Assembly (NCBI GenBank): GCA_026392015.1
Contig: JAPLCW010000174.1
Location: 1-64,000, forward strand
Source of the DNA: Candidatus Auribacterota bacterium
GTDB taxonomy: Bacteria > Auribacterota > Tritonobacteria > UBA1439
Direction: 5' to 3'
Length of the DNA stretch: 64,000 nt
Shown here: positions 1-64,000 of the stretch, in pieces
How positions within the stretch are numbered: position 1 is the first letter of the stretch
Layout of the letters: the number at the start of each line of letters is the position of its first letter
The notes under the pieces: model-generated
Told to the model about the DNA's origin: nothing
The model's input: the letters and a program-made list of their open reading frames with translations, nothing else
Database searches by the model: none
Program-made: the position numbers and the translations under genes

Positions 1-146
1 GCGCCTCAGGCGCAAGGAGGTGAACCAGCAACTAAACCGGTTGACAGAGACCCGAAAAAGGAGCATAAACAACCAAGGTCAGGCGGCACTTTATAGTGTA
101 ATTCCATGACCTTTGGTCTCATTGTTCCAGAAACGGCCCGCTGCCG

Positions 147-968
147 ATGAAAAGGAAAGACGGCAGTGTCTTTTACGCGGATATAAGCACGTCGCAGATA
201 ACCTTATTCGGCAGAAAACATCTTATGGGAATTTTCCGGGATATCACCGAGCGCATGCAGGCAGAATCCGCTCGTATGGAAACGATAAAGGCAAAATCAG
301 ATTTTACCGGCATGGTTTCCCACGAATTAAGAACACCCCTCGCCGCTATCAAGGAAGGTGTCTCTGTGGTTTTAGATAAAATAGTCGGAAGCATTAACGA
401 CGAGCAGAAAAAATATCTGGAAATCACCCAAAAGAACGTGGACAGGCTGCATAGGTTGATAAACGGAATTTTAGATTTTCAGAAGCTCGAATCCGGAAAA
501 ATGGAATTTAAGATGGCAGACAATGATATGAATGAAATAGTTACGGATATACAGAGTACAATGATGATCTTATTCAGGAAGAAGGGTTTGGTTTTCGAGC
601 TTCAGCTCTGCGACAATCTTCCCCAAGTGAAGTTCGATAGGGATAAAATTATTCAAGTTTTAACAAATTTGACAAATAACGCCCTTAAATGTACCGACAA
701 GGGCGGTATTACGATTGGTACCAGGAGAGGAGATAATTTTATTCAAGTTATGGTTAAAGATACGGGTATAGGAATTAAAAAAGAAAATATGCAAAAACTA
801 TTCAAAGAATTCACGCAATTACAGAGAAAGGTAGGCGGTACAGGCCTGGGCCTTTCCATTTGCAGGAAACTAATAGAAGCGCATAAAGGAAGAATTTGGG
901 CAGAGTCGGAATTTGGCAGAGGCACAGCTTTTTATTTTACCTTGCCCATCGAAGAACGGAGAGCATGA
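147..968 (+). CDS. Sensor histidine kinase catalytic core (HisKA + HATPase_c); N-terminally truncated paralog of the kinase at 3082-6531
   Basis: H-box MVSHELRTPL and HATPase G-boxes (DTGIGI, GGTGLGLSI) are present and the C-terminal half aligns with the HK at 3082-6531. The first ~35 aa look like the C-terminal half of a PAS domain (RKDGSVFYADIS...FRDITER). In-frame stops lie at 21-23, 33-35, 42-44, 66-68 and 99-101 upstream, so the sensor part is missing or frameshifted. Confidence 0.75.
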   Translation: MKRKDGSVFYADISTSQITLFGRKHLMGIFRDITERMQAESARMETIKAKSDFTGMVSHELRTPLAAIKEGVSVVLDKIVGSINDEQKKYLEITQKNVDRLHRLINGILDFQKLESGKMEFKMADNDMNEIVTDIQSTMMILFRKKGLVFELQLCDNLPQVKFDRDKIIQVLTNLTNNALKCTDKGGITIGTRRGDNFIQVMVKDTGIGIKKENMQKLFKEFTQLQRKVGGTGLGLSICRKLIEAHKGRIWAESEFGRGTAFYFTLPIEERRA

Positions 969-1009
969 CCCTCCAAAATTTTTCCATTCATTTTATTTAG
1001 GCAAAAGAA

Positions 1010-1273
1010 ATGTACTATGTGTATATTTTGCAAAGTGAACGGGACAACAATTTATATATAGGTTATACAAATAATCTTAAAGAGCGTATTTTATTGCATA
1101 ATACCGGTAAAGTTTTTTCAACAAAAAATAGAACACCACTTCAGTTGATTTACTATGAGGCATTTATGGATAAAAAAGATGCATCTGAGAGAGAAAAATG
1201 GCTAAAAACAGGATGGGGGCATAATCAAATCAGAAAAATTTTAAGCAATTACTTAAATAATAAAAATTTATAG
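1010..1273 (+). CDS. Small GIY-YIG nuclease-superfamily protein (UPF0213/YhbQ-like)
   Basis: N-terminal YVYILQS...LYIGYTNNLKERILLHN matches the GIY-YIG motif. The gene is conspicuously AT-rich compared with its neighbours. It sits between a kinase and its response regulator. Confidence 0.65.
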   Translation: MYYVYILQSERDNNLYIGYTNNLKERILLHNTGKVFSTKNRTPLQLIYYEAFMDKKDASEREKWLKTGWGHNQIRKILSNYLNNKNL

Positions 1274-1295
1274 GTGAAAAATTTAGGAGGGTGCT

Positions 1296-1676
1296 ATGGC
1301 AAAAAAGATTCTTGTTGTTGATGATGAGCCGAACATTATGGATGTTGCAACAGTCAGATTGAAGCGCCTGGGGTATGAAATCATATCTGCCTTTGATGCC
1401 GAGAAGGCGCTGACTTTTCTGCAAAATGTTACTCCCGATTTAATATTACTGGATCTGCTCTTACCCCAAATGCAGGGGGATGAACTTTGTAAAAAGCTGA
1501 AATCTGATGACAAATTCAAACATATCCCCATTATCATATTTACCGCCAGTGCCATCCGCACCAGCCTTCCTGAAAAGATAAAAGAAATGGGCGCAGATGA
1601 TTGCATAATGAAACCATTTGACCCGGAAGAATTATTAGGAAAGGTGACGGGAAAGGTGAATAAATTTATACGATAG
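1296..1676 (+). CDS. Single-domain response regulator (CheY-like receiver)
   Basis: Acidic pocket VVDDE and phospho-acceptor D in LILLDLLLP; T and K motifs (IIIFTAS, MKPF). RBS AGGAGG lies upstream. It is 70% similar to the regulator at 6506-6868. Confidence 0.85.
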   Translation: MAKKILVVDDEPNIMDVATVRLKRLGYEIISAFDAEKALTFLQNVTPDLILLDLLLPQMQGDELCKKLKSDDKFKHIPIIIFTASAIRTSLPEKIKEMGADDCIMKPFDPEELLGKVTGKVNKFIR

Positions 1677-1738
1677 CGGATCCAAGATAATAATTTTGAT
1701 GAACATCAGAAGCACATTGGACAACAGGGAACAACTGT

Positions 1739-3085
1739 ATGTGCTCAAAGAAGATTTTCTTTTATCCCGCTGTGGCTTTTGCGGTTTTGCTGGTATTCGC
1801 ATTTGCCCTATCTCTTGTTGAGAAATCTCCTGCTTTCCCTGCACACCACCCCACCATCAAAGTCGGAATACTCCATTCCCTCACCGGCACAATGGCCATC
1901 AGTGAGAAATCGGTAGCGGATGCCACTTTGCTCGCGCTGGAAGAGATCAACAAAACAGGCGGTGTGCTGGGAATGAAGATAGAACCTGTGATCGCCGATG
2001 GGAAATCAGACCCGGATGTCTTTCAAAAAGAGGCCGAGCGGCTTATTGCTAAAGAGAACGTGAAGGTCATTTTCGGATGCTGGACATCGGCCAGCCGCAA
2101 GGCGGTCAAAGCCATCGTTGAGAAATACAATTCTCTCCTATTCTATCCAGTCCAATATGAAGGGTTGGAACAGTCCCCGAATATCGTATATATGGGAGCG
2201 GCGCCCAACCAGCAGATCATTCCCGCGGTTAAATGGTCCTGCGATAATTTGGGCAAAAGCTTTTTCCTGGTCGGATCGGATTATGTATTTCCCAGGGTGG
2301 CCAATGAAATAGCGAAGGATATCATTGGCCTTGTGGGGGGCAAGGTTGTCGGGGAGGAATACGTCCCGCTGGGCGGCAAGGATTTTAACGGCATCGCGAG
2401 GAAGATAAAGGAAACAAAACCCGAAGTCATTTTGAACACCATTAACGGCGACAGCAATATCGCTTTCCTGATGGCATTGCATGAGGCGGAAGTCCCGTCC
2501 GCGAAAGCGCAGATCATGTCGCTCAGCATGGCTGAAAATGAATTACAGAGCTTTAAGGATTATTTTCAGAAACATTATCCGCAGGAGGCGGGTCATTTTA
2601 TTGAAAAGCACCTCGCCGGAATGTACGCCTGCTGGAACTATTTTGAAACGATCGACAACCCCTTGAATCTGGATTTTATCGCGAAATTCAGGCAACAGTA
2701 CGGCAAAAACTATAAGGTGACCGATCCCATGGAGGCCGCCTATTTTGGGGTGTATCTATGGAGCAAGGCCGTCAATGAGTGCAAAGACGTTGATAATCCT
2801 GAAAATATCCTGAATTATCTGGGCGATATAAGCATTCCGGCCCCCGAAGGCATTATCACCATTGCGGATAATAATCATGCGCGGAAAACCGTCCGCATCG
2901 GCCGGCTCAATGAGAGAGGGGACTTTGATATTATCTGGAGTTCAAAGAACCCCGTGGATCCGGTTCCATATCCTTCTTTCAGGGACAAAACCTCCTGGGA
3001 ACATTTTCTTAATGAACTTTATCAAAAATGGAACGGCCACTGGAGCAGTATCGCGGAGCCATTTGATTCCGGAGGGAGCCGATGA
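1739..3085 (+). CDS. Periplasmic substrate-binding protein, type-1 PBP fold (UrtA/AmiC/Liv family)
   Basis: Signal peptide, then IKVGILHSLTGTMAISE (UrtA-like motif) and the GCWTSASRKAV region. Its stop overlaps the downstream kinase start (ATGA). Confidence 0.75.
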   Translation: MCSKKIFFYPAVAFAVLLVFAFALSLVEKSPAFPAHHPTIKVGILHSLTGTMAISEKSVADATLLALEEINKTGGVLGMKIEPVIADGKSDPDVFQKEAERLIAKENVKVIFGCWTSASRKAVKAIVEKYNSLLFYPVQYEGLEQSPNIVYMGAAPNQQIIPAVKWSCDNLGKSFFLVGSDYVFPRVANEIAKDIIGLVGGKVVGEEYVPLGGKDFNGIARKIKETKPEVILNTINGDSNIAFLMALHEAEVPSAKAQIMSLSMAENELQSFKDYFQKHYPQEAGHFIEKHLAGMYACWNYFETIDNPLNLDFIAKFRQQYGKNYKVTDPMEAAYFGVYLWSKAVNECKDVDNPENILNYLGDISIPAPEGIITIADNNHARKTVRIGRLNERGDFDIIWSSKNPVDPVPYPSFRDKTSWEHFLNELYQKWNGHWSSIAEPFDSGGSR

Positions 3086-6000
3086 AACCCCCGGGAAAAT
3101 CAAAACTCTCCAGAAGAATATTCGTATATTTCTTTATCGTCTCGGCGCTGCCCTTGTTATTCATGGCCATTGCCAGCTATCATGTCTTCTCCCGGTCACT
3201 GGAGGAGCACATTCGCAACAAGCTGATCGCTATCAGTGACGGCCGGCAGGCGGCTCTTAAACAAACCATATACGGCATATCAAGGTTTATCACTGAAAGG
3301 GCCTCGGGCCCCACGCCCGTCACGGGATTTGAAAAATTTACCGCGGCATTTGCATCATCCGGGATTCAAAGTGAAGAACATAAAGCCCTTGATTCACATT
3401 ATAGGGAAGCGTTCCAGAGATATTTTGACGTAAACGATTATATCTACGACATGCTTTTTGTTTCAAATGAGGGAAATGTCATATTTTCGATGAAGCATGA
3501 AAGCGATTTCGGACAAAACATCAACAGCCCTCTTTTGAAAACCACGGCACTTTTCGGACTCGTGAACACCGTGAATACCGTGTTAAGCACCTCCTTTTCT
3601 GATTTTGACTTTTACCCACCGTCCCATCAAGCCGCTCTATTCGCCGCCACTCCTGCCTTTGGGGAAGGCAAATTGCTCGGTGTGATGGTACTTCAGATCA
3701 AGCCTGAAATATTTTATGCATTCGCGCAAAATTACGTCGGGTTGCCTAAAAGCGGAGAAATCACTTTCGCAAAACGCGTCGGAGATGAAGTTGTATATAC
3801 CACACCACTTCGCTTTAAACCCGATGCCGCGCTCAACTACAAGATCAAGATCGGCTCTCACATCGCCGTTCCCATGCAGAAAGCTGTCAGCGGAGAAACA
3901 GGTATCGGGTTTTCAACGGATTACCGGGGGAAAAGCGTTCTCGCCAGATGGCAATATATCCCGCAGTTGCACTGGGGCATGATCGTTAAGGTAGATACAG
4001 ATGAGGTATTCCGATCAATTCATCAGTTAAGAAATTTATATATAATTCTTTTTTGCATTCTGATAGGCCTTATTTTAATGGCCTCTTTTGTGGTCGCCCG
4101 CACTATCTGCGGTCCCATCGAAACGGTCCGCGACGGCCTGAAGATAATCGGAGGCGGCAACCTTGGCCATAGAATCAATATTGCGCGCAATGACGAGATC
4201 GGGGAGCTGGCGGAGGACGTGGGTGCGATGGCGGAAAATTTGCAGCACACGACCGCTTCCATAGATAAACTCAACAAAGAAATCACCCAGCGCAAGAAAG
4301 TCGAGGAGGCGCTTCAAGAAAGCGAGCGCACGGTTCGGGCGATCCTTGACCAGACGTTCCAGTTCATCGGACTGATGACCGTTGACGGAGTCCTAATAGA
4401 CGCAAACAAGGCGGCATTAAAATTTGCCGGGATCGAGGAATCACAGGTTTTGAACAAGCCTTTTTGGGAAACGCCCTGGTGGACACACTCAGCGGAATTG
4501 CAGAATAAACTGCGCGACGCCGTCAAGAAAGTGGCACGGGGGGAATTTATACGTTTTGAGGCGACACACATGTTGAAAGGCGGCGGCCTTCATTATGTCG
4601 ATTTTTCACTTAAACCGGTCAAGGATGACGCAGGCACCGTCATCTTTATGATCCCGGAAGGCCGCGATATTACCGACCGCAAAAAAGTGGAAGAGAGGCT
4701 GCGCAGCAGCGAGGCGTGGCTTTCCGTCACTCTCAAGAGCATCGGCGACGCGGTTATCGCCACCGATACAAAAGGCCGTATCACGTTTGTTAATCCTGTC
4801 GCCTCGCGGTTGACCGGCTGGAGTCAGGAAGAAGCGACGGGCATGCCGCTCAAAGAGGTCTTTCACATTGTCAACGAAGAGACAGGCGCGCCCGTTGAAA
4901 ATCCGGCGACCCGGGTACTGAAAGAAGGCGTGGTTGTCGGGCTTGGGAACCATACGATATTGTTAGCCAAGAACGGAACAAGGTGCCCGATCGATGACAG
5001 CGCCGCGCCTATCATGGATGACGGACAGATCATCGGAGTGGTCTTGATTTTCCGCGATATCACTGAGCGCAGGAGGGCGGAAGAAAAGATCGCGCGCGCG
5101 AACAGGGAATGGGCGAATACGTTCGATTCCATATCGGATTTTGTCTTCATCCTAAATAACGACAGCACCATTGCAAAAGTGAACAGGTCTTTTCTCGACG
5201 TCCTCCATCTGGAAGAAAAGGATGTCGTGGGCAAGAAGTGCTACGAAATTGTTCACAAGACAACAACGCCATGGCCGGAATGTCCACATCAAAAAACACT
5301 GCTCAATAGAAAGCCGCAGACGGAAGAGGTGGACGACCCGGGAGTGGGCCTGCCGCTTCAAGTCAGCGTTTCGCCGATCTTCGACGAGCAAGGCGAATTG
5401 TTAGGCTCGGTCCATATCGCCAGGGATATCAGCAGCACGAGAAAAGCGGACGCGGCACTGAGGGAATCCGAAGAGAAATACCGCAGTCTTGTGGAAAACA
5501 TGATGGACGTAATATACGCCATGGACGCCGAGGGGAAAGTGACGGCCATCAACCAGGCGGTAAAGACTAACTACGGCTACGAACCGGAGGAGGTTCTCGG
5601 CAGGAATTTTTTGGAGTTCCACAAAAAGGAAGTTTATGCCCCGGTAGTGGAAAATTTCCACCATATACTTAAGGGAGAAAAGGTTCTCGGCGAGGCCATT
5701 ATTATTGATAAACAGGGGCTGGAACATAACGTTGAATTCTCCGGGGTGCCAATAGTAAGAGATGGAATAGTCGCCGGCGTGAGAGGTATGATGAGAGATG
5801 TCACCGAACGCAAGAAGATATTGGAGCAGAAAAACAATTTTATGAATATGGTATCTCATGAGCTGAGAACGCCTTTAACTTCCATTAAGGAGGGTATTTC
5901 TCTCGTCGCGGAAGGCATCGCGGGACCTATCAACCCGCAACAAAAAGAGTTGTTGGATATCGGGAAACAAAACATCGACAGGCTCTCGCGATTGATAAAC

Positions 6001-6531
6001 CAAGTTCTGGATTTTCAGGCAATCGACTCTGGCAGTATGCAATTCAGCTTCAGGGAAAATGACATAAATCGTGCGGTCAAGGAAGCCCGCGCATCTCTGC
6101 TGTCGCTCGCAACGAAAAAAGGAATACAGCTCAATCTCGCGCTTGATGAGAGCCTGCCCCTCATTAAATTTGATAAGGATAAAATCCTGGGGGTATTGAT
6201 CAATCTGCTCAACAATGCCCTGAAATTCACGGAAAAAGGAAGCATCACGATCACTACCGAACGCGGAGACAATATCATTAAAGTCTCCATTAAAGACACC
6301 GGTATCGGAATCAAAGAAGAGGACATGCCCAAGCTGTTCCAGCGTTTTTCTCAGGTAAAAAGAAAAGCCGGCGGGTCGGGATTAGGGCTCGCCATTTCCA
6401 AAGAGATCATAGAGGCCCACAACGGCAAGATAGGGGCGAAATCGGAGTTCGGCAAGGGAACGACGCTTCATTTTATCCTGCCGATCAAAGAGAGAAGGCT
6501 GCACTATGAAGAAAACAATCCTGATAGTTGA
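3082..6531 (+). CDS. Multi-sensor histidine kinase: TM, periplasmic sensor (~270 aa), TM, HAMP, coiled coil, 4 PAS domains, HisKA, HATPase_c
   Basis: Two hydrophobic segments flank a periplasmic domain. HAMP (GELAEDVGAMAENL). Four PAS-like blocks. The third PAS carries KCYEIVHKTTTPWPECPHQ. H-box MVSHELRTPL and HATPase G1/G2 boxes. Confidence 0.9.
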   Translation: MKPPGKSKLSRRIFVYFFIVSALPLLFMAIASYHVFSRSLEEHIRNKLIAISDGRQAALKQTIYGISRFITERASGPTPVTGFEKFTAAFASSGIQSEEHKALDSHYREAFQRYFDVNDYIYDMLFVSNEGNVIFSMKHESDFGQNINSPLLKTTALFGLVNTVNTVLSTSFSDFDFYPPSHQAALFAATPAFGEGKLLGVMVLQIKPEIFYAFAQNYVGLPKSGEITFAKRVGDEVVYTTPLRFKPDAALNYKIKIGSHIAVPMQKAVSGETGIGFSTDYRGKSVLARWQYIPQLHWGMIVKVDTDEVFRSIHQLRNLYIILFCILIGLILMASFVVARTICGPIETVRDGLKIIGGGNLGHRINIARNDEIGELAEDVGAMAENLQHTTASIDKLNKEITQRKKVEEALQESERTVRAILDQTFQFIGLMTVDGVLIDANKAALKFAGIEESQVLNKPFWETPWWTHSAELQNKLRDAVKKVARGEFIRFEATHMLKGGGLHYVDFSLKPVKDDAGTVIFMIPEGRDITDRKKVEERLRSSEAWLSVTLKSIGDAVIATDTKGRITFVNPVASRLTGWSQEEATGMPLKEVFHIVNEETGAPVENPATRVLKEGVVVGLGNHTILLAKNGTRCPIDDSAAPIMDDGQIIGVVLIFRDITERRRAEEKIARANREWANTFDSISDFVFILNNDSTIAKVNRSFLDVLHLEEKDVVGKKCYEIVHKTTTPWPECPHQKTLLNRKPQTEEVDDPGVGLPLQVSVSPIFDEQGELLGSVHIARDISSTRKADAALRESEEKYRSLVENMMDVIYAMDAEGKVTAINQAVKTNYGYEPEEVLGRNFLEFHKKEVYAPVVENFHHILKGEKVLGEAIIIDKQGLEHNVEFSGVPIVRDGIVAGVRGMMRDVTERKKILEQKNNFMNMVSHELRTPLTSIKEGISLVAEGIAGPINPQQKELLDIGKQNIDRLSRLINQVLDFQAIDSGSMQFSFRENDINRAVKEARASLLSLATKKGIQLNLALDESLPLIKFDKDKILGVLINLLNNALKFTEKGSITITTERGDNIIKVSIKDTGIGIKEEDMPKLFQRFSQVKRKAGGSGLGLAISKEIIEAHNGKIGAKSEFGKGTTLHFILPIKERRLHYEENNPDS

Positions 6532-6868
6532 TGATGAGCGTGATGTGCTCTCCGTTCTGAAACTGAGATTGCAGAGTTCGGGCTATAGGATTTTAGTCGC
6601 GGAGAGTGCCGAAGAGGCGCTTGACATACTCAAGAAAAATACCCCGGACCTGATATTTATGGATCTGCTCTTGCCCAAAATGCAAGGAGTGGAAGTGTGC
6701 AAAAGGTTAAAATCGGACGACAAATTTCGGCACATACCCATTATTCTCTTTACCGCAAGCACTATGGACGTCGCGGAAAAGGTCAAGGAAGCACATGCGG
6801 ATGACTATCTGCTGAAACCTTTTGAACCGGAAGCCCTGTTATCCAAGATCAGGAAGTTTATAGGTTGA
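6506..6868 (+). CDS. Single-domain response regulator (CheY-like), paralog of 1296-1676
   Basis: REC motifs (IVDDE, FMDLLLP, ILFTAS, LLKPF). It overlaps the kinase 3' end by 26 nt. Confidence 0.85.
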   Translation: MKKTILIVDDERDVLSVLKLRLQSSGYRILVAESAEEALDILKKNTPDLIFMDLLLPKMQGVEVCKRLKSDDKFRHIPIILFTASTMDVAEKVKEAHADDYLLKPFEPEALLSKIRKFIG

Positions 6869-7276
6869 TTCATCAACCGGAACAGAAATCATACACGCTT
6901 TGCCCCCGATCGCCGGTGACCTGAACGCGCCGCCGGGCGGGAAGAAGCATTCGGGAAAGGAGAAATATAAATTGTGACAGACCGGCTCGATATGCATGGA
7001 AAGTCGGGCAGGGCAGGGAACATCTGTCTTTGTGCACCTGCGGAAAGAAAGAAAAATAAGGATAAGGCAAGGCCTCGGTCTCAGGGAGGCATGTCACTCC
7101 CGCCCCTGTATAACTGAGAATGTGCGAAAAAATAAGATTCCTGAACTTGGTTATTTGCATATCTATTGTGGGGGCTTGATTTATCAAGCCCTTTAGGGAG
7201 GGTCGGATGAATCCGACCCCTACAGCAATGCGCAAAACTATTTTTTTTCCACACCTTCTGAGGGGATACAGGATAA

Positions 7277-7537
7277 GTGAACAGAGCCAATAAACGCTGG
7301 CAGGTCTACATCATCCAATGCAAGGACGGGACTCTCTACACCGGCGTCACCAATAATCTCGCGCATCGCATCGATGCCCACAATTGTGGCAAGGGCTGCC
7401 GCTACACGAAATGCAGGCGGCCCGTGAAGCTGCTCCATGCCGCATCGTTCCCCGATAAATCAGCGGCTATGCGGCGCGAAGCAGAGATCAAGAAATGGAG
7501 CAGGAGAGAAAAGGAGGAGTTTCTGGGGAAGAAGTAA
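7277..7537 (+). CDS. Small GIY-YIG nuclease-superfamily protein
   Basis: WQVYIIQCKDGTLYTGVTNNLAHRIDAHN matches the GIY-YIG motif. Second copy of this family, again next to a kinase / response-regulator pair. Confidence 0.6.
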   Translation: MNRANKRWQVYIIQCKDGTLYTGVTNNLAHRIDAHNCGKGCRYTKCRRPVKLLHAASFPDKSAAMRREAEIKKWSRREKEEFLGKK

Positions 7538-7987
7538 CAATGTTTTTCTCCGGAGTTAACGCTGTCCCATTACCCCTAATCCCTAACTACTGACTACTAA
7601 CTACTGTTTCCCAGCTGAGACTTTAGTCGAAACTTGTAGCCGAGACTTTAGTCTCGGAGGAGACAGGCGGAATCCCTTATCGCATATTCATCACTGCTAT
7701 TGCCTATCGCTTCTCCCAGGCGAAGCTTCGCCAGTACACTGTTAAAGTAGTTTTTGCTGATATAAATGCCGTAAGCATTATGTCATTGCGAGGATCCCGC
7801 CGAGGCGGGAGACGAAGCAATCTTTTTTTATCTTTTAGCAACGAGATTGCTGCGCCCTTTGGGCTCGCAATGACAGGTTACCTCGTAAGAATTAACTTAA
7901 CAGTGTACTAGCTACTGCAGTACGATTTTCCCGCTCGCCTGAGAAACGCGTCTTCGCGGCCTTTGATCAACTTGCTTCGTAACTGCT

Positions 7988-8125
7988 CTTGAGCCAGAAT
8001 TCAGAAGACAGAATACAGAATTCAGGAGACAGGAGATAAACGTTTCCTTGAAATGCCGCTATTCTTAATTCTGGATTCTGTATTCTGTCTTTTCCATTCT
8101 GGCTCCTGACTTCTGACTACCTGAG
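7988..8125. repeat. MITE-like palindromic element, copy A
   Basis: Arms are made of degenerate CAGAATN / CAGGAGN heptamers around a core AGGAGATAAACGTTTCCTTGAAATG. The same element occurs inverted at ~34216-34372 and ~40478-40650. Confidence 0.8.
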
Positions 8126-8241
8126 TAGTTACCTTGCTTCTATTGAAAGCCCGGGATACTCGGGTGAAAAAGCTATTGCGTGAGGTGATGCTTCTGCTAC
8201 AATGAAACCGCATGAAAGAAGCGGGCAGGAGGGCATGAATA

Positions 8242-9393
8242 ATGAACTACAGGGATATTCTGGATCTAGCCTGTGCCGGTATCGGGGCGGTTGCTTTTAT
8301 TCTTCTCCTCGTGAAGCGCAGCGTGAAGGTTATCGAGCGCCGCGTCGCTCTGACTCTCCTCTCCATTCTCCTCACCACGCTTGCCTACCTTCTCTACAGC
8401 GGTTACCAGTACCGGGTCTCCCCTGATTTGCTGGCGTCGCTCATGATCATCGAACTTGGGGTTTTCGCCCGAATCTACGATTCGTACAGAACCTTCCGTA
8501 GCCTCTCGGGAACGCTGCGGAATCTCGGCAATATCTATATCTTTGCGGGCGTCGTCTGCCTGCTCTCACGGAGCACAGGTTTCTCCCCGCTCCTCTGGGC
8601 GCTCCCTGTAATCCTCTTCTCGCTCGGCTATTTCTTCATGAAGAAGAGAAGGGGACTCGGAAACCTCTGCAAGGGCCTGGGAGTGCTCATATCCGTCGCC
8701 TTTGTCGCCTCAATCCTCTACGACGCGCGCGCCGGGGCAATACCCGGGCAAGGCGCAGCGCTTCTCCGGGGACACCTGCTTCCAGACATTATGAATCCTT
8801 CCTTCGTTGAGGAGCTCAACGCACTTAACAAGAAATTATCCGTCGCAGACGCTGAAAAGGCGCGCCTCTCCGAGAAACTCATCCTAACGAAAAAGGAATC
8901 CGAGAAGCTGACACAAGAGAAGAATGCGATTGAGGGGAAACTCGCGGAGATGGGCAAGGCGCGCGCGAATGAATCCTCTGAGCGGGAGACGCTCAAGACC
9001 GAGAAACAGAAGCTCCAGGAGCTCCTCAATAAAGAGACGGCAGCCAGGAACGATGCCAAGCATAAACTCGAGGAAGCAAAGGTGGCGGGCAAAGAAGGCT
9101 TCACCGCGATTGAAGAGAAACTGAAGCTCGCGGCTGACAACCTCAAGAAGGTGATGGAAGAGAAAACAGCCCTCACCGCGGAACTTCAGTCCCTCAGGGC
9201 CGCCTCACCGATGGCAACGCCCGGCTCTCAATCTGTAGATGTGCAAGAGATGAAGAAGAGACTCGCGGACAGGGAAGGAGAGCTTGCCGCCGTCACCCTG
9301 GAGAGAGATAGATTAAAGAAGATTGTCGGAAAGATCGAAGACGCACTGCCGACCGGGATGCCCTCGCCACAAGTGCCGGGGGCGGGGAACTGA
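8242..9393 (+). CDS. Membrane-anchored protein with long C-terminal coiled coil (hypothetical)
   Basis: 4-5 N-terminal hydrophobic helices, then K/E-rich heptad-like sequence (LSEKLILTKKESEKLTQEKNAIEGKLAEMGK...). No recognised catalytic motif. Confidence 0.5.
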   Translation: MNYRDILDLACAGIGAVAFILLLVKRSVKVIERRVALTLLSILLTTLAYLLYSGYQYRVSPDLLASLMIIELGVFARIYDSYRTFRSLSGTLRNLGNIYIFAGVVCLLSRSTGFSPLLWALPVILFSLGYFFMKKRRGLGNLCKGLGVLISVAFVASILYDARAGAIPGQGAALLRGHLLPDIMNPSFVEELNALNKKLSVADAEKARLSEKLILTKKESEKLTQEKNAIEGKLAEMGKARANESSERETLKTEKQKLQELLNKETAARNDAKHKLEEAKVAGKEGFTAIEEKLKLAADNLKKVMEEKTALTAELQSLRAASPMATPGSQSVDVQEMKKRLADREGELAAVTLERDRLKKIVGKIEDALPTGMPSPQVPGAGN

Positions 9394-9433
9394 GCATCTT
9401 CCGGACAGCGGATCCACTACTGATGAGGATCTT

Positions 9434-10315
9434 ATGACAGGAGCACCGAGGATCGGGATAATCGGCGGGAGCGGGCTCTACCAGATGGCGGAGATAGGGG
9501 GTCTGCGCGAGGAGCGCGTCGAGACTCCATTCGGCTCGCCCTCTGATCGCTATACCCTTGGGACATTGGCCGGACGGGAGGTTGTTTTCCTCCCCCGACA
9601 CGGCCCAGGACACCGCCTCATGCCGACGGATATCAACTACCGCGCGAATATTTTCGGGATGAAGAAGCTCGGCGTGGGCTGGATTATCGCGGTGAGCGCC
9701 GTGGGGAGCCTCCAGGAGCGTTACAGGCCGCTCGACATCGTCATCGTGGATCAGTTTTTCGATAGAACAAGCAAGAGACACTCAACCTTTTTCGAAGAGG
9801 GGCTCGTGGCGCACATCGCGTTCGCCGATCCCATCTGCGGGGCGCTCGCGCGCATCCTCTACGACGCCGGGAAGGAGATTGGCGCTCCCCTGCACATGGG
9901 AGGCACGTACGTAAATATGGAAGGTCCCGCCTTTTCGACAAAAGCGGAGGCTGCGGTATATCGCGCCATGGGGCTCGACCTCATCGGCATGACCAATCTC
10001 ACCGAGGCGAAACTCGCGCGTGAGGCGGAGATCTGCTATGCGACGATCGCGATGGTCACCGACTACGACTGCTGGCATCCCGAGCATGAGGCGGTAACTG
10101 TGGAGACCGTAGTCCGCAACCTCCGGAAGAACGCTGCGACTGCCACACAGTTGATCCTGAAGGCGATCAAGAAAGTGCCCCATCGGCAAAACTGCCCCTG
10201 CGCCAGCGCCCTTGCGGCAGCAATTATCACACAGCGCGACACGATACCGCCTGAAATCGTACTGAAGCTCCAGCCTCTCGTGGGGAAGTATTTGATGCCC
10301 GGGCAAAAAGCCTGA
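9434..10315 (+). CDS. mtnP: S-methyl-5'-thioadenosine phosphorylase (PNP family 2)
   Basis: RIGIIGGSGLY, FLPRHGPGH and INYRANIF motifs, then the CWHPEHEAVTVE region typical of MTAP. ATG at 9434 chosen by homology (the ORF-track start at 9323 adds a non-homologous leader). Confidence 0.85.
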   Translation: MTGAPRIGIIGGSGLYQMAEIGGLREERVETPFGSPSDRYTLGTLAGREVVFLPRHGPGHRLMPTDINYRANIFGMKKLGVGWIIAVSAVGSLQERYRPLDIVIVDQFFDRTSKRHSTFFEEGLVAHIAFADPICGALARILYDAGKEIGAPLHMGGTYVNMEGPAFSTKAEAAVYRAMGLDLIGMTNLTEAKLAREAEICYATIAMVTDYDCWHPEHEAVTVETVVRNLRKNAATATQLILKAIKKVPHRQNCPCASALAAAIITQRDTIPPEIVLKLQPLVGKYLMPGQKA

Positions 10316-10366
10316 AATCTGATGGGATAAAAGCCGTTTTCCGGTTTACTGCGAAAAAGGGCTTTC

Positions 10367-11002
10367 CTACTTGCCGAAGGAACTGATGCTGGTACCGGCG
10401 CTCCCGCTCGTGCTCGGGGATGAGGATGCGGTCGTGGGCGCAGAAGCGCTTGTGCCTTCGGAGCCGGCCCCCTGAGACGACGATGTTCCTCCTCGTGAAC
10501 CTTCCTTAGTCTTGCTGCGTTCATCAGACCGTTTGCGCCGTTCTTCCACGCCGCCCTTCTTTGCTATCTTTCCCGCGGCCTTGCCGCGAGCAGTGCCCGG
10601 GCGCGCGCCTCCCGGTCCCTTGGCGGCCTTGGGGCCCGGAGCGCTACCGCTGTAATAGACAGGCTCAAATGCCCGCCCGGGGTTTTGCACCCCCCCACCC
10701 TGGAAGAGCTTCCGGTTTTCCACATCAGAAGATTTGCTTATCGATTGAATGGCCCCGCGGCTCAGGAAGGTGGTGACGACCTTCCCCTTGTGGGGCATCC
10801 TGACCTTGACAAGGTTCTGCATCTCCTTGATTACCTTGCACGTGATGGTTCCTCCGTTCTTCAGCGTGATTGTGTCTGAGGAGGCACTGAGAATGAAGGC
10901 GAGGAGGACGGAGATTATGCATAGCGGGATAAAAGCCAGCCATGTGCGCCGCGCATGAATCGTCATGCCTCGATATAAAAGGGACAGTCTCATAAATCTC
11001 AT
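10367..11002 (-). CDS. Hypothetical secreted / membrane-anchored protein with low-complexity G/S/T/A-rich C-terminus
   Basis: Hydrophobic N-terminal segment (WLAFIPLCIISVLLAFIL), then a low-complexity tail. Weak call. Confidence 0.3.
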   Translation of the reverse strand: MRFMRLSLLYRGMTIHARRTWLAFIPLCIISVLLAFILSASSDTITLKNGGTITCKVIKEMQNLVKVRMPHKGKVVTTFLSRGAIQSISKSSDVENRKLFQGGGVQNPGRAFEPVYYSGSAPGPKAAKGPGGARPGTARGKAAGKIAKKGGVEERRKRSDERSKTKEGSRGGTSSSQGAGSEGTSASAPTTASSSPSTSGSAGTSISSFGK

Positions 11003-11770
11003 TTAATAATTGCAGTCACTGAGAATACCGGATCACAGTTTTATTCCTGTAGAACCGATTCCCCAAATGACCTCAAATATAATACTAGTATACTACATAT
11101 ATCCGGCATTTCCCATGTAAAGATCGGTCTCTGTGTAATGGGTCACTTATGGATACCCCCCAAGACTGACCCATTACGCTTAAAGATATGGCGGGCAGCC
11201 TATCTCCCCGGAAGGCAATTGAGCTTTTTCGCAGCATTAAGCTTGTTGAAGTATGGTTCGATACTATTGATGGACGGCGGATTTGTCTTCCGCGGATCAC
11301 GATGCCCGAACCTGACCATCAAGTAGTTCTGGAGCAGTTCAAATGGAATTTGCCCGAACAACCACCTCCGCGCATTTATACACGGAGGGAAGGTCATGTA
11401 AGAAATGTGTGGGAGATTCGAAGTTAAAATGCCCTCCTTTCCTATGAAAGCTGGGCTTCTATGCAAAATCTGCGAAAGTCGGGTTAGGATTGAACACGCA
11501 AGGTGAAGTCTTGCGAGTCGAAGTCCCTCCCCCATCCCCGCTCCCATCACTCCTATTGGATAGTGAACTTCGCTCTCACGTCGAGGAACGCATCCGCCCG
11601 CCCTGTAATCGGCTTCAAGGGGTCGAAGAACGCGAACGCCGCGACGACCTCGTACTACCCGACGGGCTTCACGTTCGGCCGGAGAGCGAGGGCGTCGAGC
11701 ATGAACCCGTCCGGGAGGATAACGACCGGCTCCGCGAGGGGCAGCATGGGGCAAATTGCCCAAGTTACGA

Positions 11771-12333
11771 CTAATCGCCCCCTCGAACGGCCCGCACTAA
11801 ATGAACATCGGTCTTATGGCCGAGGTACGTCACCCAGCCGTAGTCGAAAAGCGCCAGAAAAGCGTCGCCGCCAGTGGCAGGGGGGGGAGTCGTAGTAGAG
11901 CACCAATAGCCGCCCGCGCCCGAGACCGTGTCTGGGAAGTACGTTTTGTTGATGTAAGGGAGCCCCTGACCTGCATCGCACACAAACAACGTACTCAGCT
12001 CGTTTACGTTCGGCAAGCGCCAGTCGGTAGAACCGGCGAAGTTCAGCCCCTCCGCCCAGACAATCGCACTCGACCATACGAGTTGACCTCCGGTGTTGCA
12101 ACCGGCGCCCGTTCCGCTCTTCGGCCAGATAAGACCGGTCACCATGTCGACCACGGTGTCACCGTTGTCATAGTAACTGAATGCCTTTCCCTTAGTGGAC
12201 GAGTAACTGCCGTCATCTCCCGTCTGGTACACCGCCGTCTGGCCGGTCTTGAGGACGGCATTGGCGGCAATGGCCATACCGGCCACACCGACCGCGCATA
12301 TCAAACCCAAAACTGCCATCATCAACTTTTTCA
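11771..12333 (-). CDS. Secreted DUF1566 (Lcl C-terminal domain) protein
   Basis: Signal peptide MKKLMMAVLGL...AIA, then KTGQTAVYQTGDDG...DWRLPNVNEL...VRAVRGGD. Start placed at the MKK ATG with an AGGA RBS. Confidence 0.65.
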
Positions 12334-12394
12334 TCTTTTCAACCATCCTTTCATGTTTCACCGCTAAAATTACGTCAAATTGCCCAAGTTACGA

Positions 12395-13234
12395 CTAATC
12401 GCCCCCTCGAACGGCCCGCACATAATAGCTACGGGTCTTTTCGATGCTGCCCACGAAGCCGAGGTAGAAGTTCGGGCTCAAAGCGTACGTCGTACGGTTC
12501 GGCTCCGTAGTAGAGGACCAATAACCGCTCGTTGTCGTGTCTGGGAAGTACGTCTTGTTGATGCGAGGGGCCCCCCCATCGAGCACAAGCAACGTCTGCA
12601 GCTCAGTTTTGTTCGGCAAGCGCCAGTCGGTAGAACCGGCGAAGTTCAGCCCCTCCGCCCAGACAATCGCACTCGACCATACGAGTTGACCATTTGAATT
12701 GCATCCTGCGCCAGTTCCACTCGAGGGCCATATCAAACCTGTGACGTTGTCCATCACCGTATCCGTGCTGGAATCCCAGGCATAACTAAATGCCTTACCC
12801 TTGCTGGTAGAGTAAGTGCCGTCATCTCCCGTCTGGTACACCGCCGTCTGGCCGGTCTTAAAAACAGTATTATAAGGAGCCGCAAAAGTGCCTGTCTGAA
12901 CTCCCCATCTTCCTGACTGCGTGCTGAAGAACTTCGTGCCACTCGCTACTTTGTCGGCAGTCGCGTCGCACAGGTCAAACTTCGTTTTGACATCATCGCC
13001 AATCTGTTTCGCGCTCTTCATGGTACCGACCGTTGGCCCTGATGCGGGTCCCTGAAAACTGGTCTGCACTGTGAGCGCTGTGCCGCTAGTGAGATAATCG
13101 TACAGGTTTTGGAGCGTGTACATCCCGCTCCCCTCCGAAGGCGCTCCCGGAGAGTCAAGGCTCCCCGCAACGGCTATCCCGGCCATCGCGCCCGCGAACA
13201 TTAGACTTAAAACTGCTATCGTCAACTTTTTCAT
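12395..13234 (-). CDS. Secreted DUF1566 protein, tandem paralog with an extra ~90-aa N-terminal region
   Basis: Signal peptide MKKLTIAVLSL, then the same KTGQTAVYQTGDDG...DWRLPNKTEL...VRAVRGGD core. The last 9 codons plus 19 nt of 3' UTR are identical to 11771-12333. Confidence 0.65.
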   Translation of the reverse strand: MKKLTIAVLSLMFAGAMAGIAVAGSLDSPGAPSEGSGMYTLQNLYDYLTSGTALTVQTSFQGPASGPTVGTMKSAKQIGDDVKTKFDLCDATADKVASGTKFFSTQSGRWGVQTGTFAAPYNTVFKTGQTAVYQTGDDGTYSTSKGKAFSYAWDSSTDTVMDNVTGLIWPSSGTGAGCNSNGQLVWSSAIVWAEGLNFAGSTDWRLPNKTELQTLLVLDGGAPRINKTYFPDTTTSGYWSSTTEPNRTTYALSPNFYLGFVGSIEKTRSYYVRAVRGGD

Positions 13235-13446
13235 CTGTCCAACCATCCTTTCATTTTTTGCTTCCCCATTCCATGCTGCCGAAGTGGTATATCACTCTAT
13301 CGGGAATCATACTATCACCCATGGGGGGGATGTCCAACCAAATTAAATGTCCCCTTGATCACTCCCTCTCCCCCCATTCATGAGGCTGTCTCAAAACTCG
13401 TTACAAAACGATGGCAATAGCACTCTTGTCCAAAATAGCGTTTTTG

Positions 13447-14818
13447 GACAGCATCCCACATCATGCGATGTTTAACCATGATGCCAAAATGCAGTAGAAA
13501 AGCCAATTTGGGGGCATTTCCCCAGCTTTTGATCTCTGGAACCGAACCGGTAGTATCTTGGACAGCATTTTGAGGCCTCAAAATGAATCATGCAGAGATT
13601 TGTCTTAAACGGCCTATTTCTCTCACAATACGCGCATGACAATCACCAAACTAATTTATTTTGGACAGATGTGTGGCAATAGGATAAAATAAAGCCGGAG
13701 GCGAGCCAAAGGAGAGAGATATGAGATATGCGCAGATTACCAGCAGATGTACCTATTGCCACCTGCGTTGGAGAATTTTGTACCGCGAGATCATCCAGCG
13801 ATGTTGCTACGGGAGTTTGTGGATTCTCTGGACTTACTTGGATTGGGTTTTAAGGCCCGGGAAGCAGAGGAGGGACGTCCATATTATGGAGAAAGTTTAT
13901 TGCTGAAGGTATGGTTATATGGATACTTCAACGGGATACGAAGTAGTCGGAAACTTGAAAAAGAGAACAAGGAGAATATAGGGCTTATCTGGTTAACGGG
14001 GATGCATTATCCAGATCATAACACACTGTGGCGGTTTTACCAGAGGAACCAGAAGGCGCTCAAGAGTCTGTTTAAAGAAGCGGTACAAATAGCAGTGAAG
14101 GGTGGGTTAGTAAGGATGGTAGTCAACGCGGTAGACGGGACAAAGATCATGGCAGATGTGTCACAGAGGAGCGGGATACATCGAAAGAAGTTGGAAGAGA
14201 TATTACGGAGGATAGACGAGTCAGTGGATGAAGTATGTAGCGAGATAGAGAGAGCGGAAGAAGATGAAGCCGGAGAGGAATATGGGTTGCCTCTGGAGCT
14301 TCAGGAGAGGAAGAAGCTCCGGGCATTCATTGAGGGAGAACTAAAGGAGCTAAAAGAGAGAGGGACATCTAATCTGAGCAAGACGGACAAGGATGCTCGA
14401 ATGATGAAGGGGAATGAGTGGATACGGGCTATCTGGGGGACTCCCGCAAAATATGTTGCAGTATCAATGCGGAATGCTCCTGTCCATACCTGCCCATGGC
14501 TCGATGCCTCAAACGCCAGCAGCATCGCGCCAAACATTTTACTCAACATACCACAATAACCGCTTTTTTTCATATCGCGCATTCTCCCCATGTGCCATTA
14601 CAGTGTCTGAAAATATGACAGCTCGTGTTCAGCCGCGTCCGTTCCCGCCTCTGCGGAATGTTCTCCTATTTAATCATGAGCGTCTCCCCGGCGATCGAGC
14701 CCATCACTTTCCCCTTGTTGTCCTGGAGAGCATTTTCTCATGGGGCTTGACCGATTAGCCTCGCTTCAACCCTCACAGATAAATAGACTAGCAAAAACCG
14801 TACCAAACAGTATGGATC
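13447..14818. mobile_element. Degraded IS5/IS1182-family insertion sequence (putative)
   Basis: TTTTGGACAG motif at 13447 and 13657, and its reverse complement CTGTCCAAAA at 14809, bracket a truncated transposase ORF. Boundaries are uncertain. Confidence 0.35.
13747..14559 (+). pseudogene. IS5/IS1182-family transposase, C-terminally truncated
   Basis: N-terminal InsH/DUF772-like region (LLLKVWLYGYFNGIRSSRKLEKE). It reads through DKDARMMKGNE and then leaves the family frame. No DDE catalytic region is present. Confidence 0.6.
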
Positions 14819-15038
14819 TGTCCAAAAAAGGATAATATCTTCTATCATCTGTCATGCAATAGGTTATGAAAGAGAATAATGCCCGGGTAGTTCTAGGCCC
14901 TAGGGATAAGAAATGGAAACTGTTCAATTTCTGAACACTGGTGTTCGATAATTGAACAGTTCCGCAGGTTATATCGGAATGGACTGTGGTAAATGAAAAT
15001 TCAGTATTGTTGGATGGTAAATTTGGCTAAACCTATGA

Positions 15039-16154
15039 TCAACGCCGAGAGAGGAGCATTCTCAGGAGCACGGAAGGGCGAAGGAGGAGCAGGGTGCGCG
15101 TGTTACACTCGTGCGTACAGACGCAGCGCTTCTCACGGCGCAACGCGACGAATTCCCTCGCCCGGGCGCCGGCCAGCAGTTTTTTAAGGTCAAACCCGAA
15201 ATCGCGGACATTCCCGAGAGAGCGATTGAACATCAGCTCGCACGGGAACACTTCTCCATCCTCGGAGAGGACTACCTCACGCTCCCCGGCCAGGCAGGGG
15301 GCGATGAACTTCCCCTCCCTCCAGACACGGGCGATGTAGCGAGTGCGGGCTTTGTTCATCCTGTCGCGCACGCGGCGCTTCAGGGCACGGGCGGAGTGGA
15401 GGGCCCTCTCGCCCTTCCCGCGATAGAGCGTGTCCAGTTTTTCGCAGAGCGCCGTGTAGATCTCCGGCGTCACATCAGGGGGCCGCGCCGCGGGGCCGCC
15501 GCCTCGCCAGAGGTTGAGTGTGTGCGAATCGGGATGAATCTCCTTGAACACAAAGTCGATGAGCCGGTCCAGTTCCCCCTGGTTCTCGCGCATGAGCGTT
15601 GTGATGACACCCACGTACAGATTCCCATACCTGCGCTGAAGATCCTGAGCGCCTGCGAGCGTGCGCAGCGCCCGCGCGTGGATGCCCGAGACGCCGCGGA
15701 GGCTGTCGTGGAGCTCGCCGAAGCCGTCCAGTGAGACCGAGAGACTGCACGAGAGATTTGGCGAGATCGCGCAGATGCGCTCTACCGCGCCGAGGATCTC
15801 CTCCGTCCTCAGACCGTTCGTCGGAATGGAGATATTACCGAACGATGTCTCCCTGAAATAGGCCTCCACGACCTCCGGCAGATCCCTCCGCAAGAACGGC
15901 TCACCGCCGCTCAGGAGGAGAAAAGGGAGCTTGCCGATGGAATGGGCGATCTTACGGATTTCATCCAGGGTGAGCTCGCGGGTGCGCCTGTTTACCGTAT
16001 AGAAGCAATGAGCGCAGCGCGCATCGCACGCAGCGGTGACAAAGTGCGTGAGCTGGAAGAGACCGCGGCCCGGAAGAAACGCCTTTCCAATCATGCCGAT
16101 GGCTCCCGTGAGCGGGTTAACAGACTTAAAATCCTTTTTCACATCCCTCCTCAC
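15039..16154 (-). CDS. Radical SAM protein with C-terminal Cys-rich (SPASM/twitch-like) region
   Basis: CDARCAHC (CxxxCxxC) cluster near the N-terminus, and a GGEPFL SAM-binding motif. C-terminal cysteines (PCLAGE, FPCELM, CVCTHEC). Confidence 0.75.
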   Translation of the reverse strand: MRRDVKKDFKSVNPLTGAIGMIGKAFLPGRGLFQLTHFVTAACDARCAHCFYTVNRRTRELTLDEIRKIAHSIGKLPFLLLSGGEPFLRRDLPEVVEAYFRETSFGNISIPTNGLRTEEILGAVERICAISPNLSCSLSVSLDGFGELHDSLRGVSGIHARALRTLAGAQDLQRRYGNLYVGVITTLMRENQGELDRLIDFVFKEIHPDSHTLNLWRGGGPAARPPDVTPEIYTALCEKLDTLYRGKGERALHSARALKRRVRDRMNKARTRYIARVWREGKFIAPCLAGEREVVLSEDGEVFPCELMFNRSLGNVRDFGFDLKKLLAGARAREFVALRREKRCVCTHECNTRTLLLLRPSVLLRMLLSRR

Positions 16155-16803
16155 CTCCCCCTTCGCGGGGGGAGGGAATTATATTTATTTTGCCACACAA
16201 AATGCAGGAGAAGCATTAACCTGATCTATTCACCAGCTTTTAATGTTTTAACCGCGGATTAAGCGGATTACGCTGATTTGCATTGTTTAATCCGCCCAAT
16301 CCGCGAAATCTGCGGTTTCATATGTTTGGCCGTTAAAATTGCTCTTTTATTCGTCTGCTGAATAATCCAGGCTAAGCTGCTCTATTCATCAACCCGAGAT
16401 TAGCATTATCCGAATATTCGCAACATATTGCATTGCAGGGGATTGATCCTTCGGCAAGCTCAGGACAAGTTTTATCAAGCCCGTTCTCAACCCGGGTTCG
16501 ATAAATCAAACCCCTACATTACGCAGATGAATAGTCCAAGCTAAACCTTATCCCCATCCTTCCTCGCCAAAGACGAGCGAGCGTGAGGCTTGTCCGCCTT
16601 GGGCGGAGGAAGGGTCAAGGCGGGGTGTTTGTTGCGAAGTATGCCATTCTTGCACTTCGACTACGCTCAGTGCAAATTCGAGCAGAAATCCAGATTCCAT
16701 ACAGGATCCCCGCCTGCCTGCGCGAAGCCGCTTCGGCATAGGCAGGCTTCCTCGGGGATGACAATTGAACTGAACACCACCACAAGACTGACGTATTACT
16801 ACA

Positions 16804-17676
16804 CTATTTTTTCCCATAGCCGACACAACTTCGCCCTTTGAGTATCCCGGCCGTGCGGCAGATCTCGCCCACAGCTATGAGTGGTAACAAAACTATAAAC
16901 TGAACGAACCGCCGGGTAAACAGATATCGCCTGAAGAGAACTAAGAGGCGCGGCATGAAGAAGAGGAGGACCGGGTGACGCAGGAGCACACTCCCCCGCA
17001 GGGTAAATCGGGTGCGCGCGTAGACGAAGGCAAGCCCGCAGCGATATTGGTTCCGGAAAAAAGAAACGAGTCCCCGGCGCGCAGGAGCATGTGTCACGAT
17101 GATCGCGGGGTCGAAGATGAGGGTTCCGCCGCGCGCGGCGATCTCCGCATTGAATGTGGTGTCTTCCCCCGCTGTCGTCGGGATGAAATCAATCCCACGA
17201 ATGGCCTCCCGCCTGTACGCAACATTCAATGTCGGGATTGTTGAGACGGGTCCCGGCCTGGCCGATGGAATGAATTCCGAAAAGTTGGACAGGTACTCGA
17301 GTCTCCCGGAAATTCCGTTCGATCCGTCGAGGATGGCGCCCCCGACGCCGGCGGCGTCAGGATTGCGCGTGAACACCTGCTGGATTTTTTCCAGCCAATC
17401 ATCATAAGGTATCGCGTCCGCGTCGGTGAATGCGATGATATCCCCCTGGGCGCGCGCTTTTCCCACATTTCGCGCTTCTCCCGCGGAGAGAGGCATGGCG
17501 GAAGCGACGACCTTGACCGGGAAGCGCGCAGCGACTTCTCGCGAGCCATCCTCGGAGGCCCCATCCACCACGATGACGTCAAGCGGTTTCACCGTCTGCC
17601 GTCCGATCGCCTCGAGGCACGCCCCAATCGTCCCCGCCGCATTCCGGCAGGGGATCACAACACTGACGGTGTTCAT
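16804..17676 (-). CDS. Family 2 glycosyltransferase (GT-A fold)
   Basis: VSVVIPCRNAAGTIGACLEAI, DVIVVDGASEDGS and FTDADAIP (DxD) motifs. Start trimmed to MNTVSV; the ORF-track N-terminus (YRIQNTE)n is only translation of the heptamer tract. Confidence 0.75.
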   Translation of the reverse strand: MNTVSVVIPCRNAAGTIGACLEAIGRQTVKPLDVIVVDGASEDGSREVAARFPVKVVASAMPLSAGEARNVGKARAQGDIIAFTDADAIPYDDWLEKIQQVFTRNPDAAGVGGAILDGSNGISGRLEYLSNFSEFIPSARPGPVSTIPTLNVAYRREAIRGIDFIPTTAGEDTTFNAEIAARGGTLIFDPAIIVTHAPARRGLVSFFRNQYRCGLAFVYARTRFTLRGSVLLRHPVLLFFMPRLLVLFRRYLFTRRFVQFIVLLPLIAVGEICRTAGILKGRSCVGYGKK

Positions 17677-17723
17677 GCTGAAAAACCCTACCATATCTGT
17701 TGCTTTTTCGATATCCCTTTGTA

Positions 17724-17857
17724 TATTCTGTATTCTGTATTCTGTATTCTGTATTCTGTATTCTGTATTCTGTATTCTGTATTCTGTATTCTGTATTCTG
17801 TATTCTGTATTCTGTATTCTGTATTCTGTATTCTGTATTCTGTATTCTGTATTCTGT
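17724..17857. repeat. Perfect heptanucleotide tandem tract (TATTCTG)n, ~19 copies
   Basis: Read directly in the sequence. It lies in the intergenic region between the divergent GT2 (minus) and GT39-like (plus) genes. Confidence 0.9.
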
Positions 17858-17870
17858 ATACGCCCTGCCA

Positions 17871-19427
17871 TTGAGAGTTAGATCAGTTGTTGCGATCCTC
17901 CTCCTCGCATTCGGTCTGAGGCTTATTTTCGTATTCTTTCCCGCGGAGCTGAAACCGTTCTCCGACATGCAGGAGTACCATGAGAAGGCATGCATGATCC
18001 TCGATACGGGCAGCTACGGGCCTTCGTCCCGGCCCCCGCTCTATCCGGTCTTTCTCGCGTCCGTATATCGCATCTTCGGTATCCATTCCTTCGCTGTGAG
18101 GCTAATCCAGGCGCTGATGGGCACCGCCGTGTGCCTCTTCACATATTTAATCGCGCTCCGGTTGTGGGGGGAGCGCGCTGCGTGGATGAGCGGGCTCCTT
18201 GTCGCCTGCTACCCAAGCCTCGTCGTGTACACTGGCCTCCTCATGTCGGAGAATCTTTTCATTTTCCTGCTCATGGCCTCGCTCTGGATCCTCCTCTGTC
18301 CGGGGCGGAGGGGAGCTTTTGCCTGCGTCGCCGCAGGCATACTCCTCGGCGTTGCCTGCCTGACCAGATCAATTCTCATCGGATTTATCCCGATCGCGGC
18401 GCTCTGGCTGTGGCGGAAACGCAGCGGGAGAGAGGGGATGGTATGCCTTCTCGGAGCGCTCCTTGCCATTGCCCCCTGGACAATAAGAAACTATCGCTAC
18501 TATCAGCGGTTCATCCCGGTAGATCTCTACGGCGGCTATAACTTCCTTATCGGAAATACCCCGTACGCCACAGGGCGGCAGGAGCTCGGGACGCTGCGAA
18601 CACTCGAGGCCGAATATTGGAAGAACTGGTATATAACACCCGAGAAAAAAGGAGAGGGCGCGCCTCCGGCTAATGAATGGATTATGATCATAGATCCGGA
18701 CGGTTCCGCGCTGGGTTACCGGGAGGGGATTAAGTTCATAGCAGCCCATCCATTGAAATTCCTGATCCTTGGCATGAGAAAAATGGGTAACCTGTACGAT
18801 CTCGAGATCAGAGACCTCTCATGGGCGTATTCCAAAAACTACTTCGGGGAGGTGCCCCGGCTGATTCTCATTCCGGTGGCGGCGGCAATCATTGTCGCCT
18901 TTCCATTGCTCGCGATCCTTGCCCTCTGCGGCATACTCTGCAACGGAAAGGAAACATATGATGTAAGGGGACAGTCTCAGAGTAGGAAAAACAACCCCCT
19001 CCTCGCCCTCCCCTCGGCAAGCTCCCTTCGACTTCGCTCAGGATCTTCGACAGGACAAGCTCCCCTTCGCAGGGGGAGGGGATATGATTCGAGCCCCTCA
19101 GAAACTGAACAATTGTCACATAATAACGGCGGCGCATGGGCGCTGCTCATCTTTACCCTGCTCTATTTTTCCGCCGCGTGCTTCCTCACCTTCGGCGAAA
19201 GCAGGTTCCACCTCCCCCTCGTACCGGTCCTGGCACTGTTCGCCGGCGCTCTCGCGACATGCGCACCGCACCCCCTGTCCTCTGAGCCGGTCCGGCTGAA
19301 GAGATTGCTTCTTGTCTTACTGCTCGGCCTCCTCCTTATAGACTGGGGACTGAGCCTTATGGAGAATCGGCAGCGTCTCGGCATCGTGCTCGCCCCGGGA
19401 GGCAATCTCACGGAGATCAGCTATTGA
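17871..19427 (+). CDS. Polytopic membrane glycosyltransferase, GT39/PMT_2 (ArnT-like) family
   Basis: Multiple TM helices with the family pattern (PLYPVFLASVYRIFG...LIQALMGTAVCLFTYLIALRLWG). Start tentatively at the in-frame TTG at 17871, just downstream of the repeat tract. An in-frame repeat-derived insert sits at ~18985-19095. Confidence 0.6.
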   Translation: MRVRSVVAILLLAFGLRLIFVFFPAELKPFSDMQEYHEKACMILDTGSYGPSSRPPLYPVFLASVYRIFGIHSFAVRLIQALMGTAVCLFTYLIALRLWGERAAWMSGLLVACYPSLVVYTGLLMSENLFIFLLMASLWILLCPGRRGAFACVAAGILLGVACLTRSILIGFIPIAALWLWRKRSGREGMVCLLGALLAIAPWTIRNYRYYQRFIPVDLYGGYNFLIGNTPYATGRQELGTLRTLEAEYWKNWYITPEKKGEGAPPANEWIMIIDPDGSALGYREGIKFIAAHPLKFLILGMRKMGNLYDLEIRDLSWAYSKNYFGEVPRLILIPVAAAIIVAFPLLAILALCGILCNGKETYDVRGQSQSRKNNPLLALPSASSLRLRSGSSTGQAPLRRGRGYDSSPSETEQLSHNNGGAWALLIFTLLYFSAACFLTFGESRFHLPLVPVLALFAGALATCAPHPLSSEPVRLKRLLLVLLLGLLLIDWGLSLMENRQRLGIVLAPGGNLTEISY

Positions 19428-19560
19428 CCTCTCCGCCGACCAGAAACTAATGCATTAGTTACAGGCGGATGTGATTCTTTTTTCTCGCAGGGGGGCCTTA
19501 ACCTGGTCTATTCATCAACTCGAGATCAGGGCGATCTCCATATCTGATAACACATTGAAT

Positions 19561-19696
19561 TGTAGGGGCTTGATCCTTCGGCAAGGTCCCTTCGACTGAG
19601 TTTATACTGAGTGTAGCCGAAGTGCTCAGGGTCTTCGACAGGACAAGTTTTATCAAGCCCGTTTTTAACGCGGGTTCGATGAATCGAACCCCTACA
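19561..19696. repeat. Palindromic element family TGTAGGGG...CCCCTACA (representative copy)
   Basis: TGTAGGGGCTTGATCC...GGACAAGTTTTATCAAGCCC...GGGTTCGATGAATCGAACCCCTACA. Other copies at ~7166-7226, 16435-16519, 30238-30311 and 30714-30793, and a fragment inside the CDS at ~18985-19095. Confidence 0.8.
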
Positions 19697-20124
19697 ATAG
19701 GGAGATGAATAAAAGAGCTATTTTAACAGCCCACCATATGTAACCGCAGATTACGCGCCTGCCTGCCGGCAGGGATTGGGCGGATTACACAATGCGAATC
19801 CGCGTAATCCGCGGTTAGAACATTAGGTTCATGTCCAAAAAAGTTGCCCATTCATACGAGGAGAGTAGTCATCCCCGCGAAAGCGGGGATCCAGAAATGC
19901 AGCTTTCTAAGCTGGATTCCTGCTTCGCATAATAGAGGGATTACGCGAGGTGATGTCAGCGGGGTGCCGGTGCAAAAAAGTATAAAATCATACAATCGCA
20001 TATTTCCAGTTGACTTCCGGAAGCGGATAGCGTATCTTGAGCGGGTTTGCTGGGCATATATCTGCCGAGTCAACTCGTTCAGGCGCCGGCGCGTTGTTAC
20101 GGTGCCAGCGAAAGGGGAGACATT

Positions 20125-20757
20125 ATGGTACAGTTGAGATCGTACGTCTTCATCGACAGTCTCCAGCCGCAGCTCGCCTCCTTCGTCGCCTCCGCAGCCA
20201 AGGGCTTCATGCCGGTTGCGGGAATGGCGTCGCTCTACGTGGAGGTGGCTCCCGGCATGGAGATCATCCGCGCGCTCGATGTGGCGCTCAAGGCGACCTC
20301 CTGCCGACCTGCGGTACAGGTAGTGGAGAGGGCCTATGGCGTCCTCGAGGTGCACTCAGAGGATAAGGGGCAGGTCATCAACGCAGGCAGGGCGATTCTC
20401 GAACATCTCGGCCTGAAGGAGGAGGACCGACTCAAGCCGAAGGTAGTCGCCACGCAGATCATCCGGCGGATCAGTCCCTACCAGTCGCAGCTCATCAACA
20501 AGGGGCGCGACGGCTCGATGCTCCTCGGAGAGCAGACGCTTTACATAATGGAAACAGATCCGGCAGCTTACGTAACGATTGCGGCCAACGAGGCGGAGAA
20601 AGCCTCGCTTGTGACGCTCATCGAAGTGCGGCCGGTCGGCCGTTTTGGCCGTCTCTACCTCGGCGGTGAGGAGAGGGACATCATGGTGGGAAGCGAGGCA
20701 GCCCTGAAGGCAATCGAGGCCATCACGGGCAAGGAACACGGCGGTAAAGGCGAATAA
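20125..20757 (+). CDS. BMC-domain-like shell protein, possibly permuted/tandem (EutL/PduB-like); assignment tentative
   Basis: RBS AAAGGGGAGA precedes the ATG. Segments GMASLYVEVAPGMEIIRALDVALKAT...VQVVERAYGVLEVHSED and LVTLIEVRPVGRFGRLYLGGEERDIMVGSEAALKAIEAI resemble BMC-fold strands. It is first gene of the microcompartment operon. Confidence 0.4.
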   Translation: MVQLRSYVFIDSLQPQLASFVASAAKGFMPVAGMASLYVEVAPGMEIIRALDVALKATSCRPAVQVVERAYGVLEVHSEDKGQVINAGRAILEHLGLKEEDRLKPKVVATQIIRRISPYQSQLINKGRDGSMLLGEQTLYIMETDPAAYVTIAANEAEKASLVTLIEVRPVGRFGRLYLGGEERDIMVGSEAALKAIEAITGKEHGGKGE

Positions 20758-20826
20758 CCACAGTGTAAGATTTAAAGTGTAAAGTGTAAGGTTGAAAAGG
20801 AAAGCGTTAGAGAAAGGGGGTAGGCG

Positions 20827-21117
20827 ATGTCAGAGGCACTGGGAATGATCGAAACGAGAGGGTTTGCAGCCATGGTTGAGGCATCGGATGCCATGGTCAA
20901 GGCCGCAAAGGTCGAGCTGGTGAGCTACGAGAAGATCGGCGGCGGTTACGTCACCGCTATCGTCCGCGGCGATGTGGCGGCCGTGCGCGCGGCGGTTGAA
21001 GCAGGGGCGCGTGGCGCCGAGAAGGTGGGAGAGCTAGTATCCGTACACGTCATACCGAGACCGCACGTCAATGTCGATGCGGTGCTGCCGCTCGGAAGGC
21101 CCACCGGGAAGGAATGA
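20827..21117 (+). CDS. BMC-H hexameric shell protein (PduA/EutM/CcmK-like)
   Basis: Canonical [29 protein letters not shown]...[13 protein letters not shown]...VHVIPRPH. Confidence 0.9.
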
Positions 21118-21222
21118 CAAATACCAAGTGACAAATGACAGAACATATTTGTTTTGTCATTTAGATTTTGTCATTTGTCATTCATTTAGTGTCTATTGTG
21201 GTTGGTGGACAAGGAGGATTCG

Positions 21223-21522
21223 ATGCTCCTGGGGAAAGTGACGGGAACCCTCGTCTCCACACAGAAGGATGAGAAACTCAGAGGTCTCAAGTTCTTCGTT
21301 GTGGAGAAACTCGATATGCAGGGGAAGCCGACGGGTACGTTCGTTATCGCGGCTGATTCTGTGGGGGCGGGCGTGGGAGAGGTTGTGATATACGTCTCCG
21401 GAAGTTCCGCCCGCTACACCGCCTCTACGGAGGGGAAGCCGGCGGACGCGACCATCATCGGGATCGTCGACACGTGGGACCTCAACGGGAAGGCGCAGTA
21501 CCAAAAATCAGAGGAAAGGTAA
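21223..21522 (+). CDS. BMC-P pentameric vertex protein (EutN/PduN/CcmL family)
   Basis: MLLGKVTGTLVSTQKDEKLRGLKFFVV...GAGVGEVVIYVSGSSAR. AGGAGG RBS lies 8 nt upstream of the ATG at 21223. Confidence 0.85.
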   Translation: MLLGKVTGTLVSTQKDEKLRGLKFFVVEKLDMQGKPTGTFVIAADSVGAGVGEVVIYVSGSSARYTASTEGKPADATIIGIVDTWDLNGKAQYQKSEER

Positions 21523-21653
21523 TGCCTCAGCCACAGGGTGATCATACCCCCCACCCTGACCCTCCCCTCAAAGGGGGGAGGGGAATAAGGTTTGATTGCA
21601 TTCCGAGACTGAAGCATTGCGAGGAACGAGCCTGACGGCTCATGGAGTAGCGC

Positions 21654-23084
21654 ATGAATCTCACCGAGGCTCAGATTGCGGCCATAGTGGAAAATGTCAT
21701 CAACCGGCTCTCCACTGAGGGGGCTTTTGAGAAAGCCGCCGAGGGGGGGACGGCTGCAGGGGATGGTGTCTTCTCAGACATCGAATCAGCCCTCAGGGCT
21801 GCGGAACTCGCCCAGCGCGAGCTCGATGCACAGACACTCGATATGCGTCGCAAGGCCATCGCCGTTCTCAGGCGTACTGTCGAGGAAAATGTCCAAACTC
21901 TCTCCCGCATGGCAATCGAGGAAACCGGCATCGGTCGCTACGAAGACAAGATAAAGAAGAACCTCTGCGTCGCCCAGCTCACGCCGGGGACCGAAGACCT
22001 GCAACCGATCGCCTTCACCGGCGACCATGGGCTCACGCTCATCGAGCGCGCCCCCTATGGGGTGATCGGGTCGATCACTCCCTGCACCAACCCTTCTGAG
22101 ACGATCATCTGCAATGCAATTGGGATGATCGCCGGCGGGAACTCGGTCGTTTTCAACCCTCACCCCGGCGCCAAAGAGACATCCGCCTACACCATCAGGC
22201 TCCTCAACAAGGCGATCGTCGCCGTCGGGGGCCCCAGGAACCTGCTCTGCAGTATCGCCGATCCGACGCAGGAAACGGCTCAAGAGATGATGAAGCATCC
22301 GAAGGTCAAGCTCCTGGTAGTCACCGGGGGCCCGGGAGTGGTGAAGGCCGCCATGAACAGCGGCAAGAAGGCGATCTGCGCGGGTCCGGGAAACCCGCCG
22401 GTCGTGGTCGACGAGACCGCGGATATCGCGAAGGCCGGAAAAGATATCGTCGCGGGAGCATCCCTCGACAACAATATCATCTGCATAGACGAGAAGGAGG
22501 CGATCGTCGTCGACTCCGTTGCGGACGCGCTCAAGAGCGAAATGAAAAAACACGGAGTCCATGAACTCACGGGCCGCGACATCGGCAGGATCACGGATCT
22601 GGTGATTAAGGAGCGGCATCCCGCGCCGCATGAGAGCGTCGCGAACAAGAAATGGGTCGGAAAGGATGCGGCGGTCATCCTCAAGGAACTGGGAATCAGC
22701 GCGCCGCCGGACCTGCGATTGATCCTTGTCGAGGTCGAGCGTGACCACCCGCTGCTCTGGACAGAGCAGCTAATGCCGGTCTTCCCCCTCACGAGGGTCC
22801 GAAGTTCCGACGAGGGGATCGATCTCGCCGTCGAGATGGAGCACGGTTTTCGTCACACGGCGTCGATGTTCTCGAGAAATATCGAGAAGCTCTCCAGGAT
22901 GGCACGGATGATCAACTGTTCCATCTTTGTGAAGAATGGCCCGAACTATGCGGGGCTCGGCTTGGGCGGGGAGGGCTACACCTCGTTCAGTATCGCAAGC
23001 CCGACCGGCGAGGGTCTTACCTCGGCGAAGGACTTCACGCGCGTGCGCCGATGCACCCTGGTGGATTACTTCCGGATCGTCTGA
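21654..23084 (+). CDS. CoA-acylating aldehyde dehydrogenase (PduP/EutE-like) with N-terminal amphipathic helix
   Basis: ALDH fold with the catalytic Cys in DNNIICIDEKEA, and GPGNPPVVVDETAD. N-terminus MNLTEAQIAAIVENVINRL has the character of an encapsulation peptide. Confidence 0.85.
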   Translation: MNLTEAQIAAIVENVINRLSTEGAFEKAAEGGTAAGDGVFSDIESALRAAELAQRELDAQTLDMRRKAIAVLRRTVEENVQTLSRMAIEETGIGRYEDKIKKNLCVAQLTPGTEDLQPIAFTGDHGLTLIERAPYGVIGSITPCTNPSETIICNAIGMIAGGNSVVFNPHPGAKETSAYTIRLLNKAIVAVGGPRNLLCSIADPTQETAQEMMKHPKVKLLVVTGGPGVVKAAMNSGKKAICAGPGNPPVVVDETADIAKAGKDIVAGASLDNNIICIDEKEAIVVDSVADALKSEMKKHGVHELTGRDIGRITDLVIKERHPAPHESVANKKWVGKDAAVILKELGISAPPDLRLILVEVERDHPLLWTEQLMPVFPLTRVRSSDEGIDLAVEMEHGFRHTASMFSRNIEKLSRMARMINCSIFVKNGPNYAGLGLGGEGYTSFSIASPTGEGLTSAKDFTRVRRCTLVDYFRIV

Positions 23085-23107
23085 CGCCGCGGCAGGTTCC
23101 ACTTAAA

Positions 23108-23460
23108 CCACTGGGGACACTGAAGCAACATCAATAGATTCAAGGTGGCTATATTTTTTAGATTCCCTTGCATTTTGTGTGCGTGCACTGCATTCTCCTC
23201 CCCCCTTGAGGGGGAGGAAGAAGGTGGGGGGTATTGCAAAGGCAGATATGCTACCCATTACATTGGATGGAGTTACAATGAGTATCCGTTATCCATTCCT
23301 CACCCCCACCCTTACCCTCCCCCTTCGGAGGGGGGGGATAAGAAATTTGCCCACACAAAGTGGAAGAGAACCCTTTTTAAATCAGCGTAATCCGCGGTTC
23401 GAACCGTTATCGTAACGAAGTTAGTCTCTGTTTCAGTGCGCTCAGTGTCCTCAGTGGTTA
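23108..23460. repeat. MITE-like element with terminal inverted repeats, inside the BMC operon
   Basis: AACCACTGGGGACACTGAAGC at the left end and its reverse complement GCGCTCAGTGTCCTCAGTGGTTA at the right end. The interior holds GC-rich UUCG-loop hairpins and a CCGCGGATT motif. Confidence 0.6.
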
Positions 23461-23484
23461 ATCAACAAATAGTGCAGTGCGTCG

Positions 23485-24828
23485 GTGGTGCAATACATTA
23501 TGAGCGTGACCCTCGTTGAAAAAGTCAAACGCGCCGGTGTCGTGGGCGCCGGCGGAGCCGGGTTCCCCACCTGGAAAAAGATCGCCGCCCGCGTCGACTA
23601 CGTGGTCGCCAACGGCGCCGAGTGCGAACCTCTCCTCCATAACGACCAGTACATCATGTCTCGTGAGTCCGAGCGGGTCGTCAAAGGCGTAGAGCTTGTT
23701 ATGCAGGCAACGGGCGCAAAGAAGGGCATCATCGCGCTCAAAGAAAAATATCCGGATGCCGTGGCGGCGTTCCGCCACACCCTGAAAAAGAAGGAACATC
23801 TCACCCTCTCTTTTCTTCCGAACAGCTACCCGGCCGGGGATGAGTTCGTCCTCGTGTACGAGACCACGGGGCGCGTGATACCGGAGTCGGGACTCCCGCT
23901 CGATGTGGGAGTGGTCAACAGCAACGTGGAGACGTTCAAGAATGTCGCGGATGCGGACGAGGGAGTTCCGGTGACCGAGCGATACGTCACCGTCACCGGA
24001 GCGGTGCGTCATCCCGTCGTTCTCCAGGCGCCGATCGGCACGAGTTTTGCGGATCTTGTTTCCGCTGCCGGGGGCGCTGCCGTTGAGGAATATGCGCTCA
24101 TGATGGGAGGAATCATGATGGGAAAGCTCTCCTATGACCTCTCCCAGCCGGTGACCAAAACCACGGGCGCCATCATCCTTCTCCCGACCGACCATTTGCT
24201 CGTCAGGAGACGCACGGTTCCGTTCATGAGCAGTCTCCACGTGACGAGGGAGTTCTGCTGCCAGTGCACCCTCTGCACGCTCATCTGTCCTCGTTACCTG
24301 CTCGGACATGAATTGTACCCGCACCTGATCATGCGCTCGGTGCTGTTCGGCCTGCCCTTTCCCGAGCGCGGCGGGGTTACCTCCGCGCACCTCTGCTGCG
24401 AGTGTGAGCTCTGCGGGCTCTACATCTGCCCGATGAACCTCCCGATCGCGCGCATCAACGGCAATATCAAACGAAACCTGGAAGCCCTCGGGTGGGAAGC
24501 GCAGAAAAAGTGCGAATCCCCGAAACCGCGCCTTCTTCGGGAGCAGTCCCGCATTCTCGCGGACCGTCTCGTCTATCGCCTCGGCCTCAGCGCGTACAAA
24601 GGGAAGGTCCCGTTCCAGGAAAAGCAGCTTCAGCCGAGGCGGGTGAAAATACCGCTCAAGCAGAACGCGGGGGCCCCCGCGACTCCGTGTGTGAAGGTGG
24701 GCCAGAGGGTAAAACGGGGACAGGTCATCGGAGAGATCCCCGAGGGGAAACTGGGCGCCCGGCATCACGCAAGCATCAGCGGCGTGGTAAAAGAGGTGAA
24801 AGACTTTATTCTCATCGAAGCCGCATAG
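23485..24828 (+). CDS. RnfC/PduS-like flavin- and Fe-S-binding oxidoreductase
   Basis: GVVGAGGAGFPTWKK nucleotide-binding motif and two Cys clusters (CCQCTLCTLICP, CCECELCGLYICP). The ORF-track start is a GTG; an ATG at 23500 is an alternative. Confidence 0.75.
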   Translation: MVQYIMSVTLVEKVKRAGVVGAGGAGFPTWKKIAARVDYVVANGAECEPLLHNDQYIMSRESERVVKGVELVMQATGAKKGIIALKEKYPDAVAAFRHTLKKKEHLTLSFLPNSYPAGDEFVLVYETTGRVIPESGLPLDVGVVNSNVETFKNVADADEGVPVTERYVTVTGAVRHPVVLQAPIGTSFADLVSAAGGAAVEEYALMMGGIMMGKLSYDLSQPVTKTTGAIILLPTDHLLVRRRTVPFMSSLHVTREFCCQCTLCTLICPRYLLGHELYPHLIMRSVLFGLPFPERGGVTSAHLCCECELCGLYICPMNLPIARINGNIKRNLEALGWEAQKKCESPKPRLLREQSRILADRLVYRLGLSAYKGKVPFQEKQLQPRRVKIPLKQNAGAPATPCVKVGQRVKRGQVIGEIPEGKLGARHHASISGVVKEVKDFILIEAA

Positions 24829-24880
24829 TATGCGTGACGGCGTATCGGCGTGATAAATGACGTGCCAAAGAGCACATAAA

Positions 24881-24953
24881 GGATTACAGCGCGTAACTGC
24901 GGATTGGATGGACTACCGTAAAGAATCCGCCTAATCCGCGCAATCCGCGGTTA
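24881..24953. repeat. Palindromic element family TTAACCGCGGATTACGC (representative copy)
   Basis: Units of GGATTN3GCG with inverted symmetry and ends like TTAACCGCGGATT / AATCCGCGGTTAA. Further copies at ~16250-16320, 19741-19818, 23385-23412, 25828-25860, 40425-40455, 41685-41730, 41975-42009 and 63855-63985. Confidence 0.8.
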
Positions 24954-24978
24954 AAACATTAAAGGTGTCTGAACAGTC

Positions 24979-25527
24979 ATGGAACCGGCAATAGGATTAA
25001 TCGAGTTTAACAGCATCGCTTCCGGCATCCTCGCGACAGACGCCATGGCCAAGAAGTCCAGTGTCACCGTGGTCGATTCGCGGAGCATCTGCCCGGGGAA
25101 ATACATCGTGCTGATCACGGGCGATGTCGAAGCTGTCCAGCAGTCGCTTGACGCGGGACTCCAGGCCGGTGGAGGAGCAGTAACTGAGAAACTCCTCCTG
25201 CCGAACGTCCACGAGCAGGTGGTGCCGGCTCTCATCGCGGCAACTCCTGTTCACAAGATAGAGGCGCTGGGAGTCATCGAGACATTCAACGCGCCCGCCT
25301 GTATCGTTGCCGCGGATGCCGCGGCAAAGGCGACCGAGGTCCAACTCGTGCTCATCAGGGTGGGGAACGGCCTCGGGGGAAAATCATTTGTCGTCATCAC
25401 GGGCGAGTGGGTGAACGTGGAGGCCGCGGTTGCGGCGGGCATCGAGCGGATCAAGGGAATGGGAGCGCTTGTGCGGCGGATCGTAATCCCGAACCCGCAT
25501 GTCGATTTGAACAGCTTTATTCTGTAA
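24979..25527 (+). CDS. Tandem-BMC-domain shell protein (BMC-T, PduT-like)
   Basis: Two BMC domains (AIGLIEFNSIASGILATDAMAKKSSV... and ALGVIETFNAPACIVAADAAAKATEV...). Length and order match PduT. Confidence 0.85.
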   Translation: MEPAIGLIEFNSIASGILATDAMAKKSSVTVVDSRSICPGKYIVLITGDVEAVQQSLDAGLQAGGGAVTEKLLLPNVHEQVVPALIAATPVHKIEALGVIETFNAPACIVAADAAAKATEVQLVLIRVGNGLGGKSFVVITGEWVNVEAAVAAGIERIKGMGALVRRIVIPNPHVDLNSFIL

Positions 25528-25737
25528 AAAGATGACAAAGCATATCTAACCTGGATTATTCACGAGGCGCCCGTAGTAAAAGGGACATAACCACTGAGGC
25601 AATGAATATACTGAATGTTTGGACGCAGATTTGCGCAGATGAACGCAGATTAACAAAAGAAGCAGATTGAACCCTTGAGGTTTTAACCGCAAGCTGTATT
25701 TGTATCTGCGTGTTCTGTTGGGCGGATTAAAGAGGCA

Positions 25738-25826
25738 CATGCAACCACGGATGAACACGGATGAACACCGAACAGCAGAAGGAGCATTTGAACCGTGTTA
25801 ATCCGTGTTCATCCGTGGTTCAAAAT
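25738..25826. repeat. Palindromic element family CACGGATGAACAC / GTGTTCATCCGTG (representative copy)
   Basis: AACCACGGATGAACACGGATGAACAC...GTGTTAATCCGTGTTCATCCGTGGTT. Related copies at ~30470-30500, 30607-30640, 51127-51150, 53990-54140 and 60150-60220. Confidence 0.75.
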
Positions 25827-25882
25827 TTTTCAATCCGCGCAATCCGCGGTTAAGACTTTAATATTTCGTCTTTTATCCAATT

Positions 25883-26656
25883 ATGAAATCCGAACGTGAA
25901 CACCGTCAGGACATTGTGGAGGTTTGCCGCCGTATGTACTCCCGCGGTTTCATTTCCGGGAGCGACGGCAACGTGAGCATTCGCCTCGCCGCGGACCGGA
26001 TCCTGAGCACGCCGAGCGGGATCAACAAAGGGTTCCTCGCGCCATCGGATATGATCGTCACGGACATGGGAGGCAAAAAGCTCATCGGGGCTCACAAACC
26101 GACCACCGAACTCCGCATGCACCTCGAAACATATCGGAAGCGGCCCGACGTCAAGGCAGTGATCCACGCGCACCCTCCTTTCACCATCGCCTTCTCTCTG
26201 GCAGGCCAGAAGCTCCCGCAGTGCGTGATGCCGGAAATCATAATGATATTCGGCTCCATCCCCACGACAGCGTATGCAACCCCCTGCACGGAGGAGGGGC
26301 CGGAGGCGATCTCCGCGCTCATCGAGGAGTGCGATGCCCTCATCATCGAACGCCACGGCACGCTCACGGTCGGCGACACCGTGTACGGGGCGTACGATAA
26401 GCTGGAGAAGGTCGAGCACAGCGCCCAGGTGAGCGCCACAGCCCGGCAGCTCGGCCCCGTGAAGCCGCTGTCCAAGGAACAGATTCAGAAACTCCTCGAC
26501 CTCAGAGAGCAGCTCGGACTGAAGGGAAAGATATATCCCTGCAACCAGTGCGGGATGTGCGCGCCGCGCGAGGGCGGGACCAAGGCTGACCCGCTCGTGA
26601 ACTCCCTCTCCGCCGAGCTGTTCGCCACGCTACGGGAGAAACTGCGCAATGGCTAG
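25883..26656 (+). CDS. Class II aldolase (FucA/RhaD-like) with ~45-aa C-terminal extension
   Basis: GNVSIR, HAHPP and a GxxxxH metal-ligand pattern. The extension carries CNQCGMC and a terminal amphipathic helix (LSAELFATLREKLRNG). Confidence 0.8.
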   Translation: MKSEREHRQDIVEVCRRMYSRGFISGSDGNVSIRLAADRILSTPSGINKGFLAPSDMIVTDMGGKKLIGAHKPTTELRMHLETYRKRPDVKAVIHAHPPFTIAFSLAGQKLPQCVMPEIIMIFGSIPTTAYATPCTEEGPEAISALIEECDALIIERHGTLTVGDTVYGAYDKLEKVEHSAQVSATARQLGPVKPLSKEQIQKLLDLREQLGLKGKIYPCNQCGMCAPREGGTKADPLVNSLSAELFATLREKLRNG

Positions 26657-26939
26657 AAAGACCGTTCCCCCCGCACAGGTGAAGCGCGAATCCCCTCACT
26701 ACCCCGAGGTAATGACGATCGAGCAGGCCGCCGAGTACCTCCACCTGCACAAGCAGGTTGTCTATCGCCATGTCAAGAAGGGCAACATCCCCGCGAGCCG
26801 GATCGGATCGACCATCCGATTCAAAAAGTCCGTCATCGATGCATGGCTCGAGGATTCAGCCCTGCGCAGCCTGCACAGGGCCGAGGAACGAAAACCCGAA
26901 GCGCCGCGCGCGGAGAAAGAAAAGTTCGTCTGGGAATGA
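26649..26939 (+). CDS. Small helix-turn-helix DNA-binding protein (excisionase/MerR-like)
   Basis: MTIEQAAEYLHLHKQVVYRHVKKGNIPASRIGSTIRFKKSVIDAWL is a typical HTH_17-like segment. It overlaps the aldolase stop. Confidence 0.55.
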   Translation: MARKTVPPAQVKRESPHYPEVMTIEQAAEYLHLHKQVVYRHVKKGNIPASRIGSTIRFKKSVIDAWLEDSALRSLHRAEERKPEAPRAEKEKFVWE

Positions 26940-26970
26940 CGGCGACATTCCTGACGGCAAGGAGCCTCCC

Positions 26971-27756
26971 ATGAGCCTGTGGCGCGAGGTCGTCACAAAA
27001 CGAGGTTTGCTGGGCACCCTCGTTTCCCGGAATCTCAAGATACGCTACCAGGGCTCCGCAATCGGGTTCCTCTGGACTCTGCTCAACCCGCTCTTCATGG
27101 CCCTTATCTACTGGATCTTCATCCGCTTCATGAAGTTTGCCATGGACCCTTTCAGCCTGCTCGCCGGGGTGCTCTCGTGGCAGTTCCTCACGATGTGCTG
27201 CGGCGACGCGGTGAATTCCGTTGCGGGACATCCCAATCTGGTAAAGAAGGTCTACTTCCCGCGTATCATCCTGCCGCTCTCAACGGTGCTCGCCAACCTC
27301 CTCAACTTTCTGCTCTCGCTCCTCGTGCTCATCGCACTGGCGATCATTGCGGGCAGGCTTGCCTGGGGAGAGGCGCTGGCTGCCCTCCCCGCCGTGGTGC
27401 TCCTCCAGACAATCTTCTGCCTGGGGCTCACGCTCATCATCTCCTGTTCCAGCGTCTATTTCAGGGATACGGAGCATATCATCCAGGTGCTCCTCATGGC
27501 GTGGTTTTTTATGTCACCGGTGGTCTACCCCATGGAGCTCCTGTCACGGGGGGGAGTGATGCCCGCATGGCTTCTCGGCGTGTATTCGCTGAACCCGATG
27601 GTCGGCCTCATCACCAGCTACAGGGCAAGCATCCTCCACGGGCCGGCCCCTGAATGGATAGCCGCTGCCGCATCGCTGCTCCTCGCCCCCCTGGCGCTCG
27701 TCGCGGGGTTGAGGGTATTCATGCGGCATGAACCGGATTTTGCGGATGAACTGTAG
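26971..27756 (+). CDS. wzm: ABC-2 type polysaccharide exporter permease
   Basis: Six TM helices and conserved N-terminus LLGTLVSRNLKIRYQGSAIGFLWTLLNP. AAGGAG RBS precedes the ATG at 26971. Confidence 0.8.
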   Translation: MSLWREVVTKRGLLGTLVSRNLKIRYQGSAIGFLWTLLNPLFMALIYWIFIRFMKFAMDPFSLLAGVLSWQFLTMCCGDAVNSVAGHPNLVKKVYFPRIILPLSTVLANLLNFLLSLLVLIALAIIAGRLAWGEALAALPAVVLLQTIFCLGLTLIISCSSVYFRDTEHIIQVLLMAWFFMSPVVYPMELLSRGGVMPAWLLGVYSLNPMVGLITSYRASILHGPAPEWIAAAASLLLAPLALVAGLRVFMRHEPDFADEL

Positions 27757-27865
27757 GAGAACCATCGACACGGAGAATGGGCGATACGGTGATAGGGCGA
27801 AACTATATTCGCCGCGTCGCCGCGTCGCCCGCTCGCCGATTCGGATAAGGTAGTCATAGATAACG

Positions 27866-29044
27866 ATGAAATCTATCGAAGTCAATGGAGTCGGAAAAAA
27901 ATTCTATCTCAAGCACGCCGGCCGCCACACGCTGAAGGCCGCCGCACTGGGGTTGATTCTCAGGAAGAAAACGCGCGAAGAATTCTGGGCGCTACGGGAT
28001 ATCAACTTCCAGGTCGAAGCGGGGCGGACCCTCGGCATCATCGGCGCGAACGGCGCGGGGAAAAGCACCCTTCTCGGAATTCTCGCCCGCACAATGCGCC
28101 CCTCATCGGGAACGGTCATGGTACGCGGGCGGGTGTCTTCGCTCCTCGAGCTCGGTGCCGGATTCCACCCCGATCTCACCGGCGCGGAGAATATCTACCT
28201 CAACGGATCGATCCTCGGTCTCAGCCGAAGCGAAATTAATAAAAAGTTCGATTACATGGTGCGATTCGCGGAGCTCGAGCAGTTCATCGACACACCGGTG
28301 AAACACTACTCCTCGGGGATGTATGTACGCCTCGGCTTCGCGGTGGCGACCGAAGTGAATCCTGATATTCTTCTCATCGATGAGGTGATGGCGGTGGGAG
28401 ACGAGGGGTTCAAGAAAAAGTGCCTGGACAGGATTGCGCAGTTCAGGGCGGAGGGGAAGACGCTCCTCATCGTCTCCCACGACCTGGACACGATCACACG
28501 GGTGAGCGATGAGGTGCTCCTTCTCGACGCGGGGAGAATTGTCAATGTCGGGGAACCGGGGCAGGTGGTCGATCAGTACAAGAGTCTCGGATTCTTCAAG
28601 GAGGGGGCCCTCGTCATCCGGGAGTGGGGAACGCGGGAGGCGGTGATTAGTTCCGTCAGATTCTGCAATGTAACGGGTGAAACTCTCGAACGCATTTCGA
28701 GCAATGAACAGCTTATCGCCGAAATAAAATACCGGACGGAAAAGAAAATATCGGATCCCGTCTTCGGCTTCGCGATTGCGAAAAGCGACGGAACGCTCTG
28801 TGTGGGCAGCAACACCGTCATCGATAATTGCCCGATCCCCTCGATCGAGGGAGAGGGAGCGGTGCGCCTGCGCTTCCCCGCGCTTCCGCTCCTCCAGGGC
28901 AAATACTTCTTCTCGTTCTCCCTCCACACGCGCGACCAGAAGACGAATTATCATCGCCTGGACAACCGTTTCAGCCTCTGGGTGGACTGCCCCAGAAAGG
29001 CGGAGGGGGTGGTGAATCTGGGCTGCGTGTGGGAGCGGGCATAG
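27866..29044 (+). CDS. wzt: ABC polysaccharide exporter ATPase with C-terminal substrate-binding extension
   Basis: Walker A GANGAGKST, signature YSSGMYVRLGF and Walker B LLIDEV, followed by a ~150-aa C-terminal domain. Confidence 0.85.
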   Translation: MKSIEVNGVGKKFYLKHAGRHTLKAAALGLILRKKTREEFWALRDINFQVEAGRTLGIIGANGAGKSTLLGILARTMRPSSGTVMVRGRVSSLLELGAGFHPDLTGAENIYLNGSILGLSRSEINKKFDYMVRFAELEQFIDTPVKHYSSGMYVRLGFAVATEVNPDILLIDEVMAVGDEGFKKKCLDRIAQFRAEGKTLLIVSHDLDTITRVSDEVLLLDAGRIVNVGEPGQVVDQYKSLGFFKEGALVIREWGTREAVISSVRFCNVTGETLERISSNEQLIAEIKYRTEKKISDPVFGFAIAKSDGTLCVGSNTVIDNCPIPSIEGEGAVRLRFPALPLLQGKYFFSFSLHTRDQKTNYHRLDNRFSLWVDCPRKAEGVVNLGCVWERA

Positions 29045-29143
29045 GGAGGGGGTAATAGGCCATCGTACTCATCTCGATGAAGCTCGGTTCCCCATCTGGG
29101 GGGGCCTTGAAAATAGCTCACAATTTCAAAAGAAAGGAAGGCT

Positions 29144-29551
29144 ATGATTACAAGAACATTGCTTTATGGAACCATCCTCTGTGCGTGTATCGCATGCGTG
29201 GGTATTTCATGCAACTCCAACTCTCAAAACCCCAGCTCTCAAAACCCTCAAGAACCCGCTCGCAAACAAGAACCCACTCACAAAGCAATGAACACATCTA
29301 TCCCGGGGGAATTCAGGAATTGGATTCTTTTGCTTTCCCAATCCCAGGCATACTATATCGCGAATAATAGATGGCCCAAAACCTTCGAGGAACTAAAGGC
29401 CAGCGCGAGCAAGCCGGAAATGGACAAGTATGAATCGGTCAATTTCTCTCCTCAGCCGGATGGAAGCGTAGAAATCGAATACACTTTGAAGAGCGATCCC
29501 GGTAAAAAACATACTCACAAGGCCCCCGTCCCCAAGCCTCGCAAGAAATAA
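29144..29551 (+). CDS. Hypothetical lipoprotein / secreted protein (low-GC region)
   Basis: Hydrophobic N-terminus with Cys cluster (LCACIACVGISC). No known motif. Confidence 0.4.
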   Translation: MITRTLLYGTILCACIACVGISCNSNSQNPSSQNPQEPARKQEPTHKAMNTSIPGEFRNWILLLSQSQAYYIANNRWPKTFEELKASASKPEMDKYESVNFSPQPDGSVEIEYTLKSDPGKKHTHKAPVPKPRKK

Positions 29552-29627
29552 TTGTAGACGTTGTAGGTAACATATTGCGGCAGAAAGAGATGTTAGATTA
29601 TTTGTACCAGTAATTTAACCGGAATTT

Positions 29628-30146
29628 GTGGATGCGTTTGACAACAACAATTCTCTTCAGTACCATAGGGGCATTCGTGACATAACCACTTATCAGACAA
29701 ATTGTTACATACAACGTCTGCAAATGGAGGATGTGGAAATGGGCGAGATATTTGAAATCGGGGCGGAGGGTGTGGATGTAAAAAATATTATGGCGGAGAT
29801 CGAAGAACGCGTGGCCAGAAAGAAGGAGGCAGGCATTTACGATCGCTACGACCTCTCCCGAATCGAGACGCTGGAACTCAGCAAGATAAAAAGTGAGGCG
29901 GAGTATCTTAACTATCTCATTAAGGTAATCCAACAGACCTGGGATATCGATATCGGGGATTTCCCAATATACTCGAAGAGTGGTATTCTCGGCAAACCCG
30001 CGGTGATGCTCAAGAAGGTCATTTGGAAACTGCTTAAATTCTATACTTACCGCCTCTTCTCACAGCAGAAGGAGTTCAACTGCCAGGTCGCCAACGCCAT
30101 CAGCAGTTTGAAAAACAAGATCGACGAGCTTGCAAAAAAGCAGTAA
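29628..30146 (+). CDS. Hypothetical protein (low-GC region)
   Basis: ORF with AT-rich codon usage. The true start may be an internal Met (MEDVEMGEI). Confidence 0.35.
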   Translation: MDAFDNNNSLQYHRGIRDITTYQTNCYIQRLQMEDVEMGEIFEIGAEGVDVKNIMAEIEERVARKKEAGIYDRYDLSRIETLELSKIKSEAEYLNYLIKVIQQTWDIDIGDFPIYSKSGILGKPAVMLKKVIWKLLKFYTYRLFSQQKEFNCQVANAISSLKNKIDELAKKQ

Positions 30147-31383
30147 CCGCTCATTATACTCATTCCTTTCGCACTACAGACTCCCCCTCAAAATCGGGCA
30201 GTGGTTCAATTCGACCAAGCATATAGTTTCTCTACGATGTAGGGGCGTGATGAACTTGTCCTGAGCGAAGTCGAAGGATCACGCCCGGGTTCGATAAATC
30301 GAACCCCTACAAATCAACGCTCCCCAGAATGACCCACTACCCATAATCGCTTATGTCTGGCAAGCAAAGATGGTAGGCCTGAATGGCGGATAACAAATCA
30401 AAACGTTGACCTGGTGTAATGCGTCAGTTACGCTGGGGGCTGCTGACTTTGTCCGGACATGCATATTTTTATTCTAACCACGGATAAACAATGTGGGAGC
30501 GGCTTCCAGCCGCGATAATCGGGGCGAGGACGCACCTCCCACAGTATGCTCTTATCTTGATAGCTTGATAGCTCGATAGCTAAATTGCTCTCCTCCCCCC
30601 TCCCACAATTGAACTACGTGAGACAATCCGTGTTCATCCGTAATTTATATACTCCTGTCAAACTGCCCCATGACTATCTGGTGGATGACATTTAATAAGG
30701 AGTATTTCTCGTCGTAGGGGCTTAATTTATCACGCCCGCCAAACGGATCGGATAAAACTTGTCCTGAGCCTGCCGAAGGATCCAACCCCTACATTATTCG
30801 CCGTTTCGAGTGTAGAATGGTCCAGAAGAAAGCAGAAAACACCAAGAATTGTATACAAACTGCATACAAAGTATACATACTTGACACAATAGAATGTATA
30901 CTGAGTATGCAAGGCCATTTCTCGCTAGCTAATATTTCGCAAAATACAGTTTAATCCTATAGATAACTACCTAGCATTAAAGGAGTTGCATTTGATAAAA
31001 TAAATATCACCAAAACCTACAAATTGGCATGAAATTTGCTACCTTCCTAGGGTATGAGAGTGATACCCACTTATTCAGAAGCTGACTTGGGCAAAAGAAC
31101 TCCAATGCTCCCGATAATTCAAAGGGCGTCATATAGCGGGCATAAGGGTTTGAGTACAGTAGTGGGTTGCGTATTGACTGATGCTGATAACTGTTGTATT
31201 ACATTTAATAAGCGCCATGCAATATGTAACTGCAATCCAGCCTTGGCGACAGAAGCCATCCATCAACAGCACTCGAGGGATTGCCTCGTCCTCCCGCACC
31301 TTGCAATAGCATAATAGCGCAGCTCATCTTTTATCCTGCGCATACATTGTAATCGGGACTTGTCTCAGGAAAGGAAGAAGCAA

Positions 31384-34176
31384 ATGAAAAGGATAATTCT
31401 GATTATAGGATCCGCGGTATCTATAATGGGGTTCGTGATAGCGAATTCGAGCGTAGCTCAGCTCGCTGATACCCCGTGGCCCATGTTCCGTCATGATGCG
31501 AGGCACACCGGATTGAGCGATTACGCCGGAATCGACCAACCGGGACTCAGGTGGAGTTATTTTTCAGGCTGGCCGCTATACTCTTCACCTGTTCTTGAGG
31601 CCGACGGGAGCATATATATCGGGATGGATCGCTCGCTGTACCGCCTTGCTTCAACAGGGGCGATACAATGGAGCTACAGAACGGAAGAGGCCATTGAAGC
31701 CGCCCCGGCATTGGAAAACGGAGGGCGGGTATTCATACCTGGTGATCACAACCATCTCTACTGCATGAATTCCAACGGCACCCTGTTCTGGAGTTATCGG
31801 ACTCCTTCGTATTTAGATATGGACTCCTCTCCAACGATCGGAAACGACGGGAAGATACGCATATCCTCCAGTTTCCCTTCTCACAACCTTCTTTACGCTC
31901 TGAATAAGAATTGCACGCTGTTCTGGAGTTATAGCGCAGGCGGTTCCATCCAGGGCTCCCCTGCTCTATCCGATGACGACACTTTATACGCCGGCGCAGC
32001 GGATAAAAATGTATATTCGATCACTGCTCATGGATCCTTAAATTGGAGTTATGATGCCGGAATTTCCTCTGATAATTCTTCTCCACCTTCGCCGGCCATA
32101 GGGAACGATGGATCAATCTACTATAGCAGTGTAGAAGCGAACACACTCTACACCCTGACATCGCCAGGCGCATTATCCTGGTCTTACACAATGAGCAATT
32201 CACACTCCTCTCCGGCGATAGGGCTCGACGGAACGATTTGCATAGGCCCCACCCATGGTTCGCTCAAGACAGGGCCCTATGAAATCATGGCGCTCAGATC
32301 GAATGGCCTTCTCGCATGGAGCTATAGCAGCGAATACCCCGATAATTATTCTTACTCTTCCCCGGTGTTGGACAGCAACGGATCCGTCTTTGCCACCTTT
32401 GCAGCCAACCCGTTTTTCGCGTTCGATTCAAACGGAGCGTTTCAATGGTCGTACAGTCTGGCGGACGAGCCGTACTGTTCATCTCCGTCAATCGGTTCTG
32501 ACGGGGCTATTTATACCGGAGGGTATCGCACGCTCTATGCCCTGTATCCCGAAACGCCGGGGCCCACAGCTCCTCCGACAAATACGCCTACGTCCACACT
32601 TACCCCATCCCCGACCCCGACAGGCCCTACCCCGACTCCGCTTCCATGGGCCATGTTCCGTTACAACGCGCGCCATACCGGCCTAAGCCCCAACGCGGGC
32701 CCCCTCTTGCCAACATTGAAATGGAGTTACAGGGCCGGCAACGACATCCTGCGCTCATCCCCTGTATTGGATGCAACCGGCACAATGTATATAGGATCGG
32801 AAGACAGTAACATCTACTCCATTGACTCGGGCGGCAAACTGAATTGGAGCTACCTCACGGAAGACGCGATTTCCTACTCTTCCCCCGCCATAGGCAGGGG
32901 AGGGGAAATCTACATAGGAAGCGGCTACTGGGACCAGAACCTTTACTGTCTTAACTCAAACGGCGTGCTTGCATGGAAATTCCGCGCATGGGAGGAAATT
33001 GCCGCATCGCCCGTACTCGGCGACAACGGGGAGATATACTTTGGCACGACGGATGAGGTCATGTACTGTCTGGATCCGCACGGCATGCTCAGATGGAGCT
33101 ATTACTCGGCATCCGAAAATTCTTCGCCTGCAATCAATGATGAGGGGACGGTATTCTATCTATCCACGTATCGGGTTATGACGTTGAAATCCGACGGTGA
33201 ATTTTTTTGGAGCTACAACTCCGGGTCAACAAGTTCTTCGCCGGCGCTCGATTCCGATGGCGCTCTCTATTTCGGCGCGGACAATAATAATTTTTACGCG
33301 ATCAGTTCAGGCGGCCAGGTGCGATGGAGCTATAAGTCAGTGGATAATATACTCTCGTCCGCGGCAGTTGGCCGTTCGGGCACAGTATATTTCGGTTCAG
33401 AAGATAATGCCTTCTATGCCATTGAGAGCGGAGGTTCCCTCTCCTGGAGTTACCTGACACCGGACAGGATCTATTCTTCTCCCGCGGCGGATAGCGACGG
33501 GAGACTATATTTTACCTCGCTTGATGACCGGGCGTATGCCCTTAATGAACTTGGCTCGCTCAGTTGGAGTTACAGAACTTCAGCCAGTATGCAATGCTCG
33601 CCGGCGATAGGTGTGGGGAACACATTATATTTCGGCTCAAACTCCAACATTATCTATGCCCTGACCAACAAGGGCCCGACCCCCACGCCGACGTGCACAC
33701 GCACGCCGTCGGCCACTCCGACGCGTACCCAAACCCCCACCCGGACTCCTACACCCACCCGGACTCCTACACCCACATCCACACCGACAGACACCCCCAC
33801 GCCTTCACCCACGACAACTCCTCCTCCTCCCCAAATAGTGATCAATGGTTCGTCATTTAAAGCCGGGGACCAGCTTACCGCCACATTCGTGCTGCCGTTG
33901 CCGATCCCACAGTCATTCACTGCCTACTCCGTGATAGTGCTTCCGGATGGCTCAATGCTCAATACGATGACGCTCAGCAACAAACTAACCCCCGCAGCCT
34001 CAAATGTTCCGGGGCTTCCCGCGCATTTCTCTCGCGTCATCCTCTCCACCATCATACCCGGAGGAGCGCCGAGGGGTAACTTTGAGACATTCATAGCCTT
34101 TTTTGACCCCCAGAGAAAGATACGCAGCAGAAAAGACGCATTCCTGGACGTGTCTTCTTCCTTCAGACTGGAATAG
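31384..34176 (+). CDS. Large secreted protein with two PQQ-like beta-propeller repeat arrays separated by Pro/Thr linkers
   Basis: Signal peptide; more than 16 repeats of the LY.....G...WSY pattern; PT-rich linkers (PTAPPTNTPTSTLTPSPTPT, TPTPTCTRTPSATPTRTQTPT); ~110-aa C-terminal domain. AGGAAG RBS before the ATG at 31384. Confidence 0.75.
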   Translation: MKRIILIIGSAVSIMGFVIANSSVAQLADTPWPMFRHDARHTGLSDYAGIDQPGLRWSYFSGWPLYSSPVLEADGSIYIGMDRSLYRLASTGAIQWSYRTEEAIEAAPALENGGRVFIPGDHNHLYCMNSNGTLFWSYRTPSYLDMDSSPTIGNDGKIRISSSFPSHNLLYALNKNCTLFWSYSAGGSIQGSPALSDDDTLYAGAADKNVYSITAHGSLNWSYDAGISSDNSSPPSPAIGNDGSIYYSSVEANTLYTLTSPGALSWSYTMSNSHSSPAIGLDGTICIGPTHGSLKTGPYEIMALRSNGLLAWSYSSEYPDNYSYSSPVLDSNGSVFATFAANPFFAFDSNGAFQWSYSLADEPYCSSPSIGSDGAIYTGGYRTLYALYPETPGPTAPPTNTPTSTLTPSPTPTGPTPTPLPWAMFRYNARHTGLSPNAGPLLPTLKWSYRAGNDILRSSPVLDATGTMYIGSEDSNIYSIDSGGKLNWSYLTEDAISYSSPAIGRGGEIYIGSGYWDQNLYCLNSNGVLAWKFRAWEEIAASPVLGDNGEIYFGTTDEVMYCLDPHGMLRWSYYSASENSSPAINDEGTVFYLSTYRVMTLKSDGEFFWSYNSGSTSSSPALDSDGALYFGADNNNFYAISSGGQVRWSYKSVDNILSSAAVGRSGTVYFGSEDNAFYAIESGGSLSWSYLTPDRIYSSPAADSDGRLYFTSLDDRAYALNELGSLSWSYRTSASMQCSPAIGVGNTLYFGSNSNIIYALTNKGPTPTPTCTRTPSATPTRTQTPTRTPTPTRTPTPTSTPTDTPTPSPTTTPPPPQIVINGSSFKAGDQLTATFVLPLPIPQSFTAYSVIVLPDGSMLNTMTLSNKLTPAASNVPGLPAHFSRVILSTIIPGGAPRGNFETFIAFFDPQRKIRSRKDAFLDVSSSFRLE

Positions 34177-34215
34177 CTTCCGGTATTCTGCAGTGATATA
34201 TCTGGTAACCACTCA

Positions 34216-34372
34216 GATAGTCAGGATGCAGAAGCCAGGAGCCAGAATGGAAAAGCAAGAATCCAGAATACAGAATTAAGAATAACGGCATTTCAAGGAA
34301 ACGTTTATCTCCTGTCTCCTGAATTCTGACTCCTGAATTCTGACTCCTGAATTCTGGCTTCTAAATTCTTGC
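34216..34372. repeat. MITE-like palindromic element, copy B (inverted relative to copy A)
   Basis: Same core GGAAACGTTTATCTCCT with CTGAATTCTGACTCCTG heptamer arms. Confidence 0.8.
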
Positions 34373-34469
34373 TCCTCGCAGTCACGACATCGCCCTATTT
34401 ATTGAGTGAAAATTGTGGCTTCTGCGCTTATAATCTCTAGATATCAACTTTTTAGGGCGGTGATATACT

Positions 34470-35660
34470 ATGCCGGTTGGAAATATCGCATTTGTCGTTC
34501 CCCGCTACGGCGTGCAATCCGCCGGGGGGGCGGAGGTTCTGGCGCAGAGAGTGGCGGAGAAGCTTGCCGCTGCCGGCGCTCATATCTCCGTCCTCACCAC
34601 CTGCGCGCGCGACCATTTTACCTGGGCGAACTACTTCTCGCCCGGGCAGGAATTTATCAACGGCGTGTCCGTGCACCGTTTTCCCGCGGACGAGCGGAAA
34701 CCGGATTCAGAGTTCATATCCATCCAGGGACGCATTGCGCAGGGGATGAAGGTCAGCCGGGATGAGGAAGAGAAATGGATCAGGGGGAGCGTCCACAGCC
34801 GCGCACTCTATGAGTTCATCAGCACAAATCGCGGTTATTTTGATGCGTTCCTCTTTATCCCCTATCTCTTCGGAACGACCTGGGCGGGGAGTGCGCTCGC
34901 GCCCGAAAAAGCAATCCTCATACCCTGTCTCCACGATGAGCCGTACGCGCGCCTCAGCATATTCAGGGAGATGTTCGGCCGCTGCCGGGGACTGATCTTC
35001 AACAGCGAGCCGGAGCGTGACCTCGCCCTGCAGCTTTACGGGTTGCACGCCGATACGGTTGCCGTCGGAGGGATGGGGCTCGAACCGCGGGATCAGTATC
35101 GCCCCGAGCGATTCAGGAAGAAGTTCCGCCTTGCGCAACCATTCATACTCTACGCGGGGAGGCGCGAGGAAGGGAAGAACACTCCTCTCCTGATCGAGTA
35201 TTTCCGGACATTCAAGAAACAGAACCGGAACGATCTCGCGCTCGTGCTCCTGGGAACAGGCGATGTGACGATCCCTGAAGATGCCGCGGGGGAGATCCAT
35301 GACCTGGGTTACATCGCGGAGGATCTCAAGCACGATGCCTACGCCGCGAGCCTGGCGCTCTGCCAGCCATCCGTCAACGAGAGTTTCTCCATCGTGCTCA
35401 TGGAGGCCTGGCTCGCGGGAGCCGCGGCCCTGGCGCACGGGGGATGCGCAGTCACCGCGCGGCACTGCCTCGATTCCAACGGCGGCCTCCTCTTCCGGGA
35501 CTACTATACTTTTGAGGAGTGCCTCCTCTACCTTATGGAGAATAAGGGACTCCGCGAGCGCCTCGCTGCCGGCGGGAGAGCCTACGTGCGGCGGGAATAC
35601 TCATGGGATGCCGTGCTGAAACGTTACGCGCACGCATTCGACCAATTCAAACTCGCATAA
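34470..35660 (+). CDS. Family 4 glycosyltransferase (GT-B)
   Basis: C-terminal GT1/GT4 fold with an E-x7-E-like region (SVNESFSIVLMEAWLAGAAALAHGG). Confidence 0.8.
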   Translation: MPVGNIAFVVPRYGVQSAGGAEVLAQRVAEKLAAAGAHISVLTTCARDHFTWANYFSPGQEFINGVSVHRFPADERKPDSEFISIQGRIAQGMKVSRDEEEKWIRGSVHSRALYEFISTNRGYFDAFLFIPYLFGTTWAGSALAPEKAILIPCLHDEPYARLSIFREMFGRCRGLIFNSEPERDLALQLYGLHADTVAVGGMGLEPRDQYRPERFRKKFRLAQPFILYAGRREEGKNTPLLIEYFRTFKKQNRNDLALVLLGTGDVTIPEDAAGEIHDLGYIAEDLKHDAYAASLALCQPSVNESFSIVLMEAWLAGAAALAHGGCAVTARHCLDSNGGLLFRDYYTFEECLLYLMENKGLRERLAAGGRAYVRREYSWDAVLKRYAHAFDQFKLA

Positions 35661-35760
35661 AAATCAACCGGTTACTCCCCGGGTTCGGGAATAGCCCACC
35701 CTGCAGGCGGGACTTTAGGCCCGCATGCCGGGCACATGAGAGGATGCGCGTGCGGTAGCC

Positions 35761-36855
35761 ATGAGAATCAACCAGCTTCTACCCGGGTTTGGAAGCGGTG
35801 ACGCGATCAGCAACTTCGCGCTCCAGCTCCAGTCGATTCTGCGCTCCTGGGGGCATGAATCCGTGATCTACTGCCCGCTCCGGCACGTCGGCCCCACGGA
35901 ACAGCATCTGTGCCTGGACTACCGGCTGCTCCCAGATCCCCTGGCGGGGGATATCACCCTCTACCATTATTCGGTCAGCTCCGAACTCACCGAACTTTTC
36001 AAGCAGTTGAACGGCCGGCGCCTCCTCTTCTACCACAATATCACTCCGCACCATTATTTCGAGGGCATTCACGCCGGGAAGGCCCTGGCACTCCGGCGAG
36101 GGCGCGAGGAGCTCCGCACCCTCGCCGACGCATCAGACCTTGCCGTCGGCGCCTCTGAGTTCAGCAGGCGCGAGTTGGAGGAAAACGGATTCACCCGCAC
36201 CGCCACCCTCCCCTACATACTGGATCGCCAGGCTCTCTCCACCCCTCCCAACCGTTCGGTGATGAGACAGTACGGGGACGGGGCGACGAATCTGCTCTTT
36301 GTCGGGCGCGTGGCGCCGAACAAGAGGGTGGAGGATCTGATAAAGATATTCCATTTCTACAGAAACACGATCGCGGCGCGCTCCCGCCTCCTCATCGCCG
36401 GATCGCTCATGGGCGTGGACCGCTACACACACCATCTGAATAGCATGATCAGGCTGCTCGATCTCCCCGATGTGGTTTTCATCAACCACGTCGTGGGCCC
36501 CGAGCTCTACGCCCTCTACCACAGCGCCCACGTTTTTCTTTGCATGAGCGAGCACGAGGGCTTCTGCATGCCCCTGCTGGAGGCGATGCACTTCCGTCTC
36601 CCCGTCATCGCGTATGCGGCGGGGGCGGTTCCCGAGACGCTCGGCGGCGCCGGCGTGCTCGTGAAGGAGAAAGATCACGCGGCAATCGCGGAACTGGCGG
36701 ATGCCGTGTGCCGCGACCGGGCGCTCAGGGAATCGATTATCCGGAAACAGCTGGCGCGCCTCGATGCCTTCTCTCCCGAAGCGATCGCAAGTAGGCTCGG
36801 GGAGCTCCTGTCGCCCTGGCTGACGCAAGGAGGGGAGGATGCCGCGCATGCCTAA
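35761..36855 (+). CDS. Family 4 glycosyltransferase
   Basis: FVGRVAPNKRVEDLI...SEHEGFCMPLLEAMHFRLPVIAYAAGAVPETLG. Confidence 0.8.
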   Translation: MRINQLLPGFGSGDAISNFALQLQSILRSWGHESVIYCPLRHVGPTEQHLCLDYRLLPDPLAGDITLYHYSVSSELTELFKQLNGRRLLFYHNITPHHYFEGIHAGKALALRRGREELRTLADASDLAVGASEFSRRELEENGFTRTATLPYILDRQALSTPPNRSVMRQYGDGATNLLFVGRVAPNKRVEDLIKIFHFYRNTIAARSRLLIAGSLMGVDRYTHHLNSMIRLLDLPDVVFINHVVGPELYALYHSAHVFLCMSEHEGFCMPLLEAMHFRLPVIAYAAGAVPETLGGAGVLVKEKDHAAIAELADAVCRDRALRESIIRKQLARLDAFSPEAIASRLGELLSPWLTQGGEDAAHA

Positions 36856-37930
36856 GCCGTCCATTCACCAGATCGTCGCCGGATTCGTCGAGGGGGACGC
36901 GATCAGCAATCTCGCCGTACAGCTGCGGGAAATATTCAGGAACTGGGGATATGCGTCGGAAATCTTCTGCCCCCTGCGGCACATCGCCCCCAAGATGCGC
37001 AATATCGCTCTGGACCTCAGGGAACATAGAATCCGCAGCGCGCCGGGGGATATCATGGTGTTTCATTTTTCCATAGGGTCGGAGACGGTGGACTATTTCA
37101 AGAAACTCCCGGGGACAAAGATCCTCGTCTACCACAATATCACCCCGGGGCACTACTATCGCTCCATCTACGACGAGCGTGAGCTTCTCCTCACCAAGGG
37201 CAGGGAGGAGCTGAAGAACCTTGCCATGCTCCCCGATCTCTCGCTCGCCGATTCCGCATTCAACGCGCGGGAGCTCATGGACGCGGGATTCAAAAACGTG
37301 CATGTGATGCCGATCCTCCTCAGCCTGGAGCACCTGAACCGCCGTCCGGACAGGGGCATCCTCGCGCGCTACCGCGACGGGGTGAAGAACATCCTTTTCG
37401 TGGGAAGGGTCGTCCCGAACAAGAGGTTTGAGGATCTGATCAAGGCTCTCTACGCATATCGCGCGGCGGGACATCCCGAGGCGCGGCTTATTCTCGTAGG
37501 CGCTCATCTGGGCCTCGAACGCTATCTCGCCCTGCTCAGGAACCTCGTACGGGAACTCAAGCTCGACAACGTCACGTTTACCAATCATGTGAGGATCGAG
37601 CAGCTCTGCGCATACTATAGGGTTGCCGACCTCTTCCTCTGCATGAGCGAGCACGAGGGCTTCTGCATCCCCCTGCTCGAGGCGATGCATTTCGACATCC
37701 CCATTCTGGCATACCGCGCGGGGGCCGTACCGGAGACTCTCGGGGAAAGCGGCGTCCTGGTGAACGAGAAGGACTTCCCGCGGATCGCAGAGATGATGGA
37801 TATGCTCCTCCACAACCCCGCGCTGCGGGAGGGGATCGTGAGACGGCAGAGGGAGAGGCTCAAGGATTTTGCCCCCGACCGCCTCGAGGACCGGTTGAAA
37901 GGATATCTGAAACAATGGCTCACGCTCTGA
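36839..37930 (+). CDS. Family 4 glycosyltransferase (tandem paralog of 35761-36855)
   Basis: About 55% identity to the upstream GT4 (FVGRVVPNKRFEDLI...SEHEGFCIPLLEAMHFDIPILAYRAGAVPETLG). The starts overlap. Confidence 0.8.
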   Translation: MPRMPKPSIHQIVAGFVEGDAISNLAVQLREIFRNWGYASEIFCPLRHIAPKMRNIALDLREHRIRSAPGDIMVFHFSIGSETVDYFKKLPGTKILVYHNITPGHYYRSIYDERELLLTKGREELKNLAMLPDLSLADSAFNARELMDAGFKNVHVMPILLSLEHLNRRPDRGILARYRDGVKNILFVGRVVPNKRFEDLIKALYAYRAAGHPEARLILVGAHLGLERYLALLRNLVRELKLDNVTFTNHVRIEQLCAYYRVADLFLCMSEHEGFCIPLLEAMHFDIPILAYRAGAVPETLGESGVLVNEKDFPRIAEMMDMLLHNPALREGIVRRQRERLKDFAPDRLEDRLKGYLKQWLTL

Positions 37931-40428
37931 AGATACTGCTCTCCTTTCCCTTGCTCTTCCTGGCCCCGGGATTCTTCATTCTCCATTTTTTAAAGTCGCG
38001 CGGAAGAATGCCCGCATCGCTCGACTCCCGCTTCCCCGAACGGCTCTACTTCACCGTGCTCACGAGCGTCGCGGTCACCTCGTGGATCGCGCTCATCCTC
38101 GCGCAGATCGGCTTCTTTTCGCTGCCGGCGGTGTGCGCCATCCTTCTCGCCATCTCCCTCGCGTTCGGAATTCTTTCAAGAGGCGCCCCGTGGACGTTCC
38201 CCAGGCCGCCCGCCGGCTCCTGCGTTATTGCCGCGCTCTTTGCGTGCATCGGACTTTTCCTCTACACGCCGCCGTACGAATATGTGCTCGGGATATGGGA
38301 CCCCGGTGTCTATGTGAATGCGGGCGCTCACCTCGCGCGGACCGGCTCCATCATCATCCACGACCGCATCCTTCCGCAGATACCCGCCCCCGATCGCGAG
38401 CTCTTCTACGACACGCGGTTCTACCCGCAGCGCTACGAGGGGATGGCGATCGCAGACGCGGAAAAAGGGATCATCTCGCCGCACTTCTACCACCTCTATA
38501 TAGTCTGGATAGGACTGTTTCACGCGATCGGCGGGCTGAAATTCTCTCTTCTGGTGAATACCGTCTTCGGACTCCTCTCCCTCTCCGCGTTCTTCCTTCT
38601 CGGCAAGGAGCTCGCCGGGAAAAGAACAGCGTTCCTTGCGGCGCTCCTCCTCCTGTTCAGCGCGGCTCAGACATGGGCGGTGAGGTTTCCCACCTCGGAG
38701 ATCCTCGCCCAGTTTTTTCTCCTCTCCTGGCTCCTCTGCCTCCTCCGTCCTCGGGATGACACGAGCAACTTCTGGACTCTCCTCGGGGGAGTCTGCTTTG
38801 CAGAGGCGCTACTCACGGTGTTCACCGCAGTCACCCTTGTACCCCTCTTCATTGTGGTCATCTTCTGGCGCACCTGGGATGGATCGCGCAGGGGCTATCT
38901 GCTTTCGCTCATCCCGCTTGGGGGCGGCCTGCTCCATCTCGCCATCCAGGATGCGACGGTCTGCCGGTCGTATGCCGCGCTTCAGTTTCAGATCCTCCGC
39001 TCCGAGGGCCTTTCCCCCGCGTTGCTCCTCGCATCCGCGCTTATCCTCCTGCTCTCCCTCCTCTCCGCGCACAGATGGATGAAGCGGCTCCAGACTCGCC
39101 TTCGCCGCATCTTCGGAACGGCGGCATTCGGGGCGCTCCTCGGCTCCGTTCTGATCGGTCTCTTCGCATTCGCGTACTACCTGCGGCCGCTCCTCAGCGG
39201 CGCAGCGGACGTGCGCAATCTGCGTGAGCTCGGCTGGTTCCTCTATCCGCTCGCGGCGGGGAAATTTTATTTCCCCGCAGGTCTTTACCTAGCCCTCGCC
39301 GGAGTCCTGCTTTTCATCCGCGGACGATCAGACGAGAAATGGGGGGCGTTTATCTTCATTTCGCTCATCGCCTCCGTCATCCTGTTGCACAGGAAGATGA
39401 TCTTTCCTTCCTATCCATGGGCGATGCGGCGCTACATGCCGCTTGTCTATCCCTCGCTCATTTTCTTCACGGCGTTCGCTCTGGCGCGGCTCTCCGGGCG
39501 AAAGGGAATAGGGACTCCGGCGGCGGTTGCGCTCGCGGCCCTCCTTATCCTCCCCACGCAGCGCACCTACGGGCGGTATGTGCGCCCCACGGAATTCTCC
39601 GGGACCATAGATTTCCTCGGGCGACTTGCCGGCCGGCTGGACCGCGGCGGCGTCTATATCTGCGAGGGGAGCGGGATGGCCGCGCCGCTCGACTGCGTCT
39701 ACGGACTGGATATGCTCCATCTCCGCGCCCAGACACCCGAGAAATGCCGCGGGGTGGAGCGCGTGATCGGACAGCTCATCGGCACGGGGCGGAAGGTATA
39801 CTACATTTCGCGCGACGGCTGGCCCATTTCCCGCACCCTCAATTTCATTCCCCTCTTTTCCCTGCCGCTCAGGACGGATCATCTCGACTATACCATCGGG
39901 GGCTTCTCGGGGAGGCGTGTTCCTCTTGAGATTGATGCGCGGGTATTTCGCGTTGCGCCGCTCGGCGGCTCCCCCGAGGCGGATGGGGAGAGCAGGACAA
40001 CTGACATCGGTGAGGATTGCTTCGGCCTCATCGGAGGATTTGAGGAGATGATGCCTCTTTCGGGGAAGGAAGGCGGGAAAAGGGTCAAACGCTGGGGCCG
40101 GTGGACGCGGGGGGAGGCGGAGGTCGTGATCCCGACATTCGGATCGCGCAACGACCTTTCCCTTATTCTCAGGGCGTCGGCAGGGAGAGAGAGGCCGGCG
40201 GCCCAGGTGCCGGTTAAAATCTCTGTCGATGGAAAGGAAGTCGGGATCCTGGACATAGGGAGGGCGTGGGGCGAGTATGGGGTCACGTTCCCGGCATCGG
40301 CCCTTCCTGGCAATAGTGACAGGGCAGTCCTGAAAATATCCTGCCCTGTCTGGAATCCACCCGGGAATAATCCGGGGGGAGTGGGGATATGCATCGACTG
40401 GATCCGGGTCGCGCCGTTCAAAAAATAA
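37915..40428 (+). CDS. Large polytopic membrane protein (837 aa), probably a glycan-processing or lipid-linked-sugar transferase; family unresolved
   Basis: About 13 hydrophobic helices in the first 600 aa, then a soluble C-terminal domain. It sits in the GT cluster and overlaps the preceding GT4 stop. Confidence 0.55.
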   Translation: MAHALKILLSFPLLFLAPGFFILHFLKSRGRMPASLDSRFPERLYFTVLTSVAVTSWIALILAQIGFFSLPAVCAILLAISLAFGILSRGAPWTFPRPPAGSCVIAALFACIGLFLYTPPYEYVLGIWDPGVYVNAGAHLARTGSIIIHDRILPQIPAPDRELFYDTRFYPQRYEGMAIADAEKGIISPHFYHLYIVWIGLFHAIGGLKFSLLVNTVFGLLSLSAFFLLGKELAGKRTAFLAALLLLFSAAQTWAVRFPTSEILAQFFLLSWLLCLLRPRDDTSNFWTLLGGVCFAEALLTVFTAVTLVPLFIVVIFWRTWDGSRRGYLLSLIPLGGGLLHLAIQDATVCRSYAALQFQILRSEGLSPALLLASALILLLSLLSAHRWMKRLQTRLRRIFGTAAFGALLGSVLIGLFAFAYYLRPLLSGAADVRNLRELGWFLYPLAAGKFYFPAGLYLALAGVLLFIRGRSDEKWGAFIFISLIASVILLHRKMIFPSYPWAMRRYMPLVYPSLIFFTAFALARLSGRKGIGTPAAVALAALLILPTQRTYGRYVRPTEFSGTIDFLGRLAGRLDRGGVYICEGSGMAAPLDCVYGLDMLHLRAQTPEKCRGVERVIGQLIGTGRKVYYISRDGWPISRTLNFIPLFSLPLRTDHLDYTIGGFSGRRVPLEIDARVFRVAPLGGSPEADGESRTTDIGEDCFGLIGGFEEMMPLSGKEGGKRVKRWGRWTRGEAEVVIPTFGSRNDLSLILRASAGRERPAAQVPVKISVDGKEVGILDIGRAWGEYGVTFPASALPGNSDRAVLKISCPVWNPPGNNPGGVGICIDWIRVAPFKK

Positions 40429-40477
40429 CCGCGGATTGGGCGGATGAAAACATTAAATCTTATTAACTGCTCGGGTG

Positions 40478-40650
40478 GTCAGAAGACAGAATCCAGGAGT
40501 CAGAATCCAGAATGGAAAAGCAAGAATACAGAATCCGGAATACAGAATTAAGAATAACGACATTTCAAGGAAACGTTTATCTCCTGTCTCCTGAATTCTG
40601 TATTCTGTCTTCTGAATTCTGGCTCCTGACTCCTGAATTCTGACTCCTGA
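40478..40650. repeat. MITE-like palindromic element, copy C
   Basis: Same core and heptamer arms as copies A and B. Confidence 0.8.
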
Positions 40651-40675
40651 GCAGTTACAAATCTTAAAGGATAAT

Positions 40676-41656
40676 GTGATGCAAAAGAAAGCTGCTCTGC
40701 TCCTGTGCCTGCTCCTGGCGCTCGTTCTCTGCATGTGCGGGCGAACCTATGTGACGCTCGAGAACCGCTTCACCCGCGGAGAGGGGCGCCGCTACCTGCT
40801 CTCCATGAAGCTGGAGGGGACAACCCGCATCGCAGGGCTCCCGGGCCAGCGTGCAGCCTCCGAATCGCCGATGAAGATCGAGATGGAGCTTGCGTATGAA
40901 ACGAGCGTGAAAGATGTCAACCCAAAAGGGATCGCGGAGATTGAAACCAGTTTCGAGCAATTCAGATCCCTGACGGAGAGCGGGGAGATGAAGATACGGA
41001 TCGAGGCCGACGAGAAGGGGGCAAGGCTCATCCAGGGAGAGACAGTGACCAAAGACGCCCCCGGCCTCGACGGCATACGGGCGCTCTTTAAAAATCCCAC
41101 GATTCTGACGATGGACAAACGGGGGAAAATCCTCTCAGTCACCGCGCCGGCGAGTTCGGAGGCGCTCTTGCCTCACACAGACCTCACGAGCCTCCTCACG
41201 CAGAGCCAGTGCCTCCTCCCCGAGGGTCCTGTTGCGGTGGGGAGTTCGTGGAGTGAGAAACGCGATATCATCCCGGGAGAGGGGACCGGCGTACTGGCCC
41301 CCACGGCCAAGGCCCTCGTTTTGAATGTCACATGCACGCTCGCGGGAATAGCGGAGCAGGCCGGCCGTCGCTGCGCGGAGATAAAACTCCGTGGAGACAC
41401 CAACGTCGCGAACATTCCCCTCCAGATGTCCCGGACGGAGACCCCGCAAGAAACAAAAACGGTGCTTGACCGCCTGAACGAGAGCCTTCTCGGCGTTATC
41501 CACTTTGATCAGGAAAAGGGCTGTCTCCTGAACATGCATACTGATACGCAACAAGAGATGGCGATGACAACGACCCCCCTCACCGGCGAACAGAACTTGA
41601 AATTCACCGTGGAAACATCAATGAAGATCAGCATGGACGTGAAGTTGAAAGAATAG
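40676..41656 (+). CDS. Hypothetical secreted protein / lipoprotein
   Basis: Signal peptide MMQKKAALLLCLLLALVLCMCG with a possible lipobox. No recognised domain. Confidence 0.5.
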   Translation: MMQKKAALLLCLLLALVLCMCGRTYVTLENRFTRGEGRRYLLSMKLEGTTRIAGLPGQRAASESPMKIEMELAYETSVKDVNPKGIAEIETSFEQFRSLTESGEMKIRIEADEKGARLIQGETVTKDAPGLDGIRALFKNPTILTMDKRGKILSVTAPASSEALLPHTDLTSLLTQSQCLLPEGPVAVGSSWSEKRDIIPGEGTGVLAPTAKALVLNVTCTLAGIAEQAGRRCAEIKLRGDTNVANIPLQMSRTETPQETKTVLDRLNESLLGVIHFDQEKGCLLNMHTDTQQEMAMTTTPLTGEQNLKFTVETSMKISMDVKLKE

Positions 41657-42059
41657 GCCCCCGCCCGATCCGGTTATATCAACTATTAATGTTTTTAACC
41701 GCGGATTATGCTGATTACGCGGATTCTTGTTTGGGCTCTTGCAGGATTTTTGTGAATAAGTAGATGGGAGGACGCTACATAACATCCTATTCGCAATTAA
41801 GATATTGCTGAGCCGCCATCCCGTATGCCCTCTCCCCTCCGAAGGGGAGAGGCATGGTGAGGGGTGAATCCGCATGGACCACCTTCACACCCCCACCCTC
41901 GCCCTCCCCCTTCGGAGGGGGAGGGGTATGGCCCACGTCCTTTCTTCACAAAAATCTGGCTTGAGCCCTTGTTTGTAATCCGCCCAATCCGCGAAATCCG
42001 CGGTTTCATGCCTTGATCTGCTGAAATTACCTATGTATATTTCTGAATAATAACCCGGA

Positions 42060-45000
42060 CTAGACGCTCACCTTTTCGATGGTGCGGCGGAGGCGGCGGC
42101 AGAACTCCTCGCACATCATGATCGAAACCCCGGGGTACTCCCTGAGCATGTCCCTGAACTCCTGCTTGTAGATTGCGAGGGCCCTCACATCGCCGTCGGC
42201 AATCGCACTCGCCGAGCGGGGAGAGTCGTCAAAGAGCGCCATTTCACCGAAGTAGTCGTTCTCCTTGAGGGTCGCAAGGTGGACACGCTCCCCTGCCGCT
42301 CCTGACACGATGCGCACAACGCCGGAGACAATGATGTACATGCTGTCTCCCCGCTCCCCTTCTTTCACGATCTCGTCGCCTACGTGGAACGACTCTTCAC
42401 GCGATATAGACGCGATCGCAAGCAGCTCCTTGAAGTGCAGGTGCGAAAAGATCGGAATCCCTTTTAGCGTCAGAACCTTTTCCATGAGGTCTTCCACGGA
42501 TTGTCCTCCTTTTACCTTCAACCCCTCCTCCACCTTCGATGCCATCTCCCGCAACCGGGCAGTGAGCGCCGGACTTCCTTTTTCTCGCGCTTCGGCTATA
42601 CACATCAGCGCACACATTTTTTCAGCGGTGTTCTCCGATTTCAACATCTCCTCGAGCACGGCGCCGAGATCCATCGCCTCGGCGCCGTAGTATCCCTTCC
42701 CCGCGGCACATTTCATCTCGATCGGCAGATCCTCGAGCAGCGGGAGCAGGCGGCGGGCGAGATAAGGGGTGAGCACATCCTCAAGCGCCTCGAGGGCGTG
42801 CTCCCGTACCGACTCCTCGCGATCGTGGTAGCGTTCGAGAATAAACTGCATACGGCTGCCCTTGAGGAGCAGGCCGAGTGCGCGAAAAATCTCATAGATC
42901 GCCTCGCCAAGTCTATTCTGGAGCAGCAACGAGACAACCTCGCAGGACCTCCCCGCCGGAAGCTCATCGAGCACCCGCATCCGCGCAACCGTCCGGTACC
43001 CCTCGCGCACCTTGTCATCGATGAAAGCCAGCAGTGTCTGCTCCTTGACGCCGAGCTGGTCGAGGATCCCGATCAACGCCGTCCGCGTGAAAAGCCCCGC
43101 GGCGGGAAGCGCTTCCGTGAGCAGCGGGATCGCCCCCTCGCCCTGGCGGACAATGAGCGATCGCGCGGCCGCGCGCACCGCCCCGTCCTCATCGCCGAGC
43201 AAACGAATCACACGCCGGGCCGCCCCCGGCGTGCCGAGGGCATCGAGTCCCTCGACAGCCTTGAGCCGGACAATCGCCTCCCGGTCGTTGAGGAGCCCCT
43301 CCCACATATCGGCGGCTGCATCGACGCCGAGCTTCCCGACCGCGAGCGCGCACTCCGCCCTCACCGCAACCTCCCGGGAATCGAGGAGCGGATAGAGCTG
43401 CGGCAGGACCTCACGATCTCCCGTCTCTCCAATAAAATACAGCGCGCTGCATACCTCGTCTGCCTCATGCGAATGAAGCTTCGAGAGAGCCCACGCCTCG
43501 TCAACATTCTCGCCCACCGCCTTTAGCCCGAGGATCGATTCCGCGACGAGCTGGGGGTTCTCACTCTTCGCCCATTTTCGAAAGAGGTCCCGCCCCCTCT
43601 CCGGAGCAACCCTCCGCACAATGCGCGCCACCTCTGTCCGCGCGGCCTCATGGACCCTGTCGGCGACGCAGAGCATAGCCTCCGCAACCTCCCCCGGAGG
43701 CGCCGCCCCGACGATTCTGAGCATCTCGATCTGTACCGCTCCCTCGCGGCGGGGCAGCTCGGCGCAGACGAGCTCCGGCCACCCGGGAATCCCTGACTGG
43801 CTCAGGAGCCTCGCCGCCATGAGGGCGGTCCCGGCATCCTCGCTCGAGAGGCCTTTCGAGAGCAGTCTCACGCTCTCACGCGTCATGAGCGAGCAGAGGT
43901 CGCGGCTCTCGAGTTCGGCGAAGTTCACATGTTTCTCGCTCAGGCTGCGGTAGAGGATCGCGGAGTAGGAGCGCCGCAGGAAATAGGTGGAAAGAACCCA
44001 TAGCAGCGCAAAGACCGGTCCCACAAGCGTGAGGCTATGCGCGGGGATGAAGAGGATCAGCACCCATAGCATCCCGCTCCCCGCCAGCTCGCCCAGTCTC
44101 CGGACAGCCCCCTGCACCAGCGCGCTCACCCTGCCGCGGAACTCCATCGGGATGATGTTGTAGAGCATCTGGCATCCGGGCTTGTAGAATGCCGCATCGA
44201 TCACCTCAAGGCTCGCATCTCCCACAATCGCCGTGGGCATCCGGAAGTGGAGGCAGAGAGCCACAAAGCTCAGAAAGTATCCGCAGGGATACGTGAAAAG
44301 GACATTGACGATCCCGTAGCGCCTGAAGACACTGCCCGCGCACACGATCTGAAAGATAAGGACGAGGAGATTGTACGAGCCGTTGTATATGCCGAAAAAC
44401 CCGAGGAGCGACGACTCCGAACGAAAGGTCTGATTTGCGAGGTATTTGAATATATACTCGAACAGCGGCCCCAGGATGCCGGGGAGGAGGGCAAGGAGCA
44501 TGAGGTAGTTCAGAAGCGAGGAGCCGCGGATCTGGAAGAGCTCCCTCCTGAAGAACTTGCCGAGGGAGGCGATCGTAACTTCCTCCTTGGGAGAGTAGCT
44601 GAGAGGCGAGAGTCGGGCAACCTGGCGGCGGCCGAAGCCTATGAGCAGGTAGGAGATGAGCATTCCCGCCGCGGAGAAGAGCACCACATTATCCGTTCCC
44701 GTGACCCGGGCGATCTGCGCGCTGAGCATGCTCCCGGAGATTGTGCCCAAAACCGCCCCTCCGCCAATGAGTGGGAAGAGCCTGCGCGCCTTGCGCGTCG
44801 AGTAGATATCAGATGCGAGGGTCCAGAAGACGATGAAAAAGACATACTTCATCTGCTTGACCGCGATGTAGGTCACCGGATACGCCAATGGCAGGCCTGA
44901 GAGGATCAGGAGCCTCAACCCCGCGAGGGTGACTGCATACAGGAGCAGGAGCTGTGAGACGAGGCGAGTGCGCGCGCAACGGTCCACCACGCGATGCAGC

Positions 45001-45209
45001 AGAAGCAGGAGAACCAGGAATACCAGGGAATTTAAAAAAAACGTCGTCGGCAGATATCGGACCCCGTAGCGCTTTAAGAACACAGTGGCAGAAAAATTCT
45101 CATTGAGGATCTGGCAGAACTGGAAGAGCGCGATGGTCCCCATCATGAGGAGCAAGAGAGGCTGCTCCTGGCGCCGTGTCCGGAGCACTCGTTCCAGCGA
45201 GAGCTTCAT
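42060..45209 (-). CDS. Fusion protein: 12-TM MFS/TLC-like transporter, HEAT (PBS-lyase-type) repeats, C-terminal cyclic-nucleotide-binding domain
   Basis: N-terminal ~450 aa are polytopic. The middle has HEAT-like repeats (SREVAVRAECALAVGKLG..., DREAIVRLKAVEGLDALG, EDGAVRAAARSLI). The C-terminus has the cNMP-binding signature (GDSMYIIVSGVVRI...FGEMALFDDSPRSASAIA). Confidence 0.75.
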   Translation of the reverse strand: MKLSLERVLRTRRQEQPLLLLMMGTIALFQFCQILNENFSATVFLKRYGVRYLPTTFFLNSLVFLVLLLLLHRVVDRCARTRLVSQLLLLYAVTLAGLRLLILSGLPLAYPVTYIAVKQMKYVFFIVFWTLASDIYSTRKARRLFPLIGGGAVLGTISGSMLSAQIARVTGTDNVVLFSAAGMLISYLLIGFGRRQVARLSPLSYSPKEEVTIASLGKFFRRELFQIRGSSLLNYLMLLALLPGILGPLFEYIFKYLANQTFRSESSLLGFFGIYNGSYNLLVLIFQIVCAGSVFRRYGIVNVLFTYPCGYFLSFVALCLHFRMPTAIVGDASLEVIDAAFYKPGCQMLYNIIPMEFRGRVSALVQGAVRRLGELAGSGMLWVLILFIPAHSLTLVGPVFALLWVLSTYFLRRSYSAILYRSLSEKHVNFAELESRDLCSLMTRESVRLLSKGLSSEDAGTALMAARLLSQSGIPGWPELVCAELPRREGAVQIEMLRIVGAAPPGEVAEAMLCVADRVHEAARTEVARIVRRVAPERGRDLFRKWAKSENPQLVAESILGLKAVGENVDEAWALSKLHSHEADEVCSALYFIGETGDREVLPQLYPLLDSREVAVRAECALAVGKLGVDAAADMWEGLLNDREAIVRLKAVEGLDALGTPGAARRVIRLLGDEDGAVRAAARSLIVRQGEGAIPLLTEALPAAGLFTRTALIGILDQLGVKEQTLLAFIDDKVREGYRTVARMRVLDELPAGRSCEVVSLLLQNRLGEAIYEIFRALGLLLKGSRMQFILERYHDREESVREHALEALEDVLTPYLARRLLPLLEDLPIEMKCAAGKGYYGAEAMDLGAVLEEMLKSENTAEKMCALMCIAEAREKGSPALTARLREMASKVEEGLKVKGGQSVEDLMEKVLTLKGIPIFSHLHFKELLAIASISREESFHVGDEIVKEGERGDSMYIIVSGVVRIVSGAAGERVHLATLKENDYFGEMALFDDSPRSASAIADGDVRALAIYKQEFRDMLREYPGVSIMMCEEFCRRLRRTIEKVSV

Positions 45210-46594
45210 CGGGAGCTTTCCCCCTCCGCACGCGCTCCATTGTCCCCGGCGGGCGCGATCCCGAACTCCCGGAGAATGCTGTGCCGCCGATCGAGCAGAG
45301 TCCGGAAGATATAGTCCGAATCCTCCTTCCTCGTATACGACGCGAGATTAACCACTGTGCGGATCTGATCTTCGCTGTATCTCGCCAGCAGGCGCGCCGC
45401 CCAGAGGCCGTCATCCCTCGTCATGGCCATCCATGCCATGTTCGGATAATTCGCCCTGTAGCAGAGCGCGCTCACGTTGCTGTCGAAGAAGCCTACCGCC
45501 TCGCTGTACGTGGTAGTGTTCTCCTGGTACGGCCTCCGGATCAGTCCCAGGAGCCTGAGCGGGCGCTTCACCGGCCAGGAGAAGAACTCTCCGAAATCGA
45601 CATAGTGTTCCCAGCCATCCCTGGGCTCCTTGGTGCGCACATTCCAGCTTCCGAGCGAACCCCCGAAATCGAAGATGTAGTATCGTACGAGGGGCACCCC
45701 CTCCACATCCACCACACTGATTCCCGTATTATGGTCCACCCAATCGGTGTTGTGGATCCATGCCCCGAAAACCTTGGTGGCCCTGATCTCGCGGCGATCC
45801 CTGAAGGCGTGGTATGACCAGTGCCCCTTGTAGCCCTCGACGAGCCTGGTGACGACCCCGCGCTTGCCGTCGAATTCCGGATTGCCCGTCCCCTGGATTG
45901 TAATGATCGCGCTCAGGGGGACATAGTAGCCCGCCATACGCACCAGGGTGCCCCCGACCACCTCGGCGCTCGTCTCCTGCTCCTGCATCATCGGCGGATC
46001 GATGATGCAGATGTAGTCCCATCCCCGCTCATCCTTGGCAAGAAATCCCTCGGACTTCCCCTCTCCCTTCTTCCCGGTGATCGTGAGCTTCCCATGCGGT
46101 TTCACGAGCGTGTCCGCCTCGATGAGCTCGGCGGGAGTAATCGATGCGATGTCGGTGTTGATGAAGAATGCCGAGTCGGGAACACCCCCGTCCCGTGTCA
46201 GATCCCCCGCTTGTTTCGGAAGACGCACAAACCTGCGCACCATCCTCCGCGGATCGATCACACGAAGAAAATCCCAGTAGATGCTGTTGGCGAACCAGGA
46301 CCCGTCAATAAACCAATCCCCGAATATGTCCTCCGTCTCTCCCCTCTTCCCGATAAAGGTCCTGTAGTCGATCTTATCCCTTACGAGATCCTGGCTCAGC
46401 TTCCCGCAGCGCTCCCGGAGTTCCGCGCGCCGCCCGGAATCGGTGGATGCGGCGACTTCGCTCTTGCACTTCGAGAATCCGGCGACGCGCTTCATGATTG
46501 CATCGACTTTTTTGTCGGGGTCCCACGCGGCATGGAGACTCCCCACCACTATCATCGCCAGTACGATAACTATTCCTGTATCTCTCCGCTTCAT
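45206..46594 (-). CDS. Hypothetical secreted protein (462 aa)
   Basis: Signal peptide MKRRDTGIVIVLAMIVVGSLHA. Its 3' end overlaps the downstream gene by 4 nt. Confidence 0.55.
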   Translation of the reverse strand: MKRRDTGIVIVLAMIVVGSLHAAWDPDKKVDAIMKRVAGFSKCKSEVAASTDSGRRAELRERCGKLSQDLVRDKIDYRTFIGKRGETEDIFGDWFIDGSWFANSIYWDFLRVIDPRRMVRRFVRLPKQAGDLTRDGGVPDSAFFINTDIASITPAELIEADTLVKPHGKLTITGKKGEGKSEGFLAKDERGWDYICIIDPPMMQEQETSAEVVGGTLVRMAGYYVPLSAIITIQGTGNPEFDGKRGVVTRLVEGYKGHWSYHAFRDRREIRATKVFGAWIHNTDWVDHNTGISVVDVEGVPLVRYYIFDFGGSLGSWNVRTKEPRDGWEHYVDFGEFFSWPVKRPLRLLGLIRRPYQENTTTYSEAVGFFDSNVSALCYRANYPNMAWMAMTRDDGLWAARLLARYSEDQIRTVVNLASYTRKEDSDYIFRTLLDRRHSILREFGIAPAGDNGARAEGESSR

Positions 46595-46621
46595 GATTAT
46601 CGTTTCCTCCCCTGGGTGTGA

Positions 46622-47542
46622 TTAGCCCTCGCCGGCGTTCGCCGCCGGGTCCTGACTGAAAAATTGCGCAAGCGCGCCATAGAGCTCCGCATGCTTTTCC
46701 TTGAGTTCGACCGGGCGTTCGAAAAAATACTCCACGGAGACCGCGAAGAACTCCGCCTCATTCTCGGCTGCGTAGAAACAGAGGAGCGACCGGTTGCTCT
46801 CCACCTTTTCCATCTCCCGATGGATCAGTGTGAGCCAGGCCCCGCTCGCCGCCGGATTGAGCATTCGGGGCAGGCCGGTTGCCTGCCCCGCCCGAATATC
46901 CATCAAGTGCGCGAACTCATGCAGCACTACGTTGTCGCCTCTCCATGGCTCGCGCCAGCCGTCGAGGAGCGCCTCACGCGAAATAATGATCGGCCCCTGC
47001 CCATGGGCCTTGCCGAGAAACGGTCCCCGGCGCGTGAATCTGAACTCCTCATCGAAACTACCCGGGTACACGAGGATCGTGTGGCCGCGCGGGAGTTCCC
47101 ACTCTGGCTGCCCGTTCAGGAGCACCGCTGCCCCCGCTGCGATAAGCACCCTGACCTCATCGGTGACCTCGGCGCCCCCCACCCCCTCGATCCTTCGCTC
47201 GGCGAGGAAGTAGCGCACATCATCCTCAAAGCGCCTGCGGTGCCGGTCATCGAGACCGCGGTAGAATCGCACCTGCTCGCGCAGAATCTTCCTCCATTCG
47301 CCGGGGAACTCCTCCCGATGCAGCCGCAACCGCCTCATGGGGCGCCTCAGCGCCATCCATGTGTACAGCGCCAGGACAGGAACCGCACTGAGAGCCCATG
47401 CCGGATGCAGTGATCCCGAAAAAACCACCGCGACGCTGAACGCAATCACCGCGACAAGCGCGCCGTGGAGAAAAATGTCCGCTGTAGGTATCGCACGCAT
47501 GAGAACTACTGTGTAAAGTGTATAATCAGCTGTAAGCGGCAA
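46622..47542 (-). CDS. Zinc metallopeptidase, M90 (MtfA-like) family, with N-terminal TM helices
   Basis: HEXXH motif in NVVLHEFAHLMD and surrounding MtfA-like sequence (GWREPWRGD...EFFAVSVEYFFERP). Confidence 0.6.
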   Translation of the reverse strand: MPLTADYTLYTVVLMRAIPTADIFLHGALVAVIAFSVAVVFSGSLHPAWALSAVPVLALYTWMALRRPMRRLRLHREEFPGEWRKILREQVRFYRGLDDRHRRRFEDDVRYFLAERRIEGVGGAEVTDEVRVLIAAGAAVLLNGQPEWELPRGHTILVYPGSFDEEFRFTRRGPFLGKAHGQGPIIISREALLDGWREPWRGDNVVLHEFAHLMDIRAGQATGLPRMLNPAASGAWLTLIHREMEKVESNRSLLCFYAAENEAEFFAVSVEYFFERPVELKEKHAELYGALAQFFSQDPAANAGEG

Positions 47543-47706
47543 GCTGTAAGCAATAAGTATTTTGTTTGTAGCTTATGGCTTATCACTTACCGCTTTCCAT
47601 TGTGTAGCAGTATGCAGTTTTCCTGGCTACTAACCACTGCCCCGCTGCTTCTGTTTCTTTGTAGCGTTATGCAGTTTCCCTAACCCCTAGCTACTAACTA
47701 CTGCAG

Positions 47707-49386
47707 TTAAAGTCTGCCCGACTTGAGGATTCCGAATATGAGCCAGAGGCCCAGGAGCCCCGCGAGCAGGAACCCCGCCAGCCCGAAGAGCGGGAGGCCG
47801 AGGATGTGCGGCCCCTTGTCGCTCAAGGTCACGAGCGACGATCCGATGATCAGGGCGGCGACGATGAGGCCGAAGGAAAGCCTGTTACTCGACTTATCCA
47901 TTTCGGCGATGAAGGTGTCGAGTCCGCGGTGCTGGAATTCGAGCTTGAACCGCCCCTTCGCGGCCTTCCGTAACATGAGCTGGAGATCGCCGGGGAGCTC
48001 CCGCAGCAGGCCGAACAGGTCACCCGCCATTTCCTCGATTTTCCACTTGATTTGCGCCGGCCTGAGTTTTGAGAGAATGTACCCACGCGCATACTCCCGC
48101 GCCACTGCGATCATGTCGAACTCCGGATCGAGTATGCGCCCCACACCCTCCATATTGACGACCGCCTTTCCCAGGAGCACGAGATCCGGGGGCATTTTCA
48201 ACTGGTAGCGCGACGCGATGGAGATCGTCTCGTTGAGTATGTGGCCGAGGTTGATCTCCTTGAGGGGGCGACCCGAGTAGCCCTCGATGATGTAGGCGAG
48301 GTCGGATTTGAAAGACTCCTCATCGATCTCCTCCTCGGAGGTGCGCAGCCTGAGCAGGTGGTGCGCGGCCTTCGCGGCGTCCCACTCGGCGATCGCGAGG
48401 AGCATGCCGGCGAGTTCCTCGAGGTGCTCGCTGCTGAGCCGTCCCACCATGCCGAAATCGATTAGCGCGATGCGCCCGTCCGGAAGGACGGAGAAATTGC
48501 CCGGGTGCGGATCCGCGTGGAAAAACTTGTCCACAAAGACCTGCTTGAGGAAGGCACGCGCGCCGTTGAGCGCAACCTTCTTCACGTCGATGTCCATTTC
48601 CTGCAACCGGTCGTGATCGTCAACACGTATCCCCTCGATGTCCTCCATGACGAGCACCCGGCTGGAGGAGAAGTCCCAGAAGACCTTCGGAATGCATATC
48701 TCCTTCTCATCAGACAAGTTGCGGCGGAACCTCTCCGCATTCCTCGCCTCCACCAGGAAATCGATCTCCCTCGCCATCATCTTGCGGAAGAACCTCACGA
48801 GATCCGCCGGGCAGAACGCCCTGCTCTCGTGGATGTAGCGCTCGAGCCCGTTTGCGAGCGCCTCGAGAATATTGAGATCGGTGGCGATCTGTTTCTGGAT
48901 TCCGGGGCGCTGCACCTTCACCACCACTTTCTCCCCGGAGCGGAGGACCGCCCGGTGAACCTGGGCCATCGAGGCTGCGGCCATAGGCTCGGGATCGAAT
49001 TCAGCGAACATCTCCTCGGGCCGGCGGCCAAGCTCAGCAATGATGATTTCGCGCGCGGTATTGGTCGGAAAGGGCGCCGCGCGATCCTGAAGCTTTGTGA
49101 GCTCGCGCACGACATCCGCGGGAATCAGGTCGACTCTGGTGCTGAGAATCTGGCCGAACTTGACGAAGGTGGGACCGAGCTCCTCAAATGCAAGCCGTAA
49201 GCGCTCGCCGATGTTGAGCGGTTTGGCGGACTCGCGGTGTTTCAGGAATCTGTTGACGAGAGGAAGGTGGTCTGCAAGCTTGAGTTCGTACACAAAGTAG
49301 CCGAAGCCATGACGGAAGAGTACCGCCATGACTTGGCGGAACCTGACGAGCTCGTCGCGGCGCCTGATCAGAGACAGATATCTCAT
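47707..49386 (-). CDS. UbiB/ABC1-family atypical protein kinase
   Basis: LGPTFVKFGQILSTRVDLIP, AAASMAQVH and VVKVQRPGI motifs; FHADPHPGN catalytic loop; C-terminal TM helices. Confidence 0.85.
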   Translation of the reverse strand: MRYLSLIRRRDELVRFRQVMAVLFRHGFGYFVYELKLADHLPLVNRFLKHRESAKPLNIGERLRLAFEELGPTFVKFGQILSTRVDLIPADVVRELTKLQDRAAPFPTNTAREIIIAELGRRPEEMFAEFDPEPMAAASMAQVHRAVLRSGEKVVVKVQRPGIQKQIATDLNILEALANGLERYIHESRAFCPADLVRFFRKMMAREIDFLVEARNAERFRRNLSDEKEICIPKVFWDFSSSRVLVMEDIEGIRVDDHDRLQEMDIDVKKVALNGARAFLKQVFVDKFFHADPHPGNFSVLPDGRIALIDFGMVGRLSSEHLEELAGMLLAIAEWDAAKAAHHLLRLRTSEEEIDEESFKSDLAYIIEGYSGRPLKEINLGHILNETISIASRYQLKMPPDLVLLGKAVVNMEGVGRILDPEFDMIAVAREYARGYILSKLRPAQIKWKIEEMAGDLFGLLRELPGDLQLMLRKAAKGRFKLEFQHRGLDTFIAEMDKSSNRLSFGLIVAALIIGSSLVTLSDKGPHILGLPLFGLAGFLLAGLLGLWLIFGILKSGRL

Positions 49387-49427
49387 TGAGCCCTACGCGC
49401 ACCCTTCCCCGCCGGGGGGGACAACAG

Positions 49428-49730
49428 CTATTTCTTCGCCTTTAACTTCCTCTCGAGGCTCCTCAGGCGCTTCTCCATCTCCTCCATTTTGTCAGAGGTG
49501 GCAAGATGCATCTTTCCGAGAAGTGACGAGAAACCTTTCTCCAGTGTCTCCTCCAGGTCCTTTCGCCGCTGCCGGGCGGACCGTGAGAACGATTCCATGA
49601 TCTTCTTCGCCTCGGCCTTGCTCACCTCACCCTTCTTCTCGAGCTCCTGGATGGCATTGGCAAGCGTCTCCCGGGTGAATTCAGCCGCCCCCATCCCGAT
49701 GAGAAGACCTTTCTTGAGCAACTCCTTCAT
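49428..49730 (-). CDS. Phasin-like / PHA-granule-associated family small protein (tentative)
   Basis: 100-aa charged helical protein, LLIGMGAAEFTRETLANAIQELEKKGE. Confidence 0.5.
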   Translation of the reverse strand: MKELLKKGLLIGMGAAEFTRETLANAIQELEKKGEVSKAEAKKIMESFSRSARQRRKDLEETLEKGFSSLLGKMHLATSDKMEEMEKRLRSLERKLKAKK

Positions 49731-49924
49731 GCCGACCTCCTTTTTTATAGAAAGTAGTTAGTAGCTAGTAGTTAGGGATAACGTTCCCTTGTGCGGCCTT
49801 CGGCTGCAGCTACATGCTCCACCGTGGATGGATCCGTCTTCGGCAGACCAAACCAAAACGCCCATGCAAAAATACACCGAGGTTAAGAAACCAGAACCTA
49901 ACTACCAACTACTAGCTACTTCTT

Positions 49925-50404
49925 CTAGTTTCCCCATTTCTCGAGCCCGAAGAGCCAGTCCAGGGAACATGCGTACCTTCGCGCAAAGAGTATCCGGAGC
50001 GCCATCGCGAAGAAGACAAGATCCCTCACGAGAAGGTCCGCCGCCGCACCGGGTTTTGTATGCGCAAACGAGAAGCAGCCGCAGTCGAATTCGATCCCCC
50101 GCATGAGGTTGTAGGTGAGCGCAACGATGAATACCCAGAGACAGAGCGAGATTACCAGCGCCGACCCCCTGCACAGGAAACCCAGGACGAGGAAAATACC
50201 CGCGATCAGCTCGATGCCCGGCAGCACGATCGCGAACAGGTTGATTGTAAAGGCAGGGAGTATCTTATACCCATAGATGATCTTGCTGAATGCGACAGGG
50301 TCCGAGAGCTTATGCAGGCTGGCGTAGACGAACATTCCTCCCAGAAAGAGGCGCAGGACCAGCACCGTCGAGTGATGGAAAAAAGAGGAGAGTCTGTTTC
50401 TCAT
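49925..50404 (-). CDS. DoxX/MauE-family membrane protein
   Basis: Four TM helices and the LRLFLGGMFVYASLHKL pattern. GGAGGAG RBS before the Met at 50404. Confidence 0.7.
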   Translation of the reverse strand: MRNRLSSFFHHSTVLVLRLFLGGMFVYASLHKLSDPVAFSKIIYGYKILPAFTINLFAIVLPGIELIAGIFLVLGFLCRGSALVISLCLWVFIVALTYNLMRGIEFDCGCFSFAHTKPGAAADLLVRDLVFFAMALRILFARRYACSLDWLFGLEKWGN

Positions 50405-50943
50405 TTTTGCTCCTCCCCCTTTTCCAGGGAGGACCCGGCCGCTTTCCACTCCCCCAGGCCGCCGGCGAACACGCATACGTTACCAATCCCTCCCTCGCGC
50501 AGTTTCGCAGCTATTATGTGGGACTCGTCACAATCCATTCCCTGGCAGTAGACAACCACTTTCTTGCCTTGTGCAACCCCTTCGGAAATCTCACTCAGAC
50601 GATCAGGGAGCGTATCCTCCGTCACGGAGCGGGCCCCCGGGATATGATCCTCCAGGAACGCTTCGCGTGGCCGAGCGTCGACAAACAGCGCCCCTTCCAG
50701 CAAAAGGCGCTGCGCGTCCGAGAGATGGATTTCGATATTCCCGTGAGTAGATGCGTGCGCTCCGCCGGGCGAAGGAACGCCGTACGCCTTGTTCCATTCG
50801 CCGAGGAGGGGGATACTGCGGGAGGAGAACGTATTGCTGAGGACGCCCGCAAAGCATCCGGCAATGATCACCACCATCGCCTCGTAGAGTGACCGTCGGA
50901 TCTTGCGATCCCTATTCAACATGAGCGGTGCAAGATAAGTCAT
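50401..50943 (-). CDS. Rhodanese-domain sulfurtransferase with N-terminal membrane anchor
   Basis: Rhodanese fold with active-site Cys in VVVYCQGMDCDES, and FLEDHIPGARSV. Confidence 0.7.
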   Translation of the reverse strand: MTYLAPLMLNRDRKIRRSLYEAMVVIIAGCFAGVLSNTFSSRSIPLLGEWNKAYGVPSPGGAHASTHGNIEIHLSDAQRLLLEGALFVDARPREAFLEDHIPGARSVTEDTLPDRLSEISEGVAQGKKVVVYCQGMDCDESHIIAAKLREGGIGNVCVFAGGLGEWKAAGSSLEKGEEQK

Positions 50944-51229
50944 GGCAACTCCGCGTGTCAGTGCTATTATTGCATATTATCATGGCTTGACAAGCATTTC
51001 TGTTGCCTCGCGCGACTCCCTTTGCCGCTCAGGTGAGATCTCCTGTCATTTTAGCAAGGCTTTTTGCTTTCAAAATTCTTAACTCGTTGTTTCGCAATAT
51101 ATTGTTGTATCGTTTAAGCTTAATGTAGGACACAGATGAACACAGTAATGCCAATCATGCCGGGGGCTGCTGACTTTGTCCGTACATACAGATTTCCTAT
51201 GATCACAAACAACCGTTGGATTTGTAACT

Positions 51230-53053
51230 TTAAGCACACTTTCGAAAGATATTTACGACGCTATCGGGAAAGATCGGATCATCGATTAGCTTTCTGATTT
51301 TTGTCGGGACACGTTCGGGGGTTATTTGAACATTGCGTAATTCCTCGCGCGCGAGTGCAACGTCAAGGTCGGCGAAGCGCTCTTCTAATGTGGAATAGCC
51401 GTTGAGCAAGATCTGTGTGTAGTGGGGATTTTCCAGGTTTCTTACCAAAGGGGTATCAGCAAGCATGGCGTGCAGAGTTTTGCCCATGGATGTATTTCCG
51501 CTTTTTCTGCGGTTGCCACGCCTCAGATCGCGGAAGAAGCGTTCCATGATGTTATTGGTCCGCTGCGGTTGAATGATGATTCTCCCCTGAGGGGTTTCGA
51601 CGATGATCGGATCGGCAAAGAGTTTTTGCCAGTAGTGATCAATTTGAGCGATCATCTTTTGGTAAGCCGGATTGGTTGCATACTGCGGAGCGGACACTAC
51701 TCGCGCGCGGAATTTGCGAACCGCTTTCTCGATGCCACCCATATCGGCGTTGAGGTCGCCCGAATTCAGTCCTTCGGACCCGTGCGGTGGGGCGATGCGC
51801 ATGGCCTTGCGCAATTGATCAAAGACCTTGATCTTCGCATCAATCTGATCGAGCGTGCGTTGCAGGCTCGTATCGAAGAAAACCGGCTTCAGTTCACAGG
51901 CAAGTTTGAACAAGGGCTTATTGTCCTGCCATTCGCCGCGCAGGTGGATGTCTTTGATCTGTTCGATCTGTGTGTAAATGGTGCGTAGTCGGTTGGCAAA
52001 GACCACATGCGGACGATCAAACGGAAAGCCATATCCCCGTCCCTGATGCTTACCGGCCAGCGCCCATTGAATGAGACTGTACGCGCTCAGAATGGGGACC
52101 TCTTCGATGCAGGAACCGGCGGGGGCCTGGTTCGTAATGCGCTGAATAAAGGCGTCCAGTAACGGCGGGTTCTGATCCATTACCATCTTCAGCCGTCTGG
52201 CATGATACCGCAATTTACCCGTGATCCCGTGCCGGCGCAAACGATTTCGAATCAGGTCGTATTCCTGCCCGAAAAGGTCTTGACCGATATCCCGCAGGAA
52301 ATGATAGTGGCACACGAAATCAGGGGTGTTTGGGAAGACGATTTTGATCGCGCGCAGAATTCCGCCGCCCATGTCGTGGATTAAAGCCAGGGGCGAACCG
52401 AAGCGCGATTTCATCTCCTTGATGAAAGGAATAATCTGCTCGGCTTTTTCCGAAGGCAGCTTCACATTGCCCAGCACAATCTCCGAAAGGGAGTCCAGTC
52501 CACTCATCAGCACGGGCGCGCCGCCCTCACAGTTTCCATCCAAATGGAAGATAGAGCCTCCTTTTTCATGCATCGCCTCCCGAATTTTCGGCGTGCACTG
52601 GCGATGGGACAGCGCCAGATACACGATGAACTTCTTCCCCAAATACTCTACTTCGCTGGGGCTGATCGAAACGTTGCGCTCCCGTAACGCCTCGACGATT
52701 TCCCCGACAGTGCGATGGCTTCGGAAAAGCGCCAGGCCGACAAAAACGATTACGTCATAACCGAAACGGCATCGCTCAGGCGCCAGGCGTGCCAGTTCAT
52801 TCGAAGCGTAGACCGCGTGGTTCTCACAGTCTGCGCACTGCCGCAGCGTTTCGTGTGCGGTAAACTCGCCAATGGACATCGTGGTCGCCGTCTTCATCTG
52901 TGTCTTTCGCACCGTTAGCCGCGTCGCGCACACTGGACATGTGGTCTGCTCCGGCTCAAAACGCAACGTCGGCCGTTCCGCAAACAGAACCGGCGCTGTG
53001 TTCTCCTTCCCCAACCTCTCCATGTAAGTGTTCAGCGTGCGTAAAGTCTTCAT
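51230..53053 (-). CDS. Transposase (607 aa) with N-terminal zinc-ribbon-like Cys pairs; family unresolved (TNNxxE signature, ISL3/IS66-like)
   Basis: CPVCATRL...CADCENH near the N-terminus and TNNIMERFFRDLRRGNRRKSG near the C-terminus. It lies between the terminal inverted repeats. Confidence 0.7.
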   Translation of the reverse strand: MKTLRTLNTYMERLGKENTAPVLFAERPTLRFEPEQTTCPVCATRLTVRKTQMKTATTMSIGEFTAHETLRQCADCENHAVYASNELARLAPERCRFGYDVIVFVGLALFRSHRTVGEIVEALRERNVSISPSEVEYLGKKFIVYLALSHRQCTPKIREAMHEKGGSIFHLDGNCEGGAPVLMSGLDSLSEIVLGNVKLPSEKAEQIIPFIKEMKSRFGSPLALIHDMGGGILRAIKIVFPNTPDFVCHYHFLRDIGQDLFGQEYDLIRNRLRRHGITGKLRYHARRLKMVMDQNPPLLDAFIQRITNQAPAGSCIEEVPILSAYSLIQWALAGKHQGRGYGFPFDRPHVVFANRLRTIYTQIEQIKDIHLRGEWQDNKPLFKLACELKPVFFDTSLQRTLDQIDAKIKVFDQLRKAMRIAPPHGSEGLNSGDLNADMGGIEKAVRKFRARVVSAPQYATNPAYQKMIAQIDHYWQKLFADPIIVETPQGRIIIQPQRTNNIMERFFRDLRRGNRRKSGNTSMGKTLHAMLADTPLVRNLENPHYTQILLNGYSTLEERFADLDVALAREELRNVQITPERVPTKIRKLIDDPIFPDSVVNIFRKCA

Positions 53054-53057
53054 CGCA

Positions 53058-53705
53058 CTATATCCGTACTTTTTTTAACCCATGTTGCTCAAAAAATGAG
53101 TTAATGCTCTCGGTCGAAACCGTCAGCTGTCTCCGCGCCTGAATGTGCGCGGCGATCTGATCCGCCCTCAACTGCGGCTGCTTGATGCATTCGACCAGCA
53201 CCCAAACCGCTACCTGGGCGCTGAGCGGCGCTGCCGCCGCCGTCGGCTGGCGAGCTTCCAAGGCCACCCGTTGGCGTCGATTGATCCAGGACTGCGGAGA
53301 CAAGTACCGAAACGCCCGCCCAACTCGAATCCGATCCAACCGTCCTCCCTGGTACATGCTACTCAAAACCCCATCACAGGGATGGTGCAACTTGCCGCCC
53401 AGTTCGCCGGCGGATAGTCCCGTCGAACTCTTGTCGAGCAGAGATCGAATCGTGGCGATCAGACTTCCATGTCGGGAAAACCCGATCGCCTTGTAGCGCC
53501 AAAGACCATCACGGTCGAAAACCGGCTGGGAACGTGACGTGTACCACTTGCCATTGTCACTGTAGCTGCGAAAATAACCGATCTGTTTCAGGAATCGTCG
53601 CACCGAAATCTGCGCATAACCAAGCGCTTTGGCCAATTCGGTCAACATCCAGCACGGGTGGCGTTCCAGTAACTGTCGCAGCTGATCTGTGGGTTTTTCG
53701 GGCAT
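53058..53705 (-). CDS. IS-encoded helix-turn-helix accessory protein (orfA)
   Basis: N-terminal HTH (WMLTELAKALGYAQISVRRFLKQ). 4-nt spacing to orfB, same strand, inside the IS. Confidence 0.6.
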   Translation of the reverse strand: MPEKPTDQLRQLLERHPCWMLTELAKALGYAQISVRRFLKQIGYFRSYSDNGKWYTSRSQPVFDRDGLWRYKAIGFSRHGSLIATIRSLLDKSSTGLSAGELGGKLHHPCDGVLSSMYQGGRLDRIRVGRAFRYLSPQSWINRRQRVALEARQPTAAAAPLSAQVAVWVLVECIKQPQLRADQIAAHIQARRQLTVSTESINSFFEQHGLKKVRI

Positions 53706-54251
53706 CGTAGTCCTCCATGATAGAGTATGCAGTTATAGCCACTATCCGCCTAATTATTCCATACTCTATCATGACTCCGCTACCTGTCAACCCCTTTCTG
53801 TAAAAAAGCCAACCCTCTTCCGATTGGGACGATTGAACCGATCACGATACCAATCAGTCACTTACGACAATAAATCCCTTCTTCGTGCTTTGCCGTCAAA
53901 CTCTTGCTTCAATCCTCTGATGATAGAGTATGAAACTGGCATTCGTCGTAACTCCTTGATAATCAACCACCCAACGGTTGTTTGTGATCATAGCGGATTT
54001 TTATTATAACCACGGATAAACACGGATTAACATAGAATCACGTAACACAATCTGTGTTCATCCCTGCCGCCGGGCAGGCGGGGTTATCTGTGTTCATCTG
54101 TGATGATCGTCTAAGCTTAATGCGCGACACAGATGAACACAGATCCCGGAATGCCGGAAATTCAAACTAAAAATCCCCCGCTTGGCATTAAGTAGTACGC
54201 GGTAAGCTATACGTAAAATGCTTACAACTTATTGATTACAACTTACGGCTG

Positions 54252-54385
54252 GTAAGGGGTCACTTATGGGTGGTACATTGCTGAATATGTCATTCCTGCG
54301 AAAGCAGGAATCCAGGTTTCATAATGGATCCCCGCTTTCGCGGGGATGACAAGCGAAATGGATACCACCCATAAGTGACCCCTTA
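54252..54385. repeat. Palindromic ~135-bp element (family GGGGTCACTTATGG...), copy 1
   Basis: Ends TAAGGGGTCACTTATGGGTGGTA / TACCACCCATAAGTGACCCCTTAC, with inner hairpins GTCATTCCTGCGAAAGCAGGAATCCA and ATCCCCGCTTTCGCGGGGATGAC. A second copy is at 59722-59870. A solo-end copy is at ~11140-11180 and a diverged copy at ~16560-16800. Confidence 0.8.
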
Positions 54386-54543
54386 CTACGGCTGGCTGAA
54401 TTTGGTTGCGGTGAAAGCCTGGCTGTGCTATTTTCAAGTAGATGCTATGAGCAAACTCGGGCGATTGATACTAGTTACACTGCTTCTCTTGCACGCCGCT
54501 TTTGCGCTCGCCGGGTGTCAATCAACCCGGCAGAAGTGGGAAG

Positions 54544-55563
54544 ATGCCAAATACTACCTCCACAACGAGGTCGTGCGATGGTAACATTCTCGGTTCCCCA
54601 CTCGTTCTCGGGAGCCTTCGCATCCAATCCCGGTGCGTTCTTGCCCCGCTGTCGGGGGTAAGCGACCTCCCCTTTCGCCTCATCAACCGCTCCCTTGGAT
54701 GCGAACTCGCATTCGCCCAGATGATCAACGCGCGTGCCCTCATGCGCAGCAATTGGAGAACCGTTGCGATGCTCGCCTCAAGCCATCTCGACAGGCCGCT
54801 CGGGGTGCAGCTTCTGGGCGCGGATACTGAGGCAATCGTTTCTGCAGTGCGAAAACTCCAGGATTTTGATATCGACTTCATCGACATCAATGCCGCGTGC
54901 CCGGCACGGAAGGTGGTGAAGAGGGGCGAGGGCGCATACCTCCTCACAATGCCCCGCGCGCTCGAGGATCTGCTCCGGGCCGCGGTGCGGTGCTCCCGCA
55001 TGCCTGTCACGGTGAAGATCCGCACGGGATGGGATACCAGCACGCGCAACGCCCGCGAGATCGCCCGCTGTGCCCGGGATGCCGGCGTGACCGCCATCTT
55101 TATCCACGGTAGGACGCGGGCGCAGGGGTATTCGGGCGACGTGGACTATCGGGCGATTCGCGAGGTAAAGGAGGAGGTGGACATTCCCGTCATCGCGAGC
55201 GGCGACGGGCTGTCCCCGCAGCTTATCAAGAAGATGTTCGACGAAACGGGGTGTGACGGCGTGGCGATCGCGCGAGGAGCCCTGGGTAATCCATGGATAT
55301 TCCGGCGCGCGGCTCAGTTTTTTTCCTGCGGGACAGTTCCGCCTCCGCCCGCGCCTTCGGAAATCGCGCACGTAATGCGCGTGCACCTTGCTGCCTGCTC
55401 CGAACAGTACGGCGAAGAACAGGGCCCCGTTATTTTCAGGAAGCACTTTACCTGGTATACGAAGGGTCTTCCCGGCGGAAAGGCGCTGCGCCAGAAGGCG
55501 TTCTCAACCCGCACCATGGAGGAGATGGCGCGCATTATTCAAGAAGTCTGTTCTGTTTCCTGA
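54544..55563 (+). CDS. dus: tRNA-dihydrouridine synthase (Dus family)
   Basis: LAPLSGVSDLPFR, catalytic region TVKIRTGWD, and C-terminal helical domain. ATG at 54544 preferred over the TTG at 54502. Confidence 0.8.
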   Translation: MPNTTSTTRSCDGNILGSPLVLGSLRIQSRCVLAPLSGVSDLPFRLINRSLGCELAFAQMINARALMRSNWRTVAMLASSHLDRPLGVQLLGADTEAIVSAVRKLQDFDIDFIDINAACPARKVVKRGEGAYLLTMPRALEDLLRAAVRCSRMPVTVKIRTGWDTSTRNAREIARCARDAGVTAIFIHGRTRAQGYSGDVDYRAIREVKEEVDIPVIASGDGLSPQLIKKMFDETGCDGVAIARGALGNPWIFRRAAQFFSCGTVPPPPAPSEIAHVMRVHLAACSEQYGEEQGPVIFRKHFTWYTKGLPGGKALRQKAFSTRTMEEMARIIQEVCSVS

Positions 55564-57115
55564 GTTTCTGCCTGCACAGCTCCCGGTGCCTGATAATGAC
55601 CGAATCATCCAGATAGGCCGGACTCAATTGCGACGCCTTCCCATAGGCGTCGAGCGCCTTCCCAAATTCGCCCCGTTGCTCATAGATGAGCCCCATCCCG
55701 ATATATACGCTGGCGGCATACACAATATCCTTCGTCAAGTCCATCGCCTTCTGGAGCTCGACAAGAGCCTCATCGTTCCTACCGGTGAGCCGGTACACGT
55801 TGGCGAGGTTATTGTGCGCGGATGCGAAATTCGGGCGCAGCTCCAGTGCCTTCCTTGCGGCATCCTCGGCATCTTGATACATGCCGATCCGCGCATAGGC
55901 GATGCTGAGGTTATTGTATGCGTCGGCGTTCGAGGGATTGCGCGCGAGCACCGATTTCCAGAGAGAGAAGCTGCTTCCCCACACGGTATTCCTGGAAATG
56001 GTAAGGAGCATAAGACAGGTGATCATGGCGGTGATGGCGAGAATAGTTCCCCTCCCCACGAAAGCGGAACGCCGGCCCGACATCCAGGAACCCGCGAGGA
56101 GGGAAAGGGCCGCGACCGGAAGGTAAAGGTATCTGTCCGCCTTGACCACATTGGTGGGGATGATCTGAAGCACGGGAAGAAGAGAGAGTACGGCCCACAG
56201 GGTACAGAAGGAGAAAATCGGAGAGCGTTTTCGCGCCGCCAGGGCACCTGCCAGAAGTGCGAGCCAGATGAGAAGCGGGAATACACAGCTCATCTCTCCC
56301 AGCCGGGAAGGCAGTGAGACGACGTAGAGCGAGTTCAGGCGCACCGGGATCAACAACATCCTGAGGTAATCGCCCATCACCTTGAGCACCGCGAGGAAAG
56401 TCATGAATGCGCTTCCACCATGGTAAGGCAGGCTCGTCTCATTATGTGGATCAAGGAAAACAGTGGCGAGCGCGGTGATGAGCAGAGGGAGGACATAGGG
56501 AAGTTTGTTCCGGATCGATTCCGCGACTCTGCTCCTGCGGGGACCAAGCAGCAGGTCGTAAAGTACCAGTGCGAGCGGGAGCGTGACAGTGAACGGTTTG
56601 GCCCAGAGCGCGCAGAGATAGAAAAGCGCGCTGAGCCAGATGAATCGCGCGCCGCCGGACCTTGAGAAGCGGATGTAGGAGAGAAAGGCGAGGAGGTAGA
56701 AGAGCATCCCGAGTCCGTCCTTTCGGCTCGAGAGCCAGGCGACCGATTCCACGTGCAGGGGGTGAAGCAGGAAGATCGCTGCCGCAAGAAAGCCTGCGCG
56801 CGAATCCCTCAGCAGGCCGAGGCATATGTAAAAAAACGTGAGCACGCTGAGGGCGTAGAGCATGATGTCGGTGAGGTGATATCCAATTGGGTTGAACCCC
56901 CAGTAAAGATGATCCAGTGCGTGCGAGAAGACGGTCAGCGGAGGGTAACTGATATGGAAGTTCGCGAGCATGAAGAGCAGATCAAGGGATCGGATCCCCT
57001 TGTTCTTCACGATAAGATGCTCGTCGTCCCAGTTGGTGAAGAAGTTCCCGGGTATGTTGGCGTATGCCACACACACCAGCATCACCAGCGCAATAATCGT
57101 GACAACCTTCCTCAT
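55535..57115 (-). CDS. TMTC-like membrane protein: DUF1736/PMT_2-like polytopic domain with C-terminal TPR repeats
   Basis: N-terminal NWDDEHLI motif region, about 11 TM helices, and 4-5 TPR repeats at the C-terminus (AYNNLSIAYARIGMYQDAEDAARKALEL...). Confidence 0.7.
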   Translation of the reverse strand: MRKVVTIIALVMLVCVAYANIPGNFFTNWDDEHLIVKNKGIRSLDLLFMLANFHISYPPLTVFSHALDHLYWGFNPIGYHLTDIMLYALSVLTFFYICLGLLRDSRAGFLAAAIFLLHPLHVESVAWLSSRKDGLGMLFYLLAFLSYIRFSRSGGARFIWLSALFYLCALWAKPFTVTLPLALVLYDLLLGPRRSRVAESIRNKLPYVLPLLITALATVFLDPHNETSLPYHGGSAFMTFLAVLKVMGDYLRMLLIPVRLNSLYVVSLPSRLGEMSCVFPLLIWLALLAGALAARKRSPIFSFCTLWAVLSLLPVLQIIPTNVVKADRYLYLPVAALSLLAGSWMSGRRSAFVGRGTILAITAMITCLMLLTISRNTVWGSSFSLWKSVLARNPSNADAYNNLSIAYARIGMYQDAEDAARKALELRPNFASAHNNLANVYRLTGRNDEALVELQKAMDLTKDIVYAASVYIGMGLIYEQRGEFGKALDAYGKASQLSPAYLDDSVIIRHRELCRQKLRKQNRLLE

Positions 57116-57117
57116 TT

Positions 57118-57941
57118 GGTGTCAGAACTCCCTTATTCATTGCACGCAAAAGTATTATGACTTAATTATTACCTGATCGGGGGCGGCCCGGTGGTTTTTT
57201 CTCTGTCCTTAACACGTCCTTCTGAAGTCCCTCCAGATAGCTATCAGAACTAAAATGGCTCTGGCCGCCAAGGCTTTTCCTGATAAGAGCCGCTTTGCTT
57301 TCCTCTAGCGGAACCGAAACGATCCTTTTGTAGTTCTCAATTCTCTCTGCCATTGTTCGCCCCAGACTCAAGAAAGTTGGATTATCTTCCTTATCGATCA
57401 ATTCATCTTCCTCCATTATTACGTTCGCGCGATAGCTTGAATAATGGTATTTACCCGGATGATCTACCAGACCGGCCCGCACCGGATTTTGCTCGATGTA
57501 GCGCATGAGCGCCAAAAAATAGTCATCAGTACTGACAATGGGACTCTTAAACCTTCCTTGCCAGACATGGCCGGAGGATTTGTATTTATGGTGATAGCGA
57601 CGCGTATGCGCAATGGTTATTGCCTTCATGATATCGCTCACGGTACCCATGGAAGAAGTCTTGATCAAAAGATGAATATGATTTTTCATAAGGCAATAGG
57701 CGAAGATCTTAAAATTAAATTTATGCTTATATCTTTTTAGGATGCCAAGGTAGTGCAGATAATCGTGGTCTTCCAGAAATACATCCTGACGATTATTGCC
57801 GCGATTGAGGATGTGATGATTCAGATTCGGCAGATGTATTCTGATGGGGCGTCCCATACACTAAGCATATCAAAAAAGGCGCCAGAGCAATAATTAATTT
57901 ATATTGCATTGCGGCACAAGCAATTATCGAGTTCTGACACC
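57118..57941. mobile_element. RAYT / IS200-like unit bounded by imperfect inverted repeats
   Basis: GGTGTCAGAACTC at 57118-57130 and GAGTTCTGACACC at 57929-57941, plus about 40 bp of further partial symmetry, enclose the Y1 transposase gene. Confidence 0.55.
57162..57857 (-). CDS. REP-associated tyrosine transposase (RAYT; IS200/IS605-like Y1 HUH transposase)
   Basis: HUH motif NHIHLLI; GHVWQGRFKS; Tyr region YHYSSYRA. 231 aa. Confidence 0.8.
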   Translation of the reverse strand: MGRPIRIHLPNLNHHILNRGNNRQDVFLEDHDYLHYLGILKRYKHKFNFKIFAYCLMKNHIHLLIKTSSMGTVSDIMKAITIAHTRRYHHKYKSSGHVWQGRFKSPIVSTDDYFLALMRYIEQNPVRAGLVDHPGKYHYSSYRANVIMEEDELIDKEDNPTFLSLGRTMAERIENYKRIVSVPLEESKAALIRKSLGGQSHFSSDSYLEGLQKDVLRTEKKPPGRPRSGNN

Positions 57942-57950
57942 AAATATACG

Positions 57951-59348
57951 TCAGCGTATGGTGAACTCCATCGAGTCGAGCGCAAAGGCATTCGCCGCCG
58001 ATGGCGCAGCGCCCGCGGGCATGAGCCCGGCGTATATGGTCCACACACCTGCGGGTATACCATCGGGGATTTGGGTGCGGAGCAACGTACCCTCCGTCCT
58101 TTCGCTGATGAGAATCTTTTTTGCATACGCGCCCATGCCTTTTTTGATTTTGTTCGGCGCCAGGGAGAAGAGGGCGCCGGAGCCAGCAGGCCCTGCTATC
58201 ACAGCATAGGCATCGCACACAGTATCAGTCGGCTGGGCCGTGAAATTGATAAGAATCTCATCCCCCGTAGTGAAGCTCTGTCCGTTACAATTCAGTTGAA
58301 TTACCTCCTGCCGAGGCACCGGTGTCGATTCCGGACCGGCTGGCGCGACAGGGTTTACCTGGTACAAATCCGGGAGACTGGTGCTGCCGGAGAGGCCAAG
58401 GTAGCCCAGCGCGAGTTTGGCCGGCGTGCGTGTAACGGGAGCGAAGGATTGGTCCCTTCTGTACATCGAGAGAATCGTGAACCCTCCGGTTGTACCCAGG
58501 CTCAGGGTTGTGAACTGGGACAGGGGGGCAACTTTATAGATCTTGCCGTTGTTGGCGTCTGATACAAAGAGTGCGCCCGAAGAGTGCCACGCCACGTCAT
58601 ATCCGCCATCAAGACCATCCGCAATAACGGAGGCAATCCCCTCTCCCAGCACAGTGTGGCCCGCGAGCGCTCCGCTCAGCGCTGCAGCCGAGAACCGGAG
58701 AACGGTGAAATCGCCCGGCTGTACCGGATAGTTGGCTTTGCCCTTCACATAGTAGAGATTCCCCTTGTCATCCACGTCTATCCCGCCTGAATAGGTGGAG
58801 GAAACCGAAACCACCTCCGTGAGAAGCCTCGTTGCCAGATCCAGATAAAATATCTTGTTGGTGGAACCCCCCGCAGCAAACGGATTCGCGCTGATATAAC
58901 AATGGCCATTGTCAATGAACGCCAGATCGTAGGTGCCATCGAAACTTCCCGATGCGGGCACGAGATCGCTCACGGAATAATTGGATAGATCCATCCGCTT
59001 TATTTTATATTCGTATGTCGCGAGCGAGAACTCCTCGAAGAGCATGGTGTTTCCGTCGGGGCTCACCTTGACGAAGGCTCCGAACACAGGCTGCCCCGCA
59101 TCGTAGACCTTGCGCGGCGTTCCGGGATTGCCATCCCCATTCGCATCGATAATCGCAACATACGCATTATGAGCCGCCATCGGGTCGGTATACATGCCGA
59201 TAATATCGCCGTTGGGGAGGCAATCAAAGCCGCCCATGAAATCCTGACCGAGCCCCTTGACCTCATACCCCTCCGGAACCTGAACTGCACCCTGCGCCAT
59301 GACAGTCCACACCCCCAGTAATGCTGCGGCAAATAGCGTGATTCTCAT
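57951..59348 (-). CDS. Secreted beta-propeller-like protein, function unknown, under cobalamin-riboswitch control
   Basis: Signal peptide MRITLFAAALLGVWTVMAQG. Repeated strand-like motifs (GNLYYVKG, GALFVSDANNGKIYKV). Strong GGAGGAG RBS. A riboswitch leader lies immediately upstream. Confidence 0.6.
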   Translation of the reverse strand: MRITLFAAALLGVWTVMAQGAVQVPEGYEVKGLGQDFMGGFDCLPNGDIIGMYTDPMAAHNAYVAIIDANGDGNPGTPRKVYDAGQPVFGAFVKVSPDGNTMLFEEFSLATYEYKIKRMDLSNYSVSDLVPASGSFDGTYDLAFIDNGHCYISANPFAAGGSTNKIFYLDLATRLLTEVVSVSSTYSGGIDVDDKGNLYYVKGKANYPVQPGDFTVLRFSAAALSGALAGHTVLGEGIASVIADGLDGGYDVAWHSSGALFVSDANNGKIYKVAPLSQFTTLSLGTTGGFTILSMYRRDQSFAPVTRTPAKLALGYLGLSGSTSLPDLYQVNPVAPAGPESTPVPRQEVIQLNCNGQSFTTGDEILINFTAQPTDTVCDAYAVIAGPAGSGALFSLAPNKIKKGMGAYAKKILISERTEGTLLRTQIPDGIPAGVWTIYAGLMPAGAAPSAANAFALDSMEFTIR

Positions 59349-59426
59349 TGTCTCCTCCTCTCTGTTGCTTTGTTATCCGATCAGGATCTATGCACACCCC
59401 GAAGCAAGAGCCTCAAAACCGAAAAT

Positions 59427-59466
59427 AAAAAGGCCGGCTCCTAAGGAAAGGAAGAACCGGCCCAAT
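59427..59466 (-). terminator. Rho-independent terminator/attenuator at the 3' end of the riboswitch
   Basis: Minus-strand GGGCCGGTTCTTCCTTTCCTTAGGAGCCGGCC followed by TTTTTATTTT, about 80 nt upstream of the regulated ATG. Confidence 0.65.
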
Positions 59467-59671
59467 AAACCCATCGGACTTCTCCTGCCCCGAAGAAGAT
59501 TTCCCTGAGGTCTCCTGGCTTGTGGCACTCGGACAATCGCGGGCCTTCCCAATGCAGCAACCTTTACGATCGACTGCATCAGTGACGCGCGACCACTGGT
59601 CACCACTCACAGTTGCGGGGGCAGCAGCGGATTCTCACCGCTTTCCCTCATGCACTCCTCACTCAAAGATC
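59427..59671 (-). promoter_or_regulatory. Cobalamin (B12) riboswitch with intrinsic terminator expression platform
   Basis: On the minus strand: GGGAAAGCGGUGAGAAUCCGCUGCUGCCCCCGCAACUGU, then GUCACUG, then GGGAAGGCCCG, then the B12 box AAGCCAGGAGACCU, then a GGCCGG...CCGGCC hairpin followed by a U tract. Confidence 0.8.
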
Positions 59672-59678
59672 TGCGCTT

Positions 59679-59706
59679 ATTATACGACATCACCATTACG
59701 GGTCAA
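59679..59706 (-). promoter_or_regulatory. Sigma70-type promoter for the riboswitch transcript
   Basis: Minus-strand TTGACC, 16-nt spacer, TATAAT, with predicted start ~7 nt downstream. Confidence 0.6.
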
Positions 59707-60203
59707 CATGTTTTGTACTAAGGACGTAAGGGGTCACTTATGGGGGGTACATTGCTGAATATGTCATTCCTGCGAAAGCAGGAATCCAGATTTCATAGTG
59801 GATCCCCGCTTTCGCGGGGATGACAAGTGAAAGGGCTACCCCCCAAGACTGACCCATTACCTAAGGACCATCCCCAATTTCGATAAAAATAGCTGCGCAA
59901 AATAGTTTCTCACCACGAAGCACACGAAGGGCATGAAGAAGAGACAGCCTGGGAACCAACGAATTCCACTATGTTATGAGCCAGTCCGTAAGTGTATAGA
60001 CACGTCATTGCGAGGAGCAAGGCGACGAAGCAATCTCTTCTCCTTCTGTCCTTGTGCGACAGGAGATTGCTTCGCTCCACTCGCAATGACTTATTGCAGA
60101 ATCATCGATATTGCAATGGACTGGTTAGTAATTGCCTTCGTGGTGAAACCGCTAAACACAGATGAACACTGAATCACGTGCGACAATCCGTGTTCATCGG
60201 CGT

Positions 60204-60539
60204 TCATCCGTGGTTTATATTCCCTTGCGTGTCTGCTGCCTTCCCCTGTTTTGCTTTTTTTCTGCGCGCCATCGCGCCGATGCCACACGCAAGCCCGAAC
60301 GCGATAACCGTACCCGCCACTCCGGCGATGCGCGTCGCGGTGCGTCCGCTCTGGATTCCGGGCCAGGCATAGTCGGGGATCGGCGCCGCAATCACCGGCT
60401 TCCCCCCGCCCCTGTAAAGAAAGCCGTGGTCGCCCGCGATCTTTTCAAGCCCGTCCGGCCACGGGGATGCGAAGGGGGAAAGCACAAGCGCGAGCAGCAG
60501 CGCTGCACCAAGGCCGATGAGCATATCCCGGAGTTTCAT
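60204..60539 (-). CDS. PDGLE-domain membrane protein (CbiN-like partner of CbiM)
   Basis: Contains the SPWPDGLE motif and two TM helices. Overlaps the cbiM stop. Confidence 0.65.
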   Translation of the reverse strand: MKLRDMLIGLGAALLLALVLSPFASPWPDGLEKIAGDHGFLYRGGGKPVIAAPIPDYAWPGIQSGRTATRIAGVAGTVIAFGLACGIGAMARRKKAKQGKAADTQGNINHG

Positions 60540-61180
60540 GTCCGGATTCCCTCAGACCGATACACCAGATCAGGCCGCACTTTCAGCACGAAGGAGATGA
60601 CGAGGCAGGTGATGATCGCCTCCCCGATGCCGATGAGCGCATGAACCGCCACCATCGCCGGCAATGCCACCCTTAGGGGCGATGTCCCCGACAGAGCCAG
60701 CTCGCACGCGCACGCGGCGCTCGCAAGCACCACCGAACACCACGCGGCAACCGCGGTGGCCGTGAGAATCCTTCCCCTTCCCGATGACCCGCCACGAACG
60801 GCCGCATAGAAACCGTAACCCAGCACCGAACCGATAAGGCTCATATTCACTATATTCGCCCCGAGCGCGGTGAGACCTCCATCCTGAAAGATAAGGCACT
60901 GGACCACAAGCACAATACTGATGACCACCCCGCCCGCCCACGGTCCGAGAAGAACAGCCGCAAGGACTCCTCCCAGGAGATGACCCGAGGTCCCCCCTGC
61001 AACAGGGAAATTGAGCATCTGCGCGGCGAAGACGAACGCCGCCATCACTCCCATCAGCGGGACCGCCCTCTCTCCGAGAGAACGTCCAACCTGCCTCAGG
61101 CAGCACCAGATCCCTCCCACGCCAAGGATCCATAGCGGCCCCCAGACACGCGCAGCCAGGAATCCATCCGGTATGTGCAT
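60536..61180 (-). CDS. cbiM: ECF-type Ni/Co transporter substrate-capture component CbiM/NikM
   Basis: Hallmark N-terminus MHIPDGFL and the CbiM TM pattern. Confidence 0.85.
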   Translation of the reverse strand: MHIPDGFLAARVWGPLWILGVGGIWCCLRQVGRSLGERAVPLMGVMAAFVFAAQMLNFPVAGGTSGHLLGGVLAAVLLGPWAGGVVISIVLVVQCLIFQDGGLTALGANIVNMSLIGSVLGYGFYAAVRGGSSGRGRILTATAVAAWCSVVLASAACACELALSGTSPLRVALPAMVAVHALIGIGEAIITCLVISFVLKVRPDLVYRSEGIRT

Positions 61181-61265
61181 CTTGACCTCAGTTGTAAGTT
61201 GTACGCAGTAAGTTGTACAGCTATTTTCGGCTTATAACTTATAGCTTATGGCTTACTGCTGCTTT

Positions 61266-62204
61266 CTAAAACTCCATCGATAACTTCAGCCCCCCCCATG
61301 GGAGGATGTCATGGAATACGTCGTTCTCCGGCGAGTAATCGCCGTGTGCGAGACTCTTCGTGAAGTGCAGCATCCCTGTGACTGCAATATGACGGATGAG
61401 GGGAAATGTCAGCTCAAGCCCCCAATCGATGTGCGTGAGGGTGGTGTGCGCCTGGTATTTGTGGGCATCCAGGCCCATCGCCATGGACGGAGTGAAGACG
61501 GCTATCCGTTCGCCGTTTGGGGCGATATCAATATCGTGCGAAATAGACCATTCATAATACGTTCCCGTATAAATACTGAAGTCATGGTTCCAGTAGAATG
61601 TCGGCTTGAGCGGAACGTCAAGGGTGAATTCGCTCCCTATTTCATCGAAGCCTCGGCGTCTGTCGTCAAGGTAGATATATTTCCAGAACGGCTCCAGCGA
61701 AAATATCTTCCATGAAAGCGGCGCGTATACCGTGAAATCCCGCTCCATGGTGCTGGGCTTCATCCCCTTCCATGTGCTGTCGATCTGAAAGTATTCAAAG
61801 CCGGCTCCTCCCGAGAACTCGCCGAAGGAGCGCGTATACTCGGTAAAGTAGGTCTGCTCGATTTGCACACCGTTTTTAGCCCAGTCGCCGCCCTCGCTCA
61901 GCCAGTTGCTTTCAAACCGGCTTTCCGCCCCGAACTTGAGAGGGCTTATCTCCTCGATATGGTCCATGACCCGGTCCGTCCGCTGGAGCAGGGGGATATG
62001 GTTCATCAGACAAAAGCGCTCCTTCCCCTCTGAAACCTTTTCGACCTCCTCTTTGATCTCTTCCTCCTGTGGCTCAACATCGATGTAACTCTGGGCGCGT
62101 CCCGCAAAAGGGACCGCTACGACACTGCAGAGCACCATCCCCGCTCCGAGGTTCCACCGCATCGTCCCGCGCTTCCCGTACCCCCCCTGTCCTTCGCGAA
62201 ACAT
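61266..62204 (-). CDS. Hypothetical secreted protein, possible outer-membrane beta-barrel
   Basis: Signal peptide (start likely at MRWNLGAGMVLCSVVAVPFAGRA), alternating amphipathic strands, C-terminal ...LKLSMEF. Confidence 0.45.
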   Translation of the reverse strand: MFREGQGGYGKRGTMRWNLGAGMVLCSVVAVPFAGRAQSYIDVEPQEEEIKEEVEKVSEGKERFCLMNHIPLLQRTDRVMDHIEEISPLKFGAESRFESNWLSEGGDWAKNGVQIEQTYFTEYTRSFGEFSGGAGFEYFQIDSTWKGMKPSTMERDFTVYAPLSWKIFSLEPFWKYIYLDDRRRGFDEIGSEFTLDVPLKPTFYWNHDFSIYTGTYYEWSISHDIDIAPNGERIAVFTPSMAMGLDAHKYQAHTTLTHIDWGLELTFPLIRHIAVTGMLHFTKSLAHGDYSPENDVFHDILPWGGLKLSMEF

Positions 62205-62205
62205 G

Positions 62206-62622
62206 CTATTCGATTCCCTTTCCGGTAGAACTCATGGTGACCTGAAGATGCTTTACCCCGCGGCATGCGCCCAGCTGATCGGCAAGTGCCTTTATCTTCC
62301 CCGGCACTCCCCGCACCACAACCACCTCGAGACAATTGCATTGGTCAAGGTGGATATGCTGGGAGGACAGTATTTCAGTATAGTAATGATGCTGAATGTC
62401 GAGAAGCCTTGACGTGAGCTCGCGCTGATGGTGGTTGTAGATCATGGTGATCGTACCCACTACCTCCTTCCCCTCCGCCCATTCCTGCACAATGAGCTTT
62501 TCGCGCACGATGTCCGCCAATGCCTTCGAACGATTGCCGTATCCCTTCCGGCGCATGAGCCGGTCGAACTTGTCCAGGAGCCCCTTTTCAAGCGATACGC
62601 CGAAACGCACAATGCCCGCCAT
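62206..62622 (-). CDS. nikR: Nickel-responsive transcriptional regulator NikR
   Basis: Ribbon-helix-helix N-terminus (RFGVSLEKGLLDKFD...GYGNRSKALADIVRE) and C-terminal metal-binding domain with His cluster (HHQRE...HH...HIHLD...C). Confidence 0.85.
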   Translation of the reverse strand: MAGIVRFGVSLEKGLLDKFDRLMRRKGYGNRSKALADIVREKLIVQEWAEGKEVVGTITMIYNHHQRELTSRLLDIQHHYYTEILSSQHIHLDQCNCLEVVVVRGVPGKIKALADQLGACRGVKHLQVTMSSTGKGIE

Positions 62623-62836
62623 CGCGCCACCTCCATTGTGTTACTATTTTAATAATTGTAGCACCACGCATTGCCAAGTCAACATTTATTTGAAAATATT
62701 TTAAAATAGTTGAACGTGCGGGAGGAAGCTACCCGAGCCGCAAAAAGACATGCCTTTGTGTGCAACATCCTCACGCCACTTTTATACGAGCGACCGCTCC
62801 GACTCGGAAGATGCGGCAATAATGCATACTGTGATA

Positions 62837-63709
62837 TTACTTTGCCTTGACCCCCGCCGCCTTTACCACAAAGCTGCCTATCGTAACCCCGAGCGCATCG
62901 GCGATGACCGGGCACTTGGCGCGTAGAAGAAAAAATATTTTCTTGCCATCGTACGAGTTTAACGATTCGTAGTTTCCCTGACCCTTGGCCAAAATCAGGT
63001 CCGCGCTCCGGAACACCCTGCGGAACTCCTTTGAGCAGTAGTCGAGGATGACCCCCGGGGTCGCCGAACCGGTTGAAACCACCTCCGCGATATCCTTCAT
63101 ACCGACCCGCTCCGCGTCACGGAGCGTCGCGTCGTTGATGATCGGCCCTCCCCGTACGGAAAATGTCCTCTTGAGGGATGGGTACTGAGCGGCAATTGTT
63201 TCCAGGAGCAGCTTGTCCAGCACGATCTCGCCGGCGTTGTCGCCGATATAGAGCAGGGATTTCGCGGCGGAGAGGCTGCTCTTGAATGTCGCGCTCTCAT
63301 CCATCTGGAGTCCCTTCTCCAGGACACTCCTGAGGGCCTCCTTCAAATCTCCCTTGACCCCCACGCCGAAATCGACCACATTGGCCGCGACCGCCAGCTT
63401 CATCGCGGTGTCAAGCGGGGATGCCGACTTGGATACCGTCTCCTTCGCCCATGGATAGCACTCGAGCGCCATCCCATCGCTGCGCTCCTTTATCTGGAGA
63501 TACGGATCTGCGCATCCCGTGGCTTTGTTCACAGCCCCATAGACGGAGTAGGCAATCTGCGGCGGGGGAAAACGGTAGTCGATCTTCGAGAGGACTTTCA
63601 TCACACGCTTGAGCACACGCGCATGAAGCGCCTCGTCATCGCTTACAATCCGGGCAACCTCCAGAGCCTGCCGCGTGAGGCAGGGCTGACACTCAAGGGA
63701 GCTTCTCAT
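62837..63709 (-). CDS. DUF89 (ARMT1-like damage-control phosphatase/methyltransferase) family protein
   Basis: YIGDNAGEIVLD and AKGQGNYE motifs. Confidence 0.55.
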   Translation of the reverse strand: MRSSLECQPCLTRQALEVARIVSDDEALHARVLKRVMKVLSKIDYRFPPPQIAYSVYGAVNKATGCADPYLQIKERSDGMALECYPWAKETVSKSASPLDTAMKLAVAANVVDFGVGVKGDLKEALRSVLEKGLQMDESATFKSSLSAAKSLLYIGDNAGEIVLDKLLLETIAAQYPSLKRTFSVRGGPIINDATLRDAERVGMKDIAEVVSTGSATPGVILDYCSKEFRRVFRSADLILAKGQGNYESLNSYDGKKIFFLLRAKCPVIADALGVTIGSFVVKAAGVKAK

Positions 63710-64000
63710 TGCTCGTCTCCTCCTTATGATATCCTCTTATATGAACACGCGGCAGCCGTGTCAATGACATTCTGGGCCGGGGCGAACAAATATCATTCAT
63801 GAAAAACAAATCGCCACTTTATCCGGTTTATCCGATGGTTATATTGTTCTATTCAACCGCGGATTACGCAGATGTAAAAACTGCCCGAGGTTTAGGGCGG
63901 AAAGAATAGCGACATTCCTCGAAGCTTCCGCTTTACGCTATCAACCGCAGTTCAATCCGCCCAATCCGCGTAATCTGCGGTTAAATCCTTTAGCCATCGG

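Follow-up and report, generated by a model that had tools for sequence, protein, structure and literature searches.

A putative miniature mobile element carrying a GIY-YIG nuclease gene within a kinase/regulator operon of an Auribacterota genome

Two histidine kinase/CheY-like regulator modules stand next to each other in a 64,000-nucleotide stretch of an Auribacterota contig (JAPLCW010000174.1, positions 1 to 64,000; hereafter the window), and each has a small GIY-YIG gene, one of which lies between its kinase and its regulator. The question raised by this locus is how that arrangement arose. An earlier note proposed that a segmental duplication had copied a kinase/regulator/GIY-YIG triple locally, after which one copy lost its sensor and had its GIY-YIG gene relocated. 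Our comparisons point to a different history, in which positions 969–1294 are probably a miniature mobile element that splits the first module, the two modules are old relatives, and the second GIY-YIG gene is unrelated.

Organization of the locus

An ORF check in the window confirmed the coordinates of all seven ORFs, each on the forward strand. Module 1 comprises kinase 1 (141–968; ORF 147–968, 273 aa), a 5′-truncated PAS histidine kinase of Omnitrophota type, GIY1 (1010–1273), and regulator 1 (1296–1676), a CheY-like single-domain receiver. Module 2 (1739–6868) is intact and starts with a periplasmic binding protein gene (Peripla_BP_5; 1739–3085), which is the first in the second operon, lies between the two kinase/regulator sets, and was absent from the earlier note. 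It overlaps by 4 nt with kinase 2 (3082–6531), a full-length protein of 1149 aa with the domain order dCache-HAMP-4xPAS-HisKA-HATPase_c, and the CheY-like regulator 2 (6506–6868) overlaps kinase 2 by 26 nt (6506–6531), as had been noted. GIY2 (7277–7537) is located 408 nt 3′ of regulator 2. Pfam placed Response_reg in both regulators and GIY-YIG in both small proteins. The GC content was 27.7% in GIY1, 40.6% in kinase 1, 40.7% in regulator 1, 49% in kinase 2, and 54.8% in GIY2, against 54.8% for the entire window, such that the suspected foreign composition of GIY1 was borne out.

In kinase 1, HisKA and HATPase_c are both intact and only the C-terminal portion of a single PAS domain is retained. 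Homology was lost at ~137–141, within the PAS domain, in a DNA alignment with a related locus (L085), and tblastn with full-length kinase relatives aligned from 141, with no match upstream of that position in any frame within the window. Positions 1–140 (GC 51%) had no homology to the kinase relatives, and there frame 1 was closed at 96 and frame 2 at ~109. Several stop codons are present in the kinase 1 frame 5′ of the ATG at 147, and start-codon contexts revealed no Shine-Dalgarno sequence before this ATG. The truncation inside a PAS domain, behind upstream stops, was hence correctly recognized in the earlier note. Omnitrophota PAS kinases of 441–472 aa were 70–72% identical to kinase 1 (76–79% across the last 180 aa), while regulator 1 was 77–81% identical to the regulators directly 3′ of those kinases (BLASTP matrix). 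These Omnitrophota loci have 38–44% GC. Because such pairs are much closer to module 1 than module 2 is, and because module 1 has ~41% GC in a 55% GC window, module 1 (141–1676) was most likely acquired horizontally, with the donor phylum taken from the names of a few database matches; it is the low-GC remnant of a PAS-kinase/regulator operon of Omnitrophota type.

A local duplication would readily explain why the modules are adjacent, co-directional, and homologous for all three gene types. The kinases do have a common catalytic core (54% identity over 245 aa, E = 5e-89) and the regulators are homologous (56%, E = 7e-47), as the earlier note recognized, and GIY1 and GIY2 share 45% identity over 66 aa (E = 1e-16). 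We nevertheless regard this scenario as very unlikely. The 54–56% identity between modules falls well short of the 70–79% and 77–81% that connect kinase 1 and regulator 1 to their Omnitrophota counterparts, and kinase 2 is outranked as a relative of kinase 1 by hundreds of foreign proteins (at least 119 database clusters; it would rank below the 120 listed). Moreover, no DNA-level repeat linking the modules was found, the likeness being detectable only in protein, and their GC differs by 8–10 points. GIY1 and GIY2 belong to different clades by HMM scores, contrary to their proposed origin as copies, and empty sites identify GIY1 as a later insertion. Since related pairs read TGA/TATG at the junction, the ancestor of module 1 had no GIY-YIG gene, and therefore the triple that had been proposed was never duplicated. 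The two modules are anciently diverged, distant members of one two-component family that lie side by side, with no recent duplication. It is just as improbable that the low-GC block is an artefact, produced when an Omnitrophota contig was chimerically joined to the Auribacterota bin or assembly. The GC steps at ~140 and ~1700 are abrupt, and the contig of an independent Logan assembly (run SRR20698648) ends at window position 635, leaving the 5′ junction of module 1 (~141) outside independent coverage; however, that assembly is 100% identical across 635–7191, so that GIY1, regulator 1, and the rise in GC toward the 49% operon all lie within its range.

A nuclease cassette at the kinase 1/regulator 1 junction

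Alignment with two loci in which the junction is empty (L082 and L083; ...GAGCATGA/TATGGC...) revealed 326 additional bases in the window (969–1294), placed precisely after the kinase stop codon and before the start codon of the regulator. This cassette (GC 28.8%) is ordered as arm, 25-nt spacer, GIY-YIG ORF, and arm. The left arm (ACCCTCCAAAATTTTTC, 968–984) abuts the kinase 1 stop codon TGA (966–968), and the right arm (GAAAAATTTAGGAGGGT, 1276–1292) contains a GGAGG located 5–6 nt before the regulator 1 ATG that serves as a Shine-Dalgarno sequence. Together the arms make a 17-nt inverted repeat with 16/17 positions matching (94% complementary), which scored 14, whereas 1000 shuffles reached 11 at most, and their stem closes the cassette in MFE and centroid folds of both DNA and RNA. 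No clear target-site duplication was present at the cassette; T[AG]A trinucleotides flank it, but these may represent such a duplication, belong to the arms, or merely be stop codons. In the 64-kb window, the arm motif was confined to the cassette's own two ends, and no sign of cassette activity in the host genome was seen there.

GIY1 is an 87-aa single-domain GIY-YIG nuclease (Pfam match 1.1e-16) of a clade here called G1, with conserved catalytic-type residues. In alignments, it differed from the rest of the family by C19Y and F59S and by a stop that comes early, before the usual ...KNLGG tail. The AF2 model had a pLDDT of 93.6, and its best structural matches in Foldseek were 1zg2 (UPF0213), then the Slx1 nuclease domain. 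The dN/dS estimates of about 0.08–0.1 against two related cassettes (L084 and L085) indicate that the nuclease gene is under purifying selection.

Those two cassettes, recovered from two other metagenomes, likewise occupy kinase/regulator junctions, encode proteins 90% and 82% identical to GIY1, and have the same ends as the cassette in the window (T[AG]A/CCCTCCAAAATTTTT...AAATTTNGGAGGG). Their flanking kinases are only 58–64% identical and the regulators 42–72%. At the nucleotide level, identity was 75–84% for the cassette versus 62–73% for the flanks, and dS was 0.6 and 0.95 for the cassette versus 1.4–2.3 for the regulator flanks, with the kinase flanks saturated. The GC content of the cassette was ~10 points under that of its flanks at all three loci, and kinase 1 was nearer to the kinases of empty sites than to those of occupied ones. 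These sequence comparisons support mobility of the cassette. The mobile GIY-YIG cassette envisaged in the earlier note accordingly survives in part: GIY1 is an insertion relative to empty sites, whereas GIY2 has no flanking repeats and a genome-like GC. The cassette probably entered the Auribacterota genome as a passenger of module 1, since the nearest cassettes occupy the same type of junction in hosts of low GC and, within 64 kb, the arm motif is found only at the cassette ends.

GIY2 itself (GC 54.8%, GC3 71%) is a stand-alone protein of UPF0213/YazA/YhbQ type, scoring 101 bits on the UPF0213-type HMM, 50 on that of G1, and 52 on that of Ssn, and a repeat search found no bracketing repeats around it. 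It is an ordinary UPF0213-type gene outside the mobile-element family, and its closeness to module 2 is most simply a coincidence.

A family of G1 elements

The GIY1 cassette is one copy of a large and apparently undescribed family in which an 85-residue nuclease gene is bracketed by inverted repeats. The G1 profile recovered 3,826 clusters at E ≤ 1e-10. The hosts are Patescibacteria, Omnitrophota, and similar lineages, and only 1 relative was recovered from 2.9 M viral contigs searched. Strong bracketing repeats, with a score of 11 or more, were present in 29 of the 79 related genes sampled (37%) and in 0/395 shuffles. The arms of the family exhibited compensatory changes at no fewer than six covarying positions, with CCC/GGG invariant, and arm types B and C were not Shine-Dalgarno-like. 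The elements were wedged at operon stop/start junctions, including those of a fourth, unrelated kinase/regulator pair (L089), ABC ATPase and permease genes (L087), and ThyX-like and GlyA genes (L096). Kinase/regulator junctions held 4 of 90 G1 genes, most family members being in unrelated contexts (ABC transporter, pilin, thymidylate/serine genes). Additionally, ORF-less mini-elements with the same arms adjoined the nuclease genes at L099 and L090.

Two other explanations for GIY1 have to be considered against a mobile element. GIY1 might be a vertically inherited operon member, acting as effector or partner of the two-component family, in which case pairs without it would be losses and the repeat would form a stem in the mRNA to modulate how nuclease and regulator are translated. 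The exact placement of those four genes at kinase/regulator junctions, the Shine-Dalgarno sequence in the right arm with its complement in the left, the stem in RNA folds, and the purifying selection are compatible with this, yet we consider it unlikely, given the cassette dS far under that of flanking genes, identities incongruent with hosts, the GC deficit at three loci, the unrelated contexts of most relatives, the arm types B and C, and the arm pairs that have no ORF; further, an exact loss leaving TGA/TATG would be an excision in itself. Somewhat less probable still is that GIY1 is a homing endonuclease gene, free-standing like those of the phage Seg/I-TevI kind, which cuts empty kinase/regulator junctions and is copied in by double-strand-break repair. 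The insertion is indeed intergenic with conserved genes on either side, one junction type recurs, and there were weak matches to TIGR01453 (group I intron endonuclease), although far below cutoff. In contrast, GIY1 is a lone catalytic domain without a DNA-binding module, and is nearer in structure to Slx1/UPF0213 than to I-TevI. Terminal inverted repeats and ORF-less mini-copies are foreign to homing genes, the three occupied sites have flanks too diverged for recombinational copying, and the G1 family is nearly missing from viral contigs.

Comparison with known systems and possible mechanism

Among known systems, the Ssn/NTS nuclease-hairpin family comes closest to the GIY1 element, which we favor as a mobile one. 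The Ssn enzymes bind hairpin repeats that flank the genes encoding them and cut adjacent ssDNA (Chenal et al. 2025, PMC11893778). SsnA of Neisseria meningitidis (CDD cd10448, GIY-YIG_unchar_3) and GIY1 are both single-domain GIY-YIG proteins of ~90 aa. In both systems, cognate inverted repeats that form hairpins (NTS/SRM in the case of Ssn) border the gene, co-vary with the protein lineage, and have a CCC/GGG core in their stems; additional repeat copies are found nearby, and genes can be inside operons, for example, Azospirillum sufB/ssn/sufC (L171). However, GIY1 shares only 38% identity with gonococcal SsnA, scored 46 bits on an HMM of seven Ssn-type proteins (members 137–155), and falls in its own clade, and the published SRM pattern HGTCWY... 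was absent from GIY1 and 82 related loci, while the positive controls contained it. Ssn genes have a complete hairpin on each side, unlike GIY1, where one hairpin is split with the gene in its 'loop', and their hosts are mainly Pseudomonadota rather than the lineages that host G1. The IS-like layout of Ssn was remarked upon by its authors, for whom mobility was a hypothesis only (PMC11893778); here, alignment of occupied and empty sites uncovers insertion polymorphism of a nuclease-repeat element.

Other systems share fewer features. RAYT/REPIN (REP-associated tyrosine transposases) and IS200/IS605 also have inverted palindromic repeats flanking a small nuclease gene and non-autonomous repeat doublets nearby, and recognition of single-strand DNA hairpins is likely similar, but RAYT and IS200/IS605 use an HUH/Y1 transposase with a covalent intermediate, whereas GIY1 is a hydrolytic GIY-YIG nuclease, and these elements are 700 bp or more compared with ~300 bp for the GIY1 type. 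Stand-alone, Slx1-like UPF0213/YhbQ/YazA proteins (PDB 1zg2, 1ywl; Dunin-Horkawicz et al. 2006, PMC1564403), including GIY2, have a minimal fold in common with GIY1, and the G1 profile matched 1zg2 (E = 4.5e-9). These genes are regarded as vertically inherited and repair-type, often beside a methyltransferase. Unlike GIY1, they have no bracketing repeats, and the UPF0213-type HMM gave GIY1 only 43 bits. SegA-G of T4-like phages and I-TevI resemble GIY1 in catalytic domain and in insertion between genes without disruption, but possess DNA-binding modules, lack terminal inverted repeats, spread via recombination between homologous flanks, and reside in phages or introns.

By analogy with Ssn nucleases and Slx1, the arms may pair as a stem in single-stranded DNA that the nuclease recognizes and would cut at its base, which could drive excision plus insertion or copying. 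Such a transposition scheme would need host functions, because a GIY-YIG hydrolase alone cannot rejoin DNA. With its Shine-Dalgarno sequence, the right arm gives regulator 1 back a ribosome-binding site, which makes the insertion tolerable for the operon. Alternatively, the repeated presence of G1 genes at kinase/regulator junctions could reflect a functional link.

Two homologous signalling modules of different affinity

All open reading frames (ORFs) named in the earlier note were found at the coordinates it had assigned to them. The first module comprised a histidine kinase (kinase 1, 147-968; Pfam HisKA at 5.8e-18 and HATPase_c at 2.3e-28, with the H-box SHELRTPL present), a GIY-YIG gene (GIY1, 1010-1273; PF01541 at 61.3 bits, cutoff 22.6), and a receiver protein (regulator 1, 1296-1676; Response_reg) whose C-terminal end contained a short internal duplication (GKVTGKV; 1620-1676). 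The second consisted of a Peripla_BP_5 gene (1739-3085), absent from the earlier note and in an operon with the long kinase 2 (3082-6531; dCache-HAMP-four PAS-HisKA-HATPase_c), and of regulator 2 (6506-6868; Response_reg). Another GIY-YIG gene, GIY2 (7277-7537; PF01541 at 74.1 bits, cutoff 22.6), lay further downstream. Between modules, identity was 54% for the kinase cores, 56% for the regulators, and 45% for the GIY-YIG proteins, and no additional copies of these genes were present in the 64-kb window. The 26-nt overlap of kinase 2 with regulator 2 was also present, and arises because the kinase 2 frame runs on for about 10 codons beyond the stop of its relatives (6470-6540; LPIKERR-LHYEENNPDS). 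Promoter and terminator scans over 1-1800 returned no more matches than shuffled sequence did. GC content was 40.6% in kinase 1, 40.7% in regulator 1, 49% in kinase 2, and 54.8% in GIY2; that of GIY1 was as low as had been noted, at 27.7% compared with 54.8% for the whole window.

The two modules had been proposed to derive from a segmental duplication. Homology between them was evident at the identities given here, but closer relatives were found outside the genome. In two Omnitrophota-type loci (L082, from GCA_028716965.1, and L083), a single base (TGATATG) separates a full-length kinase from a downstream regulator of 122 aa, which shares 77-81% identity with regulator 1, as against 56% between regulators 1 and 2. 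Over its last 180 residues, kinase 1 was 76-79% identical to the kinases of these loci and 56% identical to kinase 2, which would fall below all 120 clusters among the matches listed for kinase 1. Moreover, the GC content of the first module resembled that of the Omnitrophota-type loci (38-44%) rather than that of the host. Because outside relatives are closer to the first module and its GC content is mismatched, we consider the modules distant members of one two-component family, and a recent duplication very probably did not produce them. For annotation, the lesson is that homology between neighbouring two-component modules does not by itself imply duplication.

Kinase 1 was cut inside its PAS domain behind upstream stop codons, as had been described. 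Its closest relatives were PAS kinases of 441-472 aa (70-72% identity), several of them named Candidatus Omnitrophica, and tblastn alignments of full-length relatives to the window started at 141 or 153, with no sensor region in any frame upstream of 141 within the window. DNA identity to L085, a related metagenomic contig, likewise began at about 137-141. Some 190 N-terminal residues of the relatives were missing; the last 40 or so residues (the last strands) of the PAS domain were left, and Pfam returned no PAS hit as an input domain. Several stop codons closed the frame before the ATG at 147, which stood where relatives have Val or Leu and had no Shine-Dalgarno sequence, and the first 140 bases had a host-like GC content of 51%. 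The most fitting reading of the first module is a 5′-truncated fragment, probably acquired by horizontal transfer.

Over 635-7191 the window was identical to contig L001, which Logan assembled independently from run SRR20698648, hence the junction between the low-GC block and the second operon is real; the comparison spans that interval only, and the 5′ junction of the first module lies outside it. The Logan contig breaks at 635 inside kinase 1 and at 7191 ahead of GIY2, for which coverage, strain variation, or repeats could be responsible.

GIY1 lies in a 326-bp insertion

Rather than the signalling modules, a 326-bp element within the first of them is the point of interest, and the comparative evidence of its mobility is direct. 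In the Omnitrophota-type loci, GAGCATGA runs directly into TATGGC, and at this point the window has 326 extra bases (969-1294); the comparison at this TGA/TATG boundary is between related genes of different organisms, not alleles of one population. Since such empty sites exist, GIY1 was not part of an ancestral kinase-nuclease-regulator triple. The extra segment was bounded by a left arm, ACCCTCCAAAATTTTTC (968-984), and a right arm, GAAAAATTTAGGAGGGT (1276-1292), complementary at 16 of 17 positions. This arm pair scored 14, compared with a maximum of 11 among 1000 flank shuffles, and the arm motif occurred nowhere else in the 64 kb. In both minimum free energy and centroid folds, as ssDNA or RNA, the stem of the two arms closed the whole cassette; the total folding energy was unremarkable (z -1.0 and -1.4), and the closing stem alone was notable.

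The right arm also placed GGAGG 5-6 nt upstream of the regulator 1 ATG. At empty sites the ribosome-binding site of the regulator lies within the last codons of the kinase, and in the window the GGAGG of the right arm takes its place. An excised or empty allele would join GAGCATGA directly to TATGGCAAAA. The cassette was present once in the 64-kb window, and its sole ORF encoded a GIY-YIG domain, with no transposase of a known class (DDE, HUH, serine or tyrosine recombinase). We conclude that the GIY1 unit very probably is, or was, a mobile insertion.

Cassette history is younger than, and incongruent with, that of its flanks

The two nearest relatives of GIY1 (90% and 82% identity) were encoded on the metagenomic contigs L084 and L085, each time at the precise junction of a HisKA kinase gene with a receiver gene. 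These cassettes shared the ends of the one in the window, with T[AG]A followed by CCCTCCAAAATTTTT on the left and AAATTTNGGAGGG followed by T on the right. The immediate flanks, where a target-site duplication would be expected, were T[AG]A on both sides in the two contigs and TGA/TGC in the window, trinucleotides of a kind that also belong to stop codons and to the arm consensus TYA-CCC...GGG-TRA. The flanking kinases were only 58-64% identical to one another and to kinase 1, which was nearer to empty-site than to occupied-site kinases, and the L084 regulator was 42% identical to regulator 1. At the nucleotide level, the cassettes were 75-84% identical and the flanks 62-73%. Synonymous divergence (dS) was 0.6 and 0.95 for the GIY-YIG genes, 1.4-2.3 for the regulator 5′ ends, and saturated for the kinase 3′ ends, while the dN/dS of the GIY-YIG gene, about 0.08-0.1, marked purifying selection. 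In all three loci the GC content of the cassette was about 10 points under that of its flanks. This pattern of identity, dS, and GC content fits a scenario in which closely related cassettes reached similar junctions independently, with the nuclease maintained by selection. Given that the nearest cassettes hold the same type of junction in low-GC organisms, the simplest history is that the cassette entered together with the first module.

Several other explanations for a small nuclease gene in this position were considered. For a known RNA at the cassette, such as a group I intron, there was no support, as over 1-9000 Rfam returned only sub-threshold plant-miRNA matches, which are due to a long hairpin at 7987-8110, and this explanation was rejected. 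Against a free-standing homing endonuclease of the Seg/I-TevI type stand the single domain without a DNA-binding module, the low identity of the flanks (62-73%), and the near absence of viral relatives. On the last point, carriage by phages was also rejected, as one relative was found in 2.9 million viral contigs. Pairing of the left arm with the target GGAGG, a further candidate, was seen in arm type A at kinase/regulator junctions; it is not general, being missing from types B and C and from an element at an ABC transporter junction (L087).

GIY1 is distinct from Ssn and UPF0213 proteins

GIY1 is an 87-aa protein consisting of a GIY-YIG domain alone. Its AlphaFold model (pLDDT 93.6; strands 2-9, 15-20, and 44-52) was matched by Foldseek to the UPF0213 protein BH0048 and the Slx1 nuclease domain (TM 0.61-0.66), and more weakly to I-TevI. 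A profile of the family of GIY1 relatives, here called G1, reached UPF0213 structures at E 4.5e-9. Across the G1 alignment, Y5, R26, H30, N31, E50, and E62 were invariant and Y16 nearly so; we take the Tyr, Arg, His/Asn, and Glu residues to be the catalytic-type positions of GIY-YIG enzymes. The window copy departed from the family at two nearly invariant positions (C19Y and F59S) and stopped ahead of the usual KNLGG tail, which was still in frame within the right arm. NCBIfam held no useful family for either GIY1 or GIY2.

The closest published system is that of the Ssn nucleases, single-domain 94-aa GIY-YIG proteins (cd10448) that bind the NTS/SRM hairpin repeats flanking their own gene and cut ssDNA beside them (Chenal et al. 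2025, PMC11893778). The NTS-ssnA-NTS arrangement has been likened to an insertion sequence and domestication suggested, with mobility left as a hypothesis (PMC11893778). For comparison, we used the gonococcal SsnA orthologue (94 aa), found with a consensus as bait and verified by its flanking NTS repeats, together with six Ssn-type genes, and built an HMM from the seven proteins. GIY1 was similar in size and architecture (87 aa vs roughly 90-100 aa) and 38% identical to gonococcal SsnA, but scored 46 bits with the Ssn-type HMM (members 137-155), 43 with a UPF0213-type HMM, and 164 with that of its own family. A neighbour-joining tree resolved three clades, with GIY1 separate from the Ssn-type proteins; its placement outside the SsnA/cd10448 clade is by proxy, from identity, HMM scores, and this tree. 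Additionally, the SRM pattern HGTCWYN(0-2)YYVSBRHN(0-5)WNVSBRGN(0-2)RNCYNB had no match near GIY1 or GIY2 or in 82 related loci (L084-L165), and matched in the positive controls Neisseria, Azospirillum, and Aeromonas. The layouts also differ, an Ssn gene lying between two hairpins and GIY1 inside one split hairpin. By analogy, GIY1 may work like the Ssn system, yet it lacks two defining Ssn features as tested. The operon-junction habit of the G1 elements also appears in the published family: in Azospirillum lipoferum 4B (plasmid AZO_p3, 255218-256081), sufB and sufC are separated by an Ssn-type gene that has a pair of SRM hairpins on either side.

GIY2 belonged elsewhere. It was 47% identical to Bacillus subtilis YazA and scored 101 bits with the UPF0213-type HMM, which was built from GIY2's own hits, compared with 52 for Ssn and 50 for G1. 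The gonococcal chromosomal gene that it matched was of UPF0213 type and had no NTS repeats, and its plasmid-database relatives adjoined methyltransferase genes, as described for UPF0213. Of the mobility that had been proposed for the GIY-YIG cassette, the part concerning GIY1 stands, on its empty sites, terminal repeats, and lower dS than its flanks, but it does not extend to GIY2, a UPF0213-type gene of host-like GC content with no bracketing repeat. The position of GIY2, 408 nt downstream of regulator 2, is regarded as coincidental.

G1 elements form a large family at operon junctions

When metagenomes were scanned with aligned GIY1 relatives, 80 loci were recovered. Bracketing inverted repeats with a score of at least 11 were present around 29 of the 79 genes with complete flanks, compared with none of 395 shuffles. 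The left arm lay 3-60 nt before the ATG, and the right arm overlapped the last codons and the stop codon. Arm types included CCC[T/G]CC[A/T]AAATTTTT, CCCCGTTAGATA, CCCTGTGTAATA, and CCCGTGAAATA, among others, and, with the arms anchored on the outer CCC/GGG, three C-G pairs never varied and behind them six or more positions changed in concert on both sides. In many cases the element separated two genes of the same orientation, the left arm 0-7 nt away from the stop of the first and the right arm a few nucleotides from the start of the second. Their contexts included a fourth, unrelated kinase/regulator pair (L089), an ABC ATPase/permease pair (L087), a ThyX-like/GlyA pair (L096), and pilin-like genes (L126).

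Six loci had two G1-type genes each (L091, L126, L119, L139, L146, and L155). Moreover, ORF-less mini-copies, pairs of the local arms with inner segments of 4-100 nt, lay directly beside the G1 gene in L099 (816-916 and 960-1026) and L090 (2577-2612, 2628-2661, and 2975-3090); these resemble MITE- or REPIN-like non-autonomous derivatives, or empty hairpins. In a representative search, two proteins, P0246 (214 aa) and P0287 (205 aa), had two G1-type stretches each, and could represent tandem elements that have fused or gene calls that ran through adjoining copies.

The G1 profile matched 17,543 clusters (50% identity) at E<=1e-3 and 3,826 at E<=1e-10, and G1 represents a separate, large clade in Patescibacteria, Omnitrophota, and related uncultured lineages. 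GIY-YIG domain proteins were among the genes donated to other bacteria in a study of groundwater Patescibacteria (PMC12455944), and stand-alone bacterial Slx1-like proteins have been treated as vertically inherited repair genes (PMC1564403). The numerous small genes that carry the label 'GIY-YIG nuclease family protein' in candidate phyla cannot be assumed to act in repair. The full-text literature, as incompletely covered by our search, returned no description of the G1 clade or its mobility, which is absence of evidence only.

A possible mechanism of movement

By analogy to Ssn with its hairpins and to Slx1 with branched DNA, the GIY1 nuclease would recognise the stem of both arms in ssDNA and cut at the stem base, and host functions would presumably finish excision and insertion. 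This specific single-strand mechanism is conceivable, although we lean slightly against it. More tentatively still, and as a rather doubtful proposal, G1 units might be autonomous transposable elements of about 300 bp. Their sole protein, an 85-residue Slx1-like GIY-YIG nuclease, would recognise the stem of its own ends in ssDNA and move the unit and its ORF-less mini-copies with host repair, favouring operon stop/start junctions where the right end re-supplies the ribosome-binding site. Such units would form a new class of prokaryotic mobile element, sister to Ssn/NTS. If this were true, they would provide the first natural evidence of mobility for the whole Ssn/NTS-G1 group and, if autonomous, would be the smallest known elements, with transposition chemistry drawn from a hydrolytic, structure-guided nuclease. 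Because the window and its relatives provide natural occupied and empty sites, cassette-host incongruence, and ORF-less derivatives, the question of mobility can be put to a direct test on defined sequences. The arm/nuclease pairs would also enlarge the pool of programmable ssDNA-cutting enzymes.

Other repeats in the window

Three identical copies of GTCATCCCCGCGAAAGCGGGGATCCA, a sequence that fits the Ssn-related motif in the literature and is almost identical to the repeats around the Azospirillum Ssn-type gene, were present (19868-19893 on the forward strand, 54325-54350 and 59799-59824 on the reverse). An inverted variant, TGTCATTCCTGCGAAAGCAGGAATCCAG, lay about 10 nt ahead of two of them (at about 54285-54312 and 59759-59786), forming REPIN-like doublets 5.4 kb apart. 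As the 64-kb window had no Ssn-clade gene, any cognate nuclease of these repeats would be encoded elsewhere in the genome.

The intergenic region after GIY2 held a hairpin (7991-8105) with 35-nt arms that were 89% complementary (z -5.4 as ssDNA). Its 31-mer CAGAATTCAGAAGACAGAATACAGAATTCAG recurred exactly at 40591-40621 on the reverse strand and, with a tandem (CAGAATA)n array at 17728-17856, suggests a repeat family built on a heptamer. Two further inverted repeats, one nested in the other, were present in the 700 bp without genes that separate GIY2 from the next ORF, at 7730-7755/7887-7912 (26 nt, 81%) and 7781-7792/7864-7875 (12 nt, perfect). An ORF at 8242-9393 on the forward strand encoded a 383-aa protein without a Pfam match, in which a membrane-like N-terminal half was followed by a long, Lys/Glu-rich, coiled-coil-like C-terminal half.

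Follow-up and report, generated by a model that had tools for sequence, protein, structure and literature searches.

Small hairpin-forming repeats in the intergenic DNA of a Candidatus Aureabacteria contig include MITEs with an IS66-like signature and predicted GTAG-type REP dimers

IS66 elements have inverted ends that start with GTAA and produce 8-bp duplications of the target. Dimers of GTAG-tagged REPs form a class normally tied to RAYTs, SRM/CGTC (NTS) motifs are tied to Ssn GIY-YIG nucleases, and the published TIRYT class comprises transposases flanked by terminal inverted repeats (TIR) with a GGGGWSAS motif. Here we compare with these systems the repeats of one Candidatus Aureabacteria (Auribacterota) contig; the window is the stretch of 64,000 nucleotides that was analysed, and the census covered its positions 6869-64000 (57.1 kb).

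It is probable that small non-coding repeats of several unrelated classes colonised the intergenic DNA of this region and became nested into mosaics. About 41 short repeat elements, together 4.3 kb, make up 40% of the intergenic DNA of positions 6869-64000 and were found in 21 of the 31 intergenic gaps of at least 60 bp. All seven motif families described in an earlier note on this DNA were recovered where it had placed them, and to its list we add heptamer-arm hairpins at 7580, 21109, 47540, 47677, 49752 and 61190. The excess of repeated words is large: counted on both strands, 529 distinct 14-mers occur at least twice, whereas five simulations with a third-order Markov model gave 20-37. These are real hairpin-forming families, dispersed over more than 20 separate intergenic sites rather than duplicated at a single locus, and many copies are missing from close relatives; the folds of 11 of the 12 elements examined had z values from -3.0 to -12.3, the remaining one, an f hairpin, having z -2.2. 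The density had been called exceptional, which a crude count does not bear out, as repeated 12-mers per kb were no more frequent than in unrelated metagenome loci.

Families d and g are MITEs with GTAA...TTAC inverted ends, and in four of their six copies (d1, d2, g1 and g3) these ends adjoin perfect 8-bp target duplications, each with a chance of about 1 in 65,000; none was found at g2 and d3. Because of these ends and perfect duplications, both of which they have in common with IS66 and which are a hallmark of IS66-type DDE transposition, d and g carry an IS66 signature (for comparison with IS66-family elements, the ends read GTAAGGGGTCAC or GTAACTGCTCAGG). At least four copies of d had been claimed, of which two are full 135-bp elements; the supposed solo-end form is a 43-bp copy with both inverted ends fused (d3, 11135-11177), and the fourth is only an internal fragment (16681-16790), which lacks an inverted end and resembles the right-hand inner portion of d at 75-81% identity (family D19). 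The inverted ends of d1 (54252-54386) are perfect over 24 bp (GTAAGGGGTCACTTATGGGTGGTA) and its duplication is TACGGCTG; it contains CGTC/TGTC-tagged hairpins as an inverted pair and folds with -88.9 kcal/mol (z -12.3), and d2 (59726-59860, duplication CTAAGGAC) is 92% identical to it. A site lacking d and nothing else was not seen, as d1 and d2 lie within larger window-specific blocks, namely 253 bp at 54144-54396 and 538 bp at 59709-60246 (d2, e2 and c5), both missing from contig L004 of a relative with about 90% identity. Family g consists of three MITEs with heptamer arms and a perfect 19-unit TATTCTG array. The first of them, g1 (7979-8132, z -9.4), has the ends GTAACTGCTC.../...GAGTAGTTAC, the duplication CTTGCTTC and the conserved core GATAAACGTTTCCTTGAAATG (+ strand reading), and is inverted relative to g2 (34205-34385), whose right end is degenerate, and g3 (40463-40658, duplication AAATCTTA). 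The array (17724-17859, 19.4 repeats), whose unit is that of the g arms, lies between divergent GT2 and GT39 genes, the start of the latter being placed at 17871 on the basis of P0121.

Family b, of which five elements (at 7167, 16434, 19559, 30238 and 30713) and not at least six were counted, has the anatomy of an inverted pair of GTAG-tagged REP hairpins, is REPIN-like and agrees with GTAG REP dimers as defined in the literature, although the exact 20-mer GGACAAGTTTTATCAAGCCC is present only twice in the window. This anatomy is seen in b1 (7167-7224, TGTGGGGGCTTGAT..ATCAAGCCC / GGGTCGGAT..ATCCGACCCCTACA, z -4.7), b4 (30238-30311, z -4.4) and b5 (30713-30793, CGTAGGGG...CCCCTACA). The other two are enclosed in larger shells of one type, b2 (16434-16518) in a shell at 16373-16543 with inverted ends TAAGCTGCTCTATTCA / TGAATAGTCCAAGCTA and b3 (19559-19698) in one at 19499-19721; the b3 region (19487-19702) has no counterpart in L090, another contig of the relative, where an a-type shell directly follows the gene.

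Both a and c are present, as had been claimed, but we assign them to one superfamily rather than to separate families, since both have AACCRCGGAT termini and units of 10 nt in tandem, and forms intermediate between the two exist; similar arms occur also in unrelated viral contigs. There are 11 arms of a at 8 sites and 12 arms of c (at most one mismatch) at 5 sites. The a1 element (16217-16374, z -4.7) consists of a 79-nt decamer-arm hairpin (16245-16323) and an enclosing shell whose inverted ends read TAACCTGATCTATTCA / TGAATAATCCAGGCTA; in shells of a and b, the bordering TA may simply belong to the inverted ends themselves. Further hairpins are a2 (19722-19826, z -4.4), a4 (24890-24963, z -3.0), located between an RnfC-like gene and a tandem BMC-domain shell gene (24979-25527), and a8 (63850-63990), at whose site L004 has a different a/shell variant, whereas a3 (23374-23401, in the Aldedh-RnfC spacer of the BMC operon) is a solo right arm and a6 (40425-40456) a solo left arm overlapping the stop of gene 37915-40428. 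Nesting is evident in a composite of a5 and c1 (25616-25861, z -8.8), in which outer a-type arms accompany a near-perfect c hairpin (25743-25820, 96% complementary), and in the long a7 (41684-42015), whose arms surround another inverted repeat as well as two f hairpins (41825-41866 and 41888-41929). The remaining c elements are c2 (30430-30645, arms AACCACGGATAAAC ... GTGTTCATCCGTA, conserved leader GGGCTGCTGACTTTGTCCG), c3 (51109-51199), a half hairpin with leader, c4 (53991-54144) with five clustered arms, and the c5 hairpin (60148-60215) in the block missing from L004. The c3 element is broken by another element, 2.8 kb long, flanked by TA and with inverted ends of 20 bp, which the earlier note had left out, as it had an IS1182-like transposase and a small GIY-YIG gene.

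Family f is a G+C-rich hairpin module counted seven times, in line with the claim of at least six. One copy overlaps the end of a radical SAM gene (16139-16176), one lies in the EutN-Aldedh spacer (21546-21582), and two lie in the Aldedh-RnfC spacer (23190-23338); L004 has its own 86-bp f-type insertion. A single copy was found inside a coding sequence, as had been reported: at 19036-19085 (+ strand) it lies in frame in the GT39 glycosyltransferase gene, as a 54-residue insertion that is absent from homologues of 53-60% identity and present, minus 9 residues, in an 86% relative. Among the other heptamer-arm hairpins, that at 21109-21186 (unit TGACAAA, z -7.4) lies between a BMC shell gene (20827-21117) and the EutN gene, that at 49752-49921 (unit AGTAGTT) has a loop 108 bp longer than in L004, and that at 61190-61261 (units AAGTTGT / GCTTATN, z -4.2) is missing there.

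It is unlikely, but of the alternatives least so, that the hairpins are mainly functional regulatory structures under selection and not selfish mobile DNA; as such they might be transcript stabilisers, processing sites, intra-operon terminators or protein-binding sites. Repeats do occur in five spacers of one BMC operon, as the earlier note had seen in part, the matching Aldedh-RnfC spacer of a distant relative also contains a decamer-arm hairpin, though a different one (z -3.1), and many REPs have been suggested in published work to be RNA elements. Some a-type copies are 98% conserved between species (parts of a1 against copies in L004 and L090) compared with 86-91% for neighbouring genes, which fits selection or gene conversion equally with recent movement. 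However, terminator-like sites are not enriched (24 vs 19.4; 16 vs 17.8; 23 vs 16.0), few of them fall on repeats and a T-run is absent from most, the BMC-EutN spacers of the relatives L098 and L097 fold only weakly (z -1.8), and the only curated Rfam family matched at gathering score in the whole window was the cobalamin riboswitch. Insertion is moreover shown by the target duplications and inverted ends, and close relatives differ in which copies they have: the blocks 49778-49896 and 61190-61261 are, like those holding d1 and d2, missing from L004. Judged by this presence and absence, the repeats are mobile, or else polymorphic at least. More distant relatives, the syntenic L098 and L097, have an unchanged gene order with compact spacers, those between shared genes adding up to 3035 bp in the window against 1095 bp in L098 (about 2.8-fold).

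The inner hairpins of d and a free hairpin at 19867-19894 (+ strand, AGTCATCCCCGCGAAAGCGGGGATCCAG, followed by a degenerate inverted partner) are putative CGTC-tagged REPs with NTS/SRM motif anatomy, the free one being a strict SRM match; the published search pattern gave three strict matches in the window against 0.4 expected. Family e, with two copies as counted before, resembles CGTC-tagged REPs: e1 (7730-7912) is an inverted pair of GTCATTGCGAG...GCAATC hairpins (7782-7874) enclosed by a larger inverted repeat, and e2 (59979-60126, z -5.1) contains a CGTC-tagged pair of the same type (60004-60090), to which similar modules were found in Calothrix, Methylocystis, Methylosinus and Halomonas records of a plasmid collection. 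We consider it improbable that these hairpins (inner d, 19867 and perhaps e) are substrates of the single-domain, 86-residue GIY-YIG protein encoded at 7277-7537, and equally improbable that this would be a Neisseria-like Ssn nuclease system with TGTCATCCCCGCGAAAGCGGGGATCC as putative single-stranded substrate, even though e1 lies 245 bp downstream of the gene and 71% of ssnA homologues have been reported to have such motifs nearby. The protein matched no NCBIfam model and most resembles proteins of the YazA type (B. subtilis YazA, 47% identity), which we take to be of the UPF0213 type. Its only match in a Neisseria gonorrhoeae chromosome is probably not ssnA, since it has no NTS within 1.5 kb, no SRM was found within 2.5 kb at six homologue loci from diverse bacteria, and Ssn is a nuclease that is not known to copy repeats.

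The RAYT-like gene at 57162-57857, with inverted repeats of its own, was confirmed. The unit (57114-57945, - strand) is bounded by an imperfect inverted repeat of 57 nt whose 17-nt tips ATTTGGTGTCAGAACTC are perfect, and its protein, whose best solved relative is E. coli TnpA-REP, has conserved the HUH motif and catalytic tyrosine. With its own conserved inverted ends it matches the TIRYT class and the GGGGWSAS motif, and we classify the gene from these features as a TIR-flanked tyrosine transposase. It is syntenic in L004 with identical ends and appears to be vertically inherited. That it mobilises at least one of the families, most plausibly g, seems very unlikely to us. In its favour, the g arm repeat GGAGTCAGAATTC is visibly identical to the RAYT end GGTGTCAGAACTC at 11 of 13 positions, in a homologue with 63% identity the end motif is immediately followed by a heptamer array (TGACACC/TGGCACC), several homologues have tandem partial copies of that motif, and TIRYT ends are described in the literature as repeat families of moderate abundance in some genomes. 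Against this, about 1.4 chance matches to a 13-mer with at most two mismatches are expected in the window by our own estimate. The g MITEs have 8-bp target duplications and GTAA ends, and HUH/Y1 transposases (IS200/IS605 family) are not known to make such duplications. The flanks match no repeat family, as had been noted, the 15-mer TTGGTGTCAGAACTC being found only at these two; likewise the motif G[GT]GTCAGAACT flanks RAYT homologues down to 37% identity and was found, exactly, nowhere but at such flanks in the window and the 10-20-kb homologue loci searched. The gene is probably not the enzyme spreading these families.

Assembly artefacts or local duplications limited to one stretch are hardly credible and already largely refuted, even for a single 64-kb stretch of a metagenome-assembled genome, by the more than 20 separate sites, by independent Logan contigs 100% identical over 5.3 and 4.5 kb including repeats, and by related families in contigs of the 90% relative, in a relative with a 53%-identical GT39 protein and in unrelated viral contigs. 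The first 86 nt of one Logan contig fail to align with the window sequence next to them, and 36 of these match the a1 region 3.7 kb upstream, which suggests an alternative junction via an a-type repeat.

For the preferred reading, a colonisation by several unrelated repeat classes, the following steps can be proposed. Cut-and-paste movement of d and g would be due to a DDE transposase of the IS66 family whose gene lies outside the window, and a RAYT encoded elsewhere would copy b. CGTC-type hairpin pairs may have spread partly as passengers inside the d MITE, the decamer-arm hairpins of a and c and the b dimers likewise within shells with TA-bordered inverted ends, and the f and e hairpins might be short modules borne by larger elements. 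Every mobiliser is one that we infer, since no IS66 transposase, b-flanked RAYT or clear Ssn gene was found in the window. The earlier view that the mobilising enzymes are not evident was too pessimistic for d, g, b and the inner hairpins of d, which have recognisable class signatures. The families are a mix of already-known kinds, and they are mainly of value as new examples from a little-studied phylum.

The repeats of the window form a real, dense and diverse mosaic of MITEs, GTAG-tagged REP dimers, CGTC/SRM hairpins and a TIRYT, which are new families of known kinds, and this mosaic includes a less-described type, namely hairpins with tandem 7- or 10-nt arms. Distinct 14-mers occurring at least twice on either strand numbered 529, against 20-37 in third-order Markov simulations. 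Curation of positions 6869-64000 yielded 41 elements, among them decamer-arm hairpins (families a and c), GTAG REP pairs (b), MITEs (d and g), hairpin pairs (e) and G+C-rich hairpins (f), which together occupy 4.3 kb, corresponding to 7.6% of this stretch and to 40% of its intergenic DNA. Repeats are present in 21 of the 31 intergenic gaps of at least 60 bp, including five spacers inside the BMC operon (about 20.1-26.7 kb) that encodes BMC shell proteins, EutN, an aldehyde dehydrogenase, an RnfC-like protein and a class II aldolase. The literature describes bacterial microcompartments in Auribacterota, which is another name of the candidate phylum Aureabacteria. The sequence-only claim of at least seven palindromic families was borne out by the 14-mer excess and by the curated set; every motif quoted in the earlier note was found, and at least six heptamer-arm hairpins can be added to its list. 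The RNA fold prediction that it proposed gave z scores of -3.0 to -12.3 against shuffled controls for 11 of 12 representative elements, the f hairpin folding more weakly (z -2.2). Family b has five copies, not at least six, and the supposed solo-end copy of d exists but is a 43-bp element with both ends fused. An "exceptional" density relative to other bacteria is not established, the count of repeated 12-mers per kb (4.3-16.2 in the window vs. 1.6-19.7 at other loci) being a measure that does not discriminate.

An assembly artefact or a purely local duplication is ruled out by two independent Logan contigs (run SRR20698648), which agree with the window at 100% identity over 5.3 and 4.5 kb, repeats included. 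One of them begins within the MITE copy d1. The first 86 nt of the other cannot be aligned to the adjacent window, and 36 of these match the region of the element a1, 3.7 kb upstream, which suggests that this contig follows an alternative junction via an a-type repeat. The repeat families are absent from the first 6868 nt of the window, a segment with a G+C content of 41-51% (51-62% for most of the rest) and a 1149-residue gene, which may have been acquired recently. A pair of neighbouring paralogues with Lcl C-terminal domains (11771-13258), which share stretches of 80-88% identity (D4, D10, D11, D20), is an ordinary tandem gene duplication outside the repeat families.

The JGI contig L004 of a relative (12.3 kb, about 90% identical) is syntenic with window positions 47968-63969, and the large differences between the two lie in intergenic DNA. 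Absent from L004 are d1 plus about 118 bp (54144-54396), a block of d2, e2 and c5 (59709-60246), the loop of one heptamer hairpin (49778-49896), another entire heptamer hairpin (61190-61261) and about 3 kb with two genes (about 51.1-54.0 kb), while L004 has its own 86-bp f-type insertion that is missing from the window. The b3 element (19487-19702) has no counterpart in L090, a contig covering the GT39 glycosyltransferase gene at 86% identity, where an a-type shell directly follows the gene. In two more distant relatives, L098 (GT39 53% identical) and L097 (another Aureabacteria MAG, 50%), gene order is unchanged across the stretch that runs from a radical SAM gene over the BMC operon up to an ABC transporter. 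Since their spacers are compact, with a sum between shared genes of 1095 bp in L098 vs. 3035 bp in the window, the repeats were gained in this lineage. The a family goes back further: L098 has arms of the a type together with shell ends at either end of the contig, and its spacer between the aldehyde dehydrogenase and RnfC genes contains a decamer-arm hairpin. Hairpins in the same slot of the BMC-EutN spacers of relatives fold weakly. Copies of a at 16216-16374 of the window, 11-97 of L004 and 1336-1408 of L090 are 97.7-98.6% identical, compared to 86-91% for orthologous genes and flanks, a conservation that recent spread, exchange between lineages or strong constraint could each explain.

Within the 3-kb difference to L004 lies a 2,791-bp element (51200-53990), absent from that contig and inserted in a c-type repeat, with perfect 20-bp inverted ends (TGATCACAAACAACCGTTGG) and TA on both borders. 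Two proteins are encoded in it, one of 215 residues that contains an IS630-like HTH region and one of 607 residues for which there is no more than a faint IS256-like match; the element may represent an unusual autonomous transposon. An IS1182-family transposase gene (13747-14758), probably broken into two frames, and a hairpin at 14918-14961 had been missing from the earlier note.

GTAG REP dimers are characterized by a terminal GTAG or degenerate variant beside a short-loop hairpin with a 6-13-bp stem, and by two inverted REPs 20-100 bp apart (Di Nocera et al., 2013). All five copies of b are inverted hairpin pairs 20-100 bp apart with the GTAG tags outward, 9-bp stems and loops of 2-4 nt, and they end with TGTAGGGG, TGTGGGGG, TGCAGGGG or CGTAGGGG on one side and CCCCTACA on the other. 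By this anatomy, b is a GTAG-tagged REP dimer in the sense of Di Nocera et al., equivalent to a REPIN, a class whose members number tens to hundreds per genome. As in REPIN/RAYT systems (Bertels and Rainey, 2011; Di Nocera et al., 2013), a Y1/HUH transposase gene is located in the same region; however, the RAYT-like gene of the window is not flanked by b, its flanks carrying another motif, and two b copies lie in a shell with separate inverted ends. We saw no b-flanked RAYT in the window, and the mobiliser of b would be a RAYT flanked by TGTAGGGG hairpins and encoded elsewhere.

Families d and g are 135-196 bp long, have no coding capacity and possess inverted ends starting with GTAA (GTAAGGGGTCAC... 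in d, GTAACTGCTC... in g). Perfect 8-bp direct duplications border d1, d2, g1 and g3 (TACGGCTG, CTAAGGAC, CTTGCTTC and AAATCTTA), and comparison of the flanks revealed none at d3 and g2. Judged by these features, d and g are true MITEs. Because IS66-family elements likewise have inverted ends starting with GTAA (e.g., GTAAGCGTCC... / GTAACCGTCC...) and duplicate 8 bp of target, as in ISPa75, the mobiliser of d and g is most likely an IS66-type DDE transposase acting in trans. Neither an IS66 transposase gene nor a parent IS66 element was found in the window; the expected parent would be an IS66 tnpC gene with GTAAGGGGTCAC or GTAACTGCTCAGG at its borders. The two families resemble IS66-derived MITEs in ends, duplications, length and lack of genes, but they differ from them in the tandem heptamers of the g arms and in the REP-like hairpins carried as cargo by d. 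The d end gave a single match in the genome collection, in Candidatus Hydrogenedens, with a likeness limited to an 18-nt pattern that we regard as chance, and viral contigs yielded no match to the g core, so that neither has a convincing match beyond this lineage in the respective collection.

The RAYT-like gene (57162-57857) encodes a Y1_Tnp domain (Pfam, 66 bits) in which the HUH motif and the catalytic tyrosine (H60, H62, Y120) are invariant across 33 homologues. The best relative of known structure is the E. coli TnpA-REP (4er8), and the score with the NCBIfam model REP_Tyr_transpos (76.1 bits) falls just short of the cut-off of 80. The gene, which has the same neighbours and the same ends in L004, is bounded by a 57-nt imperfect inverted repeat with perfect 17-nt tips (ATTTGGTGTCAGAACTC). 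The core of this repeat, G[GT]GTCAGAACT, recurs beside homologues as distant as 37% identity, in most cases some 53 nt upstream and 20-50 nt downstream. The name TIRYT is given to tyrosine transposases between long inverted repeats that are not related to REPs and whose ends often have the form GGGGWSAS (Di Nocera et al., 2013). The homologue ends GGGGTCAG fit this motif and the window end GGTGTCAG deviates from it by one mismatch, the published motif covering only some TIRYT ends. The gene shares with TIRYT/TIRtron elements a RAYT-like Y1 gene within long inverted repeats unrelated to REPs, but the end mismatch and the lack of a dispersed family of ends in 64 kb set it apart. Away from RAYT flanks, the end motif was found neither in the window nor in the 10-20-kb homologue loci, and instead of abundant REPs or REPINs the flanks of the window gene are its own inverted ends, in agreement with the initial observation that they match none of the repeat families. 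Our preferred reading is that the RAYT-like gene is of a known type (TIRYT) and is unlikely to be the driver of the other families.

That the g heptamers could nevertheless be its cognate repeat deserves mention, since the g arms repeat GGAGTCAGAATTC, which is identical to the RAYT end at 11 of 13 positions, and a heptamer array stands beside the end motif of one RAYT homologue (locus L007). We consider this very improbable, because the target duplications of g argue against a Y1 mechanism; in addition, the RAYT end motif is not dispersed. The array in L007 (10727-10809) consists of 83 nt of TGACACC/TGGCACC heptamers starting from the downstream end motif of a 63%-identical homologue. In other RAYT homologues, the upstream side holds partial copies of the end motif, two or three in tandem.

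CGTC REPs, or SRMs, are described by a CGTC or TGTC tag, an 8-9-bp stem starting with AT, a loop of 4-5 nt and a CCA tail (Di Nocera et al., 2013; Chenal et al., 2025). The inner hairpins of d and a hairpin at 19867, of the form TGTC-ATCCCCGCG-AAA-GCGGGGAT-CCA, fit this description, and the strict SRM pattern matches three times (19867, 54324 and 59798) vs. 0.4 in shuffles. The partner hairpins TGTCATTCCTGCGAAAGCAGGAATCCAG do not conform to the strict pattern; relative to the Neisseria NTS (CGTCATTCCCGCG...GCGGGAATC), both sides of one stem pair are changed, from C-G to T-A. The hairpins form inverted pairs with the tags outward. Tag, stem, loop, tail, inverted pairing and SRM pattern are thus shared with Neisseria dRS3/NTS and Ssn-related motifs, whereas in the window the pair is carried in a MITE with inverted ends and a target duplication. 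Family e is an inverted hairpin pair that shares the GTC...C frame of the CGTC hairpins and has one CGTC tag; its motif, searched as a text string in the literature, gave no match. A single-domain GIY-YIG gene of 86 residues (7277-7537), situated between a b element and heptamer/e repeats, is unsupported as the Ssn partner of these hairpins: its product is closest to B. subtilis YazA-type proteins, and SRMs are absent at its Neisseria match and at six other homologues. The Ssn partner to expect would be a GIY-YIG gene of the cd10448 type with TGTCATCCCCGCG hairpins at its flanks.

Families a and c are treated as one superfamily because they share AACCRCGGAT termini, arms of two or three tandem 10-nt units and intermediate forms. 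Family f is often nested within a elements. The shells around a1, b2 and b3 have inverted ends of the form TA-RSYTG-NN-YTATTCA, which abut at shared TA dinucleotides, and a TA target duplication of the shells is possible. One f element lies in frame within the GT39 gene (19036-19085) and forms a 54-residue insertion that is absent from homologues of 53-60% identity; the 86%-identical relative (P0122) has it minus nine residues, lacking a 27-nt sub-module that encodes LRLRSGSST. Since the relative lacks this sub-module, nested repeat insertions are tolerated in frame in a loop of this membrane protein. Upstream of the same gene, a perfect TATTCTG array of 19.4 units (17724-17859) is located in the short spacer between a divergent GT2 gene (minus strand) and GT39 (start at 17871). 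With a unit length not divisible by three and a position in a shared promoter region, it has the appearance of a slipped-strand switch of surface glycosylation.

Some modules were also found outside this genome. Modules resembling e occur in plasmid records of Calothrix, Methylocystis, Methylosinus and Halomonas, the inner hairpins of d match records of Azospirillum, Neisseria, Photobacterium and Sphingopyxis, and modules of e and f are present at a few unrelated metagenome loci. Arms of the a type were found in four unrelated viral contigs, one of which has a single b-type REP. The four IMG/VR contigs L102-L105, otherwise without similarity to the window, carry arrays of a-type arms such as AATCCGCGTAATCCGCGTAATCCGCGGTT at gene ends, and one of these arrays adjoins a (GCGGATT)x6 heptamer array.

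A general role of the repeats as terminators is unsupported, scans of the window showing no terminator enrichment. At the gathering score, the only Rfam match in the window was a cobalamin riboswitch (59495-59684, minus strand, 82.8 bits), and no tRNA genes were found there. This riboswitch is located upstream of an unannotated 465-residue gene (57951-59348) by a CbiM/NikR cluster, with the MITE d2 placed 42 bp upstream of it.

Taken with considerable doubt, the REP-like hairpins may largely be passengers of MITEs and shells, and the hairpins with tandem 7- or 10-nt arms a distinct, undescribed class. CGTC-type pairs would ride inside the d MITE with its inverted ends and target duplications, and GTAG-type pairs and decamer-arm hairpins would ride in shells with TA-bordered inverted ends. 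The tandem-arm hairpins, found throughout the clade as well as in unrelated viral contigs, may arise by a mechanism of their own. The combining and nesting of different short repeat modules between genes recalls the BIMEs of E. coli and the NIMEs of Neisseria. The heptamer tandem arrays presumably resemble the heptamer repeats of cyanobacteria (STRR). BIMEs, NIMEs and STRR, however, belong to other phyla and have other sequences.

Repeats, transposases and palindromes are unmentioned in one paper on Candidatus Auribacterota genomes, according to a word search. Repeats of the present kind fragment short-read assemblies, give rise to spurious small genes and remodel promoters and operon spacers; here the spacers are about three-fold longer than those of relatives, and repeats are found even in frame in a membrane glycosyltransferase. 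The understanding of REPs and MITEs is unchanged by our work, whose contribution lies in new families and in a useful test case. The CGTC pair within a target-duplicated MITE hints at how such hairpins, said to lack a transposase of their own, might spread, and if the passenger reading were true, a DDE transposase would provide a route to spread for repeats that have been described as having no dedicated transposase.

Follow-up and report, generated by a model that had tools for sequence, protein, structure and literature searches.

Introduction

MITEs are non-autonomous, cut-down DNA transposons that are moved by a transposase supplied in trans. Bacterial MITEs derived from IS elements (e.g., MITEPsy1 of Pseudomonas syringae, PMC3189936; Correia/NEMIS; MITEAba12) are 100–300 nt long, possess terminal inverted repeats, generate a target-site duplication of fixed length, lack a transposase gene, and occur in multiple, mostly intergenic copies that can fold into hairpins. 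The family described here resembles them in all these respects and differs in its inverted repeats, which are unusually long (45–75 nt) and consist of tandem heptamers that vary in number.

Three other kinds of repeat invite comparison. REP/REPIN sequences are abundant intergenic palindromes that form long hairpins, as our repeats do, and the region studied here even carries a RAYT-like gene. However, single-strand transposition by Y1/HUH enzymes (IS200/IS605, RAYTs) leaves no target-site duplication; REPINs accordingly have none, whereas our copies carry one of 8 bp. The cyanobacterial STRRs are tandem heptamers, located in intergenic regions and often arranged as inverted arrays able to form hairpins. 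They share with our repeats the tandem intergenic heptamers and differ in sequence and phylum, and to our knowledge no description of them includes inverted repeats at their edges or flanking target duplications. Simple-sequence contingency loci resemble only one array of the region, (TATTCTG)19, a long and perfect tandem repeat of a non-triplet unit that lies between two divergent glycosyltransferase genes. This array differs from such loci in sharing its unit with a transposon arm.

Here we analyzed a 64,000-nt stretch of DNA, hereafter called the window, from Candidatus Aureabacteria (Auribacterota), a phylum known only from metagenomes. One GT2 protein encoded in the window is 100% identical to a GenBank protein from a Candidatus Aureabacteria MAG, and contigs identical to this strain are present in SRR20698648. 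In the literature, we found no paper describing mobile elements in Auribacterota. The defined inverted-repeat ends, the 8-bp target-site duplications and the presence of copies at unrelated loci lead us to conclude, with a probability of roughly 90%, that the repeats are a newly described MITE family that has spread through Candidatus Aureabacteria genomes.

Three copies in the window

The initial annotation had reported a MITE-like palindromic element at 7988–8125, 34216–34372 and 40478–40650. The three loci were correct, but the edges were a few bases too narrow, as judged from the conserved ends and the target-site duplications. Copy 1 occupies 7979–8132 (+ strand, 154 nt), with its A end GTAACTGCTCTTG at 7979 and its B end ...CCTGAGTAGTTAC at 8132. 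Copy 2 occupies 34205–34385 (− strand, 181 nt), and copy 3 occupies 40463–40658 (− strand, 196 nt), between the genes for PMT_2 (stop 40428) and DUF6263 (start 40679). Copies 2 and 3 run in the opposite orientation to copy 1, and all three belong to the variant designated subfamily II below. Pairwise identity or complementarity is 87–89% over 121–128 nt. An nhmmer profile built from these copies scored them at E = 1e-49 to 1e-61 and detected no fourth copy in the 64,000 nt.

The core that had been noticed in all three copies, GATAAACGTTTCCTTG, is indeed exact in 3/3, at 8035–8050 (+), 34294–34309 (−) and 40566–40581 (−). When up to three mismatches were allowed, four matches were obtained, compared with 0.39 expected by chance; these were the exact copies and a three-mismatch site at 36726. 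The invariant centre exceeds this core and extends over about 53 nt in all three copies (TTAAGAATAaCGgCATTTCAAGGAAACGTTTATCTCCTGTCTCCTGAATTCTG). Alignment also upheld the description of the arms as degenerate heptamers, with NNCAGRA on one side and its complement TYCTGNN on the other. What separates the window copies in the alignment is mainly indels of 7, 14 or 21 nt.

Ends and target-site duplications

Imperfect terminal inverted repeats, GTAACTGCTCAGG at the A end and GTAACTACTCAGG at the B end, are present on both ends of every copy. Immediately outside them, copy 1 is flanked by CTTGCTTC at 7971–7978 and again at 8133–8140, and copy 3 by AAATCTTA at 40455–40462 and 40659–40666, with 8/8 bases matching in both cases. 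The flanks of copy 2 are degenerate (TATATCTG / GACATCGC, 4/8 matching).

A search for target-site duplications had been proposed with the initial annotation, and it was positive. The insertion set comprised ten independent insertions from the window and related metagenome contigs (relatives' loci are given L numbers), with copy 2 and the L006 copy counted as one event. At least seven of the eight flank bases matched in 8/10 insertions: all eight in window copies 1 and 3, L012, L027 and L028b (n = 5), and seven in L025, L028a and L031 (n = 3). The two insertions with degenerate flanks are the old one shared by copy 2 and L006 and the one in L015, whose flanks match at 2/8 on a contig that is only 618 nt long and may be chimeric. 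In offset controls, the mean number of matching flank bases was 2.26, and seven or more matched in 0.06%. Seven clearly different 8-mers were duplicated, and they show no obvious consensus. The 8-bp duplications bear the signature of a DDE-type transposase that makes cuts staggered by 8 bp, by either a cut-and-paste or a copy-in route.

Copy 3 interrupts a conserved PMT_2–DUF6263 gene pair. The spacer between the orthologous genes in L007 (PMT_2, 53% identity; DUF6263, 46%) is 22 nt, versus 250 nt in the window. L007 represents a more distant relative, too diverged for base-level alignment of an empty site. Among close relatives, the search yielded no empty site that could be aligned, and in the one represented by L005/L006 an element is present at the site of copy 2.

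The family in relatives and its two subfamilies

The family was traced in relatives via an ORF that gene callers had placed on the element. The family is present in multiple copies at unrelated loci: in addition to the three copies in the window, copies were found at no fewer than seven distinct loci in relatives. Their neighbours include rpmB, ruvX/peptidase M16, methyltransferase and PfkB genes; one further copy separates a gene for an LptD_N-domain protein from an ABC_tran gene, and another precedes a gene for a B12-binding radical SAM protein. The copy at L028 11107–11292 was detected solely by flank scanning. As far as seen, the family is confined to Candidatus Aureabacteria. Scans of genome and metagenome collections with an exact 20-mer of the core gave one chance match each, in coding DNA with no heptamers nearby, and these two were the only matches of the subfamily II core in other genome and metagenome records; a scan of viral contigs with a 27-mer of the A end gave no match. 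The search for copies was extended beyond the window edge by one 4.5-kb Logan contig.

Copies in relatives mostly belong to subfamily I, the commoner form there, which is 186–215 nt long, with about 110 nt forming a unique centre. A subfamily I profile matched window copy 2 over its full length (E = 1e-14), and the window core aligned with the middle of the long subfamily I centre (GTTTCC..AATGC.GTTA.TC). These alignments show that subfamilies I and II are homologous. Subfamily II is the derived form: it retains 38 nt of the subfamily I centre (the ‘core’), most of which has given way to heptamer-type sequence. In L031, a variant carries extra arm heptamers in place of one quarter of the ORF. 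Arm indels of 7 and 14 nt distinguish copies in alignments of both subfamilies.

Two further observations concern insertion sites and assemblies. At L028 4614–4799 (= L029 4580–4765), the MITE lies 3 nt before the start codon of a PfkB gene; the start codon recurs in the duplication C[T/C]ATGATG, and 2 nt lie between the end of the upstream gene and the left repeat, so that a tightly coupled gene pair is now 194 nt apart. The short-read contigs L003 and L004, from the same or related strains, end inside the element.

History of the three copies

The relative represented by L005/L006 encodes a GT4 protein 90% identical to that of the window and carries a same-ended, same-armed element at the orthologous site upstream of the GT4 gene, but with a subfamily I centre. 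Because copy 2 and the L006 copy have common flanks and share a derived terminal variant, CTGC-GAGGAG in place of CTGCTCAGGAG, they represent one ancestral, old insertion. Even so, copy 2 has an interior identical to those of copies 1 and 3 and unlike that of L006. The simplest reading is that this interior was acquired from another subfamily II copy by gene conversion. Copies 1 and 3, which look like recent transpositions, carry the canonical sequence at their termini and are flanked by perfect duplications; they are therefore younger than copy 2 and not derived from it.

Copies 2 and 3 bracket the GT4/PMT_2 block, as had been pointed out initially, but they are independent insertions, and the link to the block is incidental. 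The idea that copies 2 and 3 bound a composite transposon was considered and rejected: a perfect duplication surrounds copy 3 by itself, no more than 2/8 bases agree (by eye) between the outer flanks, and L007 contains a similar GT4/PMT_2/DUF6263 cluster, albeit with a gene order that is not the same. In L004, a 90% relative, a 7-kb insert (1301–8377) that is absent from the window separates the first and second GT4 genes. It encodes an 81-aa ORF, a 350-aa ORF and a 1679-aa DUF4011/AAA_11/AAA_12/MTES_1575/DUF3320 helicase.

Copy 1 lies at the edge of a rearrangement. In L017/L020, the gene order is PMT_2(−), GT2, RadicalSAM, 383-aa protein and PNP_UDP_1 on one strand; in the corresponding part of the window (8242–17676), the 383aa–PNP–211aa block is inverted relative to RadicalSAM–GT2, with Lcl_C genes and an IS1182 remnant between them. 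Since the duplication around copy 1 is intact, the inversion was not mediated by this copy.

An ORF on subfamily I copies

In the L005/L006 copy, the centre of about 110 nt has been annotated by gene callers as a 47-aa protein. A peptide search showed that this ORF of 42–47 aa on subfamily I has been called as a gene in 47 clusters at 90% identity. A small mobile gene cassette for such a protein, of which the window copies would be decayed versions, seemed worth considering, given these calls and the arm-derived AGGAG motif 5 nt before the ORF's ATG. However, among seven subfamily I copies, substitutions were distributed equally over codon positions 1, 2 and 3 (15/15/15), and the amino-acid replacements were often radical. 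The N-terminal extensions of the ORF clusters (VTAQEPEFRSQEPGV) are the translated inverted repeat and arm, a Pfam scan gave no match, the window copies contain no such ORF, and in L031 heptamers substitute for one quarter of it. A gene cassette is thus hardly credible. The even substitutions, the radical replacements, the lack of a Pfam match and L031-type variants show instead that the ORF is spurious, a by-product of young and similar DNA copies.

Public databases hold at least 47 clusters (P0121–P0167) of 32–82-aa ‘hypothetical proteins’ that are translations of the MITE. Some of them start inside the inverted repeat (VTAQEPEFRSQEPGV...), a systematic annotation artefact.

Candidate transposases

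No partner transposase with matching ends was found in the window or, by the scan with the A-end 27-mer, in viral contigs. Three candidates were examined there and rejected, because they have other ends or another chemistry. The first is a truncated IS1182 transposase at 13747–14559, of which the N-terminal half with DUF772 remains (NCBIfam 159 bits versus a cutoff of 270). This decayed IS adjoins duplicated Lcl_C-domain genes at 11771–13246. Another is the RAYT-like Y1 (IS200-like) protein of 231 aa at 57162–57857 (− strand; NCBIfam NF047646, 76.1 bits versus a cutoff of 80). The 5.5 kb around its gene is bracketed by 135-nt direct repeats (54252–54386 and 59726–59860, 92% identical), and the protein may drive some other palindromic repeat families in the window. 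The remaining candidate is a probable, unclassified IS of 2.8 kb at 51186–54004, whose 34-nt inverted repeats are unlike the MITE ends. It encodes a 215-aa HTH protein (53058–53705, −) and a 607-aa protein (51230–53053, −) with only sub-threshold matches to MULE/Mutator and IS256; it may represent an unclassified or very divergent transposase family.

The ends themselves recall the IS66 family. Both begin with GTAAC, and integration duplicates 8 bp. IS66 members have inverted repeats of 20–30 bp starting GTAAGCG and 8-bp direct repeats (PMC11946415), other members have an inverted repeat starting GTAACCGTCC (PMC12888890), and ISPpa5a and ISPpa7 also generate 8-bp repeats (PMC3281130). The likeness thus lies in ends beginning with GTAA and in an 8-bp direct repeat on insertion (PMC11946415, PMC12888890, PMC3281130). 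The difference is that agreement with the IS66 consensus is limited to the first 4–5 bases, beyond which the MITE repeat GTAACTGCTCAGG is unlike GTAAGCG...; in addition, the 8-bp duplication is not exclusive to IS66, since IS6 and IS21 members also have 8 bp. Neither the window nor about 340 kb of related loci yielded an IS66 transposase (TnpC) or an accessory gene, and the IS66 Pfam domain was absent from the gene tables of the fetched relatives' loci and from the window ORFs scanned. From the GTAA start and the 8-bp duplication, a derivation from IS66 is tentatively proposed, at a little under even odds. We know of no description of heptamer subterminal repeats as a feature of IS66.

An integron attC-like reading of the GTAAC/GTTAC ends was also considered and discarded on inspection, as they do not fit RYYYAAC/GTTRRRY.

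Hairpins and gene neighbourhood

The arms pair over 45–75 nt, the inverted repeat continuing inward as NNCAGRA heptamers. In subfamily II, the palindrome reaches nearly to the middle because the centre was replaced by heptamer-type sequence. Single-strand folding gave z scores of −9.7 for copy 3, −6.6 for copy 1 and −4.3 for one subfamily I copy. The Rfam search gave no match to the MITE copies, and a known RNA family was accordingly set aside; the sole match in the window was a cobalamin riboswitch (RF00174, 82.8 bits) at 59495–59684 (−), elsewhere in the window and near CbiM/NikR-type genes.

The core contains an 8-bp palindrome, AAACGTTT, and the initial annotation had suggested that the core might be a protein-binding site. 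This suggestion found no support: the palindrome is private to the window subfamily and is absent at the aligned position of the subfamily I centre, so there is no reason to see a conserved protein site in it. No promoter- or terminator-like site was found inside any window copy. A conserved promoter-like site for the GT4 gene is located at 34406–34434, outside copy 2, which lies upstream.

Copy 1 had also been associated with a GIY-YIG gene. It lies 442 nt past this gene with other repeats in between, and elsewhere in the family no copy neighbours a GIY-YIG gene, which makes the association incidental. We infer that the element has no function for the host, except that it introduces a stable hairpin into intergenic DNA or transcripts.

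The (TATTCTG)19 array

A perfect microsatellite, (TATTCTG)19.4, occupies 17724–17859 in the divergent spacer between the GT2 (−) and PMT_2 (+) genes. It lies 48 nt upstream of the GT2 start (the true ATG is at 17676, reading MNTVSVVIPCRN) and is likewise upstream of PMT_2. No promoter or terminator consensus was found at the array. The unit coincides exactly with CAGAATA, the inner heptamer of the arms, which is found specifically in the window subfamily. In nhmmer, the MITE profile matched nothing but the heptamers of the array.

The array had been interpreted initially as an expanded arm of the element. The shared unit stands, but several observations speak against the derivation. The array edges bear no inverted repeat, core or duplication. 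The GT2/PMT_2 spacer is short in relatives (59 nt in L017 and 116 nt in L020), with no TATTCTG tract in the aligned stretches that cover it, and heptamer arrays of other units also occur in the window. These observations agree with an independent microsatellite that is not a piece of the MITE and possibly acts on the divergent GT2/PMT_2 promoters as a phase-variable contingency tract. We consider this a real possibility, though one with somewhat less than an even chance, because the MITE arms do change by whole heptamers and because the identity of the units is unlikely to be a coincidence (<1% by our estimate, from ~8 arm variants among ~1,200 heptamer classes). Given that improbable coincidence, an origin of the array from a MITE arm is plausible, and it is the reading toward which we lean.

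Discussion

The terminal inverted repeats, the 8-bp duplications and the many copies at unrelated loci in related genomes bear out the MITE-like nature first suspected from the palindromes. With 154–215 nt and no functional transposase gene, the elements also have the size and content of MITEs. The element encodes no protein, and a DDE-type transposase supplied in trans would mobilize it, each integration proceeding through staggered cuts 8 bp apart to yield the 8-bp duplication. The heptamer tracts lengthen and shorten in 7-nt steps, presumably by replication slippage. In the case of copy 2, the interior of an old insertion was later swapped for subfamily II sequence, with gene conversion as the simplest route.

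Two alternatives to a MITE deserve weighing at this level. The repeats could be a host cis-regulatory module for envelope glycosylation genes, consisting of a protein-binding core together with a heptamer operator array or an RNA hairpin. Copies 2 and 3 lie just upstream of the GT4 and DUF6263 genes, the TATTCTG array lies between the GT2 and PMT_2 genes, and the core does contain the 8-bp palindrome AAACGTTT. Yet the family members in relatives have unrelated neighbour genes, the target-site duplications show arrival by insertion, and the commoner subfamily is missing the palindrome. The copies also contain no promoter- or terminator-like site, the GT4 site lies outside copy 2 and Rfam gave no match; we thus regard a regulatory module as very improbable. 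Even less probable are REP/REPIN-type palindromes mobilized by the RAYT-like Y1/HUH transposase at 57162–57857. A RAYT-like gene is present (NF047646, 76.1 bits, below the cutoff of 80), the genome is full of intergenic palindromic repeats, and the element is a long, REPIN-like hairpin. This model is rejected because Y1 enzymes leave no duplication, whereas the MITE copies carry 8 bp at 8/10 insertions; moreover, the seven different duplicated 8-mers speak against a sequence-specific target motif, and the RAYT-like gene has no copy beside it (no profile match near 57162–57857).

A MITE family of this kind is an ordinary sort of selfish DNA with unusually repetitive, slippage-prone arms, and it leaves the current understanding of transposons unchanged. 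It adds a well-defined mobile element, with known ends, target-site duplications and two subfamilies, to Candidatus Aureabacteria. Its practical effects are broken short-read assemblies (L003, L004), dozens of spurious ‘hypothetical protein’ calls of 42–80 aa in public databases, and insertions in operons that land a few bases from start codons; strains could be told apart by whether they carry the element. The length-variable heptamer inverted repeats represent microsatellite dynamics within a transposon, and the unit shared with the perfect 19-copy array between glycosyltransferase genes makes a link between the MITE and a contingency locus testable. A bolder idea is that the arms are a self-expanding microsatellite that seeds contingency arrays such as (TATTCTG)19, which would act as a phase-variable switch of surface glycans. 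Slippage would lengthen the inverted repeats and overwrite the centre, leading from subfamily I through L031-type intermediates to subfamily II. We judge this unlikely; if true, it would mean a MITE family that generates contingency loci in an uncultured phylum.

Other repeats in the window

The window contains several other repeat families. A second intergenic family has inverted arms of tandem 9-mers, GCGGATTAn / nTAATCCGC, often ending AACCGCGGATT...AATCCGCGGTT. It is found at 16237–16326, 19797–19826, 23380–23409, 24924–24962, 25831–25861, 41684–41725 with 41976–42015, and 63842–63992, with a fragment at 40428–40452. Its design, a palindrome with tandem-repeat arms, is like that of the MITE, and its sequence is unrelated. 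A third family consists of hairpins with tandem 10-mer arms, CACGGATGAA / TTCATCCGTG, at 25746–25820, 30618–30645, 51129–51145, 54006–54144 and 60188–60215; the 10-mer motif also occurs beside the MITE in L015.

A repeated module of about 73 nt, with the hairpin GGGTTCGATAAATCGAACCC followed by CTACA, is located at 7180–7224, 16461–16533, 19639–19711 and 30284–30311. One of its copies lies directly 5′ of the 86-aa GIY-YIG gene (7277–7537). Hairpins of about 65–70 nt at gene ends (47528–47592 and 61190–61262) have stems of tandem heptamers, AGCTGTA.. / ..GCTTATG and AGTTGTA.. / ..GCTTATA, respectively. A palindromic element of about 175 nt with arms of AGTAGTT/AGTAGCT heptamers occupies 49745–49925, with further occurrences at 7580–7606 and 47677–47703. 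This heptamer resembles the B-end terminus of the MITE, AGTAGTTAC, and the inner edge of the element at 49745–49925, GGATAACGTTCCCTTG, resembles the MITE core GATAAACGTTTCCTTG at 14 of 16 positions with one gap.

Follow-up and report, generated by a model that had tools for sequence, protein, structure and literature searches.

Heptanucleotide repeats lie upstream of the hmw1A and hmw2A adhesin genes of Haemophilus influenzae. These (ATCTTTC/TGAAAGA)n arrays, of 11 to about 38 copies, lie between the promoter and the start codon, from which they are approximately 70-110 nt away; they are transcribed in the 5'-UTR, expression is inversely proportional to copy number, and differences in copy number between strains tune expression gradedly (PMC12721329, PMC2651432). 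Control requires a long 5'-UTR hairpin, comprising the repeats and a G-rich arm, together with RNase III. The products are accessory adhesins, and H. influenzae is a pathogen adapted to its host.

Other surface determinants vary by different means. In Moraxella catarrhalis, a tetranucleotide repeat, (AGAT)n, lies between the promoter and the start of uspA2, a surface protein gene of a pathogen, and its copy number sets expression, an effect that was tested experimentally (as summarized in PMC4679880). The gtr genes of Salmonella and phage P22 encode a GT2 enzyme (GtrB) and a polytopic membrane transferase (GtrC) that modify a surface glycan in a phase-variable manner; in the outline given in PMC2909390, the gtr switch is epigenetic (DNA methylation-dependent) and involves no repeat.

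Heptamer arrays also occur as families of intergenic elements. The class 3 sets of Geobacter metallireducens, with consensus MTYCTGA, are intergenic, multicopy, and paired on opposite strands (PMC2700814). In heterocystous cyanobacteria, the STRR units include CCCCAGT, TTGGTCA, and CAACAGT. Both the cyanobacterial STRR and the TAACTGA arrays of Beggiatoaceae and Bacteroidetes are intergenic tandem heptamers, often situated just upstream of start codons; they reach tens of copies (up to 43) and are scattered across phyla (PMC4679880).

The locus considered here lies in a window of 64 kb, the whole stretch of DNA that was analysed; the contig from which it comes measures 70.8 kb and belongs to a metagenome-assembled genome (MAG) of Candidatus Aureabacteria (Auribacterota). 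The Auribacterota, a phylum of the PVC group, are uncultivated anaerobic fermenters. Between the divergent genes for a GT2-family glycosyltransferase (GT2) and a GT39/PMT_2 glycosyltransferase (PMT_2) stands a perfect heptanucleotide tract (Table 1). Tandem Repeats Finder (TRF) reports period 7, 19.4 copies, 100% matches, 0 indels, and a score of 272; an exact regular expression places the 19 complete TATTCTG units at 17724-17856. The complete units thus make up 133 nt and the perfect periodicity 136 nt, in an intergenic gap of 194 nt. The only other perfect tandem repeat in the window (period 4-11, at least 3 copies) is (GAAA)3 at 7043. Chance cannot account for a 19-copy tract.

Table 1. Coordinates of the features of the locus and of related elements in the window
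Position	Strand	Feature	Basis or remark
7991-8133	-	Palindromic heptamer element with CAGAAKN arms; core CATTTCAAGGAAACGTTTATCTCCTG at 8030-8055	Same repeat family as the tract
16804-17676	-	GT2-family glycosyltransferase gene, 290 aa	Pfam PF00535, 1.3e-25; identical to NCBI MCX6355773.1
17688-17695	-	Conserved TATGGTAG box, possible -10 element (TATGGT) that would give a very short GT2 leader	Conservation
17700-17727	+	Putative PMT_2 promoter: -35 TTGCTT (17700-17705), 16-nt spacer, -10 TATATT (17722-17727)	Direct reading of the sequence
17724-17859	+	Perfect heptanucleotide microsatellite, (TATTCTG)19 + TAT; minus strand (CAGAATA)n	TRF and exact regular expression
17857-17860		Junction that lacks the 37-nt spacer	Contig L129 and window identical from TACGCC (17859) to 19528, different upstream
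17871-19427	+	GT39/PMT_2 (GT-C type) glycosyltransferase gene, 518 aa	Pfam PF13231, 2.5e-13, and PF02366, 5.7e-06; 100% identical to NCBI MCX6355774.1
34204-34376	+	Palindromic heptamer element, core 34289-34314	Upstream of GT4 gene
40476-40653	+	Palindromic heptamer element, core 40561-40586	Downstream of PMT_2-like gene; has TATTCTG units

The first-pass annotation, made from the letters of the DNA, had described a perfect 19-copy array between a GT2 gene (minus) and a GT39/PMT-like gene (plus). TRF and the regular expression confirm the array, and the Pfam matches together with the NCBI starts confirm its location; the end point (17857) and length (134 bp) given there were off by 1-2 nt. 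It had also dismissed the open reading frames through the tract as artefacts, and rightly so: the unit is free of stop codons in all frames on both strands, so that translation simply reads through it to give (YRIQNTE)n and (YSVFCIL)n. As nucleic acid the tract is plain. Its RNA has an unpaired centroid structure (z -1.15 against shuffles), its DNA fold is essentially unstructured (-0.7 kcal/mol), and an Rfam search returned no match at E<=1.

Both flanking genes start outside the tract. The GT2 ATG is at 17676, 47 nt to its left; the PMT_2 TTG is at 17871, 11 nt past the end of the periodicity, and the resulting amino terminus aligns with those of relatives. The NCBI annotation of the MAG uses identical starts for both genes. 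An open reading frame from the TTG at 17700 does run in frame through the tract in the window. The possibility that the tract encodes an amino-terminal extension was considered and rejected: in the close relative (see below) this TTG does not share the frame of the PMT_2 gene, the NCBI starts are outside the tract, and the unit is open in every frame in any case. The genes are arranged in the order radical-SAM/SPASM (rSAM), GT2 (minus), and PMT_2 (plus), followed by a microcompartment locus with genes for BMC, EutN, aldehyde dehydrogenase, and RnfC-like proteins. In the NCBIfam search, every match was far below the cut-off; a PDB sequence search returned generic GT-A matches alone for GT2 and none for PMT_2. 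The functions of both proteins are known only at the family level, and no role of the GtrB, ArnC, or ArnT type is claimed.

Relatives at two distances show how the site has changed. In the distant syntenic relatives (contigs L002 and L003-L008), PMT_2 has 50-53% protein identity and gene order is kept. The heptamer tract is absent from the GT2/PMT_2 intergenic regions of both L002 (99 nt) and L003 (116 nt). Judged by this synteny, GT2 and PMT_2 together form a conserved syntenic core and not an accessory locus; for contingency genes such a setting is atypical. The close relative, represented by contigs from three JGI metagenomes (L130, L131, and L132), has nucleotide identities to the window of 90% for GT2, 92% for rSAM, and 84% for PMT_2. 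Its site reads …CCTTTGTA(TATTCTG)4ACTTCCGCATTCCCTGCACCATTGCGATAGAGATATG…: the four units occupy exactly the orthologous site, and beyond them come two degenerate units and then a unique spacer. All three JGI samples have 4 copies, versus 19.4 in the window. The PMT_2 ATG of the relative is two codons upstream of the position of the TTG in the window. A further collection of metagenome contigs, queried with the left flank plus tract and with the right flank, gave no match; it evidently does not include the JGI samples from which the relative came.

By this comparison the tract is lineage-specific, and its perfection at 19 copies implies that it expanded recently. The first-pass annotation had counted invariance across related genomes against a switch; copy number instead varies, from 4 to 19, with no tract in the distant relatives. 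The stability of the relative at 4 copies, the conservation of the gene pair as a core, and the commonness of heptamer arrays all speak against a selected switch.

An independent assembly of the strain that supplied the window is available as Logan contigs from run SRR20698648, assembled with k=31. One contig, L133, was recovered by predicting the partial open reading frame of a k=31 contig that ends 30 nt into the tract; it matches 16720-17753 of the window (1034 nt) at 100% identity and stops exactly 30 nt (k-1) inside the tract. Another, L129, opens with 30 nt of tract, continues through a 37-nt spacer with its ATG, and from there matches 17859-19528 (1670 nt) at 100% identity. Since the tract breaks the k=31 graph, at least 5 copies are present in that run. 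The spacer, ACTTCCTCATTCCCTGTGCCATTGCGATAAAAATATG, has an in-frame ATG at its end and an ortholog in the close relative. In the window, by contrast, …TATTCTG-TA passes directly into TACGCC with no spacer, so that this allele lacks the sole upstream in-frame ATG and keeps the TTG start. To judge from these alignments, the spacer-bearing form is ancestral. The window allele might be translated normally from the TTG, two codons from the start used by the relative, and this possibility counts against the leader model set out below.

No de Bruijn assembler can produce junction k-mers that its reads do not contain. For this reason both junctions are expected in the reads, in different samples or in subpopulations. 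The spacer length of 37 nt equals 5x7+2 and the tract in the window ends with the partial unit TA, so the two alleles differ by a whole number of units; such an in-register relation, for which the random chance is 1 in 7, is suggestive. A search for microhomology behind the 37-nt deletion found only 1 nt common to the breakpoints. As compared between two assemblies of one strain, the locus is structurally polymorphic at the junction: the second assembly differs right beside the tract. The number 19 itself may not be the true or the sole copy number, as a 136-nt array is near the limit that reads and k-mers can span and the MAG is probably a short-read assembly.

The position of the promoters bears directly on what a change in copy number could do. 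Between window and relative, the 47-nt left flank has three substitutions, all within the 16-nt spacer that separates the putative -35 and -10 hexamers of PMT_2; the hexamers themselves, TTGCTT and TATATT, are identical in the relative of approximately 90% identity. The last four bases of TATATT are the first four of the tract. A strict sigma-70 promoter and terminator scan of 17500-18000 called nothing; it would miss this promoter because the -35 hexamer matches at only 3/6 positions. From that 3/6 match and the conservation of the hexamers, we infer both the position of the PMT_2 promoter and transcription of the tract. On the opposite strand, a box 12-13 nt before the GT2 start reads TATGGTAG in the window, L130-L132, and L002, and TATGATAG in L003 (TATGRTAG overall). 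Its ATG is out of frame in L002, so it appears to be conserved as a DNA or RNA signal rather than as coding sequence; possibly it is the -10 element of GT2. All promoter-like elements conserved across lineages are left of the tract. At best the repeat units offer TATTCT, a weak -10-like hexamer that lacks a -35 partner. With the boxes so placed, copy number would alter the length of the PMT_2 leader and the DNA upstream of the GT2 promoter, and would not alter -35/-10 spacing. A leader that is transcribed and unstructured is a likelier reading of the tract than a promoter spacer.

These features suggest a model in which a hypermutable leader tract modulates PMT_2 expression, to which we assign a probability of roughly 0.5. 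A 4-copy proto-array, presumably present in the ancestor shared with the relative of approximately 90% identity, would have grown by slippage in a recent expansion, and the tract would be the mutational hot spot of the intergenic region. It would lie directly 3' of the likely PMT_2 promoter, with the -10 hexamer overlapping the first unit, and would supply the GT39/PMT_2 mRNA with a 5' leader, (UAUUCUG)n, that is long, U-rich, and unstructured; it would also lie upstream of the GT2 promoter. The strain population would contain at least two structures: tract, 37-nt spacer, and ATG; and tract extending to 11 nt before the TTG. The predicted outcome is a heritable, graded change in PMT_2 expression through leader length and start-site context. 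On/off control through -35/-10 spacing or reading frame would not be expected; the action would resemble that in hmw1A and hmw2A. The locus shares with contingency loci a long, perfect, slippage-prone repeat and a copy number that differs between close relatives (4 versus 19.4), and the tract and its polymorphism, as read from these alignments, match the mutational behaviour of such a locus. In our judgement it is a genuine hypermutable microsatellite, for which a role as an expression rheostat is plausible but unproven; an effect on expression and a selective value are what we infer.

The hmw1A and hmw2A genes would by analogy provide the closest working model: the unit is 7 nt in each case, and the hmw repeats likewise stand between promoter and start codon. 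The differences are substantial. The hmw mechanism depends on its hairpin and RNase III, whereas the tract here is unpaired; and in place of an accessory adhesin gene, the tract adjoins a conserved GT2/GT-C pair in a free-living anaerobe. As in the account of uspA2, a repeat would lie between promoter and start, although there the unit has four nucleotides and the gene encodes a pathogen surface protein. The pairing of a GT2 enzyme with a polytopic membrane transferase recalls the outline of gtr, although no homology of this GT2 to GtrB is claimed.

The tract also has relatives close at hand. The three palindromic elements in the window, of about 150-180 nt, have a common 26-nt core flanked by CAGAAKN and NNTTCTG arms, and units ATTCTGA and CTCCTGA occur within them. 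Two bracket a cluster of genes for GT4, GT4, and PMT_2-like proteins. The element at 7991-8133 is absent from the orthologous site in L130, and that at 40476-40653 folds as a hairpin (-72.7 kcal/mol, z -7.3) for which Rfam returned only sub-threshold matches to plant miRNA hairpins. Like the class 3 sets of G. metallireducens, the elements are intergenic, multicopy, and paired on opposite strands, and the register ATTCTGT of the tract unit matches the MTYCTGA consensus at 6/7 positions. Unlike those sets, the tract is a direct array that stands alone and greatly exceeds five units: neither the 47-nt left flank nor the gene on the right contains an inverted CAG-phased arm. Membership of the paired-heptamer class was rejected on this ground, and the tract is regarded as a solo array related to the family. 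Nor is it a cyanobacterial STRR, its unit being TATTCTG and its host Ca. Auribacterota of the PVC group; STRR and TAACTGA arrays have other units and number hundreds per genome, whereas the window holds one long perfect array together with degenerate palindromic relatives.

Beyond the window, a scan for (TATTCTG)3 with one genome per species found at least 120 loci in many phyla. More generally, CAGAAKN/MTYCTGA heptamer arrays occur in Auribacterota, Chlamydiota, Planctomycetota, Nitrospirota, Desulfuromonadia, and other groups. In viral contigs, TATTCTG arrays gave 44 matches versus 5, 19, and 16 for composition-matched control heptamers. An enrichment of merely 2-9 fold led to rejection of the shared unit as proof of a single family across phyla. 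A tie between TATTCTG arrays and glycan genes in other genomes was likewise rejected: long arrays in other phyla adjoin unrelated housekeeping genes, including those for cytidine deaminase, methyladenine glycosylase, MgsA, and an ABC transporter. The TATTCTG unit is enriched but not unique, and its arrays mark no particular gene class.

These surveys lend weight to the view that the tract is a neutral microsatellite, formed by slippage of the 4-copy proto-array in a tolerant spot of a heptamer-prone genome, with the polymorphism as noise. This is a credible minority reading. Period 7 is by far the commonest perfect repeat in genomes that carry the unit: 895 kb of fetched loci contain 79 perfect period-7 arrays other than TATTCTG, versus 3-5 for periods 5, 6, 8, and 9. 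Heptanucleotide repeats are the most abundant class of long simple repeats, an abundance put down to polymerase slippage (Mrazek 2007, in the summary given by PMC4679880). Control heptamers form arrays as well, and since control-unit arrays are also common, heptamer tracts can arise and persist without a switch function. Arrays elsewhere, as noted, adjoin unrelated genes. Against neutrality, most of the (TATTCTG)3 matches listed have 3-6 copies and the longest internal array among them has 13.9, so that the 19.4 copies in the window exceed any of 125 arrays sampled from other genomes. Moreover, a shared control region has tripled in length and a spacer with its ATG has been lost, changes that are unlikely to be without effect on expression.

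A more far-reaching proposal joins these observations. The CAGAAKN/MTYCTGA arrays, solo and palindromic, would constitute a cross-phylum class of intergenic element, mobile or factor-bound, of which one was co-opted here as a hypermutable leader; expansion and adjacent deletion would yield on and low GT-C variants. This would be a contingency locus of an uncultivated, free-living anaerobe rather than of a host-adapted pathogen, driven perhaps by the pressure of phages on surface glycans. We consider it doubtful that all of this holds.

Alternatively, the tract might serve as a platform with many sites for a protein that recognizes MTYCTGA/CAGAAKN, either on DNA (a nucleoid protein or global regulator) or on RNA (S1, cold-shock, or Csr-like), the 19 copies forming a high-avidity site or a sponge. 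The heptamer family does build the three conserved palindromic elements of the window, and an inverted CAG-phased arm lies within 250 nt upstream of approximately 24% of the listed TATTCTG arrays, versus 1.2% of control windows. In G. metallireducens, the class 3 paired sets of five MTYCTGA units were proposed as sites for a global regulator (PMC2700814), and binding by post-transcriptional regulators was suggested for TAACTGA arrays that precede start codons (PMC4679880). Such a function is nonetheless unlikely to explain the tract: none of these systems is known to have a protein that binds the repeats, 4 copies suffice in the relative, and 19 perfect copies would be unneeded, their perfection pointing to recent slippage rather than to selection on each unit.

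Distinctly unlikely is the classical on/off phase switch of the first-pass annotation, in which GT2 or PMT_2 would be switched through a -35/-10 spacing or a reading frame set by copy number. It drew on a unit length that is not a multiple of 3 and on the location of the tract in the shared intergenic region of glycan-related genes, and the frame that happens to be open from the TTG at 17700 could be added in its favor. That frame, however, is out of register in the relative and would require a promoter inside the GT2 coding region. With no start codon inside the tract, a reading-frame switch is not borne out, and with both conserved hexamers to the left of the tract, a change in promoter spacing fails as well; the in-tract TATTCT is weak and unpartnered, and the scan was empty.

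Misassembly of the copy number or of the junction between tract and gene is highly improbable: a 136-nt perfect repeat is indeed near the span limit of 150-nt reads and k=141, and the independent assembly does have a different right junction, but L133 ends and L129 begins 30 nt inside the tract, each with a 100% identical flank, the junction k-mers (…TTCTGTATACGCC…) could not have been created from spacer-bearing reads by a de Bruijn assembler and so must exist in the reads, and the relative has a TATTCTG repeat at the same site.

To our knowledge, nearly all repeat-driven contingency loci described so far belong to host-adapted pathogens. Here is a candidate from an uncultivated environmental phylum of the PVC group, with two structures in the same strain and a 4-copy ancestral state in a sister lineage. 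The locus also links one long tract to a heptamer family noted only in the supplements of genome papers. The tract marks an assembly-sensitive site in these MAGs and, if neutral, would be a fast-evolving site useful in strain tracking. If instead the tract tunes a GT-C glycosyltransferase, repeat-mediated surface variation would be extended to free-living anaerobes.

Three palindromic heptamer elements in the window carry an identical 26-nt core, CATTTCAAGGAAACGTTTATCTCCTG, and match the paired "class 3" MTYCTGA sites of Geobacter metallireducens. The computed fold of the element at 40.5 kb is a hairpin of -72.7 kcal/mol (z -7.3). Two co-oriented elements (34204-34376 and 40476-40653) bracket a GT4/GT4/PMT_2-like cluster at 34470-40428.

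The third element, upstream of the gene for a 383-aa protein, is missing from the orthologous site in L130, a metagenome contig from a relative of about 90% nucleotide identity (window 8115-8135 versus L130 5940-6060). Homology between the two starts exactly at GAGTAGTTACC, the end of this element. As judged from this alignment, the absence suggests either an insertion or a rearrangement breakpoint. The placement of the neighbouring genes differs between the window and L003, a syntenic contig without the TATTCTG tract. In L003, the 383-aa and PNP_UDP_1 genes sit immediately next to radical-SAM-GT2 and share its strand; the window has these two genes in inverted orientation, shifted by about 5 kb (8242-10315 versus 15039-17676). 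The microcompartment locus beyond PMT_2 encodes BMC, EutN, aldehyde dehydrogenase, an RnfC/Nuo51-like protein, and one more BMC protein; this arrangement is kept in relatives, where a class II aldolase is additionally present.

Repeats flank the GT2-PMT_2 pair on both sides: a 55-nt inverted repeat (87% identity; 16302-16356 and 19703-19757), as well as a direct repeat of 73 nt with 89% identity (16461-16533 and 19639-19711). Both consist of material from dispersed elements. In the relative, positions 1336-1408 of contig L001 match window 16374-16302 at 98.6%. PMT_2 itself contains an in-frame, lineage-specific insertion of about 55-60 aa (window ~18950-19125), lacking in relatives of 50% identity (445-462 aa, versus 518 aa in the window). 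The inserted DNA (…CGGCAAGCTCCCTTCGACTTCGCTCAGGATCTTCGACAGGACAAGCT…GGGGGAGGGG) is similar to intergenic repeats scattered at 16440-16480 and at 19575-19660, and to the hairpin family CCCTCCCC…GGGGAGGG at 16139, 21546, 23301, and 41888. The coding region appears to have absorbed a repeat element.

Other repeat families are present in the window. Tandem 9-mers, followed by GGTT, are scattered over the intergenic regions; and a second heptamer family recalls the TAACTGA repeats of Beggiatoaceae.

Repeat families and other features of the window
Feature	Position	Strand	Description
Palindromic heptamer element	7991-8133	-	CAGAAKN/NNTTCTG arms, 26-nt core
Palindromic heptamer element	34204-34376	+	CAGAAKN/NNTTCTG arms, 26-nt core
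Palindromic heptamer element	40476-40653	+	CAGAAKN/NNTTCTG arms, 26-nt core
Tandem 9-mer family	16254-16314, 19797-19826, 23380-23409, 24924-24962, 25831-25861, 41700-41725, 41977-42015, 63953-63992		AATCCGCGN / CGCGGATTA units
Dispersed hairpin family	7197-7224, 16491-16518, 19669-19696, 30284-30311		GGGTTCGATAAATCGAACCCCTACA
Second heptamer family	7580-7606, 47677-47703, 49895-49921		CTAACTA/CTGACTA units
Duplicated Lcl_C lipoprotein genes	11200-13246		Between PNP_UDP_1/383-aa genes and radical-SAM-GT2
DUF772 transposase	13747-14559		Between PNP_UDP_1/383-aa genes and radical-SAM-GT2
Bacterial microcompartment locus	20047-26656		Directly downstream of PMT_2
Cobalamin riboswitch (RF00174)	59495-59684	-	82.8 bits, E 6.9e-19

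TATTCTG arrays also occur in other phyla. With the arrays oriented as TATTCTG, the gene to the right is encoded on the opposite strand in 67 cases and on the same strand in 33, a twofold excess among the matches listed from genome contigs (L009-L128). Among these matches, the stop codon of this right-hand neighbour is often just 4-20 nt from the array, so CAGAAUA arrays, in the mRNA sense, tend to follow stop codons. The divergent context of the window's tract is the rarest class among the matches listed.

Two relatives bear on the GT2-PMT_2 locus itself. PMT_2 in L130 (positions 1-160), one of the three JGI contigs of the ~90%-identity relative, gives way to unrelated sequence some 55 codons in. 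Either the contig is chimeric or the gene is genuinely truncated or rearranged. In the orthologous GT2/PMT_2 intergenic region of a 53%-identity relative, a 53-nt sequence is duplicated in tandem (2.0 copies, 88% identity; L003 5169-5273), and the duplication takes in the PMT_2 start region. Thus, with a different repeat at the orthologous position, this spot is repeat-prone in another lineage too.
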